Below, one piece after another: positions 1 to 64,000 of a stretch of DNA of 64,000 nucleotides. The number at the start of each line of letters is the position of its first letter. Position 1 is the first letter of the stretch. The stretch is from the NCBI GenBank assembly GCA_027923505.1, contig BROI01000005.1, positions 372,001 to 436,000 of the forward strand. Direction: 5' to 3'. This DNA is from Mayamaea pseudoterrestris. Lineage: Eukaryota. Below the pieces are notes generated by a model that was given only the letters and a program-made list of their open reading frames with translations, was not told the origin of the DNA and made no database searches. Made by a program: the position numbers and the translations under genes.

Positions 1-865
1 CTATGGCGCTTTGTATTTGTTGGCGCCACACTTTTTGTATGGAACAACTGCTCAGCGGACGATGGTTATGGCGGCGTTCATTGGAGTCGTAAATCGTTGG
101 TCGCGACTAGCATTGATTGCTGTGGAGTCGGCGGACGAGGAAGGTGCTGGTTCAAATAAGATTGATGTTAATTTGGCTGAGACGATCGACAGCCTCATAA
201 ACTACGTCGAGGACTTGTGTTTGACAGCGCTTCTGCTGGAAAAGCGTGAAAATGAAGGACTGCGAATGTTGATCCTGGACTTCTATGAGGCAGTGTTTGC
301 GGCATGGGACACTCGCCCAAACATTTCGATGTCAAAAATCAATTTTGCGATAGTGCAGAGGCTCATTCTGTCCCCATCTGCCATTATTTTGGAGAGGTTT
401 TGTCATCTGTTGACGAAAGTCGCCTTAAAGGAGTCTACCAGTTTTGTCATCGCTCAGGACGAGCAACACGTCGCAAATTCTTTTCCCTTTGATGCGGCCG
501 TATCTCATGCCTTATGGCCGTCTGCAAACCAAAAGCCAACTTCTAGTTTATTTGATGAAGTAAGTGAAGAGACGCGACAAGCGATGAGTTTTGGCGTTGA
601 CGAAGAAGTACCAAACGCTGTGAATATTGTTAATAGTGTGGCGTTTGCTGGCTATGCGCTCGGCTTTATAAAAGAAAGACCAGGTAACGGCCTGCCGAAC
701 ACAAGTACATCAGTAATACTTGCAGATATGTGTGAGGGGAACCTGCCTGACTATCTTGAATATTTGCGACGACAAGGTTTCAGTGGGATTCCTTCTCTTT
801 GGCACCATCACAACGGCAATTTACAGACGCTCGATCCGTCAGTCCGTCATACAGCGGCGTTATAA
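1..865 (+). CDS. 3' part of a helical protein, possibly CENP-I/Mis6-like kinetochore protein (5' end probably outside the window)
   Basis: 284-aa open frame at the window edge with no true ATG start; the segment 'LINYVEDLCLTALL...ILDFYE' resembles my recollection of the CENP-I/Mis6 C-terminal region; unverified. Confidence 0.3.
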   Translation, partial: YGALYLLAPHFLYGTTAQRTMVMAAFIGVVNRWSRLALIAVESADEEGAGSNKIDVNLAETIDSLINYVEDLCLTALLLEKRENEGLRMLILDFYEAVFAAWDTRPNISMSKINFAIVQRLILSPSAIILERFCHLLTKVALKESTSFVIAQDEQHVANSFPFDAAVSHALWPSANQKPTSSLFDEVSEETRQAMSFGVDEEVPNAVNIVNSVAFAGYALGFIKERPGNGLPNTSTSVILADMCEGNLPDYLEYLRRQGFSGIPSLWHHHNGNLQTLDPSVRHTAAL

Positions 866-1015
866 GAGGCTTTTAAGAAAGGTTACATTTGGCATAGTCT
901 ACATGAGTATGTCTTGTCTAGGACATGAGAGAGATAGCTAAGCAGATGAATGCAATGCTGCCACGCGAATGAACAATGTCGCACCGGGTAAAAGCGCGAG
1001 TCGCATTCCAAAAAA

Positions 1016-4000
1016 ATGCCGCGGCGTCGTCATCATGGCTGGGATGTGAAAGGATCCTTCATCCATCAAGCGCCCTTGTCTTTCATAGCTGCATCTTTAA
1101 CCGAACCTTCACAGTTGGCTGAGCTGAATATAATGTTCCAGATGATTTGGATTCATCTGATTGTCCTTTCATGGCTGTCGATTGCGACTAATGCTTCGAG
1201 CAATCGTCATCATGACGCTGCGGCACCATCCGCGCCGAGCGCTGCAGATACTTCCTTGGCGCAAGGCACAATGCTGCAGATACAAGTCAAAATTCGACGC
1301 GACATACCATCAGATCCTGAAAATCAATATTATGTATCCATTGATCCTATCATTGAAGGAAATGATTCGCGATTAGATTCAGAAACGACAATGACGGCTG
1401 CTTCCTCAAGTGAATATACACTCGCCTTGAAATGGACTACATCTACCAGCAATTTACGCTCTTCTGCCGCTGATATAGCAGCTGTCTCATCTGGTCTGCC
1501 TAAAACCTCCGAGCTTCTATTGACTGGGAGTAATTCCGTCTCGCATTTGATTCCTTTTGAACAAGGAAAGAACAGCAAGTCGACCGACGTTGATGACAAT
1601 GATTCCATTTTAATTATCATCTCGCTATGCACACGACGGCGACGCCAAATGAATGAATCTTCCATGGCGTCTGGGCCGATCCAGTACACGGACTTGCGCA
1701 CCTTGAAGCGTCACATTAAAAGGCTGCCGAGAACCATGGCGGCTGCGCTCCGGCGTCGGCAAGATTTGCTCACCACTGTCGAGCTGGAATTTGAGGAGCG
1801 AGGACACCAAAGCGATCTAGCCGATGCTCCGCCTTTCGTCCATGATGCAGCGAGACCGCCACTAATCAAGTCAGCGACGCAACCAGTCTGGCGCGGCAAC
1901 CCAGATACTATCTGCACCGACGCTGGCAATATTTCATCCATTTGCACCGCAGGCCCATCTAGCACGTACTCTACCATGACGACAACAAAGTCTTTTAAAG
2001 TTTGGGCTATCATTAGCAAGATGTTTTTTGGTTTCATAAGTGTCGCCGTGGCATGCAAGTTCGTGTTTTACTGCTTTGTCACCAACGATGACATTCAACA
2101 ATGGGCACTTTACTATGCACAGGCAGTTGTGACGGAAGAAGCCACTGGTGAAAGAGATCATGGCGTGATAGCACGTGGGGGAATTGCAGATTGCAATGCT
2201 GCGAATGATCATGCGCAGCGACCATTATTCTCTTCTCGAAGCCAGTATGGGGCAAAGGCAGCACAGGATAGTCAATCTTTAGGTGAAGGGAGTTCTATCG
2301 GCGACGACAAATCTAAAGGAACTATTGAGGATGAAAATCAGGAAGGGGTTGATCAAGATGTTGTCAGCAACAAAGTAAATGAACATTCTGGAAAAGGGTC
2401 AAACGAAAGTCACATCTTCAGCCCAACCGACGGACTCGACGAAGCTTGTCATTCGAGTTCGACAAATCGATCCTCTAAATCCGCTGCTCCGGGCTTGTAC
2501 CGAGAGGAGCAAGCATCCGAAAAAGATGATTCATCTGTAAAATCGCTGTCGCCTCCGACAATGCATCGACGAATGGGCGTCAACGCAGGCGCTTCCTTTG
2601 AAGATGCGATTCAGCATGCTTTTTCGACACATTCCAACGTGCCACTCTTTGTCGAGACAAACCAGACTCCTCAGCAACGCCGGCTCAATGTCACGCTGGG
2701 AGGTGAGACACATCTTCGGACGCCGTTGGTCGGTCCACATGACGGTTATCAAGGGCACAATATTCAGCGACATATCTCTCAAGGAGACCTTCCGAACTAT
2801 GCCAATGAACAACGGATGTCAACCGCCGGACAAGTTTTTTACTCACCATCAAATCAACGCGATGCTCAAACAAAGTCTTTTGCGCCCGACTTCCAACGCA
2901 TTGGGCCTGAAGCAAGAGATACTTCTTCTCGAGGTCAGCTCCAAGAATCTACTGTACCTGGTCTTTCGGATGCTACTATGCTGCTAACTTCCCCAAACGA
3001 CAGAGATCCTTCTCAGCGATTAAATCCCACCGTCCTCGTGAGTGATGCACCGAATGCAGCAGTGGCTGCATTAGCAGACGGCACAGAGGCTAACGTTCAT
3101 AACGTAGTTGGCGTTGGTGGATGTCATGGCTTGCAACTGGACGCTAATTTACATGAACTTGATCAGCATGCCTCTGAAGCGGCACTTGGCATAATGCTCG
3201 ATTCAATTGCACCAGCAACTGCCGATACCGTCGAAAAGGCAGACGAGCCGCGCTCGCATTCTCTTGGCACGCCATCGCAAAACACTACAAGGCATTTTGA
3301 ACTGACAGGTACTCTGCTTGTGGAGAATGAGGTCGCAGCAAACCTATCGTCCGGAGCTGACTTGAAAATGAGCAAGAGTATTGATTTTTGCCATGACAAG
3401 AATGGTGTTGTTCAAAAATGCTTTTCCCGCGACAAGTCACCGCGTCCTGCCTTCGCACAGCATGTGCCGCCGCATTTGGCTTCTATCACAACAGGGCAGG
3501 ATACATCAATGGCACTGAATGACAAACGCGCCAATAGTCACGGCTTTATGAAAGAAAACTTGCTGCCGAAACCAAATGCGTCCACCTTTGAAAATGGTGC
3601 GGCTAACGCAGCATTAACTGACGAGTTGTTGCAAGTAGCTCCTCGAGCAACCTATCAATTTGAGACATCATTGACAAATGCTCAATCAATAACTCAAGTA
3701 CAACGCTGTTCAACACATTCGCCAAAGTTTTCGTCGGCGGTTTTGAATTGTCGCTCGATGGCCTCTCGTTCATCGGCGACAAGGAGCGCTGCACTAGAAG
3801 ATGAACCAGATACGGCCATAAACGTTGACTCGTTTTCCGTACTCGAGACAAAAGTAGCCGAAGCCAAGAAAGAAGACGCTGCTGGCGTTCATGCAACGGA
3901 AAAAGAGGCTAACAACTTGTCATTGGGGTCGGATAATTTCATTCTCCCGGATGTTCCAGAACCGCCGAAGGCCACAATGCACGATTTTACTCCTCTTCCC

Positions 4001-5101
4001 ACGTCGTTAACTGGCACGCACGAGTCAAGACTGGTACACGCACCGGCAGTGACATCTGAGATATACCCGACTTTATTCCCCGTCGCGCAGGCAATGAATG
4101 TTGCTACGATCCCCCGTTGCCTCGACATTCATTCTGATGTTGGCGACACTCGCAAGCGGAGTCACGTGGATGCAACGTCACATGCGTCAGATGATGAGAA
4201 GAGTGGCGTAAAAAAGCATAAGCGCAATCAAGTGATGCACAAAACCGCCGAGCAACCCAACCCAACTAGTCAAAACACGTCGCCTGGAGTTTCGTACGTG
4301 TCGACACTTCCTCCAGATAGTCGAAACTCCGCGGACACGCTTCTTTCGGACAATCTCGATTGGGAGCTGAGTGGATCTGATAGATCCCATTTAAATAAAG
4401 TTTCGCCGGCGGCTGGCGCTAGCGACGAGGAAAGACGCGATCGGCTGGATAAGCTTCTGTTGTCACAAGCGCCCGATGACCTTTCTAAACCTGGCTCCCT
4501 TATCGTTCAAAAGCGTAGTAGAGTCAATGAGGGAATTAACGCTGTGGAAAACAACATGATTTCGAACTTTATGTCTCAAGACGAACTCGGCTTTCTCGCC
4601 TCGGCCGCTAGCTCGTCTCCTGAACGAAGCAACAAACAAGATTCGCAAAAATCAATATCTTCGCCTCCGGAGGTTTGTATTCCGGACTATGCGCCCTCCA
4701 TCTACCTCGAGGCGGCTGCAGTTGCGTTTAGCCACAGTGCCACTCTTGGATTTACTGCGAAAGGAAACATGAAACTAGAGAAGAAGGCAAGGTTGAAAGG
4801 GTTGCAAATTTCGACTTGCATGAATCAGGAGGCCGATGACAAGATTGGTTTACACGGAGCTAAACGTAAAATATTGAAAGGCATGGCAAAGTCGAGAGCG
4901 ACAAGTCAACGGTATACTATGATCAAAATTGAAGGAGGGAGTGCTGCCAACAAGGCGAAGTTTGAGTCCCGAGGGGAGATCGCAACTGAGCACCAGCTTC
5001 GTGGCAAGCCAAAGCCTTTGAAGATGGCTAGATCATCATTGTCACGACGCAGCAATCGCATTAACAAACCACAACCACTTGTTCCTTTGCAGCCACTTTA
5101 G
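1016..5101 (+). CDS. Large hypothetical single-pass membrane protein with a long Ser-rich disordered tail
   Basis: 1361-aa ORF; signal-peptide-like 'MFQMIWIHLIVLSWLSIATNAS' (true start may be that Met), hydrophobic segment 'VWAIISKMFFGFISVAVACKFVFYCF', low-complexity remainder. Confidence 0.6.
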   Translation: MPRRRHHGWDVKGSFIHQAPLSFIAASLTEPSQLAELNIMFQMIWIHLIVLSWLSIATNASSNRHHDAAAPSAPSAADTSLAQGTMLQIQVKIRRDIPSDPENQYYVSIDPIIEGNDSRLDSETTMTAASSSEYTLALKWTTSTSNLRSSAADIAAVSSGLPKTSELLLTGSNSVSHLIPFEQGKNSKSTDVDDNDSILIIISLCTRRRRQMNESSMASGPIQYTDLRTLKRHIKRLPRTMAAALRRRQDLLTTVELEFEERGHQSDLADAPPFVHDAARPPLIKSATQPVWRGNPDTICTDAGNISSICTAGPSSTYSTMTTTKSFKVWAIISKMFFGFISVAVACKFVFYCFVTNDDIQQWALYYAQAVVTEEATGERDHGVIARGGIADCNAANDHAQRPLFSSRSQYGAKAAQDSQSLGEGSSIGDDKSKGTIEDENQEGVDQDVVSNKVNEHSGKGSNESHIFSPTDGLDEACHSSSTNRSSKSAAPGLYREEQASEKDDSSVKSLSPPTMHRRMGVNAGASFEDAIQHAFSTHSNVPLFVETNQTPQQRRLNVTLGGETHLRTPLVGPHDGYQGHNIQRHISQGDLPNYANEQRMSTAGQVFYSPSNQRDAQTKSFAPDFQRIGPEARDTSSRGQLQESTVPGLSDATMLLTSPNDRDPSQRLNPTVLVSDAPNAAVAALADGTEANVHNVVGVGGCHGLQLDANLHELDQHASEAALGIMLDSIAPATADTVEKADEPRSHSLGTPSQNTTRHFELTGTLLVENEVAANLSSGADLKMSKSIDFCHDKNGVVQKCFSRDKSPRPAFAQHVPPHLASITTGQDTSMALNDKRANSHGFMKENLLPKPNASTFENGAANAALTDELLQVAPRATYQFETSLTNAQSITQVQRCSTHSPKFSSAVLNCRSMASRSSATRSAALEDEPDTAINVDSFSVLETKVAEAKKEDAAGVHATEKEANNLSLGSDNFILPDVPEPPKATMHDFTPLPTSLTGTHESRLVHAPAVTSEIYPTLFPVAQAMNVATIPRCLDIHSDVGDTRKRSHVDATSHASDDEKSGVKKHKRNQVMHKTAEQPNPTSQNTSPGVSYVSTLPPDSRNSADTLLSDNLDWELSGSDRSHLNKVSPAAGASDEERRDRLDKLLLSQAPDDLSKPGSLIVQKRSRVNEGINAVENNMISNFMSQDELGFLASAASSSPERSNKQDSQKSISSPPEVCIPDYAPSIYLEAAAVAFSHSATLGFTAKGNMKLEKKARLKGLQISTCMNQEADDKIGLHGAKRKILKGMAKSRATSQRYTMIKIEGGSAANKAKFESRGEIATEHQLRGKPKPLKMARSSLSRRSNRINKPQPLVPLQPL

Positions 5102-5462
5102 CAAGCACACTGCAAAGGTTATCAGATCACAAAGCACTGTGTGGCGGGCTCAGTGCTTCACTTGTAAGTAGTTGGTACTGTCTGGCTCGCGACGGTACAA
5201 TGACCTTGCTAGCAATCTTTACTGCGCACTTCATTATTCTTGGATCTCAACTACAAGTTCCTCCAACCAAGATTACTTCTACTATAAATAATATACTTCA
5301 CGGAGCAACAATCGTTCTGCGTATAGTTGCAGTACTTGTACAACGTAAAACAAGTCGAGTAGCACATGAGTTCGTACGACACTGATGCGACATGATTTTG
5401 TCTTTCCGCGAATCGCACACCGCCACGGAACTACATACGACGTAATGTCGTTCAAATTCACC

Positions 5463-6618
5463 ATGGCGAGCAGGAGTGAAGAAGCGTCCACCTTGCCTCC
5501 CATCGTGGGAAGAATTGAAAGAGGAGAGGAAATGCCAGTATGCGTCCTTATGGTGGGAATGGTAAGATTGAAAACATGTTTATTGCTTAAATTTCAAACT
5601 TTCTCACGTCTCACGCTTGTCGTATCCATCATAGGCAGGCAGCGGCAAGACGACGCTCATGACGCAACTGCAGCGTTCACTGTCTAGTTCTAAAGATGGC
5701 GAAGGCGGAGGCAATGCTAGTAGCTCCTCTTATTACTGCGTGAATTTAGATCCAGCAACAATTGCCATGCCATATGACGTTTCGATTGATATTCGAGACA
5801 CTGTCAATTACAAGGAAGTGATGAAGCAACATAAACTTGGACCCAATGGTGCAATCATGACGTCTCTGAATCTATACGCGACAAAGTTTGATCAAGTCAT
5901 GGGTATCTTGGAGCGTCGGGCTTATAGCAACGCGAGTAGTAGCGAGGAGTCAGAGTCGAGTTCTGGAGCGGGCTTAAAAGAAGCAGCCTCCGAAACAAAA
6001 CCAGATGAAGCAGCTGACAGAGCTGTACAACCATCTATGGACTACATCCTCGTTGACACTCCGGGTCAGATTGAAGCATTCACATGGTCAGCATCAGGAA
6101 GCATTATATGCGAGTCGCTAGCCTCGGCTTTTCCCACCATTCTTTGCTTTGTCGTTGACACGGTCCGGTGCGCGTCATCGCCAAATACATTCATGAGCAA
6201 CATGCTATATGCCTGCAGTATGATGTATCGGACGCGACTGCCTCTGGTTGTTTGCTTCAACAAGACGGACATTGTAAGCGCCGACTTTTGCATGGAGTGG
6301 ATGAAAGACTATGAAACCTTTCAGGAAGCCTTGGATGATGCGTCGGAAACGTCGGGATTCTATGGATCACTGACACGAAGCTTGAGCTTGGTATTGGATG
6401 AGTTCTACTCGAGTTTTGCAAATGCATGTGGAGTGTCTGCGGTGACGGGTGACGGTATTGAACAGTTCTGGACGACTGTGCAAAAGGCTGCCAAAAATGA
6501 CTTTGCTATGGATTACGTCGATGATTTGAAGTGCCGTATCGAGGAACAAGAAGCTCGCAAGCGTGCTGTTGCTCGCGCTGGATTAAGTCGACTGCAACGA
6601 GACATGGCTGGGGAATAG
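5463..6618 (+). CDS. GPN1: GPN-loop GTPase 1 (two exons; intron 5562-5634)
   Basis: Splicing GT..AG joins VLMVGM to AGSGKTT (P-loop); NLDPA, LGPNGAI (GPN loop), [15 protein letters not shown] and FNKTD motifs. Confidence 0.93.
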
Positions 6619-6684
6619 GGTTGATGATCTGTACATATATCGGTATTAGGTGCATATCTTTAGTTACATCACTTCATATGTTCA

Positions 6685-8121
6685 TCATATTTCGTTTCGC
6701 ATAATTTGCTGCCTGATTATGGTCATCATGTCATTCATGTAGTGGATATTATGGATCGCAGATAATGATACTGCCACTTGTTCGTTTGCCCGGTAGAGAT
6801 GCCATAGATAAGCCCGGTCGTAATGTTGACAGGTGCTGCACGAGCACTTGTCATCAATAGGAACACCAAATGCGGTCTTGCAGGGCCTGCTTCTGAGATG
6901 AAACTGTCCATGCCGACTGAATACGGTGGAATGACGCGCCAATCTTGTTGGATAGCAGGAGTCGAGAGTGTCGACCCCCAGCGGCACTGCATTTCGTATA
7001 CTTTCTTCGTCAGCAATTCCAAGCAAGTGTCGAGGCTTCTTCTTCCGATCTCCCTCGTCAAACATGGGCATTAACCAAGACAGTAATTGTTTTAACTCCT
7101 CACGTCCGTTACCGAGTGAGCCACCAATGCCAAAACCGTCGAAAGGTAGCGATGTCAGGTAATCGACAGACTTTTTTCGCAGTTCAAAATCCACGCCACC
7201 ATGAACGACGCAATACATGGCCTGTTGCTTGACATTCTTCAAATGTTCCTTGAGGCTGCGCGCCTCCCACCGGTGCGTGCGCTCGACGCTTTCCACGAGA
7301 CGGTCATGCTCTACATAGTAGCCCGGCAGCTCATCCAAGGGTATGATAATATCGGCACCGATCTTCTTTTGGTTTGTCACGGTCGACTCTGGCGTCAGCA
7401 GAAACTTACTTCCGTCGCGATAGCTTTTAAAGTAGGCACCGTCCTCTGTCACTTTGACTGCATTTTCTCCATGAACATCTTGCGACGAGCCACGACGGGC
7501 CTTGGAGTTGGATCGTTTCAGTTCGCCTTTTGACGAGAGTTCCTCATGCACGCTCCCATATGCAAGCGAAAAGACTTGAAAGCCTCCCGAGTCTGTAATA
7601 AACGGCCGATCCATTCGATTCGTCCACTTGTGAATGCCGCCAGCTTGCTCGATAATATCGGCTCCAGGATGCAACATGAGGTGATAAGTATTGGCAAAGA
7701 CAAGTTGCTGGCCTGCCTTGGCGGCGTCACGAAAGTCAACTCCCTTGAGCGCGGCGTTGGTGGCGACGGCAACGAATCCGGGCGTGTCGACAATGCCATG
7801 GGGCGTATGGATGCGACCAACACGGGCGCCCGATTTGGTGGATTCGTGCAAAATTTCAAAGCGAAAAAAATCCCGAGGCTCGTAGGCCCAATCGGGGAAG
7901 TCTTCTGGACCAGGAGGTGGAGGATACATCACTGGTTCTTTTTGTCGTTTCTGACTTAATGATGAACTGGTGCCAGCAGTATTTGACTGTTTATTTGTGC
8001 TACTGCCGCTATAATGTCGATTTCGGTAGCGTCGTGGCAAGCTTCGCTGAAGCGGCAGAAGAAACGCTCGAATCATGGCAACTTCTAGAGACAACAGAAT
8101 CACCAGCAGCTTATGATTCAT
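6685..8121 (-). CDS. tgt: Queuine tRNA-ribosyltransferase (tRNA-guanine transglycosylase), probably plastid-targeted
   Basis: ARVGRIHTPHG, NTYHL, TDSGGFQVFSL, GFGIGGSLG, HLLGI and Zn site CSCSTC..H; N-terminus is a signal peptide followed by an 'IRA|FL' cleavage motif and an Arg/Ser-rich transit region; start assigned to ATG at 8121. Confidence 0.9.
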   Translation of the reverse strand: MNHKLLVILLSLEVAMIRAFLLPLQRSLPRRYRNRHYSGSSTNKQSNTAGTSSSLSQKRQKEPVMYPPPPGPEDFPDWAYEPRDFFRFEILHESTKSGARVGRIHTPHGIVDTPGFVAVATNAALKGVDFRDAAKAGQQLVFANTYHLMLHPGADIIEQAGGIHKWTNRMDRPFITDSGGFQVFSLAYGSVHEELSSKGELKRSNSKARRGSSQDVHGENAVKVTEDGAYFKSYRDGSKFLLTPESTVTNQKKIGADIIIPLDELPGYYVEHDRLVESVERTHRWEARSLKEHLKNVKQQAMYCVVHGGVDFELRKKSVDYLTSLPFDGFGIGGSLGNGREELKQLLSWLMPMFDEGDRKKKPRHLLGIADEESIRNAVPLGVDTLDSCYPTRLARHSTVFSRHGQFHLRSRPCKTAFGVPIDDKCSCSTCQHYDRAYLWHLYRANEQVAVSLSAIHNIHYMNDMMTIIRQQIMRNEI

Positions 8122-8829
8122 TTGGCGTTCAATGCTGTTCAATCGCGTCGTAATATGATGGGCTCAGAATGTTGTCGCGTAACCATCCCCTGATCCCGTC
8201 TTCATCGCAAGTCAGTAGTTTGTCGGAAAAGCGTGATGGATGGAGGCGAAGACTATCACATTCTCGGCTCGCCCGGCTCGTTCCATCCCCCATCTTGCTG
8301 TTAGTCAACGAAGAATGTGCACGAAGACCGGGTCTGACCTGACTGCGTGACACTTCCTTATGCGCGTGCAGTGTGAGTGGCAAACTGGGTACAGATGAAC
8401 AACAGTACTTAATTTGGTAGAAATGTACTGAAAACAAATAGAAGTGCCCGGAGACAAACATGCAACCACAGATGGCGACAAGTTTGGTGCTCCACTGGGA
8501 AGGAGAATGGATCCTGGATTAGGTGAAGCTGCTTGGTTGAGTGCTTGGAGACAAACCAGAGGGTGACAAGCTTGATACTGCACTGGAAGTAGACCGGTTC
8601 CTGCGACATGTACGTACTGGGCTTGGCGCTTGGATCACGATGGCAAACTTGATGGCCAGCTGCTGGGTTGTGAGTGCCTTGGAGACAAACCAGTGGGACA
8701 AGCCTGATGCTGCACTGAAAGGATGCTAGGTTCTGCGCTAGGTGACTAAATGGGCGGCACTTGGATCATTTGACAGAGGGCAACAACTTTAGTCTTGATA
8801 CTGGGAGTTTTGATAGGCAGTTGAGTCGC

Positions 8830-9990
8830 TTAAATGGCACACTTGATGGCAAGCCGCGTGGGTGAGTGCTGGGAGACACACTGGAAGCCACGGAGGGTGA
8901 CAAGCTTGGTGCTCCACTGGGAAGAAGACTGGGCCTGCGCTAGGTGACTCACTTGGCTTGGTGCGTGGGTCACTTGACGGCACACTTGATGGCAAGCTGC
9001 TTGGGTGAGTGCTGGGAGACACACTTGGGAACCACGGAGGGTGACAAGCTTGGTGCTGCACTGGGAAGAAGACTCTGCGCTAGGTGACTCACTTGGCTTG
9101 GCGCTGGGGTCACTTGACGGCACACTTGATGGCAAGCTGCTTGGGTGAGTGCTGGGAGACACACTGGGAGCCACGGAGGGTGACAAGCTTGGTGCTGCAC
9201 TGGGAAGAAGACTGGGCCCTGCGCTAGGTGACTCACTTGGCTTGGCGCTTGGGTCACTTGACGGCACACTTGATGGCAAGCTGCTTGGGTGAGTGCTGGG
9301 AGACACACTGGGAGCCACGGAGGGTGACAAGCTTGGTGCTGCACTGGGAAGAAGACTGGGCACTGCACTAGGTGACTCACTTGGCTTGGTGCTTGGGTCA
9401 CTTGACGGCACACTTGATGGCAAGCTGCTTGGGTGAGTGCTGGGAGACACACTGGGAGCCACGGAGGGTGACAAGCTTGGTGCTGCACTGGGAAGAAGAC
9501 TGGGCCCTGCGCTAGGTGACTCACTTGGCTTGGCGCTTGGGTCACTTGACGGCACACTTGATGGCAAGCTGCTTGGGTGAGTGCTGGGAGACACACTGGG
9601 AGCCACGGAGGGTGACAAGCTTGGTGCTGCACTGGGAAGAAGACTGGGTCCTGCGCTAGGTGACTCACTTGGCTTGGCGCTTGGGTCACTTGACGGCACA
9701 CTTGATGGCAAGCTGCTTGGGTGAGTGCTGGGAGGCACACTGGGAGCCACGGAGGGTGACAAGCTTGGTGCTGCACTGGGAAGAAGACTGGGCCCTGCGC
9801 TAGAAGACTCACTTGGCTTGGTGCTTGGGTCACCTGAGAGACCACTTGATGGAAATCTGCTTAGGTGAGTGCTGGGAGACACACTGGGAGCCACGGAGAG
9901 TGATGACAAGCTTGGTGCTGCACTAGAAAAAATATTGGGTCCTGCGCTAGTTGGCACACTTGGCTCGAAAGTCATTTGATAGCACACTTG
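8830..9990 (-). repeat. Tandem array of 144-bp units, each made of twelve 12-bp subunits, encoding (PSxx)12; degenerate copies continue leftwards to ~8330
   Basis: cacttgatggcaagctgc recurs at ~9123, 9267, 9411, 9555 and 9699 (period 144); minus-strand translation PSSV PSSD PSAK PSES PSAG PSLL PSAA PSLS PSVA PSVS PSTH PSSL. Confidence 0.92.
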
Positions 9991-10034
9991 GTAGGCTGCT
10001 GGAGTTAGTGCTGGGAGAAACTGGGAGCCACACA

Positions 10035-10590
10035 CCTTTTCGAGTCCGTGACCATCTACCTTCCGAGCAGGAGATTGCGTCAGCCGTCACACGCCTTCGA
10101 ACTGGCAAATCGCCAGGTCCGTCCGAGCTGCGTGCAGAGGACCTCAAGGCGTGTCTACCAGCATCATAACGAAAAAATCCAAAACACGCATTTATGATGG
10201 GTCAAATCCCTGATGAAATGACGTGGTCCGTTTTGGGTTCTCATCCCTAAGGGCAGCGGAGGCCATCGGGGGTTTGGGCTATTTGACGTGGTTTGGAAAA
10301 TGATTCAAGCATTATTAATGCTCGGCTAAACCCGCAATCTGCTTCCATGACTCTCTCCATGGATTTCGTCCTAACTGAGATACAACTACCGCTATGTTTG
10401 AAGCGAATTTCCAGCAACTTGCTGCAATTTAGTAGTCGGGCCGCAGAAGTGCCGATAGCTTCATATCCTTGGGATCGGCAGCAGGTGGCGGAGAGGCTAG
10501 GTGGATTTCATGGGGAGCCGTTCGCGGTTCGCCCTGGCGTCACACAAGCGGATATTGTCTCGCCTACCATTTTCAATAGTGTGGTCGATC
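10035..10590 (+). mobile_element. Decayed non-LTR (LINE) retrotransposon reverse transcriptase fragment
   Basis: 'PSEQEIASAVTRLRTGKSPGPSELRAEDLK', 'IPKGSGGHRG' and 'GVTQADIVSPTIFNSVVD' (RT 'QG..LSP.LFN' region) in different frames with stops and frameshifts. Confidence 0.8.
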
Positions 10591-11769
10591 AACCCTTATA
10601 TCTAAAAGCATGCCACAGACCTATTGTTATACCAATCAGTAAAACTGTAAAGCCTTCAGCTACACATCTAGGACTACTCCCAGATAATTAAAAAGCGGGA
10701 ACGCGGACATCAACAGGCAAGTATCCAGTGGCCTCATCGATCCATCGGACACGAACAAGACTGTTGCAACTGCTGCATAATAGACCGGAGACGGACAAGC
10801 TAACCGGGAACGGCTAGTCTGCAGTTAACACAGCCTATCAGATTGCAACCGGATTCACTGAATTGCGTCAGTGATACTTAATCCACTGCGACACCCAGAC
10901 CAAGCTCACTTCTGTGCAAGCTTGTTCTTACAACAAAAACAAAAGTGATGACTTGATACCCTGGCTTCATTAGTGGTTAAATTTCAGATCTTGCGTACAA
11001 GCGGCGAGATTATTATCGCAATCTTATTCATTCTATGTGATTCTTTTATTTTTTTTAAAAAATAGAGAAATTTTCAAAAAACTGATGCTTTCATTGAATC
11101 CGTTTGTTCAGAAGAGGACTAGTCTACTACACTGCGGTCCAAATGTTTTAGCTTCTTTGTCTGTTTTCGGTCAATTATTTTGCAGAATCAACAATCTGGT
11201 TGGTGGCCGACAGATCTACGGGACCACTGGATTTTCTGGTCGGTTTTCGTATAGAGCTTACGATACAATAGGTCTAAGGCATGCAAATAAATTTTTTTTA
11301 ACAAGGAAATGGAGGTTTGACTAAAATTCCAAATCCCCGACAGTTATTCCTCCCTTTCAAGACATTGACAATTGTAATAAAAAGTTTTTGTTCCGCCGTG
11401 CTCAGGACACTGGAATGATTCCATCATCGGATCGCTCAACGACTTTCAGGACTCTTACCCCAATGCAGCACACTCTCCTGGGGGAGCAGCGGTTATAATA
11501 CCTTCCCATTGACTGTTGGCAAGTTGCCGATGGAGGAGTATTCTTCTATTGCCTTAAGCAAGGCGTTGATTATATCGCAACCAGGCCTATCTTTGATCAC
11601 GCACCAACACCAGACGAGCGCATGGCTTGTCCCGCTTGCAGCTATGGTGAGTACTATAAGTTTATTAGCCCTTGGATGGAGGCAGGCTGCTAAAGCGAGC
11701 TCGATACCTCAGTATCTTTAAGCCTCGTCCTTCTGGAGACAAGTTTAACAACAACAAGTTTTAGTTTCC

Positions 11770-12130
11770 ACCCTACATTTGGCTGCTTCCATCACCGCTG
11801 TGCACAGGATTATCGAGACATCCGCCTGTGTTCGTGCAAAGTTCAAAGATTGGCCGCGTATCGATGTAGTTGGCGGCTGCGTTGCGATGACTTCGGAAAA
11901 TGATTGGCATTAAGGTAGCAGCCTGCAATGCCTTTAAACCAGGTGGGGTTCCCCTTGATCCTAAAATTGGGCATGCGATCAGAAAGCAGACGAGCAATCC
12001 GATGATTGAAGCCTTTTAACATCTTCAGCATAAGGAGCCTCGTGTTCTACGATTCCCTGCCGCAAAGTGTACAGATTGAACAATGCCTGGAAAAGCGTTC
12101 CGGATACTCTGGGACTGGCGTTTGCGGATT
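11770..12130 (-). mobile_element. Decayed LINE fragment (region C-terminal to the RT core), opposite orientation to the first fragment
   Basis: 'MLKMLKGFNHRIARLLSDRMP' and 'YIDTRPIFELC' resemble the post-RT region of LINEs; broken by frameshifts. Confidence 0.5.
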
Positions 12131-12431
12131 TTGTCATTACAGCTTTCTAACGTCCCTAGCTAGATTGTTGTGATCAAAGTCAATGTTTGGTTTGGACTAA
12201 CTTGGTTGTAGAAGCTAACCCGCAATTTGTTTTGTAGAAAGAGTTTTGGATGCGAGGTTTTCAGTGGCTTCATTAATAATTATTGAGCAACGTTTTCTTG
12301 TTGTGCCTGAAGAAGAAATTTTGGATGTTTTGGTGATTTAAAAAAAATTATAATTTGTCCTACCGGTACTCATGATCTTTCTTAGTACCGGTACGTGTCT
12401 TCGTTGAATTGCGCCACAATTCTCCACAACG

Positions 12432-12651
12432 CAACAGCTCTGCAGAAGACTAACACAACAAAGTAGGTTATCAGCAGCGACAGAAAGAGAACGCTCTAAT
12501 TTACAACTGATGATCGATCAGTCCAGGTCAAATGGGGAGGTCAACAGCTCTGCAGAAGACTAACACAACAAAGTAGGTTATCAGCAGCGACAGAAAGAGA
12601 ACGCTCTAATTTACAACTGATGATCGATCAGTCCAGGTCAAATGGGGAGGT
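12432..12651 (+). repeat. Exact 110-bp tandem duplication covering the 5' UTR and start codon of the MgtE-type gene
   Basis: 12432-12541 matches 12542-12651 (caacagctctgcagaagac...aatggggaggt). Confidence 0.95.
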
Positions 12652-13835
12652 TTCTGCTGTGCGCACCGATCGTCGGCGCCCATCAGCACCTCAAGTCGGA
12701 GCGTTTGCATTGTCGGACGACAATGGTTTGAAGCAAGAGAATGAGCGTCTTAAACGTGAGTTGGACATTATAAAAACCCAATTTAGTATGCTGCAACAAA
12801 AGCAGCAGCAGGATCGACGGCTGCAGGCATCATCGATATTAGACGCGACATCCCAATCCGCCAGAAACGTCGTCATCGAACAGCCAACTTCCCGACCTGA
12901 TGGAGCCCATCAAGTTTACAATAGTCACGAGAGTGAGCCAGTTGTGAGACGGCGCAAAGATGATCATTTACTACAGCAACAAGCACTTCACCATCGACAC
13001 CATAAATCGCCCAAACCGATGGACTACGATGCAGATTGTGAACATGGCATGGTCGAAGTGGTGGATACCACACAAGGTGCACATCTTCCTACCATGCCAT
13101 TATTGACAAACTCCGCCGTCTCACAGCCATATTCAAATTCACTGGCGGATTCCATGGATCCGACGTACTTTCTTTACCAGGTTCAAGACCGCGCGCAGTG
13201 GTTGGTGGGTCTTTTAGTTCTGCAGTCCATGTCATCCTTTATCATCGCTCGCAACGAAGCGTTGCTGCAAAAGCACTTGGTTCTTGTCCAGTTTCTAACC
13301 ATGCTCGTAGGTGCTGGAGGCAATGCAGGGAATCAAAGCAGCGTCCGCGTCATTCGCGGTCTTGCGACAGGACAAATTACTAGCGCCAACATACGAGGCT
13401 ACCTTCTCGCAGAACTCAAAATGGCTGGTATACTCTGTACGATTCTCGGTACCACTGGCTGCGTTCGCACCTTGCTCTTTCTGGTGCCTCTGCCGGAGAC
13501 AGTTGCCATTACGACGAGCTTGTGCATCATTGTCATGACCTCAATCGTTTTGGGAGCCCTTTTGCCTCTTGGAATGCGCTCAGTCAACATTGATCCAGCT
13601 CATTCCAGCACAACGATTCAAGTTATCATGGACATTTTGGGCGTCACTATCACAGTCGGTGAGTATATCAGAGCGGCAATTCCGTTCCGCAGACTGATGT
13701 TAGTTCCCCTATGTGTGTGAACGTCCTCGATAATGCCATGGTATAACTCACTTGACCAGTTGCTCTTGCTGCGCAGCTGTCGGTACATTCATCCTGGACT
13801 CTCCATTGCGACAATGGTTTGTTTGGCGGCAATAG
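12620..13835 (+). CDS. MgtE/SLC41-family divalent cation (Mg2+) transporter (intron 13659-13776)
   Basis: RAQWLVGLLVLQ, MLVGAGGNAGNQS..VIRGLA and IDPAHSSTTIQVIMDILGV are MgtE membrane-domain motifs; splicing gives a last exon ending in TAG at 13835. Confidence 0.85.
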
Positions 13836-14085
13836 ATGTACATCTTGATGTAAATGACACCTGCCCAGGCATGGTCATGTTACGAAACCGCAGGGCTGGC
13901 CTAAGTTTACAATTTCCTATTTGCACTGAATCATAACAGTAAGCTTAAGGTTTGACGTCGTGACGGCTTTGCTTGTACACACTACGCGTAATCACTACTT
14001 TGTTACAACTTCTACTTCGTCGTCAACAAAAAAAATTCTTTTGGCAATCCTTCTACAGAAAAACGCGCGTCAAAAGACCTCGAGG

Positions 14086-15618
14086 CTACGAACCAAAACT
14101 CTGAAAAAAGTCACCCGAGTTCATCTTTTTTGGTGCCGTCCTATTTGGAGGTGTCTGGCTGCCCGATGACTGGGCCGATGCTGCCGCCGGTGCACTGCTG
14201 CCGACCCCGCCCATTCCTTGACCTCCAAACTTGGCGGCCATGCGCTGACGAGCTTCTTCGCGCAAACGCGTCTGTCGAATAACATATTGCTCGTCGGACT
14301 CGCCTGTCAGACGCTGAATTCCGTTGCGATCCTCTCCGGGCAAACCAGGACACTCTTGAACGGTTCCACCACTAGATCCGGCGCCAACTGATGGAGCGGC
14401 AGAACTGGCAACAGACTTATTACCAAACTGCTGATCCGAACCAAAGCCGCTGTAAACACTTTGCATGGGTTTCTTCTGCGCAAACTCTTGTTGCAACGCT
14501 GAAAGACCATCATCGCCACTTGGTTGCGCCAAAGAGGACGCGACACCAGACGCAGCACTCGTCAGGCTCCCCCAAAAGGAGCCACCAGCTTGCTTGATCG
14601 AGTTGGTGTCGACAACGCTCGTGACACTGCCCATGAGACTAGAAACGCCTCCAATCAAGCTTCCAACACCCATGTCTCCAAAGCCTGCATTTGGATTGTA
14701 GCTTGGATCGCTGCCAACTCCACCCATTCGACCGCCGCTTGATCCAAACTTGGCTGCCATTCTTGCTTTGGCTTCCTCCCGGAGTCGCGTCTGTCTTGCC
14801 ACATAGGCTGATTCGCTCTCTCCAGCCATGCGCTCCATGCCGTTCGGGTCGTTCGACGGAGCCTTTACAACCGGATTGCTCGCTGCTGCACCTACACTGT
14901 TACTGTGACTCCCAAAGCTTGTTTGTCCCGATGGTCGGTAGTTACTTTTTGGCGCTGGTTTCGGTATAGACGTAGGTTCTGGCTTTCCTTCCACTCGCGC
15001 TTTGAGAACAGCCTTGTACAATTGAGCCGCATCAGACTCGTACTTCTGCTTAATGGGATCCCTAGCATTAATGCCGCGCTGCTTGAGAAAGTCGTTGCAC
15101 TTTTGATTGCCTCCCGTCTTCATTTGAGAAAGCTGTTCCGGCGTCCAGGAGTCCATGGCAATGGATCGGACAAAGGAAATATGGACACCAAGAGAGCTGT
15201 TGCAATGAGATTTGACAGTAATAAATGTTAGTAGTTGCGCAAAGGAGCAGATGGATGATGAATTTGTATGAAGGTTGTTACAGACCGAGTAGTAACCATT
15301 CAAGCATCGTTATATCTTTCTTGTCGTGCATCTAGCTCAACATAAAACGAGCACTCCCCCCGTTGTAACAGTACTAAACAAAATCGGCATTTTTAACAAA
15401 TCGGTCACAAGACTCGAGTACAAGCGGCACAATCAGTCTCTGAACTTTCAATGCATGCCTAAATACACTTACCGATGAACTCCCGAGCACTCTAAACAAA
15501 AGATATTTCCAAAGGAAACACTAGCCCACTGTGGATTCTTCATGCCACAGTCACAGCACTGATCGTTGCCAGGAAGTGCCTTGACGACCGACTGGTCGCC
15601 GGCGGTCATTTGAACCAT
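14086..15618 (-). CDS. ADP-ribosylation factor GTPase-activating protein (ArfGAP1-like; intron 15197-15472)
   Basis: CCDC..NPQWAS...CLECSGVHR spliced in frame to SLGVHISFVRSIAMDSW...GGN. Confidence 0.92.
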
Positions 15619-16064
15619 AGTCAAATTGCTTTCCTTGTTGTTATTCTGCAACTAGACAATGCGATCTGCAATGCACGCCGTCTAAGTAGAAGGCGAGTCC
15701 TTTACAAAAGAATATGCAGTCGGTCATGCAAAAGCTTCTTTGTCATGGTCGAAGCTCAACGCACTCTGGTCGGGTCATGGGTTTTCACATTCGGAATACT
15801 CTCAAGTGTTTTTATCATGTCATCGCATGATTGTTTTCTTCACTTCCAGGCATCCACAAACGCTAGAGAGTGTTCGGTCATCCTTTATAATGTCGGAGCG
15901 GTTTTCATTTGAGTCTTGCCGCGCTGGGAACATTCGCAACCAAGCAAAAAGCACCTTCGAGTCCACCATCCGAATCGCCGACGGTAATCAATCCAAGTCG
16001 AAGTGCTGCCCAAACCAGACCAGGCAGTCAAAAGTATAGTTGTTGACGGAGTTAGACAATCAAG

Positions 16065-17962
16065 ATGTGCGGAATCATTGGAGTCCTTTTGGCCGACAAG
16101 GATCAGTTTGTAAGTAAAGTTGACCGCCCCTCGAGCTGTCAATCGGGCTCTGCCGACAACTTATTTTTACCAAAGGTTTAGTTACTTACATGTCAATCCA
16201 TCTAAATTATTCAGGTAAATCAATTGCTGTACGATGGACTGACTGTTTTGCAGCACCGCGGTCAAGATGCTGCTGGTATTGTCACAACCACCAAGGACTT
16301 GCGATTGCACCTTCGCAAGGATAACGGACTCGTTCGCGACGTTTTTCAGCAGCACCACATGCTTCAGCTTTACGGAAATTGCGGTCTCGGTCACGTTCGA
16401 TACCCTACCGCCGGAAACACGTCGGTGGTTGGCGAAGCGCAGCCGCTGTACACAAACTATCCATACGGCATTTGCGTTGTACATAATGGAAACCTTGTCA
16501 ACACGGAGGAACTGACGGCGCACTTGCGTGACGATATTGGAAGACATGTCAATACTGACAGCGACAGCGAGCTGCTGTTGAACTTGTTTGCCGAAGGCAT
16601 GACCAAGGAGCACCGAAGTTCGGACCAGGCAAGCATGGCAGACCAGATTTTCAAGGCCATGACAACGGTCATGGAACAGTGCAAGGGCGGGTATGCGGGT
16701 GTATACTTGATCAATGGCATGGGGCTGGTTGGGTTTAGAGACCCTCATGGTATTCGTCCGCTCGTGTTTGGATGTAGAGCAACCAAAGCCACGGAAATGA
16801 ATGGAGGCAGTCATGCGGCTAGGCCGACTAGTCCCCGGCAGATGGAGGATGAAGTGTATGACCATGTCTTTGCCAGCGAATCGGTTGCCATTGATACGCT
16901 TGGTTTTAACCTGGTCCGGTAAGTCACTTTTTGCCGTACGTCTTTATTAAAAATCGAGTCCAGAACTCACGCTAACACTTTTTTTTATCGCTTCACATTA
17001 TCAGCGACGTGAAGGCGGGAGAAGTCATTTTCGTTGACATGGAGGGGCATGTCCACTGCAAAACTGTTTCGCCAGTCGCAAAGCTCAATCCATGCATCTT
17101 TGAGTATGTTTACTTTGCGCGTCCTGACTCGATCATGGACGGAGTGTCTGTGTATCAAGCGCGCCTGAATATGGGGGGCAAGCTTGCGAAGAAGATTCTG
17201 AAAAAGTTTCCCGACCACGACATTGACGTTGTGATTCCCATTCCAGACACCAGTCGCACATCGGCTCTCCAAGCAGCCTACGTTTTGGACAGGCCCTTTC
17301 GAGAAGGCTTTATTAAGAACAGATACATTGCACGAACGTTTATCATGCCCGGCCAAGCCACGAGGCGCAAATCGGTGAGGCTCAAGTTGAATACGATCAA
17401 GAGCGAATTCGCGGGCAAAAACGTTTTGCTTGTTGACGATTCAATCGTTCGAGGAACGACGGCGAACGAGATTGTACAAATGGCTCGTGATGCTGGCGCG
17501 AGAAAGGTTTACTTTACGTCTGCCGCACCGCCTATTCGGTATCCGAATATTTATGGCATCGACATTCCCACTCAGAAAGAGTTGGTGGCCTTTGAACGAG
17601 ACGTCGAACAAGTCGCGGAAGAAATTGGAAGTGATTGGGTAGTCTACCAAGACTTGAATGATCTGGAAGATGCCGTCACGGAGGCAGCCACGTTTCCCAT
17701 CGAAAAGTACGAGGCGAGTTGTTTCAGCGGAGAATATGTAACGGGTGAGAAGATTGGCGACGGATACTTTACCAAGCTTTTTGCATCGCGTAACGATGCG
17801 GCGAAGTTGAATGCACTTCTCGATAAAAGTGAAACAAAGCAGCAGCGACAAGGGGGAAGTGGATGCGAATCTGTTAACAACGACAAACGAATTATTCCTC
17901 GCGGCGATGCACGATCGTGTGAGACGCTGACCAACAACACCAATGCAGGAGAAGTGCATTGA
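16065..17962 (+). CDS. purF: Amidophosphoribosyltransferase (introns 16110-16214 and 16919-17004)
   Basis: N-terminal MCGIIG (catalytic Cys), LQHRGQDAAGI, GHVRYPTAG, HNGNL, CIFEYVYFARPDS and VLLVDDSIVRGTT; both introns splice in frame. Confidence 0.95.
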
Positions 17963-18268
17963 TGTTTATCTACGAGTACACCGCAAATATAGATTCATCA
18001 AAGGTTTGTCAGGAGTATAAATTACTTCTGTTTGTGCTTTTCGCTGAGGAGTGATTGCCTTAGGGAAAATGACATTTAAACTACACGATAACTAGATTAG
18101 ACGTGACTTTACTTTCTAGAGCATCAGTGCTAACGCTAATTACGGTATAGCAGCCAAGGTTGATTATTGGCTCATACTGCTCAGTCCACCAGAAAGTGCG
18201 AGCAAATTCGTCGTCTGCGTCCAACAAAAGCGATGCAATTCGATGTCAAGTGACGACGTCGCGAGGCC

Positions 18269-21200
18269 TTACTTACGAGCCATTGCTTGCTCCTCGCATT
18301 TGCCCGTACTGACTAAAAACCAACGAAACTGGTCCGTGAATAGCACAGGAGCTGGGTCAATCAAACTCAGCGCCACTGCCTCGTCCTCTGTTACGTCTCG
18401 CATGATCGTCGAGAACTTATCGAGACCAGAGCGTTTTTCGTCCTGCGTACGCTGGTTAACGGCCATCATCATAAATAAGCTGAGAAAGATGATCAGCACG
18501 CCAGCAGCGACAAGGACAAATGATCCAGACTCTATGGCAGCTTGCACTCGAAAACATTTAGCGTCTTCCGGTTTGATAAAGTTGAACGAGGCGAGCTCTG
18601 ATAGCGTGCCGCCTATGCTTCCCCCGCAATAGTCATCGAGAAGCAACTCGCTTACATCGCCAATTTGCCAAGCACCAACAATAAGCGACAGGACGAAAAC
18701 CTCAATGTATTGCCATGCTTGTAAAATTTCGACAGTGGAACGAAGGCGTCGTCGTGTTGTAAGAGAATGTGTTTTAAACCACTCAACCAGCAAAACCGCC
18801 ATGAGGGTTAGTGGGACAAATAATGTGGATAAAAGCAGGAGCAAGGACACTGAGAGCATGCCTACGGTGTCCTTGGCTGTGTCAAGAAATTGAGCCTGCT
18901 GCATCATGAGCTGGATCAAAGAGAAAACACTTATGTACTCTTTTGCTGGCATAAAATCCTGTCCGCTTTCAACGGCTACCCCAACAATGCCCTGGTAGTC
19001 AAAGCTGACTGATGGTAGACTGCAGCCCACAATCACCAGAATGGAGGTTGCAAGTGAGACACAGACAATTCCAATATTCACGCCTCGTCTTACAACAAGC
19101 TTTTCCAACTCGCCACGATGCGGCCGTGTGAACTGATGCTGAGAAAGAGGGTAGTCGTCGTAGCTGTGGCTGTGTCCTTCAGCAGAATCTGATGATGTGG
19201 AATGAGTTGGCGATATCATCACCTTCCCGAAACGAGCGGCATCGTTTTCTTTTTCCGTGCCGTCATGCAAGTACCCAGCCTCACATTCGACGGCCGGTCC
19301 TTTCCATGCTAACTCGTTCTGCTTCCTTCGCTCACACTCGACGTGTTTCTGTGCGTTGAAGACAGCGAGACGATGATAGCCGATGATGAAATGGCTGGTT
19401 AATTGCGAAACAATCTGTGCAAGCATGTTGGCGTAGAGCCCCCACACAGGGACTACCATTATATCGATTTGATACAGCGCGTCCGGCACAAATGACAGAT
19501 CTGGGCTCGTTATTTGAACTCGGAATGCCGCCAAGCAAACAACTGAAGAAGAATCAAGTGTTAGACGATGCTTTAACAAGGTACCCACGACAGCACTCAC
19601 CCTACTTACTCATCACAAATACGTCCACCATCGACCATTTCGCAAGAAAATCAAGAACCAACAAGATCGATCCGCGTCTTTTTGTGGAAAGCAATTTTGG
19701 CGGAAGAAACCAGAGAATGATTGTAATTAACTGTTTTGCATACGGCCACACACCAGAAACGATCAGCATTAGCATTGCTAGCGGTTTGTAGCCAGCATTC
19801 CAAAGCTCAATACCAGATTGGGCAATCGAGAAAGTGTAGAAATCGGTAAAGGCAATCTTCTGGCCGCCAACGTCGATGTGAAGCTCAACAGTACCACCTT
19901 TTGACAGGTGACCCGTCAGGAAAAGAGCTATGTTGCCAAGCAAGGCAACAGGCGCGAACCATCGAATGATGGCAGGTATCTCGAAGCTCCGGAATAGCGA
20001 TCGACTGCCGTTGTTCACTGCAGCTTCATCTTCTTTTTCCCGCGTCTGGTTTTCATAGACAACCAAAATTTGTTCCTTGGAAAGCGACGACAGCCAACTC
20101 CTATGTCGCTTCCTTACGCACGTCCGCACAGATAAATAAAGAAGCGGAAGTATAATCGCTATGACAATCATTGTCGCAAGAAGGGCAATCATATACTCCA
20201 AGTTAGAATTGTCTTGTGGAATTGCAGCAGAACTGTAAATTGTTTTTGTAGCATTTAAATCATACTCGGGACTGTGTGGACAGAACCTTGCCGCGTCGAC
20301 GACAAGTCGATCGAGCGTGGTCTGAAGAAAGGAAGCCCGACCGGACATTTTCTTAACAAGCGTGTTGACAACATTGGTCGCTGACCTGACCACGTCCGCA
20401 TGCAAAGTGGCGGACGATATCATTGCAGCAAACTCTTCCATTTTGGTGCTTGAGCAATTCGTGCAATCCACTGTGAAGTTCATGGACGCAATTGATACGG
20501 CTAAGTCAGGCAAAGAAAGGGTTACGTCGCTGTCCTGTTGCCGCAAGCCAAATTCGTCTAAAGTCGGAGATGGGATGCTTGCCAGCCAGCAATCCCAGAC
20601 AAATAGATCCTGCAATGGGAACGTCATAATGGCCTGCTCTGATAATTTCATCAACATTTCAACAAAAGCAGTGGCGCCTTGAAGCCCGACGGACACGCTA
20701 ACATCGTTGTGAATGTGCTCATCATCCATTTCAATGTCGATGAGAACCTTGCCTTGTAAAAGGAGGGCTTCAGTAACTCCCAAAGTGATAGTATTGTTGA
20801 GCAAATTGGCTTCATTCCGCACCGGATCCAAAAGTACGAGAGGAAGCCCAATGCTATCAAGGTGGTCAATTCCGACGTCACGAACATTTAATGCAAGTGA
20901 CGCCGATTCCTCACCAACATCAATGGTACCAGCAAAGCTAACAATATCCTTCATCACTATTGATCCAGCCGTACCAGACTGCTTTTTCGTCATTGGTACG
21001 ATGAACATCTCCGCCAAGCCAGTACGACCGGTTTCATTGTTGACCCGTAAAAGTTGGTCGTCGACAAACTGCTTGACTATGACAGCCAGTTCGCCATAAG
21101 GCGATGCTCCCGATGCGCCGTATTCCTTGGCTTTTAATGGCGATAATAACAAGTCTCGAAAATCAACAAACTTTCCAGGCTCCATCGGAGTCGCTGACAA

Positions 21201-22841
21201 ACATGTGTTCTTGCTCGTATCAAGCAAGCCGCTCAAAGCTTTATCCAACATGTCGACGACAGTCGATTCCACCAAATTAGGCAAGCTTTCGGATAAGAGT
21301 GGGTTGTAAGCCGCAAATATAGCTTCCAGCCCCTCTGACATTATTCGTTGCAAGCCTGGCGATGTAAACCCAGTAATCGTGGGCGCTTCAACAGTCATGG
21401 TCGAAATGTCAAGCCCAGTGCCTTTCAATCGATAGATAGACGTCATCATGCACGGAAGAATATTTGCCATGTCCATGAATGCTCCAAGAGGAAGCTGGCC
21501 AAGAGTATTCATATCAATACCCAAAAGCAGCGCCGTCGACAAGGATATATCGCTGAGCGAAATGTCCATTACAAACGTCTCCGACAAGCTCTTGTCATCA
21601 GTTTTTACTTCCAGTTCAGCGTCCAGTTGGATTGCAATTCGATCCATTGTCATGGACGATTCGAGTGTATGTTTGCCAATTGGTCGAAGAGGATCAATCT
21701 TGGTAAAGGAATCCAACCCTTTAATTCTAGCCGATGTAAATATCAGCGTATAGTCGCCAAGGTCATTTGTATTGTCGAACAGTGTCAGCCCTTGGCTCGC
21801 GCCGTCGCCATTGCTCCCAAACAATGCGGTTAAATCCACCGAAATGCTTCCATTTTCATCCAGCAAAGAATCTTGAAGCAAGCGATTCAGGTTCAATTCG
21901 CCGTCGTTCGTCGGTGCGCTCAAGTAGGCACTGACTTGATCAATGAGCGTTTGAATAATTTGCGGATCAATCGTGGTGCTCGCTTGCGGATTCTGCAAGT
22001 CGAGCAAGTTTACACTCCTTGGCACCTTCATATTTGACTCAACCAAGAGCGGTTGGTAGGCTGTTGCGTTTGCCTCCAGCATGTTTGTAAACTGCGACAG
22101 TCCAGATTGCAACGGAGCCTGGAATTGACCGAGAAAGCTGCACAAGTATGCCTGCATCTTATCCGCCACAGTCGTCCGGACCAGTCCTTCCACGGTGTTT
22201 AGTGCTGATCCAAGTAGTCCAAGTCCGTCGCCATCAAACTGCATATCTTCAATCTGAATGTTGGCGCGACAGGACGTCATGTTAACATTGATCAATGGCG
22301 GCTGCTTCGCTGCGTTTGTAACGATATCCGTGTTTGTCACAATCGTATTATTCGCCGTTATCAAATTTAATCCGCCGCCGCCACTGAAGAACAAGTAGCT
22401 GTACGTGTATGCCATGCTGCAGTCCAAGTCAACCTGCTTGAGTGTCACATTATTGGAAAGAAGAATCGTGTCGACCGCCGCAATAGTTTGCTCCTGCTCC
22501 CAGTCAATCGTCACATCACCCAGTTGCAGCTGACTGCAGGTAATATTGTCAAGTGTAATGGTAAGAGTCGATCCACCAAGCGTTTCTGTAATAGTGGGTG
22601 ACTCGTCAATATCGAGTTGGACCGATTGAAGGACCGTGTTCAATGAGGAAAAGTCCCCAAAGGCGAGAGCGCGTTGCAGAATGGAGAGCGATGGATGAAA
22701 ACTTTCTTCTTCGTGCGTTTCATGGTTGAGCATAGGGTTTATCGGCAAAGATGATGTAGCAATGACTGTCCGAGTGGACGAAAAGACGAGTGCAACCACT
22801 GCCACGAATTTGTTTGTCATGGCAGGCATATTTTTGTGCAT
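18269..22841 (-). CDS. ~1500-aa membrane protein with a large extracellular region and two PqiA (paraquat-inducible A)-like membrane domains (intron 19543-19609)
   Basis: Signal peptide; 'SGVWPYAK...LAKWSMVDVFV' and 'LQAWQYIEVFVL' PqiA-like motifs; a 67-bp GT-AG intron joins the two ORFs in frame. Confidence 0.7.
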
Positions 22842-23390
22842 AAAGGTGCGCCTTGCCTTGCTGAGTGATGAGTGTTGAGACTTGCGATAGAAGCTGTTGC
22901 TAACGAGTACAATAGTAAAATGGCTTTCTCTCTACCGGTAATTTGCACTATATATCAAATTGATTAGAAACAGATGGGTAATCCCGTTCACCTTGACGCA
23001 ATTTGTCCTAACTACAAGCACATGTGCAACCCGCGAGTTGCCGACGGAAAATTGCGCACGCCAGCAGACCCGTTCGACGAAGCAAGATTCGGCGACCCAC
23101 GAGTACTTTCAAGGATACAGTTGCGTCATTTGACGGTTAAGTTAATTAACGAAACGTGTTTCAAAGCAAGAAGGAACTCGTTCACAGCTTCCGAACAATT
23201 CGCGCACTTTACATCGTACTGGTACTCAAAAAGTATCTTACGCGCGCCGGCCAAGTGGAATGATGATCGCGCCGCCATGATGAGAAACGGATTTGCAGAT
23301 TCATATAATCGCTTTTGCAGGAGCCGCCACTTCCTTTTACAAGAACACCTGGTATTATTCAAGCAAAGAGCTTGACAGAAGGGCAGATAT

Positions 23391-25178
23391 TTGAACAAGA
23401 GCAAGAAATTGCGAACCTTTGAAGTACGGAATAGCATTCGCAAGCAGCAGGTCAACATGGCGGACAGCACTAGAAGCGCGTCGCTGGACGAAAATATTGC
23501 GGCAAACTCCATCGCGGCGCCTCCGCCTCGCAAGAAAGGATTGGTAGCTTTCAGCGATGATGCATCATCTGCAAATATTAATTATACGGCTGCGGCGGGA
23601 GCAAGTTCCCGGAAGCTTCGGACACATGCACCATCCTCATCCGCCAATGCCAGCGCCACCACTGATGACACGAATATTTGCTCGACTATCAGCAATGCGT
23701 CCATACCGAGTCCTACGCAGCGAGATTGCATCAAAATGAGTTTGGAGAGTCGCGGCGCTCCTTCGAATACGCTCTACGACGAGTCCAAGTACAATGACGC
23801 CATGAGCATGCGCCGCCGACGGCGCTCCATCAACTTGCGATCATTGTCGACACTGCAGCAGCAGCCTATCATTCAATCGCGACCGAGCGCAAGCTCGGAA
23901 ATCTCCCAAGAAAAGACGCTTGGTGCTCAAACGGGTGTGCTTTCAGCTTTTCGCGCCTCATCCGCTGCGCGACGCATTCCACGACTGCCAGAGGTTGGCG
24001 CAAGTACATCAACGACGCAACTACCACACGAGCATCATGGTTCTACTAAGAAAACCGCAACGATTGAGTTGGCGCTGTCAAATACATTGCTTGAGCCAAA
24101 ATTGATATACGACAAAGTCGCAATGGAGGCTGATAACACCGACGCCGACATTGAGAATGATCGGCATTCACAATCCGACTACCCTGTGCAAGATTCGTCG
24201 CGGAGCAAAAGCCAACCGACCATTATAAGTTCCGTGCACATCGACTACTCGGATGACGCCACGAGTTCGCATGGTATAAAGTCCATTACACTTCCTAGTA
24301 TTCTAACGCCCGACATGATGCTCATGCCGACGGAGGTGCGACGTGTATGTGCGAGTCTTTTCCCCGCAGCATCGAAAAAACCTCGTGCATCTGCCTTGGT
24401 GAGAGTCTTGGACAGCATGCTTGATCTCCCATATACGGTACCTACACCGGAAACAGTATGCCTCGCGGAGGAGCTTCTAGTTGTTATGGGTATGTCGACA
24501 ACGTTTGCCTTCAAATTAAGTGTCATGCATGAGTTGAATGCCCTGTCTCGCTTGCGCTTTTTGTATAAGGTATATCAACCCATGACATATCAGCCTACAT
24601 CGCGACCTCAAGCCGGTCAGACGCAACGAGAAACATGTGGTCTTATACGCGACTATCGGGGAAATGAGTCGGTATCGGTCCCGGTTCTCCAAACGGCTCG
24701 GCGCGGACCTGCTTATCGCCGTTCATTTCTCCGTCAGTCTCGGGCCAGTTCTACTATTCAAACTGCAATCGAAGGAGTAAAGCTACATGACGAAGTAATT
24801 GGCGATGATACGGGGCTTGGAATTCTTGAAAGCGACTCGGATATTGCTACTATCGGTTCGGTTGCTGATCCAAAAGAATCTTTGATTTTGCCATCCCCTG
24901 CTAGAGCTGTTGGCCAGGGAAAAGTGAATCGCGTTGCCATTTGTGAGACTGTTTTGCGACTGGGCAAGAGACTGGGAATCATCATTTTTCGGCGTCGTAC
25001 GGCCAAAAAATTTGCTCGCGAGGCTGACTCCAAGATGCCATCAACTTCATTATCAGCAACAAGCGCTACCGATGGATCATTCTTCACATCCAGCGCAGTG
25101 GCGCTCCCTGTTAGCGCTGCATTTGAATGTATACCTGAAGTTTTGGCGACTCAATCGGATGATGCAAGCAAATGTTAG
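23391..25178 (+). CDS. Hypothetical protein, largely disordered (likely start ATG at 23457)
   Basis: 595-aa ORF with no recognised motif. Confidence 0.55.
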   Translation: MNKSKKLRTFEVRNSIRKQQVNMADSTRSASLDENIAANSIAAPPPRKKGLVAFSDDASSANINYTAAAGASSRKLRTHAPSSSANASATTDDTNICSTISNASIPSPTQRDCIKMSLESRGAPSNTLYDESKYNDAMSMRRRRRSINLRSLSTLQQQPIIQSRPSASSEISQEKTLGAQTGVLSAFRASSAARRIPRLPEVGASTSTTQLPHEHHGSTKKTATIELALSNTLLEPKLIYDKVAMEADNTDADIENDRHSQSDYPVQDSSRSKSQPTIISSVHIDYSDDATSSHGIKSITLPSILTPDMMLMPTEVRRVCASLFPAASKKPRASALVRVLDSMLDLPYTVPTPETVCLAEELLVVMGMSTTFAFKLSVMHELNALSRLRFLYKVYQPMTYQPTSRPQAGQTQRETCGLIRDYRGNESVSVPVLQTARRGPAYRRSFLRQSRASSTIQTAIEGVKLHDEVIGDDTGLGILESDSDIATIGSVADPKESLILPSPARAVGQGKVNRVAICETVLRLGKRLGIIIFRRRTAKKFAREADSKMPSTSLSATSATDGSFFTSSAVALPVSAAFECIPEVLATQSDDASKC

Positions 25179-25427
25179 TACAATACCGGTGCCCTTACAA
25201 CATTGGGACGATGCCTACCGTAGCATAGCTAAACCTTTAAAGCACACCTACCAACTCGTGACTCTTGTTAGAGCGTTTTTGAGCGCGAAGAATCTGCTTC
25301 CGCTGCATCATTCACGTCAAAAGGGCCATCGATCGCAGCGCGTCGAACCGAACAGCAAGCCGTTCCTTCCTTTCTTTCGCTCTCTCTCAATCGGACAACT
25401 TAATTAATATCGAAAGATCGAAAGAGC

Positions 25428-26369
25428 ATGACGATTGTTTACTCCCTCATTTCCGTCGGGCAGACAGTACTGGCCGAGTATGCGGCGTCGGCGAGTAAGT
25501 TTGATGCTTGTTGCTGCAGTGAGCGAGAGGCTTGTTCGCTGGTTCTTGATTGACATGCGCAGCAATCAACACGTTTCATTCAATTGAAAAATACCATCAC
25601 GAGAGTTTTTTCCGAAGAGTAAATCTAGCTCGCTTCATTTTTATTATGTCTAGCATGTATGCGCTGCTTGCTTGCTCCTTCCTATATTATTTTCATTTCA
25701 CTCTCTAACCCTCCCTATCATTATTACCCCCTTGTCCTCCCTTTATATTCAACAGCAACTGGAAACTTTGCAACGGTTACTCGCGTCCTTCTTGCCAAGA
25801 TTCCGTCGCAGGATGGTCGCATGACGTATCAATACGATTCCTACCAATTTCACTACGTTGTCGAGCAAGGCATTTGCTATTTGTGCATGTCAGACACTCT
25901 CAACAAACATCGCTTGCCCTATGCCTTTTTGAATGAAATGCGCGACTTGTTTCTGGCGCAGTATGGAAGCCAAGCTCCTCTTTCGGCCATGGCGTTTGCT
26001 TACAATCAGGAATTTTCACAAGTGTTGCAGGAACGCATGAATTACTACAATACCGACGAGGCGGAACGGTCCATTGACAATATTGGCGCTGTCAAGTCAC
26101 AGATTGATCAAGTCAAGGAGAATATGGTACAAAACATTTCTAGTTTGTTGGAACGAGGCGAGCGATTGGAACTATTGGTCGAACGAACCGATGGATTGAA
26201 CCAGCAAGCCTTTCGCTTTGAAAGTAGCAGTCGCTCTTTGAGACGATCCATGGTTTGGAGGAAGATGCGATGCTACATTACTGTTGGAGTTGCAGTTGTC
26301 TTTTTAATCATCATTGGCTCAGCAAGTCTTTGCGGCGGTGTCGATTTTCGTCATTGTCGTCGTGCATAG
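25428..26369 (+). CDS. VAMP7: VAMP7-like longin R-SNARE (intron 25495-25755)
   Basis: MTIVYSLIS..VLAEY spliced to TGNF.. (longin domain); SNARE motif VKENMVQNISSLLERGERLELLV; C-terminal transmembrane helix. Confidence 0.9.
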
Positions 26370-26593
26370 AGTAGGGACGAATTTGGGGATGAAGGTGGCG
26401 GAGACGAATGGTTCGAGCATTCGCAGGTTGGACACACTAGCTTGGGGTCCATAAATACTATATATATATTTGGCTTTCTTTAGTGATCCTATTAATTCAT
26501 TGTTTACTGCAGTGTATTTGTTTTGCTGTCAGCTGCCGGTAATCATCTCTAATAGCAATGCTTCCGTTTCTTAGCAACTACAAACTCTCAGAT

Positions 26594-28233
26594 TCATGCC
26601 ACAAAGTCGACATTGTATTCGCCCTTGAATCCCATGTCACTCTCGTCGAACCCGATTGTTGGAAATGAGCAGGAAAAGTCGCAAACTTCTCGACGCAAGG
26701 CGACCAACTCTGGATCGACAGACGGACCAACGGCGCAAAGCTCCTTGAATCCCTTTAGCTTCTTGCCTTGCTCGGTATCATTTTTTAATCGCAATGCAAT
26801 AGTAACGGCTCGATCAAAGAAGTGAGCCACCTTGGCGAAATCGTCTTCCAAAAAGCCTCTTGACGTTAGTGCTGGCGTGCCCATGCGGATACCACCTGGC
26901 ATTAGTGCAGATGTATCACCAGGAACTGTATTCTTGTTGGTGGCCATGCAGGCAAGTTCCAAAATTCGCTCCACGCGGGCGCCATCAATCTTGCGACTTG
27001 CCTTGACGTCAATCAGGACCAAGTGATTATCGGTTCCACCACTGACTAGTTGGTAGCCAAGCTTGGTCAATTCGTCCGCAAGGCGGGCGCAGTTCTTCAA
27101 TACTTGGTGCTGGTATTCCACAAACTCTGGCGTATTGGCCTGCTTCAAACAAGTGGCCAATGCACCAATCGTGTGGTTGTGTGGCCCGCCCTGCAAGCCA
27201 GGAAACACGGCAAAGTTAATCTTGTCTTCCAAGTCGTACATGATTGGTTTCTTCGTCTTGGCGTCGACGCTACGCTGTCCCTTGCGGTAGAAAATCATGG
27301 CGCCTCGCGGACCTCGCAGACTCTTGTGCGTCGTTGTTGTGACAACATCGGCGTGTGGAAAGCATGATGGAATGACTTGCGCCGAGATTAATCCGGAAAT
27401 GTGCGCCATGTCGTTCAACACGTAGGCTCCAACCGAGTCGGCAATCTCGCGAATGCGCTCATAGTCAATCAGTCGCGAGTAGGCCGACGCACCCGCAACA
27501 ATCAGCTTGGGACGAAAAAGTTCAGCGCTCTTGGCCATTTGATCATAGTCGATACGACCAGTGGTTTCGTCTAGTCGGTATGGCATGGATTCAAAGTAGC
27601 GCGAAACCATGGATATCTTTTTATTGGCTGTCTGATAGCCATGCGATAAATGACCTCCATGCGGAAGATCAAGTGAGAGAATGCGGTCATGAGTCTCGAG
27701 CAGCGCCGTGTAGACCTGCAATGATGGCAGTGTGAAGGCGTAAATGGGAAAGAGTCAGAATTGGCCTGTTAAGCAATCGTTAAATCTCTCAGACAGATGA
27801 TCACCCCTCCACGCTGACTCACCTGAAAGTTTGCCGGAGAGCCCGAAAGACTTTGAACATTAACACCCCATTCATTCGGATCCAAATGAAAGGCTTCCAA
27901 GGCTCGCTGCTGACACAAGAGTTCGACTTGGTCAATGTTTTCATTGCCGCCATAGTAGCGAGCGCCCGGATATCCTTCCGAGTACTTGTTCGACAAGACA
28001 CTACCAAGGGCATCCAAGACAGCCTTGGAGGTAAAGTTTTCACTCGCAATCAACACCAAACTGTTGCGCTGACGAGCCTTTTCTTGCTCAATGAGTTGCG
28101 AAAGTTGCGGATCCGTGTCCGCCAAGGAAGCATTCAGAGTGGTACTGCTAGTGCTGGAGGCAAATGAACGACTCAGTAAGCGACGACTCGTGCCGGCAAG
28201 AGCACTTGATCGAAGCATGGATGATATCAGCAT
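26594..28233 (-). CDS. SHMT: Serine hydroxymethyltransferase, mitochondrial-type (intron 27716-27822)
   Basis: [40 protein letters not shown] and [13 protein letters not shown] (PLP lysine); Arg/Ser-rich presequence. Confidence 0.96.
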
Positions 28234-28432
28234 GGTGGTGGTGCTTAATGGGAAAGGGCCTTGGAAATCGACGATGGATCGAGATGCAGAGGTTGGATGA
28301 TGCGAAAAGGCCGAATCACGACGAATTGAAAAATGTCAGAGCGGTAATTAACCAACGTCGTAATGGTACTTCTGCGACATGGAACGATGAGACGCGTCGA
28401 CCACAACCAAGAACAAAAACAATCGACCATCC

Positions 28433-29173
28433 ATGATGGCTGCTCGAACATGCCTTTCTACCGCCAACTTTCGGATGGCAACGCGTCTCGCTTCGCAAAG
28501 GGCAAATTTACACATTTCATCTTTACATGGATGTGACACTTTTTCGCGTTCTCCATCCCTGCCCATTTTCATCACACGCCACTGCCAGCAACAACAGGCG
28601 TTTCTTTCGACAACATCGCCGCCTTCTTCTTCCTTCTCCTTCAGTCCTCTTGAATGGTGGCGTGGTCGTCAAGAGCGCAATGAGGCTACCAAATACAAGG
28701 AGAGGCTCAATGACATGGCACAAAAGGAGAAATGGACGGTTGGTGACATGCAGAATGAACTAAAGGAAGTGGAAAAGAGCTGGCTGGCCAAGATTCAAGA
28801 CTCGGCGGAGATTCGACAAGCCAAGCAAATGAGTTTCACTGTCAATGGTATTGTCAGTGTCATGGGAGTTGACGCGACGGATGAACTATTGAGCAGCATG
28901 ACGCGGACGCAAAAGCTGCAGGCAGCGGCGCATACTGGCGTTGGAGTGGAACAAGTGAATATGCTCATTCAGCAGTTTCAAACCATGGGACTCATGCATC
29001 GAGTGTTGAGGCAGCGTCAGAGTTTGGGAAAGTCGATTCCGACGACTCCTGAAGCTATGCAAAGTATCATGCAGGTGGAAGGACCGAAACTGATGAATGC
29101 CGCGCACAAGAAGAGCATGGTGCAGACACAGCAAAAGAGAATGAAGCGGGCACTCGGTCAGAGGAGGCGGTAG
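28433..29173 (+). CDS. Probable mitochondrial protein with an SRP54/Ffh M-domain-like C-terminal region
   Basis: Arg/Ser-rich presequence; 'RTQKLQAAAHTGVGVEQVNMLIQQFQTM' resembles Ffh 'SR..RIA.GSG....EVN.LL.QF..M'; no GTPase domain. Confidence 0.55.
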   Translation: MMAARTCLSTANFRMATRLASQRANLHISSLHGCDTFSRSPSLPIFITRHCQQQQAFLSTTSPPSSSFSFSPLEWWRGRQERNEATKYKERLNDMAQKEKWTVGDMQNELKEVEKSWLAKIQDSAEIRQAKQMSFTVNGIVSVMGVDATDELLSSMTRTQKLQAAAHTGVGVEQVNMLIQQFQTMGLMHRVLRQRQSLGKSIPTTPEAMQSIMQVEGPKLMNAAHKKSMVQTQQKRMKRALGQRRR

Positions 29174-29354
29174 ATACGTGGCACTGAGGTGGAGAAAGGT
29201 AGTTTGTAGGGGGTAATAGCGCGGCGAGCAGAGGTTCTCCGTCCGCTTTGCGTTGCCAAGTGATTCATTTGTATCGTATACTCAACGCATAATTATAATA
29301 ATTACTGCCTTTCTATCGCATCCACATTCTTAACTATATGCCGCATCCAAACGT

Positions 29355-30140
29355 TTACTTCTTATTGCCGGTCGTTGGTAAAGTAAACTTCCCACCCTTT
29401 TTCTTGCTGAGAAAGTAGTAGTAGAAAAAGTCCACATAGAGCAGCGTCTGCAAGACTCCGCAAAAGTAAACCACCCAGTGATGCTGGTAATTCTTCTCCG
29501 TATGTGAGCGATAGATCCAATTCAATATATATAGCGCTCGATAGGCTCCCATGAAAAAGATGTAATTCCCAGTCAAGTTCTCCACCTCGCGGTATCGCTG
29601 CAGAACGACGAGTTGCGGCAAAATCGCGACAGCCTCCAAGAAGATGGAAAAAGTCCAAAGTAATTCAATAAACTTGAAGCTCTTGCTAAATCCATGACTG
29701 AGTACATAGGTAAGCAGCGCCAAAATGGAGCAGGGCGCCACCAGATATTTCCAATGCAAAAAGGAATCTTGTGCCTTGTCGTAGGTACTCTTGATTGGCT
29801 CCTGGAAGCGAATCATGTAAATGATTGCGGCAGTGGCGCTGATGTAAACCACCTTCATGACGGAATTGTAGATGGAATAAAAGGACGTGAACAAATCCAA
29901 GTAGCGAGTCAAAAAGACGACCAGAAAGAGTTCGTGCGTGCGAACCGAAATACCTGCAAGGGAACGAGCAGGAATGAGATATCAGCAAGTACGAGCAATT
30001 CACAAATACAAATATACTGCTATTTCATTTCTCTTTCGCTTACCCTGCGCATTCTTGGCGACCCGCAGTCGCAGCAACAGCACGATAATGCTGAAAAGGT
30101 GCGACATGTCGCCGGCTAAGCGGAAAATGTTCATGGACAT
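29355..30140 (-). CDS. ERD2: ER lumen protein-retaining (KDEL/HDEL) receptor (intron 29954-30043)
   Basis: MNIFRLAGDMSHL, GISVRTHE, TRYLDLF, WTFSIFLEAVAILPQL and YRALYILNWIYR. Confidence 0.95.
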
Positions 30141-30644
30141 TTTGCTGCTACCCTTTCGCTGCTGCTACAAGAAGGTAGTGAGCAAGCTAGATACAGCGAG
30201 TGATGTTGTATGTATTGCCGCTCTTTAAAACTCCGTATGACCAGCGGCGCGCAAGTGCCATTGTGAACCGCAACGGGTGTGCCGCGACGACCTTCCTAAC
30301 CGCTCGACTCATGACCTTGAAAACCGTTCGCTTACACGTGGATAGCTTTGATTCTGTCTAGGGGGCTCGGTTTATGGTTGTGGTTGTAAATGAATAGATG
30401 TAAATGAATAGTGTATTTGTCTACACTTAGTTTCACAGTGAGTATGGAATGCACGTCCATAAATAAATTTTTTCGCTGACGTAAGAAACATCCGTTGACG
30501 TTCGGCGTCGCTCACGATACTTTCGCTGAAAAATCGTGCCAACTGGAAACGAGCGGACTGGAAGAGGTGAAGAATCCTCAACGTTCCCTTCGATAGATAT
30601 ATGTATGTTGCCTCTCCACGCTTAACATCTTCGCTACAACCACA

Positions 30645-33339
30645 ATGCCGAGACGAGTTACTTCCACAAAAGCGAAGAGCAAAAAAGCAGCACGTATCGT
30701 ACAACAAAAGAACCAGCTTCTTGTACAGGAAAGACCCATGGTGATTCCCATGATGCAATCTTTTATCAACTTAGTAACCGGTCTCAATCACCAACAGAAC
30801 CACCGAGACACCCCATTGCCTGCAACCAACGAAGAGGTCGACTCCGGCAACCACGGAGACGAAACGGCCATTACGGAGAATCACACGGCGTCAAAGACAA
30901 CAACAACAATCTCAGACGCAACCCCACAAGAGACAGAGTCGGAGACAATGGATTCTGATCCTCAAGAAATGAATGAACTTGATTCCAATCAGTCAAATCT
31001 CGAGTCCAACCCCGACGAGGTTGACGACGACCATCAGTTCAATACTGACGAGGCTGAATACACGCCCGATGATGACGATGACGAGGATGATGATTACATC
31101 GATGCCGGAGTCTCTCATTCGCGTCGAAATCAATCCACAGGCCACACTTCCACATTAAAGGAGATATCGTCTCGGACACGGCCGACAAGAAGCTTAACTA
31201 CACCAAAAGGAATCAAAGCAGAAAGTAGCAATCCCTTATTCGAACTTGACTCGGAAGCAAATTTATCGGACAACCCGTCATACTTCGAACTCGAAGAGCA
31301 CGAACAGGAGATGCATCTGAGAGTTTTGGAAAAGCTCGAGGAAATCGAGTCTAGTCTTGGTGAAAATAACATTGAATCCATCCTGAAGCTCCCTGTGCCT
31401 GACAAATACGAGTCGTATTTTGCTCATGTCAAAAATACGAAATCACAATTCCAAACATTACGATCGGTCGCAACAACCACTGACTTCATCAACGAGTCAC
31501 AGAAACATATGTATTGGCACAATAAAATGATCGCGAACGAAGACTTCTACAAGGCCATATCCGGTCTTTTCGTGGCGTATGTCTTGTCATGCAACGACCT
31601 TGATGCGCCGCTTCTTGGAGTTGATAACGGAAATGATATATTGATGAAATATACACTAAAAGTCATTGGTAAGTGAATCGCTCTACAGTTTCTTCCTTGT
31701 TTTCTTTGCCCACTAACTCATGCTCATTTCCATCTTCTCGTCAGTCGCAGCAAAGGATAGTAAAGATTGCGATAATTTGATGTGCATGATTAACTATTGG
31801 GCAACTGAAGCAATCAAAGAAGGGTTGGAGATGGAGAGTGCAACCTGTATAATTCCCGACGCATATGAATTCGATCACAGCACGAACATTCTGGACCGAA
31901 AGGCTGATGTCATCCTGCGTATGCATTCATATGGAAACATTATGGCTCTGTTTTTATCGATCGCGAATATTGTACTTCTTGGCAACGAAGGAGCTGGAAA
32001 AGCCTTTGATGAATACACCAAACGTAACCAATGCTTTGTTCGTCGGTTCTTGACTGCTGCATTCAATCCTAAAAGCATCGACAACAAGAAATCATGGTAC
32101 TGTATGAAGCATCGTTCTTCAGCTCGCGCGATGTGCCACTTGGCATATGCGCCTATCTTGAAAGACGTAAGTGGAAAGCATGTCCTGTGCCGCGGTTCGT
32201 GTTAGGTCGTTATCTGACTGATCCATGACTGATCCACGTCTTCTCAGCCTCTTTTCAAAGACCCGTACAGTAACTTGGAAAGCCATTGCAAAAATAAACT
32301 GGAGTTTTGCAACTTGATCATCAAGACGGTGGCTCAATCGTTGATTGCGTCTTCTCTTTTTGCGAACGTTATAATTCATATCATGGGGTCGTCCTTCTCT
32401 CGTCAGCGTTGCAACCTTGTAATCGATCGCACCGGAAAAGAAGATTTACAATTCACAAAGGCGAAGCTTGATATTCTCAACAAGAAGGAGATTAACGAGG
32501 TTCGCCAGAAACAGATCCTTCAATTGTTCCAATGGTTGCAAAAGGAGTTTCCGGTGGCAGAGAAAGTAAGCGAACAAATCGCAACGGGGTTTGGTACGGA
32601 TTTGATTGTGTCGTTGCTTTTGCGTCAGTTCATAGCTCCAAAATCCACATTCTGTCAGTCACTGAAAGTTCTAAAAGAAGCGACGAAAGCATCATCTATC
32701 AATCGATCAAGTGCAAAGCGAAAATTCGAGCAATCAGATGCCGCGGAACCTGTCGGTGCAAAGACTGGTAATTGGGATCCACATAACGAGAACGTGAAAA
32801 CTGGTGGATCGTTCATGCAGGTATTCACTGAGGTGGCATTCAAGACACTGGCTGCCGTGTGCTCAGATTCGGAAGCCGAGGGTCTCGAAAAAGGTGGATT
32901 TAAAAAAATGGTCTATAATCACTTCAGGAATGATGGCGACAAGGAATATATGACCAAATGGATGAAGATGTTCTATAACTCAATGAAGGTTACCATCGAC
33001 ACTTTCAAAAGAAGCGCAGTATTCGACATGTTCACACGGTTGTTCGATTCAGCTCTGCAGCATTATGCCGACGGGGATTTGACCATGACACCCTCAATTC
33101 TATTCAGAATTGCAGCCAATTCTCTAAATGATGATGCTCGGATTACAGAAATCGAAGCAGAGTATGAAGCGGATCTGAAAGCTTGTAAGCGTTGCATTGA
33201 AAATTGCAAGGGCGATGTCAAAGAAACATTGACACTTGCGAAGAAGACTCCCCAGTTTTATATCAAGTTCTTCACCGACGACGACCCGGTCTATCATATG
33301 TTTTCAACATTCATTGATATTGGTCTGACACACATGTAA
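30645..33339 (+). CDS. Hypothetical ~845-aa cargo protein with an acidic disordered N-terminus; 3 exons (introns 31669-31744 and 32167-32247)
   Basis: Both GTAAGT..CAG introns with branch-point-like ctaac/ctgac join three ORFs in frame. Confidence 0.75.
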
Positions 33340-33510
33340 TAAACCGATGTATACACACGACAGAGCGAATATGAGGAGCGAGTGATGGTTGTGCCGATCC
33401 TATAGTCTATGTTCGAATTAAAGTGATAACTTATAATCATCGTTATCTTATATCTTCACTTTCTGTATAGACCGACATTACGTATCTCCAAGTCCAAGGT
33501 CTCTGGCAAA

Positions 33511-34236
33511 TCAATGCTCCGTTGGACGACCAAATATGCCACCCAACAATTCGGGGTAGGAGGTGGCGAAGTCATGGTTAAGGACCTCAAAGTCGTACAT
33601 GGATTTGATCAAGGCCTCGATGGTGTTATCCTGGAAAACTATAAATGGATATTTTGTAAGTATAAGATTAACACACCAAACATTGAACAAACAGGAAAAC
33701 TTACAATCATCAAGTGGTCGAACCCGATCTCTGGGACTGTAGTCCATCTTGCGAATGTTGGGAGGTGGATACTTGCTTGTCTTGTCGCCACGCAGGATTT
33801 CTTCCATGATTGCCATCGTCTCCATTCGCTCCGTTGGTGCAGGAGGTGCTTCAAATTTACGAACAAACACGGCTCTTGGGTATGCTTCCCCAGATGTGAC
33901 GTTCAACTGCAACATACTCTCGCTCGTTCCTGGAACACGACGGTTGAAAACCTTGAGATCGATTTCTTTTGCGCGTGCCGACAGCTTGTGCGGATTCTTG
34001 ATGCCATCCTTCAATGGAAAGTTATACGCGTCCTTTCGTTCCGTGCTATCTTCGTAGGTTATAATCTGCAACGCAAGATCAGGATGGACAGAGTGCGTTA
34101 CAAGTCTGGCTTCCGTTCCTTTTCCTTGTTTGACGTTGCTGCTGCGGGGCGGAGAAGCCCGGACCACTGGGGACGAATTCGCCTTGGTAGGGCTTTTGGT
34201 CTCCTCTTTACTCTTGGCAGGGGTCGTCTTGGTCAT
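33511..34236 (-). CDS. Hypothetical cargo protein (copy 1), probable in-frame 66-bp intron 33639-33704
   Basis: ORF conserved in both copies; SP/K-rich N-terminus; AT-rich gtaagt..atag segment whose removal gives ...LDDFFQDNT. Confidence 0.65.
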   Translation of the reverse strand: MTKTTPAKSKEETKSPTKANSSPVVRASPPRSSNVKQGKGTEARLVTHSVHPDLALQIITYEDSTERKDAYNFPLKDGIKNPHKLSARAKEIDLKVFNRRVPGTSESMLQLNVTSGEAYPRAVFVRKFEAPPAPTERMETMAIMEEILRGDKTSKYPPPNIRKMDYSPRDRVRPLDDCKFSCLFNVWCVNLILTKYPFIVFQDNTIEALIKSMYDFEVLNHDFATSYPELLGGIFGRPTEH

Positions 34237-34258
34237 GTTTCAGGATTGATTTTATGAG

Positions 34259-35265
34259 ATGTTTCCTCGCAACTTGCTGTACTTACATCACCAATTTAAT
34301 CAATATTCGGCCTCCAAATATTCAGTGCAAGACTCGACAACATATACGGATCTTAACTTTCGTCGACCTGTTCGGTAATCGTACATCCGTTTACTAACCG
34401 ACTCAGAAATATAAGACCAAAACAACGTTCTACAACACTCAACGGATCTACGAATTTTTCGTTTGGGAAAACGACTCGGACGATTTTGACCAAAGAGAAT
34501 TCACAACTGTGGAAAAATAACTTCAACGGTTCCCCGGCGCGAATTAAATGGAATCAGCTTTCGCACGGAAGCCTCACAATATCACGGTCAAACACGATAA
34601 CTTGATGGACATGAACCCACATAAACTGCAAGGATGTACAACAAGAACAGTAGATGACGTACTCATTCGAGAAATATACTTTCGCATGAAACTTTCGTCC
34701 AAAGTCATCATCGAATATATCGTTACAAATCGGAACGCAACTCACATGAATACCGCATTGCTGCAAAGTTTCACGGGTGCAATCATATACGAGACGTGCA
34801 TCGCAGCAGATTTGCTAGGAGTCAACCTTTTGATTATGGCGAAAGATAAGTCGGACTTAAATTCCAGAAAATATCCGGAAATGACTAACATTGCCCCGCA
34901 CCGAATAGACAAGTACACTACGCTTTCATGCGCAACGGGAATCACAGCGGACACATGTCCTGATGGAGCGTATCAAGACTGCATTCGACAACCTTTCTCG
35001 AGCAACTCAACTTACGTCCATAGCATCGTAGACGAACTGACCCAAATATCAACAACCTTTGCCGAAAAATGAGGCTTCCTCAAGTTTGATACGGTTGCGA
35101 ATTTAGTCATTGCAATTGACAACGAGGTTGCAGAATTCGCAGACTGCTTCAACTGGTTACCCGACAACGCATCGTCCAAGTTATACTCTATGGACCACAT
35201 TATCAAAGCCGGATATGAATTGGCTGACATTATGTTGCTTACTGTACGCTTGCTAAACAGATAGA
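34259..35265 (+). pseudogene. Hypothetical ~330-aa cargo gene (copy 1), with frameshifts and a TGA where copy 2 has CGA
   Basis: Comparison with 43655-44654; stop at 35070-35072. Confidence 0.5.
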
Positions 35266-35897
35266 TAAACAGATATCAAGTCAACAGCACTAACGTTACA
35301 TCACTAGTCTTTTCGAATTATCCAAGGTGGTGAATAAGAACAGAACATGGCGATTTCGTCAATATTCTCGTATTCCAACGACCGCCATTCGAATATTCAC
35401 CTGGGTCCTGAATCTGTGTTTCTATCTCTAGCACCGGTGTGTTGTGGCCCTGTGTTTCTATTTCAAGCGTCCCTGTGCTGGGTGAAGGTTCTTCCAGACC
35501 AATGGACATGACGGCATCCAATACATCCGCTTTTCGTTTCATATAATGAGTCTGCGAACGGATCAACTATAGATTCTTCTTGAATGACCGTTACAATTGG
35601 ACGGAAACGAGATGGCTTGAGTTCTGCTTGTATATTATTAGAACACGACGATCGAGCGTTCCAACCAGAACGAGTTTATCCTCTTCCCCATGCCACAATT
35701 GGTGGGGGCGTACCGTTGAATGACATTTCCGTCATCGGCGAAAAAGAATAACAGCCCTGTTCAACAAACTGGAATTTCGGACGCTCGAACGCCTTCCAAG
35801 CCTACCATTCCACTCTCGTTGTCATCGAATATTCGTCTTCTATGCTTGAACAATATTTTAACTCTTGTCGCTACATCAAACAATACAATTCGAAATA

Positions 35898-36273
35898 ATG
35901 AATGACTTTGGCATCTGCCATTGTTCAATGACAGAGAGACAGCGCTCGATGGTAAATTCCTCGCGAACACGAATTTTGCATCCGTTGCATTCGAAAATGG
36001 AGCGAGACAGAGGCAAAGAAGAAACAATGTCCTCGTTGTCCATTATGTCGGAGATGGTACACGATAATAATCAAGTGCAAGGAATTGTCGAACCGCGAAC
36101 TATTCACAATAAGAGTTTCTTAGAGCAACCGCCGGCAAATACAGAATAGATACTCTTGTTGCTACTATCTTTGTATCATAGCGTCTTTACAATATGTCCA
36201 GGGCGTGTCGCGCGCGTATACTTACAAAGTTGGGCTTGCATATGCGTAGAAACGAGATTTCATCAACGCCTAA
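35898..36273 (+). pseudogene. RING-finger gene copy 1, frameshifted
   Basis: Duplicate of 45290-45666 with indels and a Cys-to-Phe change in the first ligand. Confidence 0.55.
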
Positions 36274-36979
36274 CTCGAGCGAATCACTATCCGAGATTAA
36301 ACGTTCCAACGGCTCGAGAAAAGCGCACGATTATCCAAACCTTCCGGACGTCGATGAGTCAATTGTCGGCGTGGCGTTCAGACAAATACTACCTATTATT
36401 CGTTGGTGCAGATGAATCGCGACTGATGCCTTTGCCTGCCGGCTGCGGAACTTTGTGGTGGATAAGGCTGGCATGTATGCGGTAACCAAGTTATGGTCAC
36501 AAGTTGAAAATAGCCAACGAAGCGATAATGTCAATGCATACAAGTATGTGTCAAGTGTCAAGTTATCGAACCTAAGAAAATCGACCTTCAATATAAACGG
36601 AGTTGGCGAATTCGACCGTTGAGTTTTCTCCAAATGAGGAAATCATGCCTTTGGATATAAACTAATCGTCAATTGTACTCCTTCAGGAACCGACAGCTAT
36701 GTAACGAGGCAATTACGATTGTCCATAAAAATCTAATCGCCTGTAAATCCCAGACAAACAAACAACACTTACACCTGAAGACGGTTGATACCTGTTTCAT
36801 ACCACGATTACTTGCGACATTTAACGGTTACGATGTGGATCTTGTACCAAGCTCCACCCGCAGTTCACACTAGCTGTAAGTCATTCGCCGATATTGTTGA
36901 CTGATATAGAAGCCTTATAATTGGTGAACAATAATGATGATTGAAGTGACAAAACAGGCAACAACAGATTAGAAGTGGC

Positions 36980-39092
36980 GATGGGAAGAGTGGGAAGAGG
37001 AGATTGTCTGGAATGGAACTGGAGCTGAAGGACAAAAGTACATGCAACACGATATAGAAATTTTGTTTCTGACCTGTGATGACTGGATGCGGCACGGTGG
37101 ACCTGCCCCGATCTCGTGATGCTATTCAATGAGATTCGAGACCAAGTGTATGGAATGCCAGAGTATTTTGTAGATGCCGTGGAACGAAATGCTAGACAAG
37201 ACAGAGCCAGAATTGTATCGTCGCATAGTATGTGAAGGCAGGGAAGGCAGTCATTGGTACTTGCTCAGGGTCATGAACCGTTTCGAGTGTTCTCCATACA
37301 ATTGGGACGGAAATGAGTGGCGTTTAGCTAAATATAATCCGGAATTGATGGAAGACTTCACCTAAACATGTCACGTTAATCTTGAGCTCTATCAAACTAG
37401 TACGGAAGATGTTATTTTCATAAGTTACTACTGCAACCATCATGACGGGTTCGCCCAATAACTCAGTAGGCCGACATTCACAAAAATCACGAGTTGTCGA
37501 AACGGAGCCGTCGCCTTTGGATATAAACTAATCGACGATTGTACTCCTTCAGGAACCGACAGCTATATAACGAGGCAATTACGATTGTCCATAAACTCTA
37601 TTCGCCTGTAAATCCCAGGCAAACAAACAACACTTACACCAGAAGACGGTTGATACCTGTGTCGTACCACGATTACTTGACTATTTAACAGTTACGATGT
37701 GGAGCTTGTGCCAAGCTCCACCCGCAGTTCACACTAGCTGTAGTTATTTCGCCAATATTGTTGACTTTCATAAAAGCCTCCTAATTGGTGAACAATAATT
37801 CTGACTGAAACAATAGCAATCGTAATGGCGAAGTCAGGAAGCAAAACAGGCAGCAACCGATTCGAGGAGACGATGGAAGAGTGGGAGGAGGAGATTATCT
37901 GGAATGGAGGTAAAGAACACAGGTCTTTCAAATACAATTTGGACATCTTGTTTCTGTCCTGTGATGACTGGATGCGCACGGTGGACCTGCCGCCGATCTC
38001 GTGATGCTATTCAATGAGATTCGAGACGAAGTGTATGGAATGCCAGGGGATCTTGAAGATGCCGTGAACGAAATGCTAGACAGGACAGAACCAGAATTGT
38101 ATCGTCGCATAGTATGTGAAGGCAGGGAAGGCAGTCATTGGTACTTGCTCAGGGTCATGAACCGTTTGAGTGTTCTCCATACAATTGGGATGCAAATGAG
38201 TGGCGTTTAGCCAAATATAATCCGGAATTGATGGAAGACTTCACCTAAACATGTCACGTTAATCTTGAGCTCTATCAAACTAGTATATAAGTTACTACTG
38301 CAACCATCATGACGGGTTTGCCCAATAACTCAGTAGGCCGACATTCGCAAAATCCCGTGTTGTCGAATTGAGCGTTGAGTTTTTCGAGTTCGGGAACTTC
38401 GATATAAAACTCGACAATTCATTACTTCCTTCGGGAACCGCAGCTATGTAACAAGGTATTTCGATCGTCCGTCAATTCATTCCTGTATTTACCCCACAAA
38501 CAATTACAGCTGATCATCAAGCATGTATGCGCTTCGCCATTATCGCGAGTTGTGTCCACGAAATATCCTGAAATAGGGCAACGACAACAAAGGAGTATGG
38601 ACTACTGATGCCATAAAATCGTCAGCATACACACATAGTCACTCTTATCCGAACAACCGCTGTAATGGTCAACCAGATCCCAACGCACATACGCACTCAG
38701 ATGATCGAAGAGGCCTGCGCAGAAGCGGAAGACAGATCGTTCGGAACGCCGAAACTACTACAACGACAAACAGAGCACGCGCTATTTGACGATGCGCATA
38801 ACTTGGACCTTATGCTTCTGGCCTGTGACGATTGGATGCGTAACGGTGGATCTGCAGCCCAACTGGAGCTATACAATCACATCCGTTCCGAGATGCCTGG
38901 AATGGGGAGATGATTTCGTTACCGTAAACGAAATGTTAGACACGACAGAACGAACTGTATCGTCGCATTGTAGTGCGAAGGCAGCCAAGGCAGTCATAGA
39001 TATCAATCATGGCCAACAACGATATCAGCAGAGAGTACACGTGGGATGGAGCACTGCGCTGTGCTCAAGCAGACATGGAATGGATACGTTAA
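36980..39092 (+). pseudogene. Frameshifted copies of the three 'CDDWMR' paralogs (copy 1)
   Basis: Collinear with 46366-48519; indel density rises towards the junction. Confidence 0.7.
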
Positions 39093-39164
39093 TTGTTACT
39101 TGAATTATGCCGCTTTAAAGTAGTGTTAATCTATAATACTCAATATAGAATCACTCATATTATA

Positions 39165-39800
39165 TTATTCAGATATGGACTTGTCACGATTTCGTGCAGT
39201 GATCTCGACGCGACTGCGATCGACCAAATCTATCTTACCATTTCCTGGACAAACTTTTCACTGTCGACCGCAGAACGGAACTTGAATCCGCATCTTGGTG
39301 AGATGTACATCTTGTCGACTTTTCTTGTGCGTTGGCGCGAGGAACATTAAACTGTATCCACCCAGGTCCCCATTGTCGCAGACGTATAGTCGGTTCTCAA
39401 CGACGGTAACTGATACGACTTAGCATTTGCTTCCAGGTACTGAATTGCCTTTATATGAGGAGCATTGGCATCAAACCAATAGGATTATCATACCTCGAAC
39501 AAATGTGTGAGTCTTCCTTGTGTCTCCACCACAAAACCATCCGGGACACAACATAAGACTTCAGTGGAATTCACATATTTACTATGAGTTTGATATCTAT
39601 CCAAGCAAATAATCAGCGTTTTAGAAGGATCCCGATGAAAACGTAGCATCTTCTGTTTCAAAGAACGAACTCCACATCTTCACCTGTTCTTAACAATCCT
39701 TCACTGGTCGTGGTCCGAGAGAGCTGGCACACATCAAACTATTAACGAGCCGAATCTAAACACACTGCTGTGTCTGATTTACAATTTACTTTCATAATGG
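39165..39800 (-). pseudogene. Degraded copy of the MBD-like gene at 48592-49251
   Basis: Collinear sequence (cggaacttgaatccgcatcttggtgag..., ccacccaggtccccattg) with many indels. Confidence 0.75.
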
Positions 39801-40051
39801 ATAAGGCAGAGCACGAAACGCCCGTTAACGAAAAAGCATGTATTATGAGTATGAAATGCACGTCCATAAATAAATTTTTCGCTGACGTAAGAAACATCCG
39901 TTGACGTTCGGCGTCGCTCACGTACTTTCGCTGAAAAATCGTGCCAACTGGAAACCGAGCGGACTGGAAGAGGTGAAGAATCCTCAACAATTCACTTCGA
40001 TAGATATATGTATGTTGCCTCTCCACGCTTAACATCTTCGCTATAACCACA

Positions 40052-42735
40052 ATGCCGAGACGAGTTACTTCCACAAAAAGCGAAAGAGCAAAAAAGCAGC
40101 ACGTATCGTACAACAAAAGAACCAGCTTCTTGTACAGGAAAGACCCATGGTGATTCCCATGATGCAATCTTTTATCAACTTAGTAACCGGTCTCAATCAC
40201 CAACAGAACCACCGAGACACCCCATTGCCTGCAACCAACGAAGAGGTCGACCCGCAACCACGAGACGAAACGGCCATTACGGAGAATCACACGGCGTCAA
40301 AGACAACAACAACAATCTCAGACGCAACCCCACAAGAGACAGAGTCGGAGACAATGGATTCTGAGATCCTCAAGAAATGAATGAACTTGATTCCAATCAG
40401 TCAAATCTCGAGTCCAACCCCGACGAGGTTGACGACGCACCATCAGTTCAATACTGACGAGGCTGAATACGCCGGCGATGACGATGACGAGGATGATGAT
40501 TACATCGATGCCGGAGTCTCTCATTCGCGCCGAAATCAATCCCCAGGCCACACTTCCACATTAAAGGAGATATCGTCTCGACACGGCCGACAAGAAGCTT
40601 AACTACACCAAAAGGAATCAAAGCAGAAAGTAGCAATCCCTTATTCGAACTTGACTCGGAAGCAAATTTATCGGACAACCCGTCATACTTCGAACTCGAA
40701 GAGCACGCGAACAGGAGATGCATCTGAGAGTTTTGGAAAAGCTCGAGGAAATCGAAGCTCAGTCTTGGTGAAAATAACATTGAATCCATCCTGAAGCTCC
40801 CTGTGCCTGACAAATACGATGATTGTTGCTCATGTCAAAAATACGAAATCACAATTCCAAACATTACGATCGGGCGCAACAACCACTGACTTCATCAACG
40901 AGTCACAGAAACATATGTATTGGCACAATAAAATGATCGCAACGAAGACTTCTACAAGGCCATATCCGGTCTTTCGTGGAGTATGTCTTGTCATGCAACG
41001 ACCTTGATGCGCCGCTTCTTGGAGTTGATAACGGAAATGATATATTGATGAAATATACACTAAAAGTCATTGGTAAGTGAATCGCTCTACAGTTTCTTCC
41101 TTGTTTTCTTTGCCCACTAACTCATGCTCATTTCCATCTTCTCGTCAGTCGCAGCAAAGGATAGTAAAGATTGCGACAATTTGATGTGCATGATTAACTA
41201 TTGGGCAACTGAAACAATCAAAGAAGGGTTGGAGATGGAGAGTGCAACCTGTATAATTCCCGACGCATATGAATTCTATCACAGCACGAACATTCTGGAC
41301 CGAAAGGATGATGTCTCCTGCGTATGCATTCATATGGAAACATTATGGCTCTGTTTTTTATCGATCGCGAATATTGTACTTCTTGGCAACGAAGGAGCTG
41401 GAAAAGCCTTTGATGAATACACCAAACGTAACCAATGCTTTGTTCGTCGGTTCTTGACTGCTGCATTCAATCCTAAAAGCATCGACAACAAGAAATCATG
41501 GTACTGTATGAAGCATCGTTCTTCAGCTCGCGCGATGTGCCACTTGGCATATGCGCCTATCTTGAAAGACGCGTAAGTGGAAAGCATGTCCTGTGCCGCG
41601 GTTCGTGTTAGGTCGTTATCTGACTGATCCATGACTGATCCACGTCTTCTCAGCCTCTTTTTCAAAGACCCGTACAGTAACTTGGAAAGCCATTGCAAAA
41701 ATAAACTGGAGTTTTGCAACTTGATCATCAAGACGGTGGCTCAATCGTTGATTGCGTCTTCTCTTTTTGCGAACGTTATAATTCATATCATGGGGTCGTC
41801 CTTCTCGTCAGTCGTTGCAACCTTTGTACGATCGCACCGAAAAGAAGATTTACAATTCACAAAGGCGAAGCTTGATATTCTCAACAAGAAGGAGATTAAC
41901 GAGGTTCGCCAGAAACAGATCCTTCAATTGTTCCAATGGTTGCAAAAGGAGTTTCCGGTGGCAGAGAAAGTGCGAACAAATCGCAACGGGGTTTGGGATT
42001 TGATTGTGTCGTTGCTTTTGCGTCAGTTCATAGCTCCAAAATCCACATTCTGTCAGTCACTGAAAGTTCTAAAAGAAGCGACGAAAGCATCATCTATCAA
42101 TCGATCAAGTGCAAAGCGAAAATTCGAGCAATCAGATGCCGCGGAACCTGTCGGTGCAAAGACTGGTAATTGGGATCCACATAACGAGAACGTGAAAACT
42201 GGTGGATCGTTCATGCAGGTATTCACTGAGGTGGCATTCAAGACACTGGCTGCCGTGTGCTCAGATTCGGAAGCCGAGGGTCTCGAAAAAGGTGGATTTA
42301 AAAATGGTCTATAATCACTTCAGGAATGATGGCGACAAGGAATATATGACCAAATGGATGAAGATGTTCTATAACTCAATGAAGGTTACCATCGACACTT
42401 TCAAAAGAAGCGCAGTATTCGACATGTTCACACGGTTGTTCGATTCAGCTCTGCAGCATTATGCCGACGGGGATTTGACCATGACACCCTCAATTCTATT
42501 CAGAATTGCAGCCAATTCTCTAAATGATGATGCTCGGATTACAGAAATCGAAGCAGAGTATGAAGCGGATCTGAAAGCTTGTAAGCGTTGCATTGAAAAT
42601 TGCAAGGGCGATGTCAAAGAAACATTGACACTTGCGAAGAAGACTCCCCAGTTTTATATCAAGTTCTTCACCGACGACGACCCGGTCTATCATATGTTTT
42701 CAACATTCATTGATATTGGTCTGACACACATGTAA
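40052..42735 (+). pseudogene. Frameshifted copy 2 of the three-exon 30645-33339 gene
   Basis: Near-identical sequence with many 1-4 bp indels in its 5' two-thirds; 3' end matches copy 1. Confidence 0.8.
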
Positions 42736-42906
42736 TAAACCGATGTATACACACGACAGAGCGAATATGAGGAGCGAGTGATGGTTGTGCCGATCCTATA
42801 GTCTATGTTCGAATTAAAGTGATAACTTATAATCATCGTTATCTTATATCTTCACTTTCTGTATAGACCGACATTACGTATCTCCAAGTCCAAGGTCTCT
42901 GGCAAA

Positions 42907-43632
42907 TCAATGCTCCGTTGGACGACCAAATATGCCACCCAACAATTCGGGGTAGGAGGTGGCGAAGTCATGGTTAAGGACCTCAAAGTCGTACATGGAT
43001 TTGATCAAGGCCTCGATGGTGTTATCCTGGAAAACTATAAATGGATATTTTGTAAGTATAAGATTAACACACCAAACATTGAACAAACAGGAAAACTTAC
43101 AATCATCAAGTGGTCGAACCCGATCTCTGGGACTGTAGTCCATCTTGCGAATGTTGGGAGGTGGATACTTGCTTGTCTTGTCGCCACGCAGGATTTCTTC
43201 CATGATTGCCATCGTCTCCATTCGCTCCGTTGGTGCAGGAGGTGCTTCAAATTTACGAACAAACACGGCTCTTGGGTATGCTTCCCCAGATGTGACGTTC
43301 AACTGCAACATACTCTCGCTCGTTCCTGGAACACGACGGTTGAAAACCTTGAGATCGATTACTTTTGCGCGTGCCGACAGCTTGTGCGGATTCTTGATGC
43401 CATCCTTCAATGGAAAGTTATACGCGTCCTTTCGTTCCGTGCTATCTTCGTAGGTTATAATCTGCAACGCAAGATCAGGATGGACAGAGTGCGTTACAAG
43501 TCTGGCTTCCGTTCCTTTTCCTTGTTTGACGTTGCTGCTGCGGGGCGGAGAAGCCCGGACCACTGGGGACGAATTCGCCTTGGTAGGGCTTTTGGTCTCC
43601 TCTTTACTCTTGGCAGGGGTCGTCTTGGTCAT
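42907..43632 (-). CDS. Hypothetical cargo protein (copy 2 of 33511-34236)
   Basis: 241-aa ORF with one amino-acid difference (E/V) from copy 1. Confidence 0.65.
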   Translation of the reverse strand: MTKTTPAKSKEETKSPTKANSSPVVRASPPRSSNVKQGKGTEARLVTHSVHPDLALQIITYEDSTERKDAYNFPLKDGIKNPHKLSARAKVIDLKVFNRRVPGTSESMLQLNVTSGEAYPRAVFVRKFEAPPAPTERMETMAIMEEILRGDKTSKYPPPNIRKMDYSPRDRVRPLDDCKFSCLFNVWCVNLILTKYPFIVFQDNTIEALIKSMYDFEVLNHDFATSYPELLGGIFGRPTEH

Positions 43633-43654
43633 GTTTCAGGATTGATTTTATGAG

Positions 43655-44654
43655 ATGTTTCCTCGCAACTTGCTGTACTTACATCACCAATTTAATCAAT
43701 ATTCGGCCTCCAAATATTCAGTGCAAGACTCGACAACATATACGGATCTTAACTTTCGTCGACCTGTTCGTGTCGTACATCCGTTTACTAACCGACTCAG
43801 AAATATAAGACCAAAACAACGTTCTACAACACTCAACGGATCTACGAATTTTTCGTTTGGGAAAACGACTCGGACGATTTTGACCAAAGAGAATTCACAA
43901 CTGTGGAAAAATAACTTCAACGGTTCCCCGGCGCGAATTAAATGGAATCAGCTTTCGGAAGCCTCACAATATCACGGTCAAACACGATAACTTGATGGAC
44001 ATGAACCCACATAAACTGCAAGGATGTACAACAAGAACAGTAGATGACGTACTCATTCGAGAAATATACTTTCGCATGAAACTTTCGTCCAAAGTCATCA
44101 TCGAATATATCGTTACAAATCGGAACGCAACTCACATGAATACCGCATTGCTGCAAAGTTTCACGGGTGCAATCATATACGAGACGTGCATCGCAGCAGA
44201 TTTGCTAGGAGTCAACCTTTTGATTATGGCGAAAGATAAGTCGGACTTAAATTCCAGAAAATATCCGGAAATGACTAACATTGCCCCGCACCGAATAGAC
44301 AAGTACACTACGCTTTCATGCGCAACGGGAATCACAGCGGACACATGTCCTGATGGAGCGTATCAAGACTGCATTCGACAACCTTTCTCGAGCAACTCAA
44401 CTTACGTCCATAGCATCGTAGACGAACTGACCCAAATATCAACAACCTTTGCCGAAAAACGAGGCTTCCTCAAGTTTGATACGGTTGCGAATTTAGTCAT
44501 TGCAATTGACAACGAAGTAGCAGAATTCGCAGACTGCTTCAACTGGTTACCCGACAACGCATCGTCCAAGTTATACTCTATGGACCACATTATCAAAGCC
44601 GGATATGAATTGGCTGACATTATGTTGCTTACTGTACGCTTGCTAAACAGATAG
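43655..44654 (+). CDS. Hypothetical ~330-aa cargo protein (copy 2), one apparent frameshift near 43955
   Basis: Adjacent ORFs 43655-43990 and 43992-44654; the two copies carry different indels at the same site (ctttcggaag vs ctttcgcacggaag). Confidence 0.55.
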
Positions 44655-45289
44655 ATAAACAGATATCAAGTCAACAGCACTAACGTTACATCACTAGTCT
44701 TTTCGAATTATCCAAGGTGGTGAATAAGAACAGAACATGGCGATTTCGTCAATATTCTCGTATTCCAACGACCGCCATTCGAATATTCACCTGGGTCCTG
44801 AATCTGTGTTTCTATCTCTAGCACCGGTGTGTTGTGGCCCTGTGTTTCTATTTCAAGCGTCCCTGTGCTGGGTGAAGGTTCTTCCAGACCAATGGACATG
44901 ACGGCATCCAATACATCCGCTTTTCGTTTCATATAATGAGTCTGCGAACGGATCAACTATAGATTCTTCTTGAATGACCGTTACAATTGGACGGAAACGA
45001 GATGGCTTGAGTTCTGCTTGTATATTATTAGAACACGACGATCGAGCGTTCCAACCAGAACGAGTTTATCCTCTTCCCCATGCCACAATTGGTGGGGGCG
45101 TACCGTTGAATGACATTTCCGTCATCGCCGAAAAAGAATAACAGCCCTTTTCTACAAACTGGAATTTCGGACGTACTCGAACGCCTTCCAAGCCTACCAT
45201 TCCACTCTCGTTGTCATCGAATATTCGTCTTCTATGCTTGAACAATATTTTAACTCTTGTCGCTACATCAAACAATACAATTCGAAATA

Positions 45290-45666
45290 ATGAATGACTG
45301 TGGCATCTGCCATTGTTCAATGACAGAGAGACAGCGCTCGATGGTAAATTCCTGCGAACACGAATTTTGCATCCGTTGCATTCGAAAATGGAGCGAGACA
45401 GAGGCAAAGAAGAAACAATGTCCTCGTTGTCCATTATGTCGGAGATGGTACACGATAATAATCAAGTGCAAGGAATTGTCGAACCGCGAACTATTCACAA
45501 TAAGAGTTTTCGTAGAGCAACCGTCGGCAAATACAGAATAGAATACTCTTGTTGCTACTATCGTTGTATCATAGCGTCTTTACAATATGTCCAGGGCGTG
45601 TCGCACGCGTATACTTACAAAGTTGGGCTTGCACATGCGCAGAAACGAGATTTCGTCAACGCCTAA
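45290..45666 (+). CDS. Small C3HC4 RING-finger protein (possible homopolymer frameshift near 45508)
   Basis: CGIC-x13-CEHEFCIRCIRKW-x11-CPLCR fits the RING-HC consensus. Confidence 0.75.
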
Positions 45667-45969
45667 CTCGAGCGAATCACTATCCGAGATTAAACGTTCC
45701 AACGGCTCGAGAAAAGCGCACGATTATCCAAACCTTCCGGATGCGTCGATGAGTCAATTGTCGGCGTGGCGTTCAGACAAATACTACCTATTATTCGCTG
45801 GAGCAGATGAATCGCGACTGATGCCTTTGCCTGCCGGCTGCGGAACTTTGTGGTGGATAAGGCTGGCATGTATGCGGTAACCAAGTTATGGTCACAAGTT
45901 GAAAATAGCCAACGAAGCGATAATGTCAATGCATACAAGTATGTGTCAAGTGTCAAGTTATCCAACCTA

Positions 45970-46100
45970 AGAAAATCGACTTTCAATATAAACGAGTTGG
46001 CGAATTCGACCGTTGAGTTTTCTCCAAATGAGGAAATCGCCTTTGGATATAAACTAATCGTCAATTGTACTCCTTCAGGAACCGACAGCTATGTAACGAG
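45970..46100 (+). promoter_or_regulatory. Conserved island-specific block found upstream of cargo genes (related copies at ~46880, ~47750 and ~62560-62710, and in duplicate copy 1)
   Basis: aaatcgactttcaatataaacgagttggcgaattcgaccgttgagttttctc...gaggaaatcgcctttggatataaac aligns with aaatttgctttccatataaacgagatgtcgaaatcgagcgttgagttttctt...gaggaaatcacctttcgaaataaac at 62581; regulatory role is inferred. Confidence 0.5.
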
Positions 46101-46365
46101 GCAATTACGATTGTCCATAAAATCTAATCGCCTGTAAATCCCAGACAAACAAACAACACTTACACCTGAAGACGGTTGATACCTGTGTCGTACCACGATT
46201 ACTTGCGACATTTAACGGTTACGATGTGGAGCTTGTACCAAGCTCCACCCGCAGTTCACACTAGCTGTAAGTCATTCGCCGATATTGTTGACTGATATAG
46301 AAGCCTTATAATTGGTGAACAATAATGATGATTGAATTGACAAAACAGGCAACAACAGATTAGAA

Positions 46366-46755
46366 GTGGCGATGGAAGAGTGGGAAGAGGAGATTGTCTG
46401 GAATGGAACTGGAGCTGAAGGACAAAAGTACATGCAACACGATATAGAAATTTTGTTTCTGACCTGTGATGACTGGATGCGGCACGGTGGACCTGCCGCC
46501 GATCTCGTGATGCTATTCAATGAGATTCGAGACCAAGTGTATGGAATGCCAGAGTATTTTGTAGATGCCGTGAACGAAATGCTAGACAAGACAGAGCCAG
46601 AATTGTATCGTCGCATAGTATGTGAAGGCAGGGAAGGCAGTCATTGGTACTTGCTCAGGGTCATGAACCGTTTCGAGTGTTCTCCATACAATTGGGACGG
46701 AAATGAGTGGCGTTTAGCTAAATATAATCCGGAATTGATGGAAGACTTCACCTAA
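46366..46755 (+). CDS. Small acidic protein, 'CDDWMR' family paralog 1
   Basis: 129-aa ORF (ATG at 46372); shares EIxWN, LxCDDWMRxGG and AVNEMLDxTEPELYRRIVCEG..GSHWYLL with its two neighbours. Confidence 0.75.
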   Translation: MAMEEWEEEIVWNGTGAEGQKYMQHDIEILFLTCDDWMRHGGPAADLVMLFNEIRDQVYGMPEYFVDAVNEMLDKTEPELYRRIVCEGREGSHWYLLRVMNRFECSPYNWDGNEWRLAKYNPELMEDFT

Positions 46756-47213
46756 ACATGTCACGTTAATCTTGAGCTCTATCAAACTAGTACGGAAGAT
46801 GTTATTTTCATAAGTTACTACTGCAACCATCATGACGGGTTCGCCCAATAACTCAGTAGGCCGACATTCACAAAATCACGAGTTGTCGAATTCGAGCGTC
46901 GCCTTTGGATATAAACTAATCGACGATTGTACTCCTTCAGGAACCGACAGCTATATAACGAGGCAATTACGATTGTCCATAAACTCTATTCGCCTGTAAA
47001 TCCCAGGCAAACAAACAACACTTACACCAGAAGATGGTTGATACCTGTGTCGTACCACGATTACTTACGACATTTAACAGTTACGATGTGGAGCTTGTGC
47101 CAAGCTCCACCCGCAGTTCACACTAGCTGTAGTTATTTCGCCAATATTGTTGACTTTCATAAAAGCCTCCTAATTGGTGAACAATAATTCTGACTGAAAC
47201 AATAGCAATCGTA

Positions 47214-47639
47214 ATGGCGAAGTCAGGAAGCAAAACAGGCAGCAACCGATTCGAGGAGACGATGGAAGAGTGGGAGGAGGAGATTATCTGGAATGGAGGT
47301 AAAGAACACAGGTCTTTCAAATACAATTTGGACATCTTGTTTCTGTCCTGTGATGACTGGATGCGGCACGGTGGACCTGCCGCCGATCTCGTGATGCTAT
47401 TCAATGAGATTCGAGACGAAGTGTATGGAATGCCAGGGGATCTTGAAGATGCCGTGAACGAAATGCTAGACAGGACAGAACCAGAATTGTATCGTCGCAT
47501 AGTATGTGAAGGCAGGGAAGGCAGTCATTGGTACTTGCTCAGGGTCATGAACCGTTTCGAGTGTTCTCCATACAATTGGGATGCAAATGAGTGGCGTTTA
47601 GCCAAATATAATCCGGAATTGATGGAAGACTTCACCTAA
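47214..47639 (+). CDS. Small acidic protein, 'CDDWMR' family paralog 2
   Basis: 141-aa ORF; C-terminal half nearly identical to paralog 1. Confidence 0.78.
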   Translation: MAKSGSKTGSNRFEETMEEWEEEIIWNGGKEHRSFKYNLDILFLSCDDWMRHGGPAADLVMLFNEIRDEVYGMPGDLEDAVNEMLDRTEPELYRRIVCEGREGSHWYLLRVMNRFECSPYNWDANEWRLAKYNPELMEDFT

Positions 47640-48066
47640 ACATGTCACGTTAATCTTGAGCTCTATCAAACTAGTATATAAGTTACTACTGCAACCATCA
47701 TGACGGGTTTGCCCAATAACTCAGTAGGCCGACATTCGCAAAATCCCGTGTTGTCGAATTCGAGCGTTGAGTTTTTTCGAGTTCGGGAAATCGCTTTCGA
47801 TATAAACTAATCGACAATTTTACTCCTTCGGGAACCGACAGCTATGTAACAAGGTATTTCGATCGTCCGTCAATTCTATTCGCCTGTATTTACCCCTACA
47901 AACAATTACAGCTGATCATCAAGCATGTATGCCTTTCGCCAATATTGTCGACGTTGTGTCCACGAAATATCCTGAAATAGGTAAACGATAACAAAGGAGT
48001 ATTGACTACTGATGCCATAAAATCGCAAGCATACACATAGTCACTCTTATCGCAACAACCGCTGTA

Positions 48067-48519
48067 ATGGTCAACGTAGATCCCAACGCACATGACACTC
48101 GACTCAGAAGATTCGAAGAGGCCTGCGAAGAAGCGGAAGACGAGATCGTTTGGAACGCCGGAAACTACTACAACGACGAAACAGAGTACGCGCTATTTGA
48201 CGATGCGCATAACTTGGACCTTATGCTTCTGGCCTGTGACGATTGGATGCGTAACGGTGGATCTGCAGCCCAACTCGTGGAGCTATACAATCACATCCGT
48301 TCCGAGATGCCTGGAATGGGAGATGATTTCGTTACCGCCGTAAACGAAATGTTAGACACGACAGAACCGGAACTGTATCGTCGCATTGTATGCGAAGGCA
48401 GCCAAGGCAGTCATTGGTATTTACTTCCAATCATGGCCGACAACGATATCAGCAGAGAGTACACGTGGGATGGAGACGAAGGTCGCTTGCTCAAGTACGA
48501 CATGGAATGGATACGTTAA
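48067..48519 (+). CDS. Small acidic protein, 'CDDWMR' family paralog 3 (more divergent)
   Basis: 150-aa ORF with the same motifs conserved despite divergence elsewhere. Confidence 0.78.
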   Translation: MVNVDPNAHDTRLRRFEEACEEAEDEIVWNAGNYYNDETEYALFDDAHNLDLMLLACDDWMRNGGSAAQLVELYNHIRSEMPGMGDDFVTAVNEMLDTTEPELYRRIVCEGSQGSHWYLLPIMADNDISREYTWDGDEGRLLKYDMEWIR

Positions 48520-48591
48520 TTGTTACTTGAATTATGCCGCTTTAAAGTAGTGTTAATCTATAATACTCAATATAGAATCACTCATATTATA

Positions 48592-49251
48592 TTATTCAGA
48601 TATGGACTTGATACGATTTCGTGCAGTGATCTCGGCGCGACTGCGATCGACCAAATCTATCTTACCCATTTCCTGGACAAACCTTTTCACTTCGACCGCA
48701 GAACGGAACTTGAATCCACATCTTGGTGAGATGTAATACTTGTCGACTTTTCTTGGTGCGTTGGCGCGAGGAACATTAAACTGTATCCACCCAGGTCCCC
48801 ATTGACGCAGACGATAGTCGGTTCTCAACGACGGTAACTGATACGACTTAGCATTTGCTTCCAGGTACTGAATTGCCTTTATATGAGGAGCATTGGCATC
48901 ACCAATAGGATTATCATACCTGCGAACAAATGTGAGTCTTTTTCCTTGTGTCTCCACCACAAAACCCATCCGGACACAACATAAGACTTCATGGTAGTTC
49001 ATATCATATTCCTTACGATGAGTTTGATATCTATCCCCAAGCAAATAATCAACAGTTTTAGAAGGATCCATCCTGACAGGCAAACGTAGCATCTTCTGTT
49101 TCAAAGAACGAACTCCACATCTTTCAATTGTCTCGAACAATCCTTCACTGGTCGTGTCCGAGAGAGCTTGGCAATACATCAAACTATTAACGTAGCCGTC
49201 GAATCTAAAACCGCACGCTTGTGGGTCTGATTTCATAATTTCCACTTTCAT
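48592..49251 (-). CDS. MBD-like domain protein 1
   Basis: WGPGWIQFNVPRANAPRKVDKYYISPRCGFKFRSAVEVKRFV fits the MBD consensus GW.....R......D.YY.SP.G.KFRS..EV..Y/F. Confidence 0.8.
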   Translation of the reverse strand: MKVEIMKSDPQACGFRFDGYVNSLMYCQALSDTTSEGLFETIERCGVRSLKQKMLRLPVRMDPSKTVDYLLGDRYQTHRKEYDMNYHEVLCCVRMGFVVETQGKRLTFVRRYDNPIGDANAPHIKAIQYLEANAKSYQLPSLRTDYRLRQWGPGWIQFNVPRANAPRKVDKYYISPRCGFKFRSAVEVKRFVQEMGKIDLVDRSRAEITARNRIKSISE

Positions 49252-49524
49252 AATGGATATGGCGTGTATACGAAACGCCCGTTAACGAGCATGTATTATG
49301 ACTAGACTCAGATTAATTCGCATTCACGCACTCAGACGTTCAAAGGCCTTGATATCAATATTTAGGCTAATACAATAAAATTCAACGGCAATTTTTCGGG
49401 CAAGTCTGCGACCGGAAACACCGGACGGGGAAACGACTCGTCGTCTTACATATCCTTAAGTAATGAACACATTCGTTCAACATATTCCAACGGCCCAAAT
49501 ATTAGTCGAGTGCAAGAATTTAGT

Positions 49525-50310
49525 CTATAGACAACAAGACAAAGCATGCTCCTCTATTTCCCAGTCACTTCCGTCGAATTGATCGAAAAGGCTTATAAAG
49601 TAGTTTACCTGATCAAGTGATATGAACATGAAACCAAATTCGGGAGAGAAGAAGTATTCGCGTCGTGGCATTGTATCATTGCCTGGTATTTGCAATCTTG
49701 TCCAACCGATACCCCATTCTTTACGACAACCAAGCAATCTAAGTGGAAATGTAATCGACCCACCCACTGAAGAGTTTTCGATTGTTGCTAGTCTTGGCCA
49801 ACGCAAATTGACAACCGGAACCTTGTAACGTCGAACAAAATAGTAAGTGTCGGAAGCAACATCCTGTATCATTTCGAACCCCATTGTCACATGGGTCGTC
49901 ATGTAGCGGGATTGTTTCGCGATAGCATCACGAAACCAAGGACTGCGGAAATCGCAAACTCTATCGATTACTTCGTCAATGCTATGGTCAGAATAATCCC
50001 CGGAGATTAGATCCAGTAGATACACTTCGAGACCAGTGCCCTTTCGTCGTAAATTATGCAATATTGTTAATGCGTACGTCCGAAAGACAATAGCATCAAC
50101 ACAGTGATCAGGCAACTCCTCCGCGTATTCATGTAGATGTGACCACAAATAAGCAGGACCACAGTATTTTAGATAACGAAAAAGGCTCAAACGACGCGAA
50201 CGGGCGACTGCAACATGATACAAGTACACTGTAATCCAACGCGGAAATGGTGCGTCATTCGGTGGAAACGGTCGTGTTTGAACGTCAATGTACATAATAC
50301 ACCAAAACAA
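49525..50310 (-). CDS. MBD-like domain protein 2 (divergent)
   Basis: WGIGWTRLQIP...EYFFSPEFGFMFISLDQVNYFI plus family motif HVTMGF...YFVRRY. Confidence 0.7.
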   Translation of the reverse strand: MFWCIMYIDVQTRPFPPNDAPFPRWITVYLYHVAVARSRRLSLFRYLKYCGPAYLWSHLHEYAEELPDHCVDAIVFRTYALTILHNLRRKGTGLEVYLLDLISGDYSDHSIDEVIDRVCDFRSPWFRDAIAKQSRYMTTHVTMGFEMIQDVASDTYYFVRRYKVPVVNLRWPRLATIENSSVGGSITFPLRLLGCRKEWGIGWTRLQIPGNDTMPRREYFFSPEFGFMFISLDQVNYFISLFDQFDGSDWEIEEHALSCCL

Positions 50311-50601
50311 ACAAACAGATCACTCGATTGCTTCATATGATGCTGAGATGCGTTTGATATATCTTGCACTCCTTCAAAACTTATGTCGCTCTAAACGATC
50401 CAATATATCTTACACGAATCCCACCATACGATATGTAACGACTGTACAAGACATCGGGTCGTGCTACTTTACTCATGTAAAAAATTTCGAATCCTTCAAA
50501 TTCAGTCATGTAGAAATACTAACATGTAGATATACGCATAAACAGGATCGAAACGATCCATTTGAATATATCTTCCTACTGTAATTTAAACGTTATGCAA
50601 C

Positions 50602-51381
50602 ATGGACTTACATCCCTTCTTCGGTCCTCCAGTACAATATTACAGACATGGAGAGCCACCCACCGAAATTCGAATGCTGCATGGCTGTAATCTATTAGAT
50701 GTATCGATAGAAGAGCTTCCAGGACCTGATGGAGCATACACACATTGTGCTAACGCATGTCTTTTCGATGCTGCCTTAGCAAAGGCACATTTCGCGAGTA
50801 CAAACGATTGGATTGTCAGTAAAGCCCATAAAATGATAAATTGGCTCATTCAAAATCATCCTATAGATCAGATAACAGAACAAGCATTGGAAGATTTGAT
50901 ATTCAGAGAGTCACCAACATATCATTCTTCGCCCTTTTTCGAGCGCTTTCAATTCATGCTAGATCACGCCAGGATGGGGTTCAAACTTTATTGGAATAGA
51001 GAGGCCTTACGACTTGTGTTAGTTCGATCATTCTGGGCGAAACCTACGGATCAGTTTTCACCCCACCCAGTCATTTCTCACATACGCAACGACGACGAAC
51101 AGACCTGTGAACTAAGTCCAACCATGAACGCGCTAGGCGAATGGCGATCTGATTGGGGAGTTGGATGGGTTACAACAACCATACGCTATCGTAACAGTTC
51201 TCACATACACATATTTTACGCGTCTCCTGAGCTAGGATACCTATTTAGCAGCCACAACGAAGTCGATGCATATATTGCAGTTGTGAAGAGAATTGCAGAC
51301 GAGGACGAGTTACCGGATATCGAAACATCAACACTGTTTGTCATGGCTCAAGGGGAAGTACCAGGAGCAGGAGCAGCCTAG
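50602..51381 (+). CDS. MBD-like domain protein 3 (divergent)
   Basis: WGVGWVTTTIR...IFYASPELGYLFSSHNEVDAYI plus HARMGF...LVLVRSF. Confidence 0.7.
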   Translation: MDLHPFFGPPVQYYRHGEPPTEIRMLHGCNLLDVSIEELPGPDGAYTHCANACLFDAALAKAHFASTNDWIVSKAHKMINWLIQNHPIDQITEQALEDLIFRESPTYHSSPFFERFQFMLDHARMGFKLYWNREALRLVLVRSFWAKPTDQFSPHPVISHIRNDDEQTCELSPTMNALGEWRSDWGVGWVTTTIRYRNSSHIHIFYASPELGYLFSSHNEVDAYIAVVKRIADEDELPDIETSTLFVMAQGEVPGAGAA

Positions 51382-51598
51382 TGGACCGATACGTATAAAT
51401 AAAATTTGCATTGGTAAATATAAGCGATACACCATCGCGACAACAAATCTTCACAATGTCACATGAGTACTTGGAGGACTCAGTCAACTGTTGTCGCCTT
51501 GCTCAGTCGCGATAAATCAATGATTGTTACCGACCCTTTCATAAAACGATCGCATCAATGCCCTAACATAAAATCAATTCTTTACATCAACAAGTAGC

Positions 51599-52135
51599 AT
51601 GCCATCGAAAGGATTCAAGCTCAAACGCGGAACTCCGGAAGTCGGAGACCGAGTTGCGATACACACCAAAAATCCTTCCGACGCGGCGTACAAAAACGGA
51701 GTAGTTGTTATTGTGGAACAGAGACCAAGTTACGAAGCTCATAACAACGACGACAACGAAGATATCGCTGTTCTTAACACTCACCTGGTCGTTGTTTTCG
51801 ACGACGACAAGCGCAAGGAAGATAGCGCATGGTTCAAATGGCACCCCAAGCTCGACCGCCTCATGGTACCTGACAAATCTGTTGATGTAAATCCTCAAGT
51901 AAGTCATTCAATGGGAAATACAATCAGCGGAAAACGCGTCGACGACCGTTGGATCACGACTGCTCATGACAAGAAGCTAAAGACATCGCACAATACTACG
52001 ATCAAAAATGAGATATCCCACGTCGCGCAATCGATCGGCGTTCGTACAGACGACAACGAAGCAAAAGCAAAGGATGAACCAGCAGGTTGGATGAATCGCA
52101 TGGTGTCAAAAGCGAGCAAATTCTTCCATGCTTGA
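51599..52135 (+). CDS. Hypothetical protein with a possible Tudor/SH3-like N-terminal barrel
   Basis: EVGDRVAI...YKNGVV...HLVVVFDDD pattern; possible donor site gtaagt at 51899. Confidence 0.5.
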   Translation: MPSKGFKLKRGTPEVGDRVAIHTKNPSDAAYKNGVVVIVEQRPSYEAHNNDDNEDIAVLNTHLVVVFDDDKRKEDSAWFKWHPKLDRLMVPDKSVDVNPQVSHSMGNTISGKRVDDRWITTAHDKKLKTSHNTTIKNEISHVAQSIGVRTDDNEAKAKDEPAGWMNRMVSKASKFFHA

Positions 52136-52259
52136 AGCAACACACAGAGGGTACTGTTTAGTAGTAGTCTATTAAACAGTCTAAGTATGAGCTTATAGAC
52201 GGGTTGACATCGATAGTTCGAAACTTCCTTTGCCTTTATAGGAACGATTATTCTATCAC

Positions 52260-53141
52260 TCAAGTGCCAGTGCGCTTGCGTTTGCCTTCCTTTTTCGAGT
52301 GACTACTGTCCATTGACTTTCGGAAATGTTGGAATCGAGCGTTACTTAGCGTAAGGGAAACCATGGTGTCCAAAATGTGGCGTCTCTCAAGGTTGCGTCT
52401 TTCTTTCTGACTTGCGTCCAGATTGCTATCTTCGATCAGGCATTGAACGAAGCGAATTCCACCATCCTGCATAAAACGCAGCATGTACTTCTCAATGTTC
52501 GGCAGCTCTACCGGTCGAGTATAACCATCTGTGTTTTGCACTTCCATCCGTCCCGAAAAGCAATCGAAAAAGAAGAATGGCAACATCGTCAATACTTGCA
52601 GGCGTGTTTTGTCATCCGGATACTTTTTCGCGCCGTGGAGTAAACCTTCTAGAGATGAATAGGGCAACAATGGCGGCAACATCGGTTGACGGTTTCGTAA
52701 AGTGACGTCAAACGTACGGCAACAAAAGGCCAAGCCACGCTGAAACACTTCCTCGTACTGGAAATAGAAGCCGATCAGGAAAAGCGTTACCTTGACGAGT
52801 TTGAAAATTGCCATCCCCTCTTCTTCCTCCATTGGATGAAGTTCGATCGCCCGGATTCTTTCGAGAATGTCATGTTCTGTTGTGTCCTTGCGAAAACAGC
52901 TCGTGTCCAGGATGTGGTCGAGAGTGAGTCCACTTGTTCCATGCACCACACTTGTCTGGGTCTCTGATTTTACCATGCTTCCTTTGGTTGACATTCGTGC
53001 TGCAGTTGTCGGTGTTGTGGTTGATAATATTGTGGTTGAACGTTGAACGTGAGTCTGGACTCGCGGTTTTGCTTGAAAGTCGCCGGGGCACGAAGTGCTG
53101 CTACGACGCGAATTCTTAGTGCTGCTACGACATGATTTCAA
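52260..53141 (-). CDS. Hypothetical helical protein, paralog of 53264-54013
   Basis: Shared TLDxILD, ILxRxxAIE, FKLxK, PYxSLEGLLHGA, MLPxFF and MLRFxxDGG; C-terminal NLS-like KKEGKRKR. Confidence 0.7.
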   Translation of the reverse strand: MKSCRSSTKNSRRSSTSCPGDFQAKPRVQTHVQRSTTILSTTTPTTAARMSTKGSMVKSETQTSVVHGTSGLTLDHILDTSCFRKDTTEHDILERIRAIELHPMEEEEGMAIFKLVKVTLFLIGFYFQYEEVFQRGLAFCCRTFDVTLRNRQPMLPPLLPYSSLEGLLHGAKKYPDDKTRLQVLTMLPFFFFDCFSGRMEVQNTDGYTRPVELPNIEKYMLRFMQDGGIRFVQCLIEDSNLDASQKERRNLERRHILDTMVSLTLSNARFQHFRKSMDSSHSKKEGKRKRTGT

Positions 53142-53263
53142 GTGATTTGAAGCGACAGAACGAAATTGTCTAGCATAGTTTATTAGTTAGGGGATTTTTA
53201 GCAATTTACAACATGTAGATTGGACTGAAGGGACATCAATAAGATTACTGAATATTTGCAACT

Positions 53264-54013
53264 TTATCTACCATTGGGGTGTTCATATTTATACACCAGC
53301 TTGGCTGGTTCCTCGTCAAATGTCCTATGCAATTCTGCCATGGTGTCTTTCAGCCCTGGCAGCAGGTCTCCGAAATGTTCGAACCGTGTATTGTCTTCAA
53401 TATATGAAACAATGGCCTCAATCAACCAGAGTCTGCCCGCTCTGGTATAAAAACGTTCACGTTGCTTCATTTTAAATGGTGGAACGTCTCGAAGTAAAAG
53501 GTTCGCTCCACCATCCAGCAGAAAACGCAACATGTCATCCTCTGCGGTCGGAAGCAATTCGTGATCCTTGTCCGGCATCGCATATTCGTATCTATATTCG
53601 TAGAAGAAGTAGGGCAACATCTTCAACACATTCACATGTGTTCCAAAATCCGAATGTCTGGCAGCACCGTGAAGTAGCCCTTCCAGCGATTGGTATGGCA
53701 ACGCTGGCTGCTTGTATCGAAAACATTCCTCGAAAACATAACTGCAGAATTGTACGCCGTTCTTGAACACTTTCTTATAGTGAAAGTAGTGGGTCGTCAG
53801 ATGTAAGGCCAGCTTTGTCAACTTGAATACTATCGCCTCTTTCCCATAGCATGTTTCCTCGAAAAGAGTCTCGATTGCCTGCAACCGCGCGAGTATGATC
53901 TCCTCTGGCGAGTCGTAATGGAAGCCACGTATGTCCAGAATGGCGTCAAGTGTGATATCTACTGATCCTTCTGACGAATCATCATCGCTGTCTTCTCCCC
54001 TATTCGCATTCAT
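53264..54013 (-). CDS. Hypothetical helical protein, paralog of 52260-53141
   Basis: 249-aa ORF with the same motifs. Confidence 0.72.
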   Translation of the reverse strand: MNANRGEDSDDDSSEGSVDITLDAILDIRGFHYDSPEEIILARLQAIETLFEETCYGKEAIVFKLTKLALHLTTHYFHYKKVFKNGVQFCSYVFEECFRYKQPALPYQSLEGLLHGAARHSDFGTHVNVLKMLPYFFYEYRYEYAMPDKDHELLPTAEDDMLRFLLDGGANLLLRDVPPFKMKQRERFYTRAGRLWLIEAIVSYIEDNTRFEHFGDLLPGLKDTMAELHRTFDEEPAKLVYKYEHPNGR

Positions 54014-54429
54014 TTTGTGTGCTAAACACTTCAGTAATGGAAAGAAGGGATTGTTGTTTGTTGGTCGCTCACTATCTCACGATATTTGTGAACGTCAAGT
54101 TTTCTGCGGATCATGATCGTCAACGCTTATCATCAACCCTAACTCGCTACTACACAATCGCGCTATAACGGTACGACAACAATCACGACTGGCACCTCTG
54201 CACGAGCCGGCGCCTTTTCGTCAACTAATTTGGCGACTATAATATAACTTCGTAGCGTATTCCCGCGACAATTATTCGTGCGAACCTCTTTACGTCAACA
54301 ACCGTTGAACACGAAGCAGGATTGATATGCTTCAACGCCACAAAGTAACATCGACCGTTGAAACAACGTTTAGCGAAAGCGTCAGAGAGTAATACTCAAT
54401 CACTTGCATGCCTCATGCAAATATAAGAC

Positions 54430-55297
54430 ATGGAGACCCACATACCTAAAATTCTGTTCCTTGGTGCGTCTTATACTGACATACGACCGTATCTGCAAGC
54501 CATTGACCCGATCGTATCGTGTGGTCAAAATCGGACACTTGAATTGGATCGCGTCATTGCCTGCGTCGAGTATAATCACATTTCGGAAATCGACGGCCGA
54601 GACCTGTCACGGATTGTCGAAACTGAGCGAGAATGTAACGTCGACGTATACACTGTATCCCTTGCGGAAGCAGCAAAATACAAAGAAAGTCGTCACTACA
54701 GCGGTAATTTTAACAACCATCGCTTTGTTTCAAGTTTAAGACGGCATTTTGTCAACGCAGCATTCGATCAGGTGACCTTGGATTATTATTGGCAACCAAA
54801 TTCAGCCATGCGGGAACACATGCGACCTGAGTTTTTCTCGAAAACACTACCCGAGTTAGCGATACATATGCTCAGTCCTCACGCATGTGTCTACCTTCCA
54901 TTCTGCGTTCATACGCTCAAGGAGACTCTGATACACAAGGCTGTACTGTCGCGACACTATACTGTAACATATCTACCAGAAAGCGAATTGGCAGAAGTAT
55001 TTATCTGGCGGGGTACACAAGCAATTGATGGCGACATAATGCAGGAGGTATTCGGAAAGAATAAATCACAGGTAACGAAACGGTAATGTTCAAGTCGAAA
55101 TTCACGCGACGTCTAACCATGTATTTGTTTATTCTCAGGAAGATAAATACTGCAAGATATCAAAGCAAGCAATTCGTCAGGACGACGAATACCCCGAATT
55201 ATCCAACAAGGATGTCATACATTTCTGTCAAACGATCGGCGACCTGAAATCAGTCCGTTTCATCAAACTAGAACGTCATGATACGGACCGCACTTGA
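54430..55297 (+). CDS. Hypothetical protein, possible Rossmann/methyltransferase-like fold (intron 55072-55138)
   Basis: Phase-0 GT-AG intron with ctaac branch site extends the ORF to TGA at 55297; ILFLGASY and FDQVTLDYYW segments. Confidence 0.65.
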
Positions 55298-55366
55298 GCG
55301 AATATATCATACGGAGTACTAATTTTAATTGTGTTATCTTTACATCGAATCGTATGTCTGTATTCG

Positions 55367-58300
55367 TTAATTTACAACACCTTCGAACAAATGCAACACC
55401 TGCTCGTCCGTGGCAAGAACCTTCGTACGAAAATATTCCATCATGTCGAGATACTCTTCGTTAGGTTCAAAATCAAGGTCAACAGGCACAGGTGCCATGA
55501 GAAACAGTCCCGCAAGTGACTTGACACGCGACAACGCAACATAAAACCAGTTCTTCATACCCTTATTTGCCCACTCGACAACAACCAACTCATCCAATGA
55601 TTTACCTTGCAGCTTATGCACTGTAGTCGCATGATTGATGACGACCGGAAACTGCTGAAGCTTTATTCCAACTTCTTTCCTCCGTTGAGACTCTAATCCG
55701 ACATCAAGAGGAAAACGCACCTTATAGTTCTTTCCTTGCGACTCCAAACGAAACCGACCTTGAAAGCGTCCACCGATCCACTTTAACTGTAAGTGGTCAA
55801 CGTCAGCAGCGTCGACCGAGTTGACCCAATATCCGTTAACCTGAATTGGCATTAATCTCACACCGGGACGAAGAACAACCTTGTCAAGTACCGCTGTTGT
55901 TCCATTGGCTATTCCATTCCGGACATCCTTGTTCTGGTTACTCATCAACGGACATCCTTTGTAGAGTTTCAAGAACGGATCGCATCTTGTGTCAGCTGAC
56001 TTGACTTCCGATTCACCGCATTTCTCGAACAATACTTTACGCTGTCCAAAGCACAACTTCTGCTTTGTGCTACTCCATACTGCACCAGCCTTAATAACAA
56101 CAGCAGACAATGGTATGGTTCCAGGCTCGGCGGTTGCATTTGAATGATAGGTAGCTAAATATCGCTCGTATAAATGCTGATTGATAGCATCACGCGACTT
56201 GTTGTAACACACCGCATATTGAATCATATTCGGATTCGATATCTGCAATGGACCCCTTTGAATGTTTTGAGGGTCGTAGCTTCCAACAACTCGAGAGTTT
56301 AACAGACATCTATGCTCATCGGAAAGTCCTGTTTTTCTAAGCGAATCCATAATCTCACCGTAAACTGGATCATTTACGAACCGCCATTTTCCTTCTAGTT
56401 CCACCATACAATTCACCCCCAACCACCAAGGTACGCATGTCTTTTCTCTGTACAAGCTATGTTTTCCGATAGGTTCAAGCTGACGGAAATCGCCCAGCAT
56501 GACAACTGGAAACTTGCCCATCAATGTATCTCGATCTTCCGTTAATTCTCTCAAATTGGAGTCCAAATCCTCAAGGAAGCTAGCATCGGCAAACGAAATC
56601 TCGTCAATTATGATCATTCTCGTGTCCTTAAACGATATTCTACTATCGTTGCTTATATCGCGTTTCTGTACGCCCTTGTGCATGGCGATCTGAAACTCGG
56701 AGTGACTAGTTGTACCTCCAATCTCACACGCTGCTGCACCCGTCAACGCAGTGAGTCTGATAGTGCCTTGAGTAAATTCATGATCAATCATCAAGCTAAA
56801 CGATTTTGCGTAGGTAATGAATTCTTTCAATATCGCCGACTTTCCTGCTCCAGCAGGACCAGTGACAAACAGCCGCAGAGGAGATCCATCGACCGATAGA
56901 GCTCGGCGTGCGAGCATCCTTAACTTGATAATATTCGTCTCGAAGTCTCCTCGCCGTGCATCATTTTCTTTCCAGTCATTTCGGGCCTCTTCCATGAAAC
57001 TCAAGACATATGTTGAAGCCAAAATATGAAAACACATCTGCTGTTTCTTGTCAAGTCCACAAGCTATGCTCCAATCAACGATAGATTTCCAGCTTCCACT
57101 AGCTATTACACCATTATTAATGGGTTCCACAATTAGTAATGGTGTAGCTTCGTTTTCGATATCCGCTGCATGATCAGTTGACAAATCATTGAATTTAGAA
57201 AACACGATGCTGTTCAGCTCCGATGTACACGAAACAAAACGCGTTGCATTCACTGTTGTGTGTTCAGGTTCAGAGACAGCAGATGTTGACGAGTCGAAAT
57301 GCAAAAGTGGTTCCGATTGAATGTCGCTCGAAAATGTTCCAGCTGTGCATTGCAAATTAATCTCCGGTGGCAATTCCTGACTGAAATTAAACGAGACAGG
57401 CTCTGCTTCCAAACCTTGAAACGCACTACTCGCGAGATATTGGTATAATTTGGCCATCTGCTGGTGACGTTGCATATTGTCGAATTCCTGATTGTCAATT
57501 TCTGAAGGACCAGATTCAGCGAGTTCAGTTTCCAAGGATACTAAATTAGGTGGAACCTGCGACGCATGCGAATTAGCCAAGGAAACTATATGATCAGCAA
57601 TTGTAAACATTTCGTCACTTATTTGTCCAGATTTCTTCGCTTCCAAGAACGTTGCTTGATAAGTACCAAGACTGGTCATGTCGCCTAAGGACCTGAAGGG
57701 CAGAAACAGAATCATAAATTTGAAACAATATTCCTCCTTGCTCTTAAAATCAGGGCTTGTTTCGTCGGGGTCAGTATGAAGAGACGTCAGAAAAGAAGAT
57801 GTATTACCCAACCAAGACCATGAAAATACAGGAACGGCCTTGACACCCTTACGCATAACAACCGACTGACACTCTGCCATCGGATGAGATTCGAGTAACT
57901 CGTATCGTTCCTCCATGACATCAAGTTTACTTGTTGCAACCACCTGGTATCCCTCGAAATAAGAATAGAGACATTCGTTCTCACATGTAACAGGTCTATG
58001 CAAATAATCAAGGGCTTTGTGGGTAATGTACGTTTTCTTGTTCCGTGTCTTGTAACTCATTATGACAAACTCGTTCTCCAACATCTTTTGCAGCCCATAA
58101 CATGGCAAATAGACGGCATCATGCGAATACTGAAAGCGCGACCCAACTAATGCAAGGTGCCGCGCCATAGGTGCAGCAACAATATGTGTACCAGTGTGGC
58201 TATAAATCCCCGCAAGCAAACGGCGAAATCCAACGCGATGGTCATCAGAAAGCGGATCCTCGAGTGTCTGATCGCGCTGAAGCATCCTGCATATTACCTG

Positions 58301-61141
58301 CGCGACTAACTGAAATGCCATCTGCTCTTCCTTTTGCTGGGACTTCACCTGATAACCAGTAACATACATTACAGCACGCCCGCTTATTCCAAAGGTTACA
58401 TTATTGTTGCAACACAGCAACTGAGTGATACCGTCATTGTTGCGGTTCATGAACACATCCCCAATATCACGCTTGGGTTGGAGAGTGAACATATACTCAA
58501 TACTTTGGAGCCCCATAAAATCCGACCAAACGTCAGGTTTTTCACAATACACAAAGTGGTCGCTAGAGGACACCGCCTCAGGAAGGTTAGCAAAACATTC
58601 ATCGCCTTTTTTGAAACATCTGGTTGTGTGTGTGGGAAAATGCGAGTTCACAGCAACATTAGCAGCGAAACGTCTCAGACATGACTCCTTCGACTCTTCG
58701 ACGTCTGAATACCAACTGAAATTCTTCTGATCTTCGTAACATTGATAGTTAAGACGCGGGACTGACTTTTCGGGGTAGTCAAACTTTGAATATCCTTCTC
58801 CATGTATATTGCTACCAAAATGGGTATCCAACGCACGCTTGATAATATCTTGCACCGTGAAAACAGTCTTGCACATTCGACAAGACGCAATAGTACCCTT
58901 GTGCGTAAGACATTGCTTCTTGTGACGCATTTGACGTATACAGTCATTGCCAACTGATTCGATTTCACCTTGTACATGACTACCTGTCCACAATCGCTTC
59001 CGCCTGCAGTCGCAATCGAAAACAGAATGCGAAGATAATTTCCCTCCGGTGCCAAAATCACCAAACAACGAAGCTGAACAAATTCCAGAGTAATATTCCA
59101 AAACATTGGAAGCAAGACGAGTAAATGACGCGGGTCCCGTTTTTTTCTGTAACGCCAACTGAACTGCAGGCCAGTGCTTAATAAACAATAGAAAATGGCC
59201 ATGAAGCGTTTTGCGGCCCTGTTCTTCCGTCGCCAAACACCACGCCACCATGTCTCCGAATATGCCGATTCCCTTACTCTTCTGATTGTCTATATCCCAA
59301 TTGAACAAATGACGAATAACAGCTTTCACAACGCGTTCATATTCCTCAGCGCACAATCCAGGATGCTCGTACCGAACATCCTGACGCATCCGAAAGTTGT
59401 CGATAATCTGTCGGTCAGTAAGGCTCGCCACGTTGACTGTGCTGTCGGGATTATAATTTTCTTTGCCGAGGGCGTAAACAACAATGCGATAGTTGCGCTG
59501 GTCGTCCGGTGAAACCGTTAGAAAGATTGCGGGCATCCCGAATTTCATGAGGAACGAGAAATATACTTTTCGAGCCTCCTGCGACGCTTCATTTGTATGC
59601 GGCAAGTTCTCACATACCGCTGTTATACTGCGCAGAAAACGATGCTCTGTAGTACTTCTTCGGCTTACACCATGCTGTTGCTGACAGTCTGTAATCGCCT
59701 TTTCAAACTGATCGTGGGACATGGTACCATATTTGTCTGCAATGGAACGACCATCTGTTTGTTTTATATTACACTGAATCACAACACTTTTAAAGATGAT
59801 CTCCTTGAGAATAAGATTTTCGATAACCAAAACAAACATAGGTCCATGAAAGACAGATTTGCGATGCCGAAGATACTTCTTGTAAACATCGATACGATTT
59901 CGACTGCATTGATTCTTGTTTCCTTTTCTCTTCTTCAATTTCAAAACGGCCGGGTCATCAGCTAGACCGGTAAATCCATACGGAAACTGCAAAATGAAGG
60001 CATCTGCAATGGTGTCCCCCTGAAAGTCCATGAATTTATCTGCAGAAGGCCGAGCGTGCATCTGCGCCTCGAACTTCCCTCCATTATGTTCCAATACGTA
60101 TCTGCGGAATTCATCCTGTGTCTGAAACGTTCCATTCATGCGACCAGGAAGTGTGACATCAGGAAAGACATGGGTGATACTCATTTCGTTCTCCACATCA
60201 ACGCTTACACTCCTTTGCCATTCCACCTTATCTTCGACAATTCTCGGTATTGGCAAGCTGGCAGGGTCGGGTATATGAAGGTCCCTGTAGCGGAAATTGT
60301 TCACCTTCAACCAATTCCAAGCATTTATCACCTTTTCCGGATCAACACGGGTCTTTTGTAATACTTTGGCTTTCTGCGTCGATGTAAAGGGTCCGCACAA
60401 GACAACAAGTAGTCTCCCATGCAAGCCAGAATCCTGTATTTGCATCATATTCGCAACGTTCGTCTCAGGATGATTTTTTAGTAGTGTAGTCCATCCTTTT
60501 ATTTGTTTGTGACAGCCTCCAAAGAACACCCATGTTTGACAATGAAGTTTGGCTTTGCATACCAATGCCAATTCAACTTCGTTAAGACACTTGAGCTCTT
60601 CAGGTTCATGACCGATAACGTAGCCGTTGGCAATTGACTGCCGCGGCGGACGGCGTCTGTCTGCATGCTTCACTTCTGCGTTAGTCTCAAGGTCAGCCAG
60701 ACACTTACGACATATGCTTATTTCATTCCTTTTGTTCACAAAAGCATCAGGTGATAGAACATAATCCTTTAACGTAGGATGAGTTGCAGTGTATTCATTT
60801 AACAACTCTATTGGATAAACATCCGAAAGATCAGTCTTCCGCATCTTAGCATTCGAACAAAGAGACGCAATTCTTGCAACTGATACCATTTTATGCCAAT
60901 ATGCTTCATCTGGTATTCCGTCACAAACGCAGCAGAAAACTGCATGAAGAGTTTTAGTCTGGGGCTCTTTAATTACATAACTTTCGAGCTCCTGAGAAGC
61001 CCTGGCTAAAAGTTCGCGTTTGGTCTCCGTCGATGGTATTGCGAGACGCATTATTGCAAAAAGATGTAAAACGAATGTGATATGCATGACACAGACAAAG
61101 ACATATGTATTATGATAACACAGCCTTCTACAAATAAACAT
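55367..61141 (-). CDS. Helitron RepHel transposase (HUH Rep endonuclease plus Pif1-family SF1 helicase), intact; likely start ATG at 61051
   Basis: Rep motifs IFLTVSP, EEQGRKTLHGHFLLF (HUH) and YVTGYQVK (two Tyr); helicase motifs GPAGAGKS, IIIDEISF, LGDFRQLEPI, QFPVVINHATTVHKLQGKSL and YVALSRVKSL; Cys-rich N-terminus with 'SIANG..IG..PEEL..L..VE..LV'. Confidence 0.93.
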   Translation of the reverse strand: MFICRRLCYHNTYVFVCVMHITFVLHLFAIMRLAIPSTETKRELLARASQELESYVIKEPQTKTLHAVFCCVCDGIPDEAYWHKMVSVARIASLCSNAKMRKTDLSDVYPIELLNEYTATHPTLKDYVLSPDAFVNKRNEISICRKCLADLETNAEVKHADRRRPPRQSIANGYVIGHEPEELKCLNEVELALVCKAKLHCQTWVFFGGCHKQIKGWTTLLKNHPETNVANMMQIQDSGLHGRLLVVLCGPFTSTQKAKVLQKTRVDPEKVINAWNWLKVNNFRYRDLHIPDPASLPIPRIVEDKVEWQRSVSVDVENEMSITHVFPDVTLPGRMNGTFQTQDEFRRYVLEHNGGKFEAQMHARPSADKFMDFQGDTIADAFILQFPYGFTGLADDPAVLKLKKRKGNKNQCSRNRIDVYKKYLRHRKSVFHGPMFVLVIENLILKEIIFKSVVIQCNIKQTDGRSIADKYGTMSHDQFEKAITDCQQQHGVSRRSTTEHRFLRSITAVCENLPHTNEASQEARKVYFSFLMKFGMPAIFLTVSPDDQRNYRIVVYALGKENYNPDSTVNVASLTDRQIIDNFRMRQDVRYEHPGLCAEEYERVVKAVIRHLFNWDIDNQKSKGIGIFGDMVAWCLATEEQGRKTLHGHFLLFIKHWPAVQLALQKKTGPASFTRLASNVLEYYSGICSASLFGDFGTGGKLSSHSVFDCDCRRKRLWTGSHVQGEIESVGNDCIRQMRHKKQCLTHKGTIASCRMCKTVFTVQDIIKRALDTHFGSNIHGEGYSKFDYPEKSVPRLNYQCYEDQKNFSWYSDVEESKESCLRRFAANVAVNSHFPTHTTRCFKKGDECFANLPEAVSSSDHFVYCEKPDVWSDFMGLQSIEYMFTLQPKRDIGDVFMNRNNDGITQLLCCNNNVTFGISGRAVMYVTGYQVKSQQKEEQMAFQLVAQVICRMLQRDQTLEDPLSDDHRVGFRRLLAGIYSHTGTHIVAAPMARHLALVGSRFQYSHDAVYLPCYGLQKMLENEFVIMSYKTRNKKTYITHKALDYLHRPVTCENECLYSYFEGYQVVATSKLDVMEERYELLESHPMAECQSVVMRKGVKAVPVFSWSWLGNTSSFLTSLHTDPDETSPDFKSKEEYCFKFMILFLPFRSLGDMTSLGTYQATFLEAKKSGQISDEMFTIADHIVSLANSHASQVPPNLVSLETELAESGPSEIDNQEFDNMQRHQQMAKLYQYLASSAFQGLEAEPVSFNFSQELPPEINLQCTAGTFSSDIQSEPLLHFDSSTSAVSEPEHTTVNATRFVSCTSELNSIVFSKFNDLSTDHAADIENEATPLLIVEPINNGVIASGSWKSIVDWSIACGLDKKQQMCFHILASTYVLSFMEEARNDWKENDARRGDFETNIIKLRMLARRALSVDGSPLRLFVTGPAGAGKSAILKEFITYAKSFSLMIDHEFTQGTIRLTALTGAAACEIGGTTSHSEFQIAMHKGVQKRDISNDSRISFKDTRMIIIDEISFADASFLEDLDSNLRELTEDRDTLMGKFPVVMLGDFRQLEPIGKHSLYREKTCVPWWLGVNCMVELEGKWRFVNDPVYGEIMDSLRKTGLSDEHRCLLNSRVVGSYDPQNIQRGPLQISNPNMIQYAVCYNKSRDAINQHLYERYLATYHSNATAEPGTIPLSAVVIKAGAVWSSTKQKLCFGQRKVLFEKCGESEVKSADTRCDPFLKLYKGCPLMSNQNKDVRNGIANGTTAVLDKVVLRPGVRLMPIQVNGYWVNSVDAADVDHLQLKWIGGRFQGRFRLESQGKNYKVRFPLDVGLESQRRKEVGIKLQQFPVVINHATTVHKLQGKSLDELVVVEWANKGMKNWFYVALSRVKSLAGLFLMAPVPVDLDFEPNEEYLDMMEYFRTKVLATDEQVLHLFEGVVN

Positions 61142-61158
61142 ATCGAGCGTTGAGGCAA

Positions 61159-61237
61159 AATTTCAAATTTCGCCAGCACGTACCAGCAAAACGATTCCTT
61201 CTCGTTAGGCGACGCGAGCGTGCTGGCGTTTGAAATT
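61159..61237. other. Inverted repeat / stem-loop immediately upstream of RepHel
   Basis: aatttcaaa(ttt)cgccagcacg at 61159-61180 pairs with cgtgctggcgtttgaaatt at 61219-61237. Confidence 0.75.
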
Positions 61238-61448
61238 GCTGTATAGCGGAATTTATCTATTTCGAATCCGTCAAACTACTTTTCGTGTCGAACGACAAGT
61301 GCTTTTCAGTTCATACGCTAACAAAAGGGGTTGTTCCGCACACGGTCGGCACAGTGTGGCCACAGGTCCAACACGATACACAAATCGCGAAGCCAAAAAC
61401 AACCGTCTACAAGCTAAATAACAATAGAAACACATACTATGTTGCCGA

Positions 61449-62402
61449 TTACTTAACTACGTCGACCCATTGATATCTTTTACGTCGAGCAATACCCTCC
61501 TTTTGTTGACGGCGATCTATCGCAATATGTCTGCGTGCCTCGAACTCCGACCTTGCAGGATTACGTTCCCCGCCGTACCGATGGAACAACGTCAAATATC
61601 TCTTCACTTCCGGAATGGATCGAAACTTGAAACCAAAATGATTTGTGTAATAGTAAGTGTCGAAACGAGCTTGCCTTTCCCCATTTCGCGAGACGCGCTG
61701 AACACGAGACTGTATCCATCCTCTATCCCAAGATATTTTCCTGCAATTGACCGGAGCGAAGAACTTACTTCCACACGATTCTCGCAAGCGGCTGTCCATA
61801 ATTACTCGCAGCGTGCGATATCTCTCTTTACACTCACCATCCGGAAGATAACGAAAGAATCGAGATAAATACGGCTTTTCGAATTCCTTATCGACCGTAT
61901 ACCCCATGCGCAGAAGTTCGTGAGCTCGCTCGTAAACAGCGTCAAACCGACTTCGAAACCTGTTATCCACAATACAGAATATGAAGTCCGTCAATGCATC
62001 CCCGCCTTCCTGGAACACTGATTCGTTGTCATTCGCAAGCTTCACCACATCGTTTACACCCGATGATCGAATTATATCGACGAGGGAGTGATTCAATACT
62101 TTAGATTCAGCCAACAACACTATAAACCATTCCAACAGAAGAGGCAACGCTTCAGTCTCTTCAGCCGAAACCGAAGTGCTATCCCATGAGTGACCTCTTT
62201 CAAGAAGCATCAGAGATGATCCGATCAAGCAAACTAGACGAGCCAAATGAATCGAGATGCGAAGGTAAACGGAGATGTCAAGATCGCTATCGCAGTTTAT
62301 CAAAGGACAACGATCGCTATCGCAGTTTATCAAAGGAGGACGACTGATGTTGATGGATCCGTTAGCGACCCGGCAGGAATCGCGCGCCGGGTGGTCGTCC
62401 AT
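61449..62402 (-). CDS. MBD-like domain protein 4
   Basis: WDRGWIQSRVQRVSRNGERQARFDTYYYTNHFGFKFRSIPEVKRYL; LLRMGY...LSRFF; true start may be downstream of 62402. Confidence 0.8.
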   Translation of the reverse strand: MDDHPARDSCRVANGSINISRPPLINCDSDRCPLINCDSDLDISVYLRISIHLARLVCLIGSSLMLLERGHSWDSTSVSAEETEALPLLLEWFIVLLAESKVLNHSLVDIIRSSGVNDVVKLANDNESVFQEGGDALTDFIFCIVDNRFRSRFDAVYERAHELLRMGYTVDKEFEKPYLSRFFRYLPDGECKERYRTLRVIMDSRLRESCGSKFFAPVNCRKISWDRGWIQSRVQRVSRNGERQARFDTYYYTNHFGFKFRSIPEVKRYLTLFHRYGGERNPARSEFEARRHIAIDRRQQKEGIARRKRYQWVDVVK

Positions 62403-62696
62403 TATTTCGCTGAAGCCGAATCACGTCAAGCAACTCAACGGTCGCACGATATCGGGAATCGCCATAAATGGCGACGTCTGTATAACAACGCTAAGTCACT
62501 AAGAACAAAGCCTGTAAATAGCCAACGATACATCATCGATGACAATGTCTACAATTATGCGTTGAGTTTTTCCGATCACGAAATTTGCTTTCCATATAAA
62601 CGAGATGTCGAAATCGAGCGTTGAGTTTTCTTGAACAGAGGAAATCACCTTTCGAAATAAACGAACTGACGATTTCTACCCTTCGGAAACGAAGAG

Positions 62697-63359
62697 ATGC
62701 TGTTACGAGTTGCACAAGTGCCAGCTTCAAAATGTTGTGCACACGGAAAATTACCCAACATTGCAATTAACTTCATGTACTGTGTTGCAGTGTCCAAAGT
62801 GTACAACATGTCGCTGATACAAGCGATTGCGAGACACGGTTCCCAAAGTCTATGCAAAATGATTCAAACATTGACTTGCTTGAGCACAGAACATCTCACC
62901 CAAGCTGTAATGAATAACGTAAACGACAACCTCCACAAGGACTTCAAGGAAACATGGACGCGAGTGGAGTCTCACGTGCAAATGGGTTTTGGAATGGAAC
63001 TATCTAACAATGAATACATGTTGTTTCGAACTCACATGCACGACAATGCGTCAGACACAAATCACTATGGAACTCTTCTTCGGTCGTTAGAGTCGACGAA
63101 AGATTGGGAAAAACTCAAATACTCCTGTCCCATAAACAACAAAACGATGAATTGGAAAATTGGCTGGATACAAATACGCAAACGACGACGCGCGCAGTAC
63201 GGCAGGAAACATAGATACGACAAGTTTTACTATTCACCGAAATTTGGATACAAATTCCGTTCGATCGTCGACGTCAAAGCGTTTGCAACCCATGTCGAAG
63301 AAGCGCAATCAAGTTTTGGCAACAAATCCGAAACAGTGGCTCAAAATAAAGTGCGATAA
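62697..63359 (+). CDS. MBD-like domain protein 5
   Basis: WKIGWIQIRKRRRAQYGRKHRYDKFYYSPKFGYKFRSIVDVKAF; HVQMGF...MLFRTH; true start probably a downstream Met. Confidence 0.8.
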   Translation: MLLRVAQVPASKCCAHGKLPNIAINFMYCVAVSKVYNMSLIQAIARHGSQSLCKMIQTLTCLSTEHLTQAVMNNVNDNLHKDFKETWTRVESHVQMGFGMELSNNEYMLFRTHMHDNASDTNHYGTLLRSLESTKDWEKLKYSCPINNKTMNWKIGWIQIRKRRRAQYGRKHRYDKFYYSPKFGYKFRSIVDVKAFATHVEEAQSSFGNKSETVAQNKVR

Positions 63360-64000
63360 TGGATAACAATCGGCGACATTTTCACATAACACGTCATTGA
63401 AACATGGTAGCAAACATTGTATAATTAGAATCAGTATCCATGTCAGGTTATTCAATATCCATCTTTTTGAACTTCAGAAAACATGGATCGAACTGCCCAA
63501 GGATGAGCCCTCCGTGATCTTGTAACAACCGAAATATACGAAGCCAAGCTATACGGTCAACCAAAGTGAATTGTGTTGTGTACAAACGTCAGAAAAGGAA
63601 AACACAGTAGGAGCAACCAACAACATGACATCGAAACGATACTTCAATGTAGCATGCCTGGCCACAGAACGATGCAGGTGATCGGTACGAGGTCACTTAA
63701 ATGCTGCTTGAACTCCTTCCACTTTGGTAATTAGACCAATTGCGTCTGGATTGATATTAAAGAGCAAAAAACGGAATGAGAACGTGCTTATTGCAATCAA
63801 TCGAGACGAATTGTAAACTCAGTGCTTTGCACAACTCCCCAAGCATTCTCATTTGATGAGCTCATTCATTTCAAGAACTCTCCAGCATTCAACCAAATTT
63901 GGTAAACAGTTCCATTACACTATAGAACAAGTGTATGAACGGTATCAACATGCCGAGAACAGACTGTAGCAAGCAGTCGATGAAACGAATACACGGGCGC

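Follow-up and report, generated by a model that had tools for sequence, protein, structure and literature searches.

A repeat-derived gene island around a predicted HLE2-type Helitron transposase in a raphid diatom

Among Helitron-like elements, the domain DUF6570 is a marker that distinguishes group HLE2 from HLE1 (PMC11417382). HLE2 elements are described with short terminal inverted repeats of 12–16 nt, a terminal stem-loop and T/T insertion (PMC11417382), and were present in both of the two sampled Bacillariophyceae genomes (PMC11417382, supplementary file). Among stramenopiles, the Phytophthora HLE2 element proto-Helentron/HelenPi572 carries additional domains of chromatin type (SET, TIR) and has an unusually long 5′ part that was missed by software (PMC11417382); the term ‘MBD’ is absent from the main text and one supplementary file of that source. 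[quoted passage not shown]

Here we describe a 64,000-nucleotide stretch of the Mayamaea pseudoterrestris genome (the window; contig BROI01000005.1) that contains a RepHel transposase gene of 1924 aa (55367–61141, minus strand; likely start M31 at 61051). The open reading frame (ORF) combines DUF6570 (PF20209, residues 163–291, E 1.1e-17), Helitron_like_N (E 2.9e-13) and PIF1 (E 3.7e-20), with an HxH motif at 647–649, tyrosines at 926 and 930 and a Walker A motif at 1428–1434. H647/H649, Y926/Y930, G1428–K1434 and D1513/E1514 are invariant across eight aligned relatives, and the nearest database relatives share 41% identity. As judged from this domain order, with DUF6570, Rep (HUH) and PIF1 in one protein, RepHel is of HLE2 type. 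A Helentron in the strict sense was rejected because neither an AP endonuclease (Exo_endo_phos, E ≤ 0.01) nor an OTU domain was found in the 1924 residues, and a canonical Helitron (HLE1) because 5′-TC/CTRR-3′ ends are lacking at 30439, 39846 and 49301 and DUF6570 argues against it. No further RepHel fragments were found within the 64-kb window. The first-pass annotation had reported one uninterrupted RepHel, which is correct for the window sequence but not for the short-read runs X1–X3: the A7 run at 59140–59146 (minus strand, codons 667–669) is A8 in all three covering runs, from two studies, and the shifted frame stops 26 codons on. This would truncate the protein, which may therefore be inactive. 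A stem-loop 20–100 nt upstream of the RepHel ATG (61155–61239, minus strand; DNA fold −23.7 kcal/mol, z −2.74) is not conserved across related loci.

The final housekeeping gene of the window encodes the KDEL receptor ERD2 (29355–29858, minus strand; PF00810, E 2.7e-37), which bounds the island on the left without belonging to it. That no recognisable housekeeping gene follows ERD2, as first annotated, is borne out by a drop in Pfam-recognisable ORFs from 10 of the 13 long ORFs in the stretch ending at ERD2 (E ≤ 1e-3) to 4 of 18 from 30439 onward (E ≤ 0.01), these four being RepHel and three MBD genes, and by a fall in GC across 30439, from 48.5% on the left to 44.0% on the right. Further searches of the island ORFs add a RING finger and, from the PDB, a MazG/DCTPP1-like domain. 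GC3 of the ORF sets differs weakly across the same point (0.518 versus 0.482, Mann-Whitney p 0.089). Over window positions 44001–64000, where contigs from runs X1–X4 were compared, short-read contigs from two studies match 44.0–46.2, 47.7–59.3, 59.9–61.2 and 61.9–63.9 kb with 0–8 differences each. Since independent contigs reproduce it, the island outside the duplication described below, including RepHel and its neighbours, is real. A multi-copy repeat border lies at the window end (63907–63947), where one to five contigs per run (X1–X4) have loose ends at 63907, 63911 and 63947, and extra read depth at 59.3–60.0 and 61.3–64 kb points to diverged paralogs of island pieces elsewhere in the genome. 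The island to the right of ERD2 is a real, species-specific, repeat-derived gene block of a raphid diatom.

The left part of the island is a 9.4-kb tandem pair in the assembly, unit A (30439–39848) and unit B (39846–49301), detected as a blastn self-match with 97.15% identity over 9523 columns (164 mismatches and 88 indel events). The units have a TGA in common at their junction, where neither TC/CTRR ends nor inverted repeats were found. As 30439–49301 comprises two copies of one unit, 9.4 kb and about nine genes are counted twice. Contig depth over 44001–45334, where A and B are about 99% alike, is 32.4 in X1 and 123.7 in X2 (two studies), compared with 37.4 and 125 over the single-copy flank at 50671–55339; the unit is thus present at one dosage, not two. 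The X1 contig carries the B-type base at 24 of 26 sites diagnostic for A versus B. The units diverge by 2.85%, against a published heterozygosity of 2.97% for the species, whose genome sequence merges two assemblies of Nanopore reads (PMC9724779). Rather than a chromosome with two copies, the apparent tandem duplication most likely reflects a pair of alleles or a join made in assembly. The earlier description of some 15 distinct genes in at least 33 kb therefore holds for a gene-rich island but not for its size, as about nine of the genes are duplicated without read-depth support.

Several of the duplicated genes have one broken copy. Unit A opens with two plus-strand orphan ORFs of 343 aa (acidic) and 161 aa (30645–32205), neither with a significant Pfam match (sole match zf-CW, E 0.053); the unit B copy of the former is frameshifted. 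An orphan ORF of 318 aa (32383–33339, plus strand) is split in unit B into 41631–42314 and 42304–42735. The MazG/DCTPP1-like gene (43995–44654, plus strand) has a unit A copy (34548–35072) that stops at a nonsense codon at 35070, a variant also seen in X1. Its residues 138–216 match the pyrophosphatase 4qgp (E 2.5e-7) and dCTP pyrophosphatase 1 (7mu5, E 5.7e-5) by PDB phmmer; DCTPP1 entries range from E 5.7e-5 to 2.5e-3, the ORF ends within the domain, and Pfam gives no match even at E ≤ 5. A small RING-finger ORF of 83 aa follows (45290–45541, plus strand; zf-RING_2, E 3.8e-7), whose unit A counterpart has no match. Three plus-strand repeats of about 880 bp in unit B (46021–48519) each combine one gene of an orphan family of 127–150 aa (46372–46755, 47214–47639 and 48067–48519) with a conserved block upstream of it, and their unit A counterparts at 36.6–39.0 kb are partly broken. 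In this family dN/dS is 0.19–0.20 between old paralogs and 0.78 for the youngest pair, and read contigs hold further paralogs elsewhere in the genome. With one copy broken for so many unit genes, the proposal that the accessory set is maintained becomes doubtful.

Two of the unit genes have relatives at other Helitron loci. The companion gene (33511–34236, second copy 42907–43632, minus strand), whose unspliced ORF encodes 241 aa, matches a family HMM built from 27 ORFs of related loci (E 2.8e-22 and 1.4e-22), and removal of a 66-nt GT-AG intron at 33639–33704 restores the family consensus. This conserved family of about 230 aa, without Pfam, PDB or Foldseek match, accompanies RepHel in 25 of 80 related metagenomic loci; of the 47 loci whose upstream sequence reaches 1 kb or more, 23 have it. 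In every case it lies upstream and points away from RepHel, with the two genes head-to-head. In the window, however, the companion lies 12–21 kb from RepHel, downstream and on the same strand; its displacement and non-canonical orientation point to a rearrangement or to the presence of more than one element. The MazG-like gene shares 33% identity over 122 aa (E 4e-13) with an ORF upstream of RepHel in locus L046, which itself matches dUTPase_2/MazG-like, the one locus with such a homolog beside RepHel. The other island families have no relative at the 80 loci.

MBD-like genes lie on both sides of RepHel, as had been noted. On one side are genes of 219 aa (48592–49251, minus strand; PF01429, E 5.3e-8; unit A copy at 39161–39724 broken), of 256 aa (MBD49525; 49525–50295, minus strand) and of 259 aa (50602–51381, plus strand; placed by family alignment and tblastn), the last two with a degenerate MBD motif; on the other are genes of 317 aa (61449–62402, minus strand; E 3.3e-5) and 220 aa (MBD62697; 62697–63359, plus strand; E 5.5e-4). 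Two of the five paralogs exceed the 21-bit gathering cut-off of PF01429 (32.8 and 23.9 bits), MBD62697 scores 19.9, and two have no match. The C-terminal 50–60 positions of the family profile are the part that picks up plant MBD7 and similar proteins. By these profile matches the genes are methyl-DNA-reader-like, two of them above the Pfam cut-off. The non-coding block said to be common to both flanks is confirmed too: 45980–46085 matches 62588–62692 (plus strand) at 79% over 107 columns (E 3.9e-13). The block is shared with those upstream of the small genes as well. Towards RepHel follow an orphan ORF of 178 aa with no database match (51599–52135, plus strand) and two paralogous orphan genes of 244 and 249 aa (52260–54013, minus strand; 37–38% identity, dN/dS 0.39). 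Among ten island ORFs looked up, only 53264–54013 has its exact sequence in a public protein collection. Lastly, an orphan ORF of 218 aa (54430–55086, plus strand), convergent with RepHel and 280 bp from its stop codon, gave only sub-threshold methyltransferase leads in Atlas (0.84–0.89).

A second locus ties RepHel to one of these neighbours. P0171, a protein named for the same species and encoded on a different contig, is the top of 273 matches to the MBD-like profile in a full HMM search (E 1.4e-42) and carries DUF6570 and Helitron_like_N. It corresponds to RepHel residues 31–630 at 91% identity followed by an MBD49525-like C-terminus of 155 residues, in which P0171 residues 595–749 align with MBD49525 residues 99–253 at 79% identity. 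A joint of 49914 to 59265 in X1 and X2 contigs matches this fusion, and the order and strand from RepHel to MBD are the same at both loci. RepHel and MBD49525 were once part of a single stretch of DNA, of which another contig holds a copy; in that copy an internal deletion now fuses the two genes. In the present layout of the window the co-copied unit spans at least 11.6 kb. Its ancestor could have measured about 7 kb, if the five genes that now separate RepHel from MBD49525 were inserted later. Contigs of 9578 bases in X1 (49735–59311) and 8423 bases in X2 (50579–59001) run through the 3′ flank of RepHel at the depth of single-copy sequence, so neither run contains a further complete copy of identical sequence. 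Ordinary segmental duplication would explain the copy at the second locus equally well.

Searches for Helitron termini of any type found none in the window: 30439, the junctions of the units and the surroundings of RepHel all lack them. The palindrome screen of the window was empty, termini of related elements gave no match to it, and inverted 12–13-mers between 61142–64000 and 29900–55366 number five against roughly four expected by our own estimate. With no termini in the window, unit borders and even mobility are what we infer. The 5′ end of the element may lie beyond 64000. The one relative with ends mapped on both sides, by comparison of loci L026, L027, L021 and L028, is the 11.2-kb, four-gene element of L028 (156–11374), which carries a palindrome conserved at the 3′ end and, near the 5′ end, an inverted match of 10 nt.

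Our preferred model, to which we would give about an even chance, is that the island is a composite of HLE2-derived material including a co-copied unit, and not one intact giant element. It would consist of a full-length minus-strand RepHel with its downstream neighbours, a separate piece in which the companion is paired with the MazG/DCTPP1-like gene instead of standing head-to-head with RepHel, and the MBD-like, 127–150-aa and ~245-aa orphan families. Rolling-circle transposition by RepHel past its 3′ terminator may have carried downstream DNA along (3′ transduction), and an internal deletion may then have produced a non-autonomous derivative. The left part, 30.4–35 kb, may be what is left of a second element in the opposite orientation, or of a rearrangement. 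A bolder version, which we consider unlikely, is that this HLE2 lineage has acquired, and moves along with RepHel, whole genes concerned with methylated DNA (MBD-like readers and the DCTPP1-like gene), next to the companion in an element of at least 24 kb. Were this so, the cargo would help the element to find or withstand methylated, silenced chromatin.

The most serious competitor to the composite model is that RepHel, either as a compact element of some 6.3 kb or as an immobilised gene, sits within an older, fast-evolving host cluster of MBD-like and other orphan genes. On this view ordinary segmental duplication together with deletion gave rise to the second locus, and chance or separate insertions account for the Helitron-linked genes. 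We regard this as possible, if clearly the less probable account. MBD-like genes on both flanks are as expected for insertion into a gene array, none of the 80 related RepHel loci has an MBD-like gene, the older paralogs are under purifying selection like host genes (dN/dS 0.19–0.39), MBD62697 has a paralog about 83% alike elsewhere in the genome (X1 contig), paralogs of the small genes occur elsewhere too, and RepHel may be frameshifted. However, a compact insertion fits poorly with the RepHel-to-MBD order and strand kept at two loci, and with gaps of just 280 and 307 bp between RepHel and its neighbours where related elements have 3′ tails of 670–914 bp. A search of 1.84 billion representatives yields a single full-length relative for the MBD-like family, the RepHel fusion P0171 itself, and the flanks of related loci are orphan-rich too, with 26 of 30 ORFs lacking a Pfam match.

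The original proposal, a single giant autonomous Helitron-like element running at least 33 kb from 30439 to beyond 64000 with maintained, co-moving accessory genes, has fared worse and now appears improbable. It draws on the sharp shift in composition and gene content at 30.4 kb, the Helitron-linked companion and MazG-like genes inside the island 12–21 kb from RepHel, the co-copying of RepHel and MBD49525, and the MBD-like genes and promoter-like block flanking RepHel on both sides; its size is not impossible, given that Repbase Helitron-like elements reach 39,893 nt (PMC11417382). Against it, no ends occur at 30439 or elsewhere in the window, any right end would lie outside it, and the left border is the start of a duplicate that inflates the size without read-depth support. 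The companion shares the strand of RepHel and lies downstream of it, not upstream and divergent as in all 25 related loci that carry it, many unit genes have a broken copy, contigs span 49.7–59.3 kb at single-copy depth, MBD-like genes are missing from the 80 related loci, and the only relative mapped at both ends has 11.2 kb and four genes. That the structure is largely an assembly artefact, such as haplotypes joined in tandem or mis-joins, is the least probable reading of all: the A/B divergence near species heterozygosity, the merged Nanopore assemblies and the single dosage of the unit in X1 and X2 speak for it, but short-read contigs of two studies reproduce four segments of the island between 44.0 and 63.9 kb.

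Among described systems the island is closest to the HLE2 (Helitron2/Helentron) group, with which it shares a single ORF carrying N-terminal DUF6570, Rep (HxH, two tyrosines) and PIF1; the related metagenomic elements L021 and L026–L028 likewise have a short inverted end match and a 3′ palindrome. It departs from that group in having no termini found in the window and in its companion family of about 230 aa, which matches nothing in Pfam, the PDB or fold searches. The fungal HELPO1 of Pleurotus ostreatus, which captured whole genes, resembles the island, where the orphan genes co-copied with RepHel likewise lie downstream of it. Yet HELPO1 belongs to the canonical Helitrons, with T[C/G] at the 5′ end, CTRR at the 3′ end, AT targets and mapped ends and copies, whereas the diatom island belongs to the HLE2 group, has no ends found in the window and includes MBD-like readers in its cargo. 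Chromatin-type extras, as in HelenPi572, recur as SET, Tet-like and Ulp1 domains beside RepHel relatives in metagenomic loci, although the accessory genes of HelenPi572 differ from those of the diatom island. Helraiser/Helibat offers the 3′ bypass proposed here for how downstream genes joined the copied unit; it is an HLE1 system, was studied in cell culture and moved mostly gene fragments and promoters, whereas whole genes would have been carried in the diatom by a mechanism that we infer.

The region to the right of ERD2 (29355-29858), running from 30439 to the end of the window, is an orphan-gene-rich island distinct from the housekeeping stretch on its left. The window as a whole is eukaryotic, gene-dense and has few introns. 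Its ORF 5659-6618 matches a protein of the raphid diatom Mayamaea pseudoterrestris with 100% identity, and diatoms also supply the other best named matches. Left of 30.4 kb, Pfam matches at E ≤ 1e-3 were obtained for 10 of 13 long ORFs (GPN GTPase, TGT, MgtE, ArfGap, longin SNARE, SHMT and ERD2), compared with only four of 18 ORFs at E ≤ 0.01 to the right, namely the Helitron transposase RepHel and three MBD-like proteins. GC content falls from 48.5% on the left to 44.0% in the island. GC3, taken as a sign of foreign origin, yielded a weak and non-significant difference between the two ORF sets (p 0.089). The Pfam counts, the GC content and a blast self-match confirm that the island is real, as are the lone RepHel and the two features that the first-pass annotation saw spanning it, an MBD-like gene family and a noncoding block. 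This block (45980-46085 and 62588-62692) is 79% alike over 107 columns (E 3.9e-13) and sits on both sides of RepHel. An 83-aa RING finger ORF (45290-45541) is a further island domain, and relaxing the Pfam threshold to E ≤ 5 for 12 orphan ORFs returned only zf-CW (0.053) and Tim29 (0.031). Older island paralogs have dN/dS values of 0.19-0.39. Among 10 island ORFs checked, 53264-54013 alone has an exact-sequence match in the public protein collection. This ORF and 54430-55086 reach best ESM Atlas scores of 0.89 to entries without a family, and their methyltransferase matches at 0.84-0.85 are only leads.

Several repeats were observed along the window. A palindrome with a 10-bp stem (GTGGAGCTTGTGCCAAGCTCCAC) occurs at 37699-37721, 46226-46248 and 47088-47110, where it is kept in ~880-bp repeats of small orphan genes. 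In the housekeeping stretch, seven tandem 144-bp copies with a core 84-98% alike (8792-10035; GC up to 55%, GC skew up to +0.2) lie within a 401-aa minus-strand ORF, and this array looks like a coding gene containing repeats. A perfect 110-bp tandem duplication (12432-12541 and 12542-12651, 100%) is found where the MgtE-like gene (12620-13720) starts.

The left part of the island consists of a 9.4-kb unit present twice in tandem. Aligned over 9523 columns, units A (30439-39848) and B (39846-49301) show 97.15% identity and differ by 164 mismatches and 88 indel events. The first-pass annotation overlooked this pair and its island gene count is inflated, because 30439-49301 represents two copies of one unit. 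The unit junctions share only a common TGA and lack both TC/CTRR ends and inverted repeats. For most genes of the unit, one of the two copies is damaged. In unit B, a 343-aa ORF is frameshifted and a 318-aa ORF is split, and unit A has broken copies of the MBD-like gene and of one small gene, as well as a nonsense codon in the MazG-like gene at 35070. Differences between the A and B copies are too few for dN/dS to be informative. Logan contigs from four sequencing runs were placed on 44001-64000, of which X1 and X3 derive from one sample, X2 from another study, and X4 is of low depth, covering only 53345-54088 and 63406-63947 and so overlapping ORF 53264-54013. Units A and B are ~99% alike across 44001-45334, and the one contig placed there has a depth of 32.4 in X1 and 123.7 in X2, against 37.4 and 125 for the single-copy reference stretch 50671-55339. 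With two copies on each chromosome, the depth should be roughly double that of the flank; the unit is therefore present at one dosage in X1 and X2. The X1 contig over the unit is B-type at 24 of 26 sites diagnostic of A versus B. The M. pseudoterrestris assembly was made from Nanopore reads by merging two assemblies, with an estimated heterozygosity of 2.97% (PMC9724779), and the A/B divergence of 2.85% is near this value. Given the one-dosage depth, the closeness of divergence to heterozygosity and the merged assembly, a genuine duplication is a less likely origin of the pair than an assembly join or the presence of two alleles. At the MazG-like stop site (35070/44460), unit A has T (nonsense) and unit B has C (open); the X1 contig carries T and the X2 contig C, and the gene is therefore polymorphic for the stop. 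At the window edge (63907-63947), one to five contigs per run stop or fork in all four runs, which places the edge of a multi-copy repeat at the end of the window.

RepHel is a 1924-aa minus-strand ORF (55367-61141) with DUF6570 (E 1.1e-17), Helitron_like_N (2.9e-13) and PIF1 (3.7e-20) domains. Its closest database relatives are unnamed and only 41% identical. Alignment with seven relatives shows that H647/H649, Y926/Y930, Walker A (G1428-K1434) and D1513/E1514 are kept. DUF6570 is reported as a marker of the HLE2 (Helitron2/Helentron) group (PMC11417382); RepHel has no endonuclease domain and is therefore not a Helentron in the strict sense. No further RepHel fragment was found within the window, and a scan of viral contigs with the RepHel profile found no relative. 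A stem-loop upstream of RepHel is not conserved in related loci. RepHel had been described as uninterrupted, which holds for the window sequence but not for the read contigs. An A7 run at 59140-59146 (codons 667-669) is A8 in X1, X2 and X3 (one covering contig each), a frame that reaches a stop after 26 codons, ahead of the catalytic tyrosines and helicase. Over 49735-59311 the window and the X1 contig differ by no other indel, and the intact A7 frame may represent a haplotype, a strain variant or a miscalled homopolymer.

A metagenome scan with the RepHel profile identified 263 stretches encoding relatives, of which the best 80 were kept (L001-L080, 583,914 bases) and their 1004 ORFs clustered together with those of the window. 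Only one recurrent partner emerged from these best 80 of 263 loci, a ~230-aa gene that in 25 loci lies upstream of RepHel in divergent orientation, and is present in 23 of the 47 that have at least 1 kb upstream. The island encodes two members of this family, a 241-aa minus-strand ORF (33511-34236), here termed the companion, and its copy at 42907-43632. They match the family HMM with E values of 2.8e-22 and 1.4e-22, tblastn matches are found in six of the best 80 of 263 loci, and excision of a 66-nt GT-AG intron (33639-33704) restores the family consensus. For 17 family members Pfam returned no match (best E 0.047), and a PDB profile search with the companion gave a non-significant macrodomain as best hit (E 0.18). 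Its AF2 model has a pLDDT of 61, and Foldseek against the PDB found nothing at E ≤ 1e-3 (best 1.7e-2). The window copies lie 12 and 21 kb downstream of RepHel, on RepHel's strand and head-to-head with the MazG-like gene. The latter contains a MazG/dCTP-pyrophosphatase-like domain in 43995-44654 (PDB 4qgp E 2.5e-7, DCTPP1 5.7e-5); in L046 a homolog of this gene, 33% identical across 122 aa (E 4e-13), is situated upstream of RepHel.

Companion and MazG-like are the only island families with relatives in the best 80 of 263 loci. Relatives were recovered by tblastn for just two of 17 island protein queries, and an MBD-like HMM found none in the same loci at E ≤ 1. When 19 flank-family HMMs were searched against the window only the companion matched, and phmmer matched none of eight island proteins to the 42 ORFs that lie upstream of companions (E ≤ 10). 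The flanks of 14 long loci are orphan-rich, with 26 of 30 ORFs lacking a Pfam match; the other four match a Tet-like oxygenase (just below the cut-off), SET, Ulp1 protease and BTB. The Tet-like 2OG-Fe(II) oxygenase (L040 5669-6757, 25.6 bits), SET (L064 7817-8506) and Ulp1 protease (L053 9811-10410) lie within a few kb of RepHel relatives, and genes for chromatin or DNA modification may recur near them. RepHel is distributed over two to four ORFs in many related loci, L001-L003 among them (for example L001 4509-5342, 5448-7625, 7472-8881 and 8917-10350).

The relatives also provide termini. L026 and L027 are 99% identical to 878 bp beyond the RepHel stop and then diverge. L028 and L021 have the same ~118 bases at the 3' terminus, closing with the palindrome AAGGTC-CA-GACCTT, and within L026 the 5' end of the L028 element begins 19 bp past this 3' end. 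Since the 3' end recurs and the 5' start is located by comparison with L026, the L028 element can be assigned to 156-11374; it is 11.2 kb long, has four genes and shows a 10-nt inverted match of one end to the other. Reference termini for the clade are thus L026 9505-9714, L027 14661-14776, and L028 156 and 11257-11374, with two related elements 19 bp apart in L026. The termini of relatives were not found in the window with up to three mismatches, inverted repeats around RepHel are at chance level only, and a palindrome-plus-inverted-match screen of the window was empty. Contigs of X1 (9578 bases, 49735-59311) and X2 (8423 bases, 50579-59001) span the RepHel 3' flank at single-copy depth, and there is therefore no repeat border at the RepHel 3' end.

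Five MBD-like paralogs, named by start coordinate, surround RepHel, with 48592, 49525 and 50602 on one side and 61449 and 62697 on the other. Paralogs 48592, 61449 and 62697 seem to retain the motif residues with which MeCP2-type MBDs bind methyl-cytosine, and 49525 and 50602 seem to have lost them. When 1.84 billion representative proteins were searched in full with the family profile HMM, 273 matched at E ≤ 1e-3, nearly all via the generic MBD part only; ten of these were looked up by name, five being plant MBD proteins and the remainder unnamed. A word-index protein search with the MBD-like alignment returned no match, and the structure model (pLDDT 57.8) was too poor for a fold search. The top profile match (E 1.4e-42) is P0171, a 753-aa M. 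pseudoterrestris protein carrying DUF6570 and Helitron_like_N, whose gene is on a different contig of 1,119,184 bases. Residues 1-600 are 91% identical to RepHel 31-630, and residues 595-749 share 79% identity with positions 99-253 of MBD49525 (49525-50295). At this second locus the RepHel N-terminus runs into an MBD49525-like C-half with order and strand as in the window, which shows that RepHel and the MBD49525-like gene were copied together on a single stretch, measuring 11.6 kb as the window is now arranged. A joint from 49914 to 59265, omitting 9350 window bases, is present in X1 (depth 27) and X2 (depth 129) contigs and corresponds to the P0171 fusion. The second locus looks like an internal-deletion derivative. 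Read contigs place other diverged island paralogs elsewhere in the genome, including an MBD62697-like gene ~83% alike, small-gene copies and RepHel patches. Within the MBD-like gene 61449-62402, X1's only contig over 61783-61935 differs at eight sites in ~150 bases and X2 at none, reflecting either a local allelic difference or collapse with a paralog.

We favour, with about even confidence, a composite Helitron-derived island in which an HLE2 RepHel and downstream genes form a copied unit, accompanied by remains of a second element or a rearrangement and by expanded orphan families. The most likely route for the downstream genes to have joined the copied unit would be 3'-end bypass and transduction, as shown for Helraiser (PMC4778049). 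The companion and MazG-like genes may be carried by the remains of another element or by a rearrangement. An alternative that we consider possible, if rather unlikely, is a compact RepHel within a host gene cluster that has undergone ordinary segmental duplication. The single giant element proposed by the first-pass annotation draws on the features that span RepHel and appears improbable. The contigs crossing the RepHel 3' flank at single-copy depth speak against recent mobility of a large unit. That the island is mostly an assembly artefact is very improbable, being ruled out outside the duplication by independent contigs.

Helitrons capture host DNA mostly as fragments, and there are few cases of whole genes travelling with an autonomous element. 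Methyl-DNA readers would be a new type of Helitron cargo, and the linkage of RepHel with an MBD-like gene is seen at two loci of one diatom genome. To the known Helitron-like elements the locus adds a diatom HLE2 lineage that has a conserved companion gene and in which, in M. pseudoterrestris, RepHel is joined by a linked MBD-like gene. The 25 metagenomic loci, from the best 80 of 263, bring out a conserved two-gene core of RepHel and the ~230-aa companion. If the cargo idea is true, the locus offers a test of how a DNA transposon interplays with host DNA methylation in diatoms. Matches to a literature search for 'Helitron' and 'methyl-CpG-binding domain' contain neither term in title or abstract. 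Twenty extra domains are described as stably carried by Helitron-like elements, and 'MBD' is absent from the main text and the searched supplementary file of that survey, which records HLE2 in two of two sampled Bacillariophyceae (PMC11417382). In the supplementary repeat table of the M. pseudoterrestris genome, rolling-circle elements number zero and unclassified repeats make up 7.36% (PMC9724779); elements of the rolling-circle type have so far gone unrecognised in this species. Helitron-like elements in Repbase can be as long as 39,893 nt, with 75% of the autonomous elements shorter than 12,338 nt (PMC11417382). Pleurotus HELPO1 elements provide a known system for comparison, carrying one to four whole genes downstream of RepHel within 6.6-13.7 kb (PMC4289320).

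Follow-up and report, generated by a model that had tools for sequence, protein, structure and literature searches.

In a stretch of 64,000 nucleotides from the diatom Mayamaea pseudoterrestris (contig BROI01000005.1, positions 372,001 to 436,000; the whole stretch is called the window below), an intact Helitron Rep/helicase gene, RepHel, lies among five divergent ORFs whose C-termini are methyl-CpG-binding domains (MBDs). The best joint explanation, to which we give a probability of about 0.45, is that this MBD family is associated with the Helitron and that three of its members, MBD1, MBD4 and MBD5, act as tethers to methylated CpG. The genes are arranged as follows.

48592-49251, minus strand: MBD1, 219 aa ORF, helical N-domain plus MBD core
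49525-50295, minus strand: MBD2, 256 aa ORF, degenerate MBD core
50602-51381, plus strand: MBD3, 259 aa ORF, degenerate MBD core
55367-61141, minus strand: RepHel, intact 1924-aa Helitron Rep/helicase
61449-62402, minus strand: MBD4, 317 aa ORF, 307 nt upstream of RepHel and on the same strand
62697-63359, plus strand: MBD5, 220 aa ORF, divergently oriented relative to RepHel

All five MBD ORFs are intact and intronless, and they stand on both sides of RepHel. The C-terminal motif which an earlier note on this DNA had described was present in each of them; the family alignment has 11 invariant columns, including W..GW, G..F.S, V and an upstream ‘MGF/Y’ block, with identity to MBD1 of 19-24% for the other members. 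In leave-one-out searches of the 891 six-frame ORFs of the window, a profile of four members recovered the fifth in every case with E-values from 8e-16 to 3.5e-27 (7.7e-16 for MBD2, 8.4e-17 for MBD3), which, at the level of sequence, puts the likeness far beyond chance. The family-like part of MBD4 begins after Met65. The remaining window matches to the MBD profile were three frame pieces only, belonging to the first of two further features:

39238-39679, minus strand: frameshifted copy of MBD1, within a tandem duplication of 9.4 kb, in its first unit
62565-62692, plus strand: non-coding element of ~130 nt directly 5′ of the MBD5 ATG

The frameshifted copy is probably an assembly artefact; the non-coding element is ~79% similar to elements upstream of three F-family ORFs. 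Between the MBD genes stand members of the orphan families G, H and I, which are unrelated to them; a profile comparison showed no relation of the MBD family to island families H and F, and a word-based homologue search with MBD1 gave no match. MBD1-MBD5 form a family of small genes without introns that diverges fast and is restricted to this lineage.

The proposal that the C-termini match the MBD consensus was borne out by Pfam, by a profile search of solved structures and by structure modelling alike. With PF01429 (curated cut-off 21 bits), MBD1 (E 5.3e-8, 32.8 bits) and MBD4 (E 3.3e-5, 23.9 bits) scored over the cut-off and MBD5 (E 5.5e-4, 19.9 bits) slightly below it; MBD2 and MBD3 had no match at E<=1 and are tied to the MBD family via the family profile alone (E about 1e-16). 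The Pfam search of the five ORFs gave no domain besides MBD. Among solved structures, 21 of the 21 matches of the family profile at E<=1 were MBD proteins, with Arabidopsis AtMBD6 at the top (4.6e-5). The MBD fold is a small beta sheet set against one helix; the AlphaFold model of MBD1, the sole member modelled (pLDDT 70), has strands at 156-162 and 165-174 and a helix at 185-197. The top Foldseek match of this model was AtMBD6 (7fef; probability 1.00, rmsd 1.7 over 44 columns, 43% identity), and 7fef also came first in a wide structure search of 48,161 chains (Z 5.0, rmsd 1.6, 46 aligned). These results support the prediction that the C-termini of the five ORFs are MBD domains. The N-domain of MBD1 had no convincing match among solved folds (best non-MBD rows with Z <=4.3); the helical N-domain of the family is new and without known relatives.

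Contacts with 5mCpG are presumably made by the first Arg, the Asp, the Tyr and the second Arg (in F-R-S), roles that we take from work on MeCP2/MBD2. The cores in which these residues would lie are located as follows.

48667-48801, minus strand: MBD1 core, aa 151-195, keeps R..DKYY..KFRS
about 49582-49716, minus strand: MBD2 core, FIS replaces FRS and EYFF replaces DxYY
51154-51285, plus strand: MBD3 core, FSS replaces FRS; IHIFY
61584-61730, minus strand: MBD4 core, aa 225-273
63153-63296, plus strand: MBD5 core, aa 153-200

When aligned to AtMBD6, MBD1, MBD4 and MBD5 keep the pattern R..DK[YF]YY..KFRS, and with these contact residues CpG methylated on both strands would be their target. In MBD2 and MBD3 the Arg/Asp/Tyr contact set is gone; to speak of five methyl-CpG readers, as the earlier note did, is therefore too strong.

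RepHel is indeed intact, as had been stated. Its 1924 residues have Pfam matches to DUF6570, Helitron_like_N and PIF1, and the motifs HGH (aa 647-649), YVTGY (926-930, of the form YxxxY), Walker A (1428) and Walker B (1510), i.e. an HUH/two-Tyr Rep domain together with a PIF1-type helicase. The four-member profile A5 aligns to it end to end; a word search found three relatives only, at 28% identity.

A search of 1.84 billion representatives with the MBD family profile gave 273 matches at E<=1e-3, among which the only close relative was P0001 (E 1.4e-42, covering profile positions 75-225 in a single stretch), a protein of Mayamaea pseudoterrestris as well. Its residues 1-599 correspond to window positions 61051-59252, the RepHel N-terminus (90.7%), and residues 595-749 to positions 50001-49537 in MBD2 (79.4%); the segments follow each other, RepHel and then MBD2-like, in the strand and order of the window, with the junction 18 residues ahead of the HUH motif. 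As judged from its sequence, P0001 is an MBD2-like C-terminus on a catalytically truncated RepHel fragment, and its locus is one independent sign of linkage between MBD genes and the Helitron. Alternatively, the fusion could be a join made by the gene model, or it could reflect segmental duplication instead of transposition. Two supplementary files of PMC9724779 mention neither the P0001 locus tag nor Helitron nor methyl-CpG.

The linkage claimed by the earlier note gains from P0001, but it was not repeated in related metagenomic Helitron loci: an MBD-like ORF was present in 0 of 80 loci at E<=0.1 (546,044 nt, 6,463 ORFs), and 0 of 93 accessory ORFs matched Pfam MBD. This favours a rival reading, which we consider a real though lesser possibility, that a host lineage-specific cluster of methyl-DNA readers, serving for example in the silencing of transposons, arose by local duplication in a dynamic region rich in orphan genes, that the Helitron inserted there by chance and that the second locus is a segmental duplication followed by deletion. 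The occurrence of MBD genes on both strands and in mixture with families G, H and I fits such a cluster, and so does the fact that the nearest solved MBDs, AtMBD6 and AtMBD5, are host readers. On the other hand, no orthologue was seen in another organism among the 1.84 billion representatives; the one relative is P0001, in which the MBD part and a piece of RepHel make up a single protein.

The neighbours of RepHel in related loci also bear on this choice. Of the 31 related loci that offer 1 kb or more of upstream sequence, 21 have a conserved gene divergently upstream of RepHel, and the upstream region is swapped among relatives whose RepHels are 88-95% identical; from this we infer that MBD4 and MBD5 are positioned in a variable accessory-gene slot. 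Members of RepHel-adjacent families are found in the window itself, in an island of distinct composition:

30439-64000: orphan-gene island, compositionally distinct, holding the MBD genes, RepHel, D241 and E219 and extending past the window end
33511-34236, minus strand: D241, of the accessory family found divergently upstream of RepHel in related loci (HMM E 5e-20)
42907-43632: second copy of D241
43995-44654, plus strand: E219, orphan ORF

The D241 family had no Pfam match and no match among solved sequences, and its model (pLDDT 61) had no fold match. As the metagenomic relatives show, RepHel is usually accompanied in this Helitron clade by a gene of this conserved and uncharacterised family. 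The sole relative found for E219 (33% identity over 122 aa) is located upstream of RepHel in a metagenomic locus and has a weak dUTPase_2/MazG-like match. An atlas look-up for H249 gave nothing but leads below 0.9. The presence of D241 and E219, whose families occur beside RepHel in the metagenomic relatives, argues against a purely host origin of the cluster.

The island has a GC content of 0.43-0.46, compared with 0.46-0.55 in the host part of the window, and a lower GpC ratio; the lowest GC3 values of the window are those of MBD1-3 and RepHel (0.39-0.44 versus 0.45-0.63 in host genes), a point against the host cluster. The Helitron reading, for its part, is weakened by the CpG content of the island, which is undepleted (observed/expected 1.03-1.37) and so lacks the trace that deamination would leave under long-lasting methylation.

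The ends of the element speak for the host cluster. Helitrons have a 5′ TC and a 3′ hairpin with CTRR, or variant Helitron2 ends, in several copies. A short-repeat search of the window found no such termini or repeated ends; outside the known duplications no stretches of at least 16 nt were shared within the island save one 16-nt match of chance size, inspection of the flanks by eye gave nothing usable, and the 3′ regions of relatives could not be aligned to the window to yield Helitron ends. With no termini and no second full copy seen, the idea that the MBD genes lie within the Helitron's termini found no support. In the relatives, similarity stops 51-357 nt past the RepHel stop and contigs mostly end 0.2-1.5 kb from it; with a 3′ end so close to RepHel, MBD1-3 would fall outside the canonical element.

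Sequencing runs gave a further view of the region. In two independent DNA run sets from two studies (X1 and X2), contigs cover 45000-64000 with few substitutions, and no indels in the five MBD ORFs were among the indels listed. Positions 49735-59311, with most of the RepHel ORF, are on one X1 contig at baseline depth, which indicates that there was no recent amplification; the structures in X1 and X2 are identical to each other, so no insertion polymorphism was seen. A region that occurs once at near identity and is built alike in both sets is again what a host cluster would show. In both sets, extra depth was observed over 58948-60215, inside the RepHel ORF, and over 61484-62117, the MBD4 3′ half (~2x baseline over about 61547-61938), which shows that a section of RepHel and the MBD4 3′ half each recur in this genome, a point in favour of linkage. 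A fourth run set, X4, covers 53345-54088 and 63406-63947 only.

One could also suppose that the MBD genes are non-functional passengers, captured or duplicated copies in decay with no present role. An exact look-up found 0 of 5 in the public set of annotated proteins of the window's genome, the binding residues of MBD2 and MBD3 are degenerate, and X1 and X3 have a variant that turns codon 58 of the long MBD4 ORF into a stop; but this stop precedes Met65 and so lies ahead of the family-like part. Decaying copies would hardly have stayed open in all five cases over 219-317 codons at ~80% divergence, with blocks of the fold core and of the N-domain conserved. Among the variants listed between the window and X1/X2 in the MBD ORFs, 11 are synonymous and 6 non-synonymous, an excess that hints at selection. 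We see such decay as highly improbable. X3 is apparently noisy low-depth DNA.

Returning to the Helitron-associated family as the preferred reading, we suggest that MBD4 and MBD5 would be accessory genes in the slot upstream of RepHel, while MBD1-3 were probably acquired or carried by read-through at the Helitron 3′ end. One RepHel-MBD unit would have been copied to the second locus, and a deletion there would have joined an MBD2-like gene to the N-terminal part of RepHel. MBD1, MBD4 and MBD5 would use the shared N-domain to hold element machinery or host factors at repeats whose chromatin is methylated, the likeliest purpose being to direct new copies to ‘safe’ DNA that is silenced already, an idea also put forward for chromodomain retrotransposons and for CopiaMBD of arthropods; competition with host readers against silencing would be a second option. 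MBD2 and MBD3, without the contact set, may have methylation-independent roles, e.g. as partners or regulators. In diatoms, methylated cytosine is found mostly on transposons (PMC12344493). A bolder version, that the Helitron lineage recruited and diversified its own methyl-CpG readers, with MBD1, MBD4 and MBD5 guiding or protecting the element and MBD2, MBD3 and the RepHel-MBD chimera regulating it, we hold to be unlikely.

Still less likely, in our opinion, is the mechanism put forward in the earlier note, in which decoys encoded by the element would relieve silencing by covering its methylated DNA or by driving off host readers, a functional parallel to VANC or the MBD7 complex. A plant reader opposing silencing does exist, Arabidopsis MBD7 (PMC5462541 and PMC5339849), the diatom proteins are small and without a recognisable repressor-recruiting domain (no other Pfam match, no N-domain fold match), and competition with host readers was raised as a possibility for CopiaMBD by de Mendoza et al. 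(PMC6673714). The same authors remark, though, that decoys would be non-specific and need high expression; besides, 2 of the 5 MBDs have lost the contact residues and the element is of low copy, contrary to what successful escape from silencing would lead one to expect.

Should the MBD genes be part of the Helitron, the co-option of host epigenome readers would extend from LTR retrotransposons to rolling-circle DNA transposons, and diatoms would offer a testable system for transposon use or evasion of CpG methylation. If the reader-family reading is true, no earlier DNA transposon would be known to have a methylome-reading module, and the family would be a case of transposon-borne readers with arms-race-like divergence. 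The putatively ‘reader-competent’ MBD1/4/5, the putatively ‘reader-dead’ MBD2/3 and a natural transposase-MBD chimera could serve as experimental material. Were the genes unlinked to the Helitron, they would still be a new, species-restricted MBD protein set with an uncharacterised N-domain. The earlier note knew of no described Helitron that carries a family of MBD genes, and this stands in the searches made: of the papers matching both Helitrons and methyl-CpG-binding domains, none, by title and abstract start, deals with a Helitron-borne MBD; a search on transposon-encoded methyl-CpG binding domains found nothing, and the matches listed for Helitrons in diatoms had no such MBD association.

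Helitron gene capture and 3′ read-through transduction are known from maize and bat, mostly with gene fragments. Such events would account for genes downstream of RepHel and for the second locus with RepHel and a downstream gene; in contrast to classical capture, the diatom ORFs are whole and form a family, and no termini were found to prove capture. Arabidopsis MBD5 and MBD6 are methyl-DNA readers in transposon silencing. In sequence and in structure, nothing solved comes closer to the diatom C-terminal domain than their MBDs (7fef, 7d8k, 7feo), and like the diatom proteins they and MBD7 are small, with a single MBD; unlike the diatom genes, theirs belong to the host and are conserved across plants, the diatom N-domain has no match there, and no partner domains are in common.

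VANDAL elements encode VANC anti-silencing proteins, and KDZ transposons carry TET/JBP genes. Retrotransposons bearing DNMT are described in PMC5890265; all these are transposon genes acting on host DNA methylation, with folds and activities that differ from the diatom ones. Capture of an MBD by a transposon has already been described in CopiaMBD: there (de Mendoza, Pflueger and Lister 2019, PMC6673714) the MBD is within an arthropod Copia polyprotein beside the integrase, its binding was established by DAP-seq, and it was proposed to read the methylome of the host, above all in order to guide integration. No MBD of the window shares an ORF with an integration enzyme, and P0001 is fused only to a RepHel fragment ending before the HUH motif. 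What the diatom has in common with CopiaMBD is a mobile element associated with an MBD of methyl-CpG-binding character; what sets it apart is five separate divergent genes with an N-domain of their own beside a rolling-circle DNA transposon, with binding and linkage both putative.

Five paralogous open reading frames (ORFs) in the window combine an MBD fold with a novel N-domain; they adjoin a RepHel, the Rep/helicase ORF of a Helitron, and the family is found once fused to a RepHel. All five had been picked out in an earlier note made from sequence; we found each of them, and all are open in the window. The ORFs and the RepHel are as follows.

48592-49251 (-), MBD1
49525-50295 (-), MBD2
50602-51381 (+), MBD3
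55367-61141 (-), RepHel, 1924 residues, with DUF6570, Helitron_like_N and PIF1 domains
61449-62402 (-), MBD4
62697-63359 (+), MBD5

Mutual identity of the five ORFs is only 19-24%; all of them nonetheless have two blocks in common, W..GW...G..F.S...V at the C-terminus and, at the N-terminus, one built around the invariant M-G-[FY]. Leave-one-out profiles regained every member among 891 six-frame ORFs of the window (E from 8e-16 to 3.5e-27); no further family match was seen in the window beyond a frameshifted MBD1 copy at 39238-39679. By exact look-up, none of the five was present in the public protein set of the genome, as compared with three of five other ORFs tried. Among the listed variants between the window and contigs of DNA sequencing runs X1 and X2, 11 within the MBD ORFs were synonymous and 6 non-synonymous, a weak hint of constraint. 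One variant, 62229 G>T (seen in X1 and X3, absent in X2), places a stop in the long MBD4 ORF, at codon 58; since this stop precedes Met65, beyond which the family-like part starts, Met65 may be the true start.

That the C-termini are MBDs, as had been proposed, was borne out by Pfam, by profile search of solved structures and by model comparisons for MBD1. With a cut-off of 21 bits, PF01429 matched MBD1 (E 5.3e-8, 32.8 bits) and MBD4 (23.9 bits), fell slightly short for MBD5 (19.9 bits) and gave no match for MBD2 or MBD3. Compared with solved structures, the five-member family profile had 21 matches at E<=1, all 21 to MBD proteins, with AtMBD6 the best (4.6e-5); searched singly, MBD2 and MBD3 matched no solved MBD. 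AlphaFold modelled MBD1 (mean pLDDT 70) with helices in the N-domain and two strands plus a helix in the C-domain. Foldseek ranked at the top AtMBD6, MBD4, AtMBD5, MBD2 and MeCP2 (here the known solved MBD proteins, not our ORFs). E-values were weak owing to the small size of the domain, but the match to 7fef (AtMBD6) had prob 1.00 and 43% identity, with an rmsd of 1.7 across 44 columns. In a search independent of Foldseek, 7fef was again first among 48,161 representative chains (Z 5.0, rmsd 1.6, 46 residues); the N-domain of MBD1 found no convincing fold match in the same chains.

Alignments to AtMBD6 show that MBD1, MBD4 and MBD5 retain R..D-[KT]-[YF]-Y and K-F-R-S, which we take to be the two arginine fingers, aspartate and tyrosine that read 5mCpG in the work on MeCP2 and MBD2. 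This contact set is lost in MBD2 (E-Y-F-F, F-I-S) and in MBD3 (I-H-I-F-Y, F-S-S). Judged by these residues, MBD1, MBD4 and MBD5 look reader-competent and the other two do not, so that the proposal of five methyl-CpG readers is too strong.

The RepHel is intact, as the earlier note had said: the full-length ORF has the HGH and YxxxY motifs of Rep as well as Walker A and Walker B, and its alignment with relatives runs end to end. The closest full-length relatives in a collection of 5.8 billion proteins were only 28% identical; a metagenome scan yielded RepHels up to 47% identical.

An exhaustive search of 1.84 billion representatives with the family profile gave 273 matches at E<=1e-3. The named ones among the best-scoring matches checked (6 sequences, 10 names) were plant multi-MBD proteins; the sole close relative (E 1.4e-42) was P0001 (GKY95155.1), a 753-aa hypothetical protein of M. 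pseudoterrestris. Its residues 1-599 match the N-terminus of the window RepHel at 90.7%, ending 18 residues ahead of the HUH motif, and residues 595-749 match MBD2 at 79.4%; the two parts have the same order and strand as in the window, where they lie 9.2 kb apart. P0001 and the host proteins of the window come from the same public source but from two different contigs, and with the window TGT as query no separate protein of M. pseudoterrestris turned up, named diatoms following at 64-72% identity. We infer, therefore, that P0001 represents a second locus of the same species, and probably of the same genome. A predicted intron could account for its junction, and a segmental duplication for the locus. 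In X1 and X2, contigs over 58948-60215 (RepHel residues ~310-730) and 61484-62117 (the 3' half of MBD4) have ~2x baseline depth, so that genome has further copies of just these parts.

The host part of the window (1-30,400; GC 0.46-0.55, GpC ratio 1.12-1.37) carries ordinary genes, including TGT, SHMT, a KDEL receptor and an MgtE-type transporter. It also contains the sole CpG-poor stretch of the window, 8526-10031 (local GC 0.55, CpG o/e 0.48), with a Ser/Pro-rich ORF, 8830-9975 (-), built of ~144-nt tandem repeats. A perfect 110-nt tandem duplication (12432-12541 and 12542-12651) overlaps the beginning of the MgtE-like ORF (12620-13720). Beyond the host part lies an island with GC 0.43-0.46, a GpC ratio of 0.85-1.14 and no CpG depletion (CpG o/e 1.03-1.37), whose ORFs matched no Pfam family in a Pfam scan other than the MBD and RepHel ones.

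30,439 to window end, island of tightly packed intronless ORFs
33511-34236 and 42907-43632 (-), ORF D241; family at loci L002-L009, L013, L015-L018, L020-L022, L033, L053, L065 and others
46372-46755, 47214-47639 and 48067-48519, F family, three tandem copies with a period of ~880 nt; broken copies at 36.6-39.1 kb
52260-52994 and 53264-54013 (-), paralogous orphan ORFs, 37% mutual identity

The F-family proteins are orphans of 127-150 aa with a conserved core, CDDWMR.GG...EPELYRRIVCEG; they have no Pfam match, and profile comparison shows no relation to the MBD family. An element of ~105-130 nt at 62565-62692, which immediately precedes the MBD5 ATG, is ~79% similar to 45980-46085, 46883-46968 and 47774-47859, each 290-390 nt upstream of an F-family ORF; a common promoter or leader is a possible reading. 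The ORF at 53264-54013 is annotated in the public protein set; within 48-63.4 kb, X4 contigs cover this ORF alone. Several X1-X4 contigs part ways on both sides of a ~40-nt stretch, 63907-63947, which is thus repeated elsewhere in the genome and may mark where another repeat begins or ends.

Within the island, block 30439-39848 recurs head to tail at 39846-49301 (~9.4 kb, 97.15% identity) and breaks different ORFs in either copy. The units differ by 164 substitutions, only 79 of them transitions, and 88 small indels, concentrated at the ends (58-75 per kb vs 3-4 per kb mid-unit). Short-read contigs over stretches identical in both units were at baseline rather than double depth (32.4 vs 37.4 in X1, 123.7 vs 125 in X2), as taken within 45000-64000, i.e. 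outside unit 1 (30439-39848). In all likelihood, therefore, the duplication is false, an artefact of assembly, and so is the broken sixth MBD copy that comes with it.

Is the MBD family a cargo of the Helitron? Speaking for it are the P0001 fusion, the doubled depth over parts of RepHel and MBD4 and, weakly, the synonymous lean of the listed variants. Among 80 metagenomic loci with related RepHels, 31 have at least 1 kb upstream, and 21 of these carry a conserved accessory gene there on the opposite strand. Upstream genes are unrelated despite RepHel identity of 88% (L003/L036) or 95% (L017/L036); the region is modular. In the window this slot is occupied by MBD4 (307 nt upstream, same strand as RepHel) and MBD5 (divergent). 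Furthermore, D241 (profile E 5e-20) and another island ORF, E219, belong to RepHel-adjacent families, so the island as a whole looks Helitron-related. The conserved gene lying divergently upstream in the 21 loci is of the D241 family (200-290 aa, basic N-terminus), which matched nothing in Pfam, among solved sequences or by fold; the clade regularly has it as an uncharacterised partner. Two further ORFs were seen close to distant RepHels (26% identity), a Tet-like 2OG-Fe(II) oxygenase (L037:5669-6757, also L038; E 1.5e-5, 25.6 bits with a cut-off of 27) and one with a SET domain (L056:7817-8506, also L058; E 1.3e-6); they may be part of the elements or of host flanks.

On the other side, MBD-like ORFs were found in none of the 80 loci (546 kb, 6,463 ORFs; downstream flanks mostly <1.5 kb) and Pfam MBD in none of 93 scanned accessory ORFs; the association is thus not a property of the clade. 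In relatives similarity stops 51-357 nt past the RepHel stop, so that a canonical element would leave out MBD1-3. No Helitron ends were found, repeats of at least 16 nt in the island outside known duplications amounting to one 16-mer, and the 3' regions of relatives did not align to the window. One X1 contig covers 49735-59311 at baseline depth, and X1 and X2 contigs break at the same places; the element has thus undergone no recent amplification, nor was any insertion polymorphism seen. Also counting against linkage are the undepleted CpG of the island, the absence of the five ORFs from the public protein set and the other possible origins of the P0001 junction and locus. We put the chances that the family is truly Helitron-associated at about even, and give roughly one chance in five to its being a working transposon-borne module for reading the methylome.

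As to function, PMC12344493 describes methylation in studied diatoms as largely confined to transposons, and PMC6673714 describes arthropod Copia elements with a captured MBD (CopiaMBD), for which methyl-CpG binding was demonstrated experimentally. Given both, we consider it most likely that the MBD proteins would tether to methylated repeat chromatin, chiefly biasing integration toward already silent DNA. The suggestion of the earlier note, interference with host readers, we rank second to tethering. The literature we searched holds no description of a Helitron with MBD genes; capture of an MBD by a transposon is already known from the Copia elements. In CopiaMBD, however, the MBD is a domain within a polyprotein, whereas here there are separate, multiplied and highly diverged genes; and the arthropod Copia element has as its counterpart a diatom rolling-circle DNA transposon, whose linkage to these genes is only partly supported.
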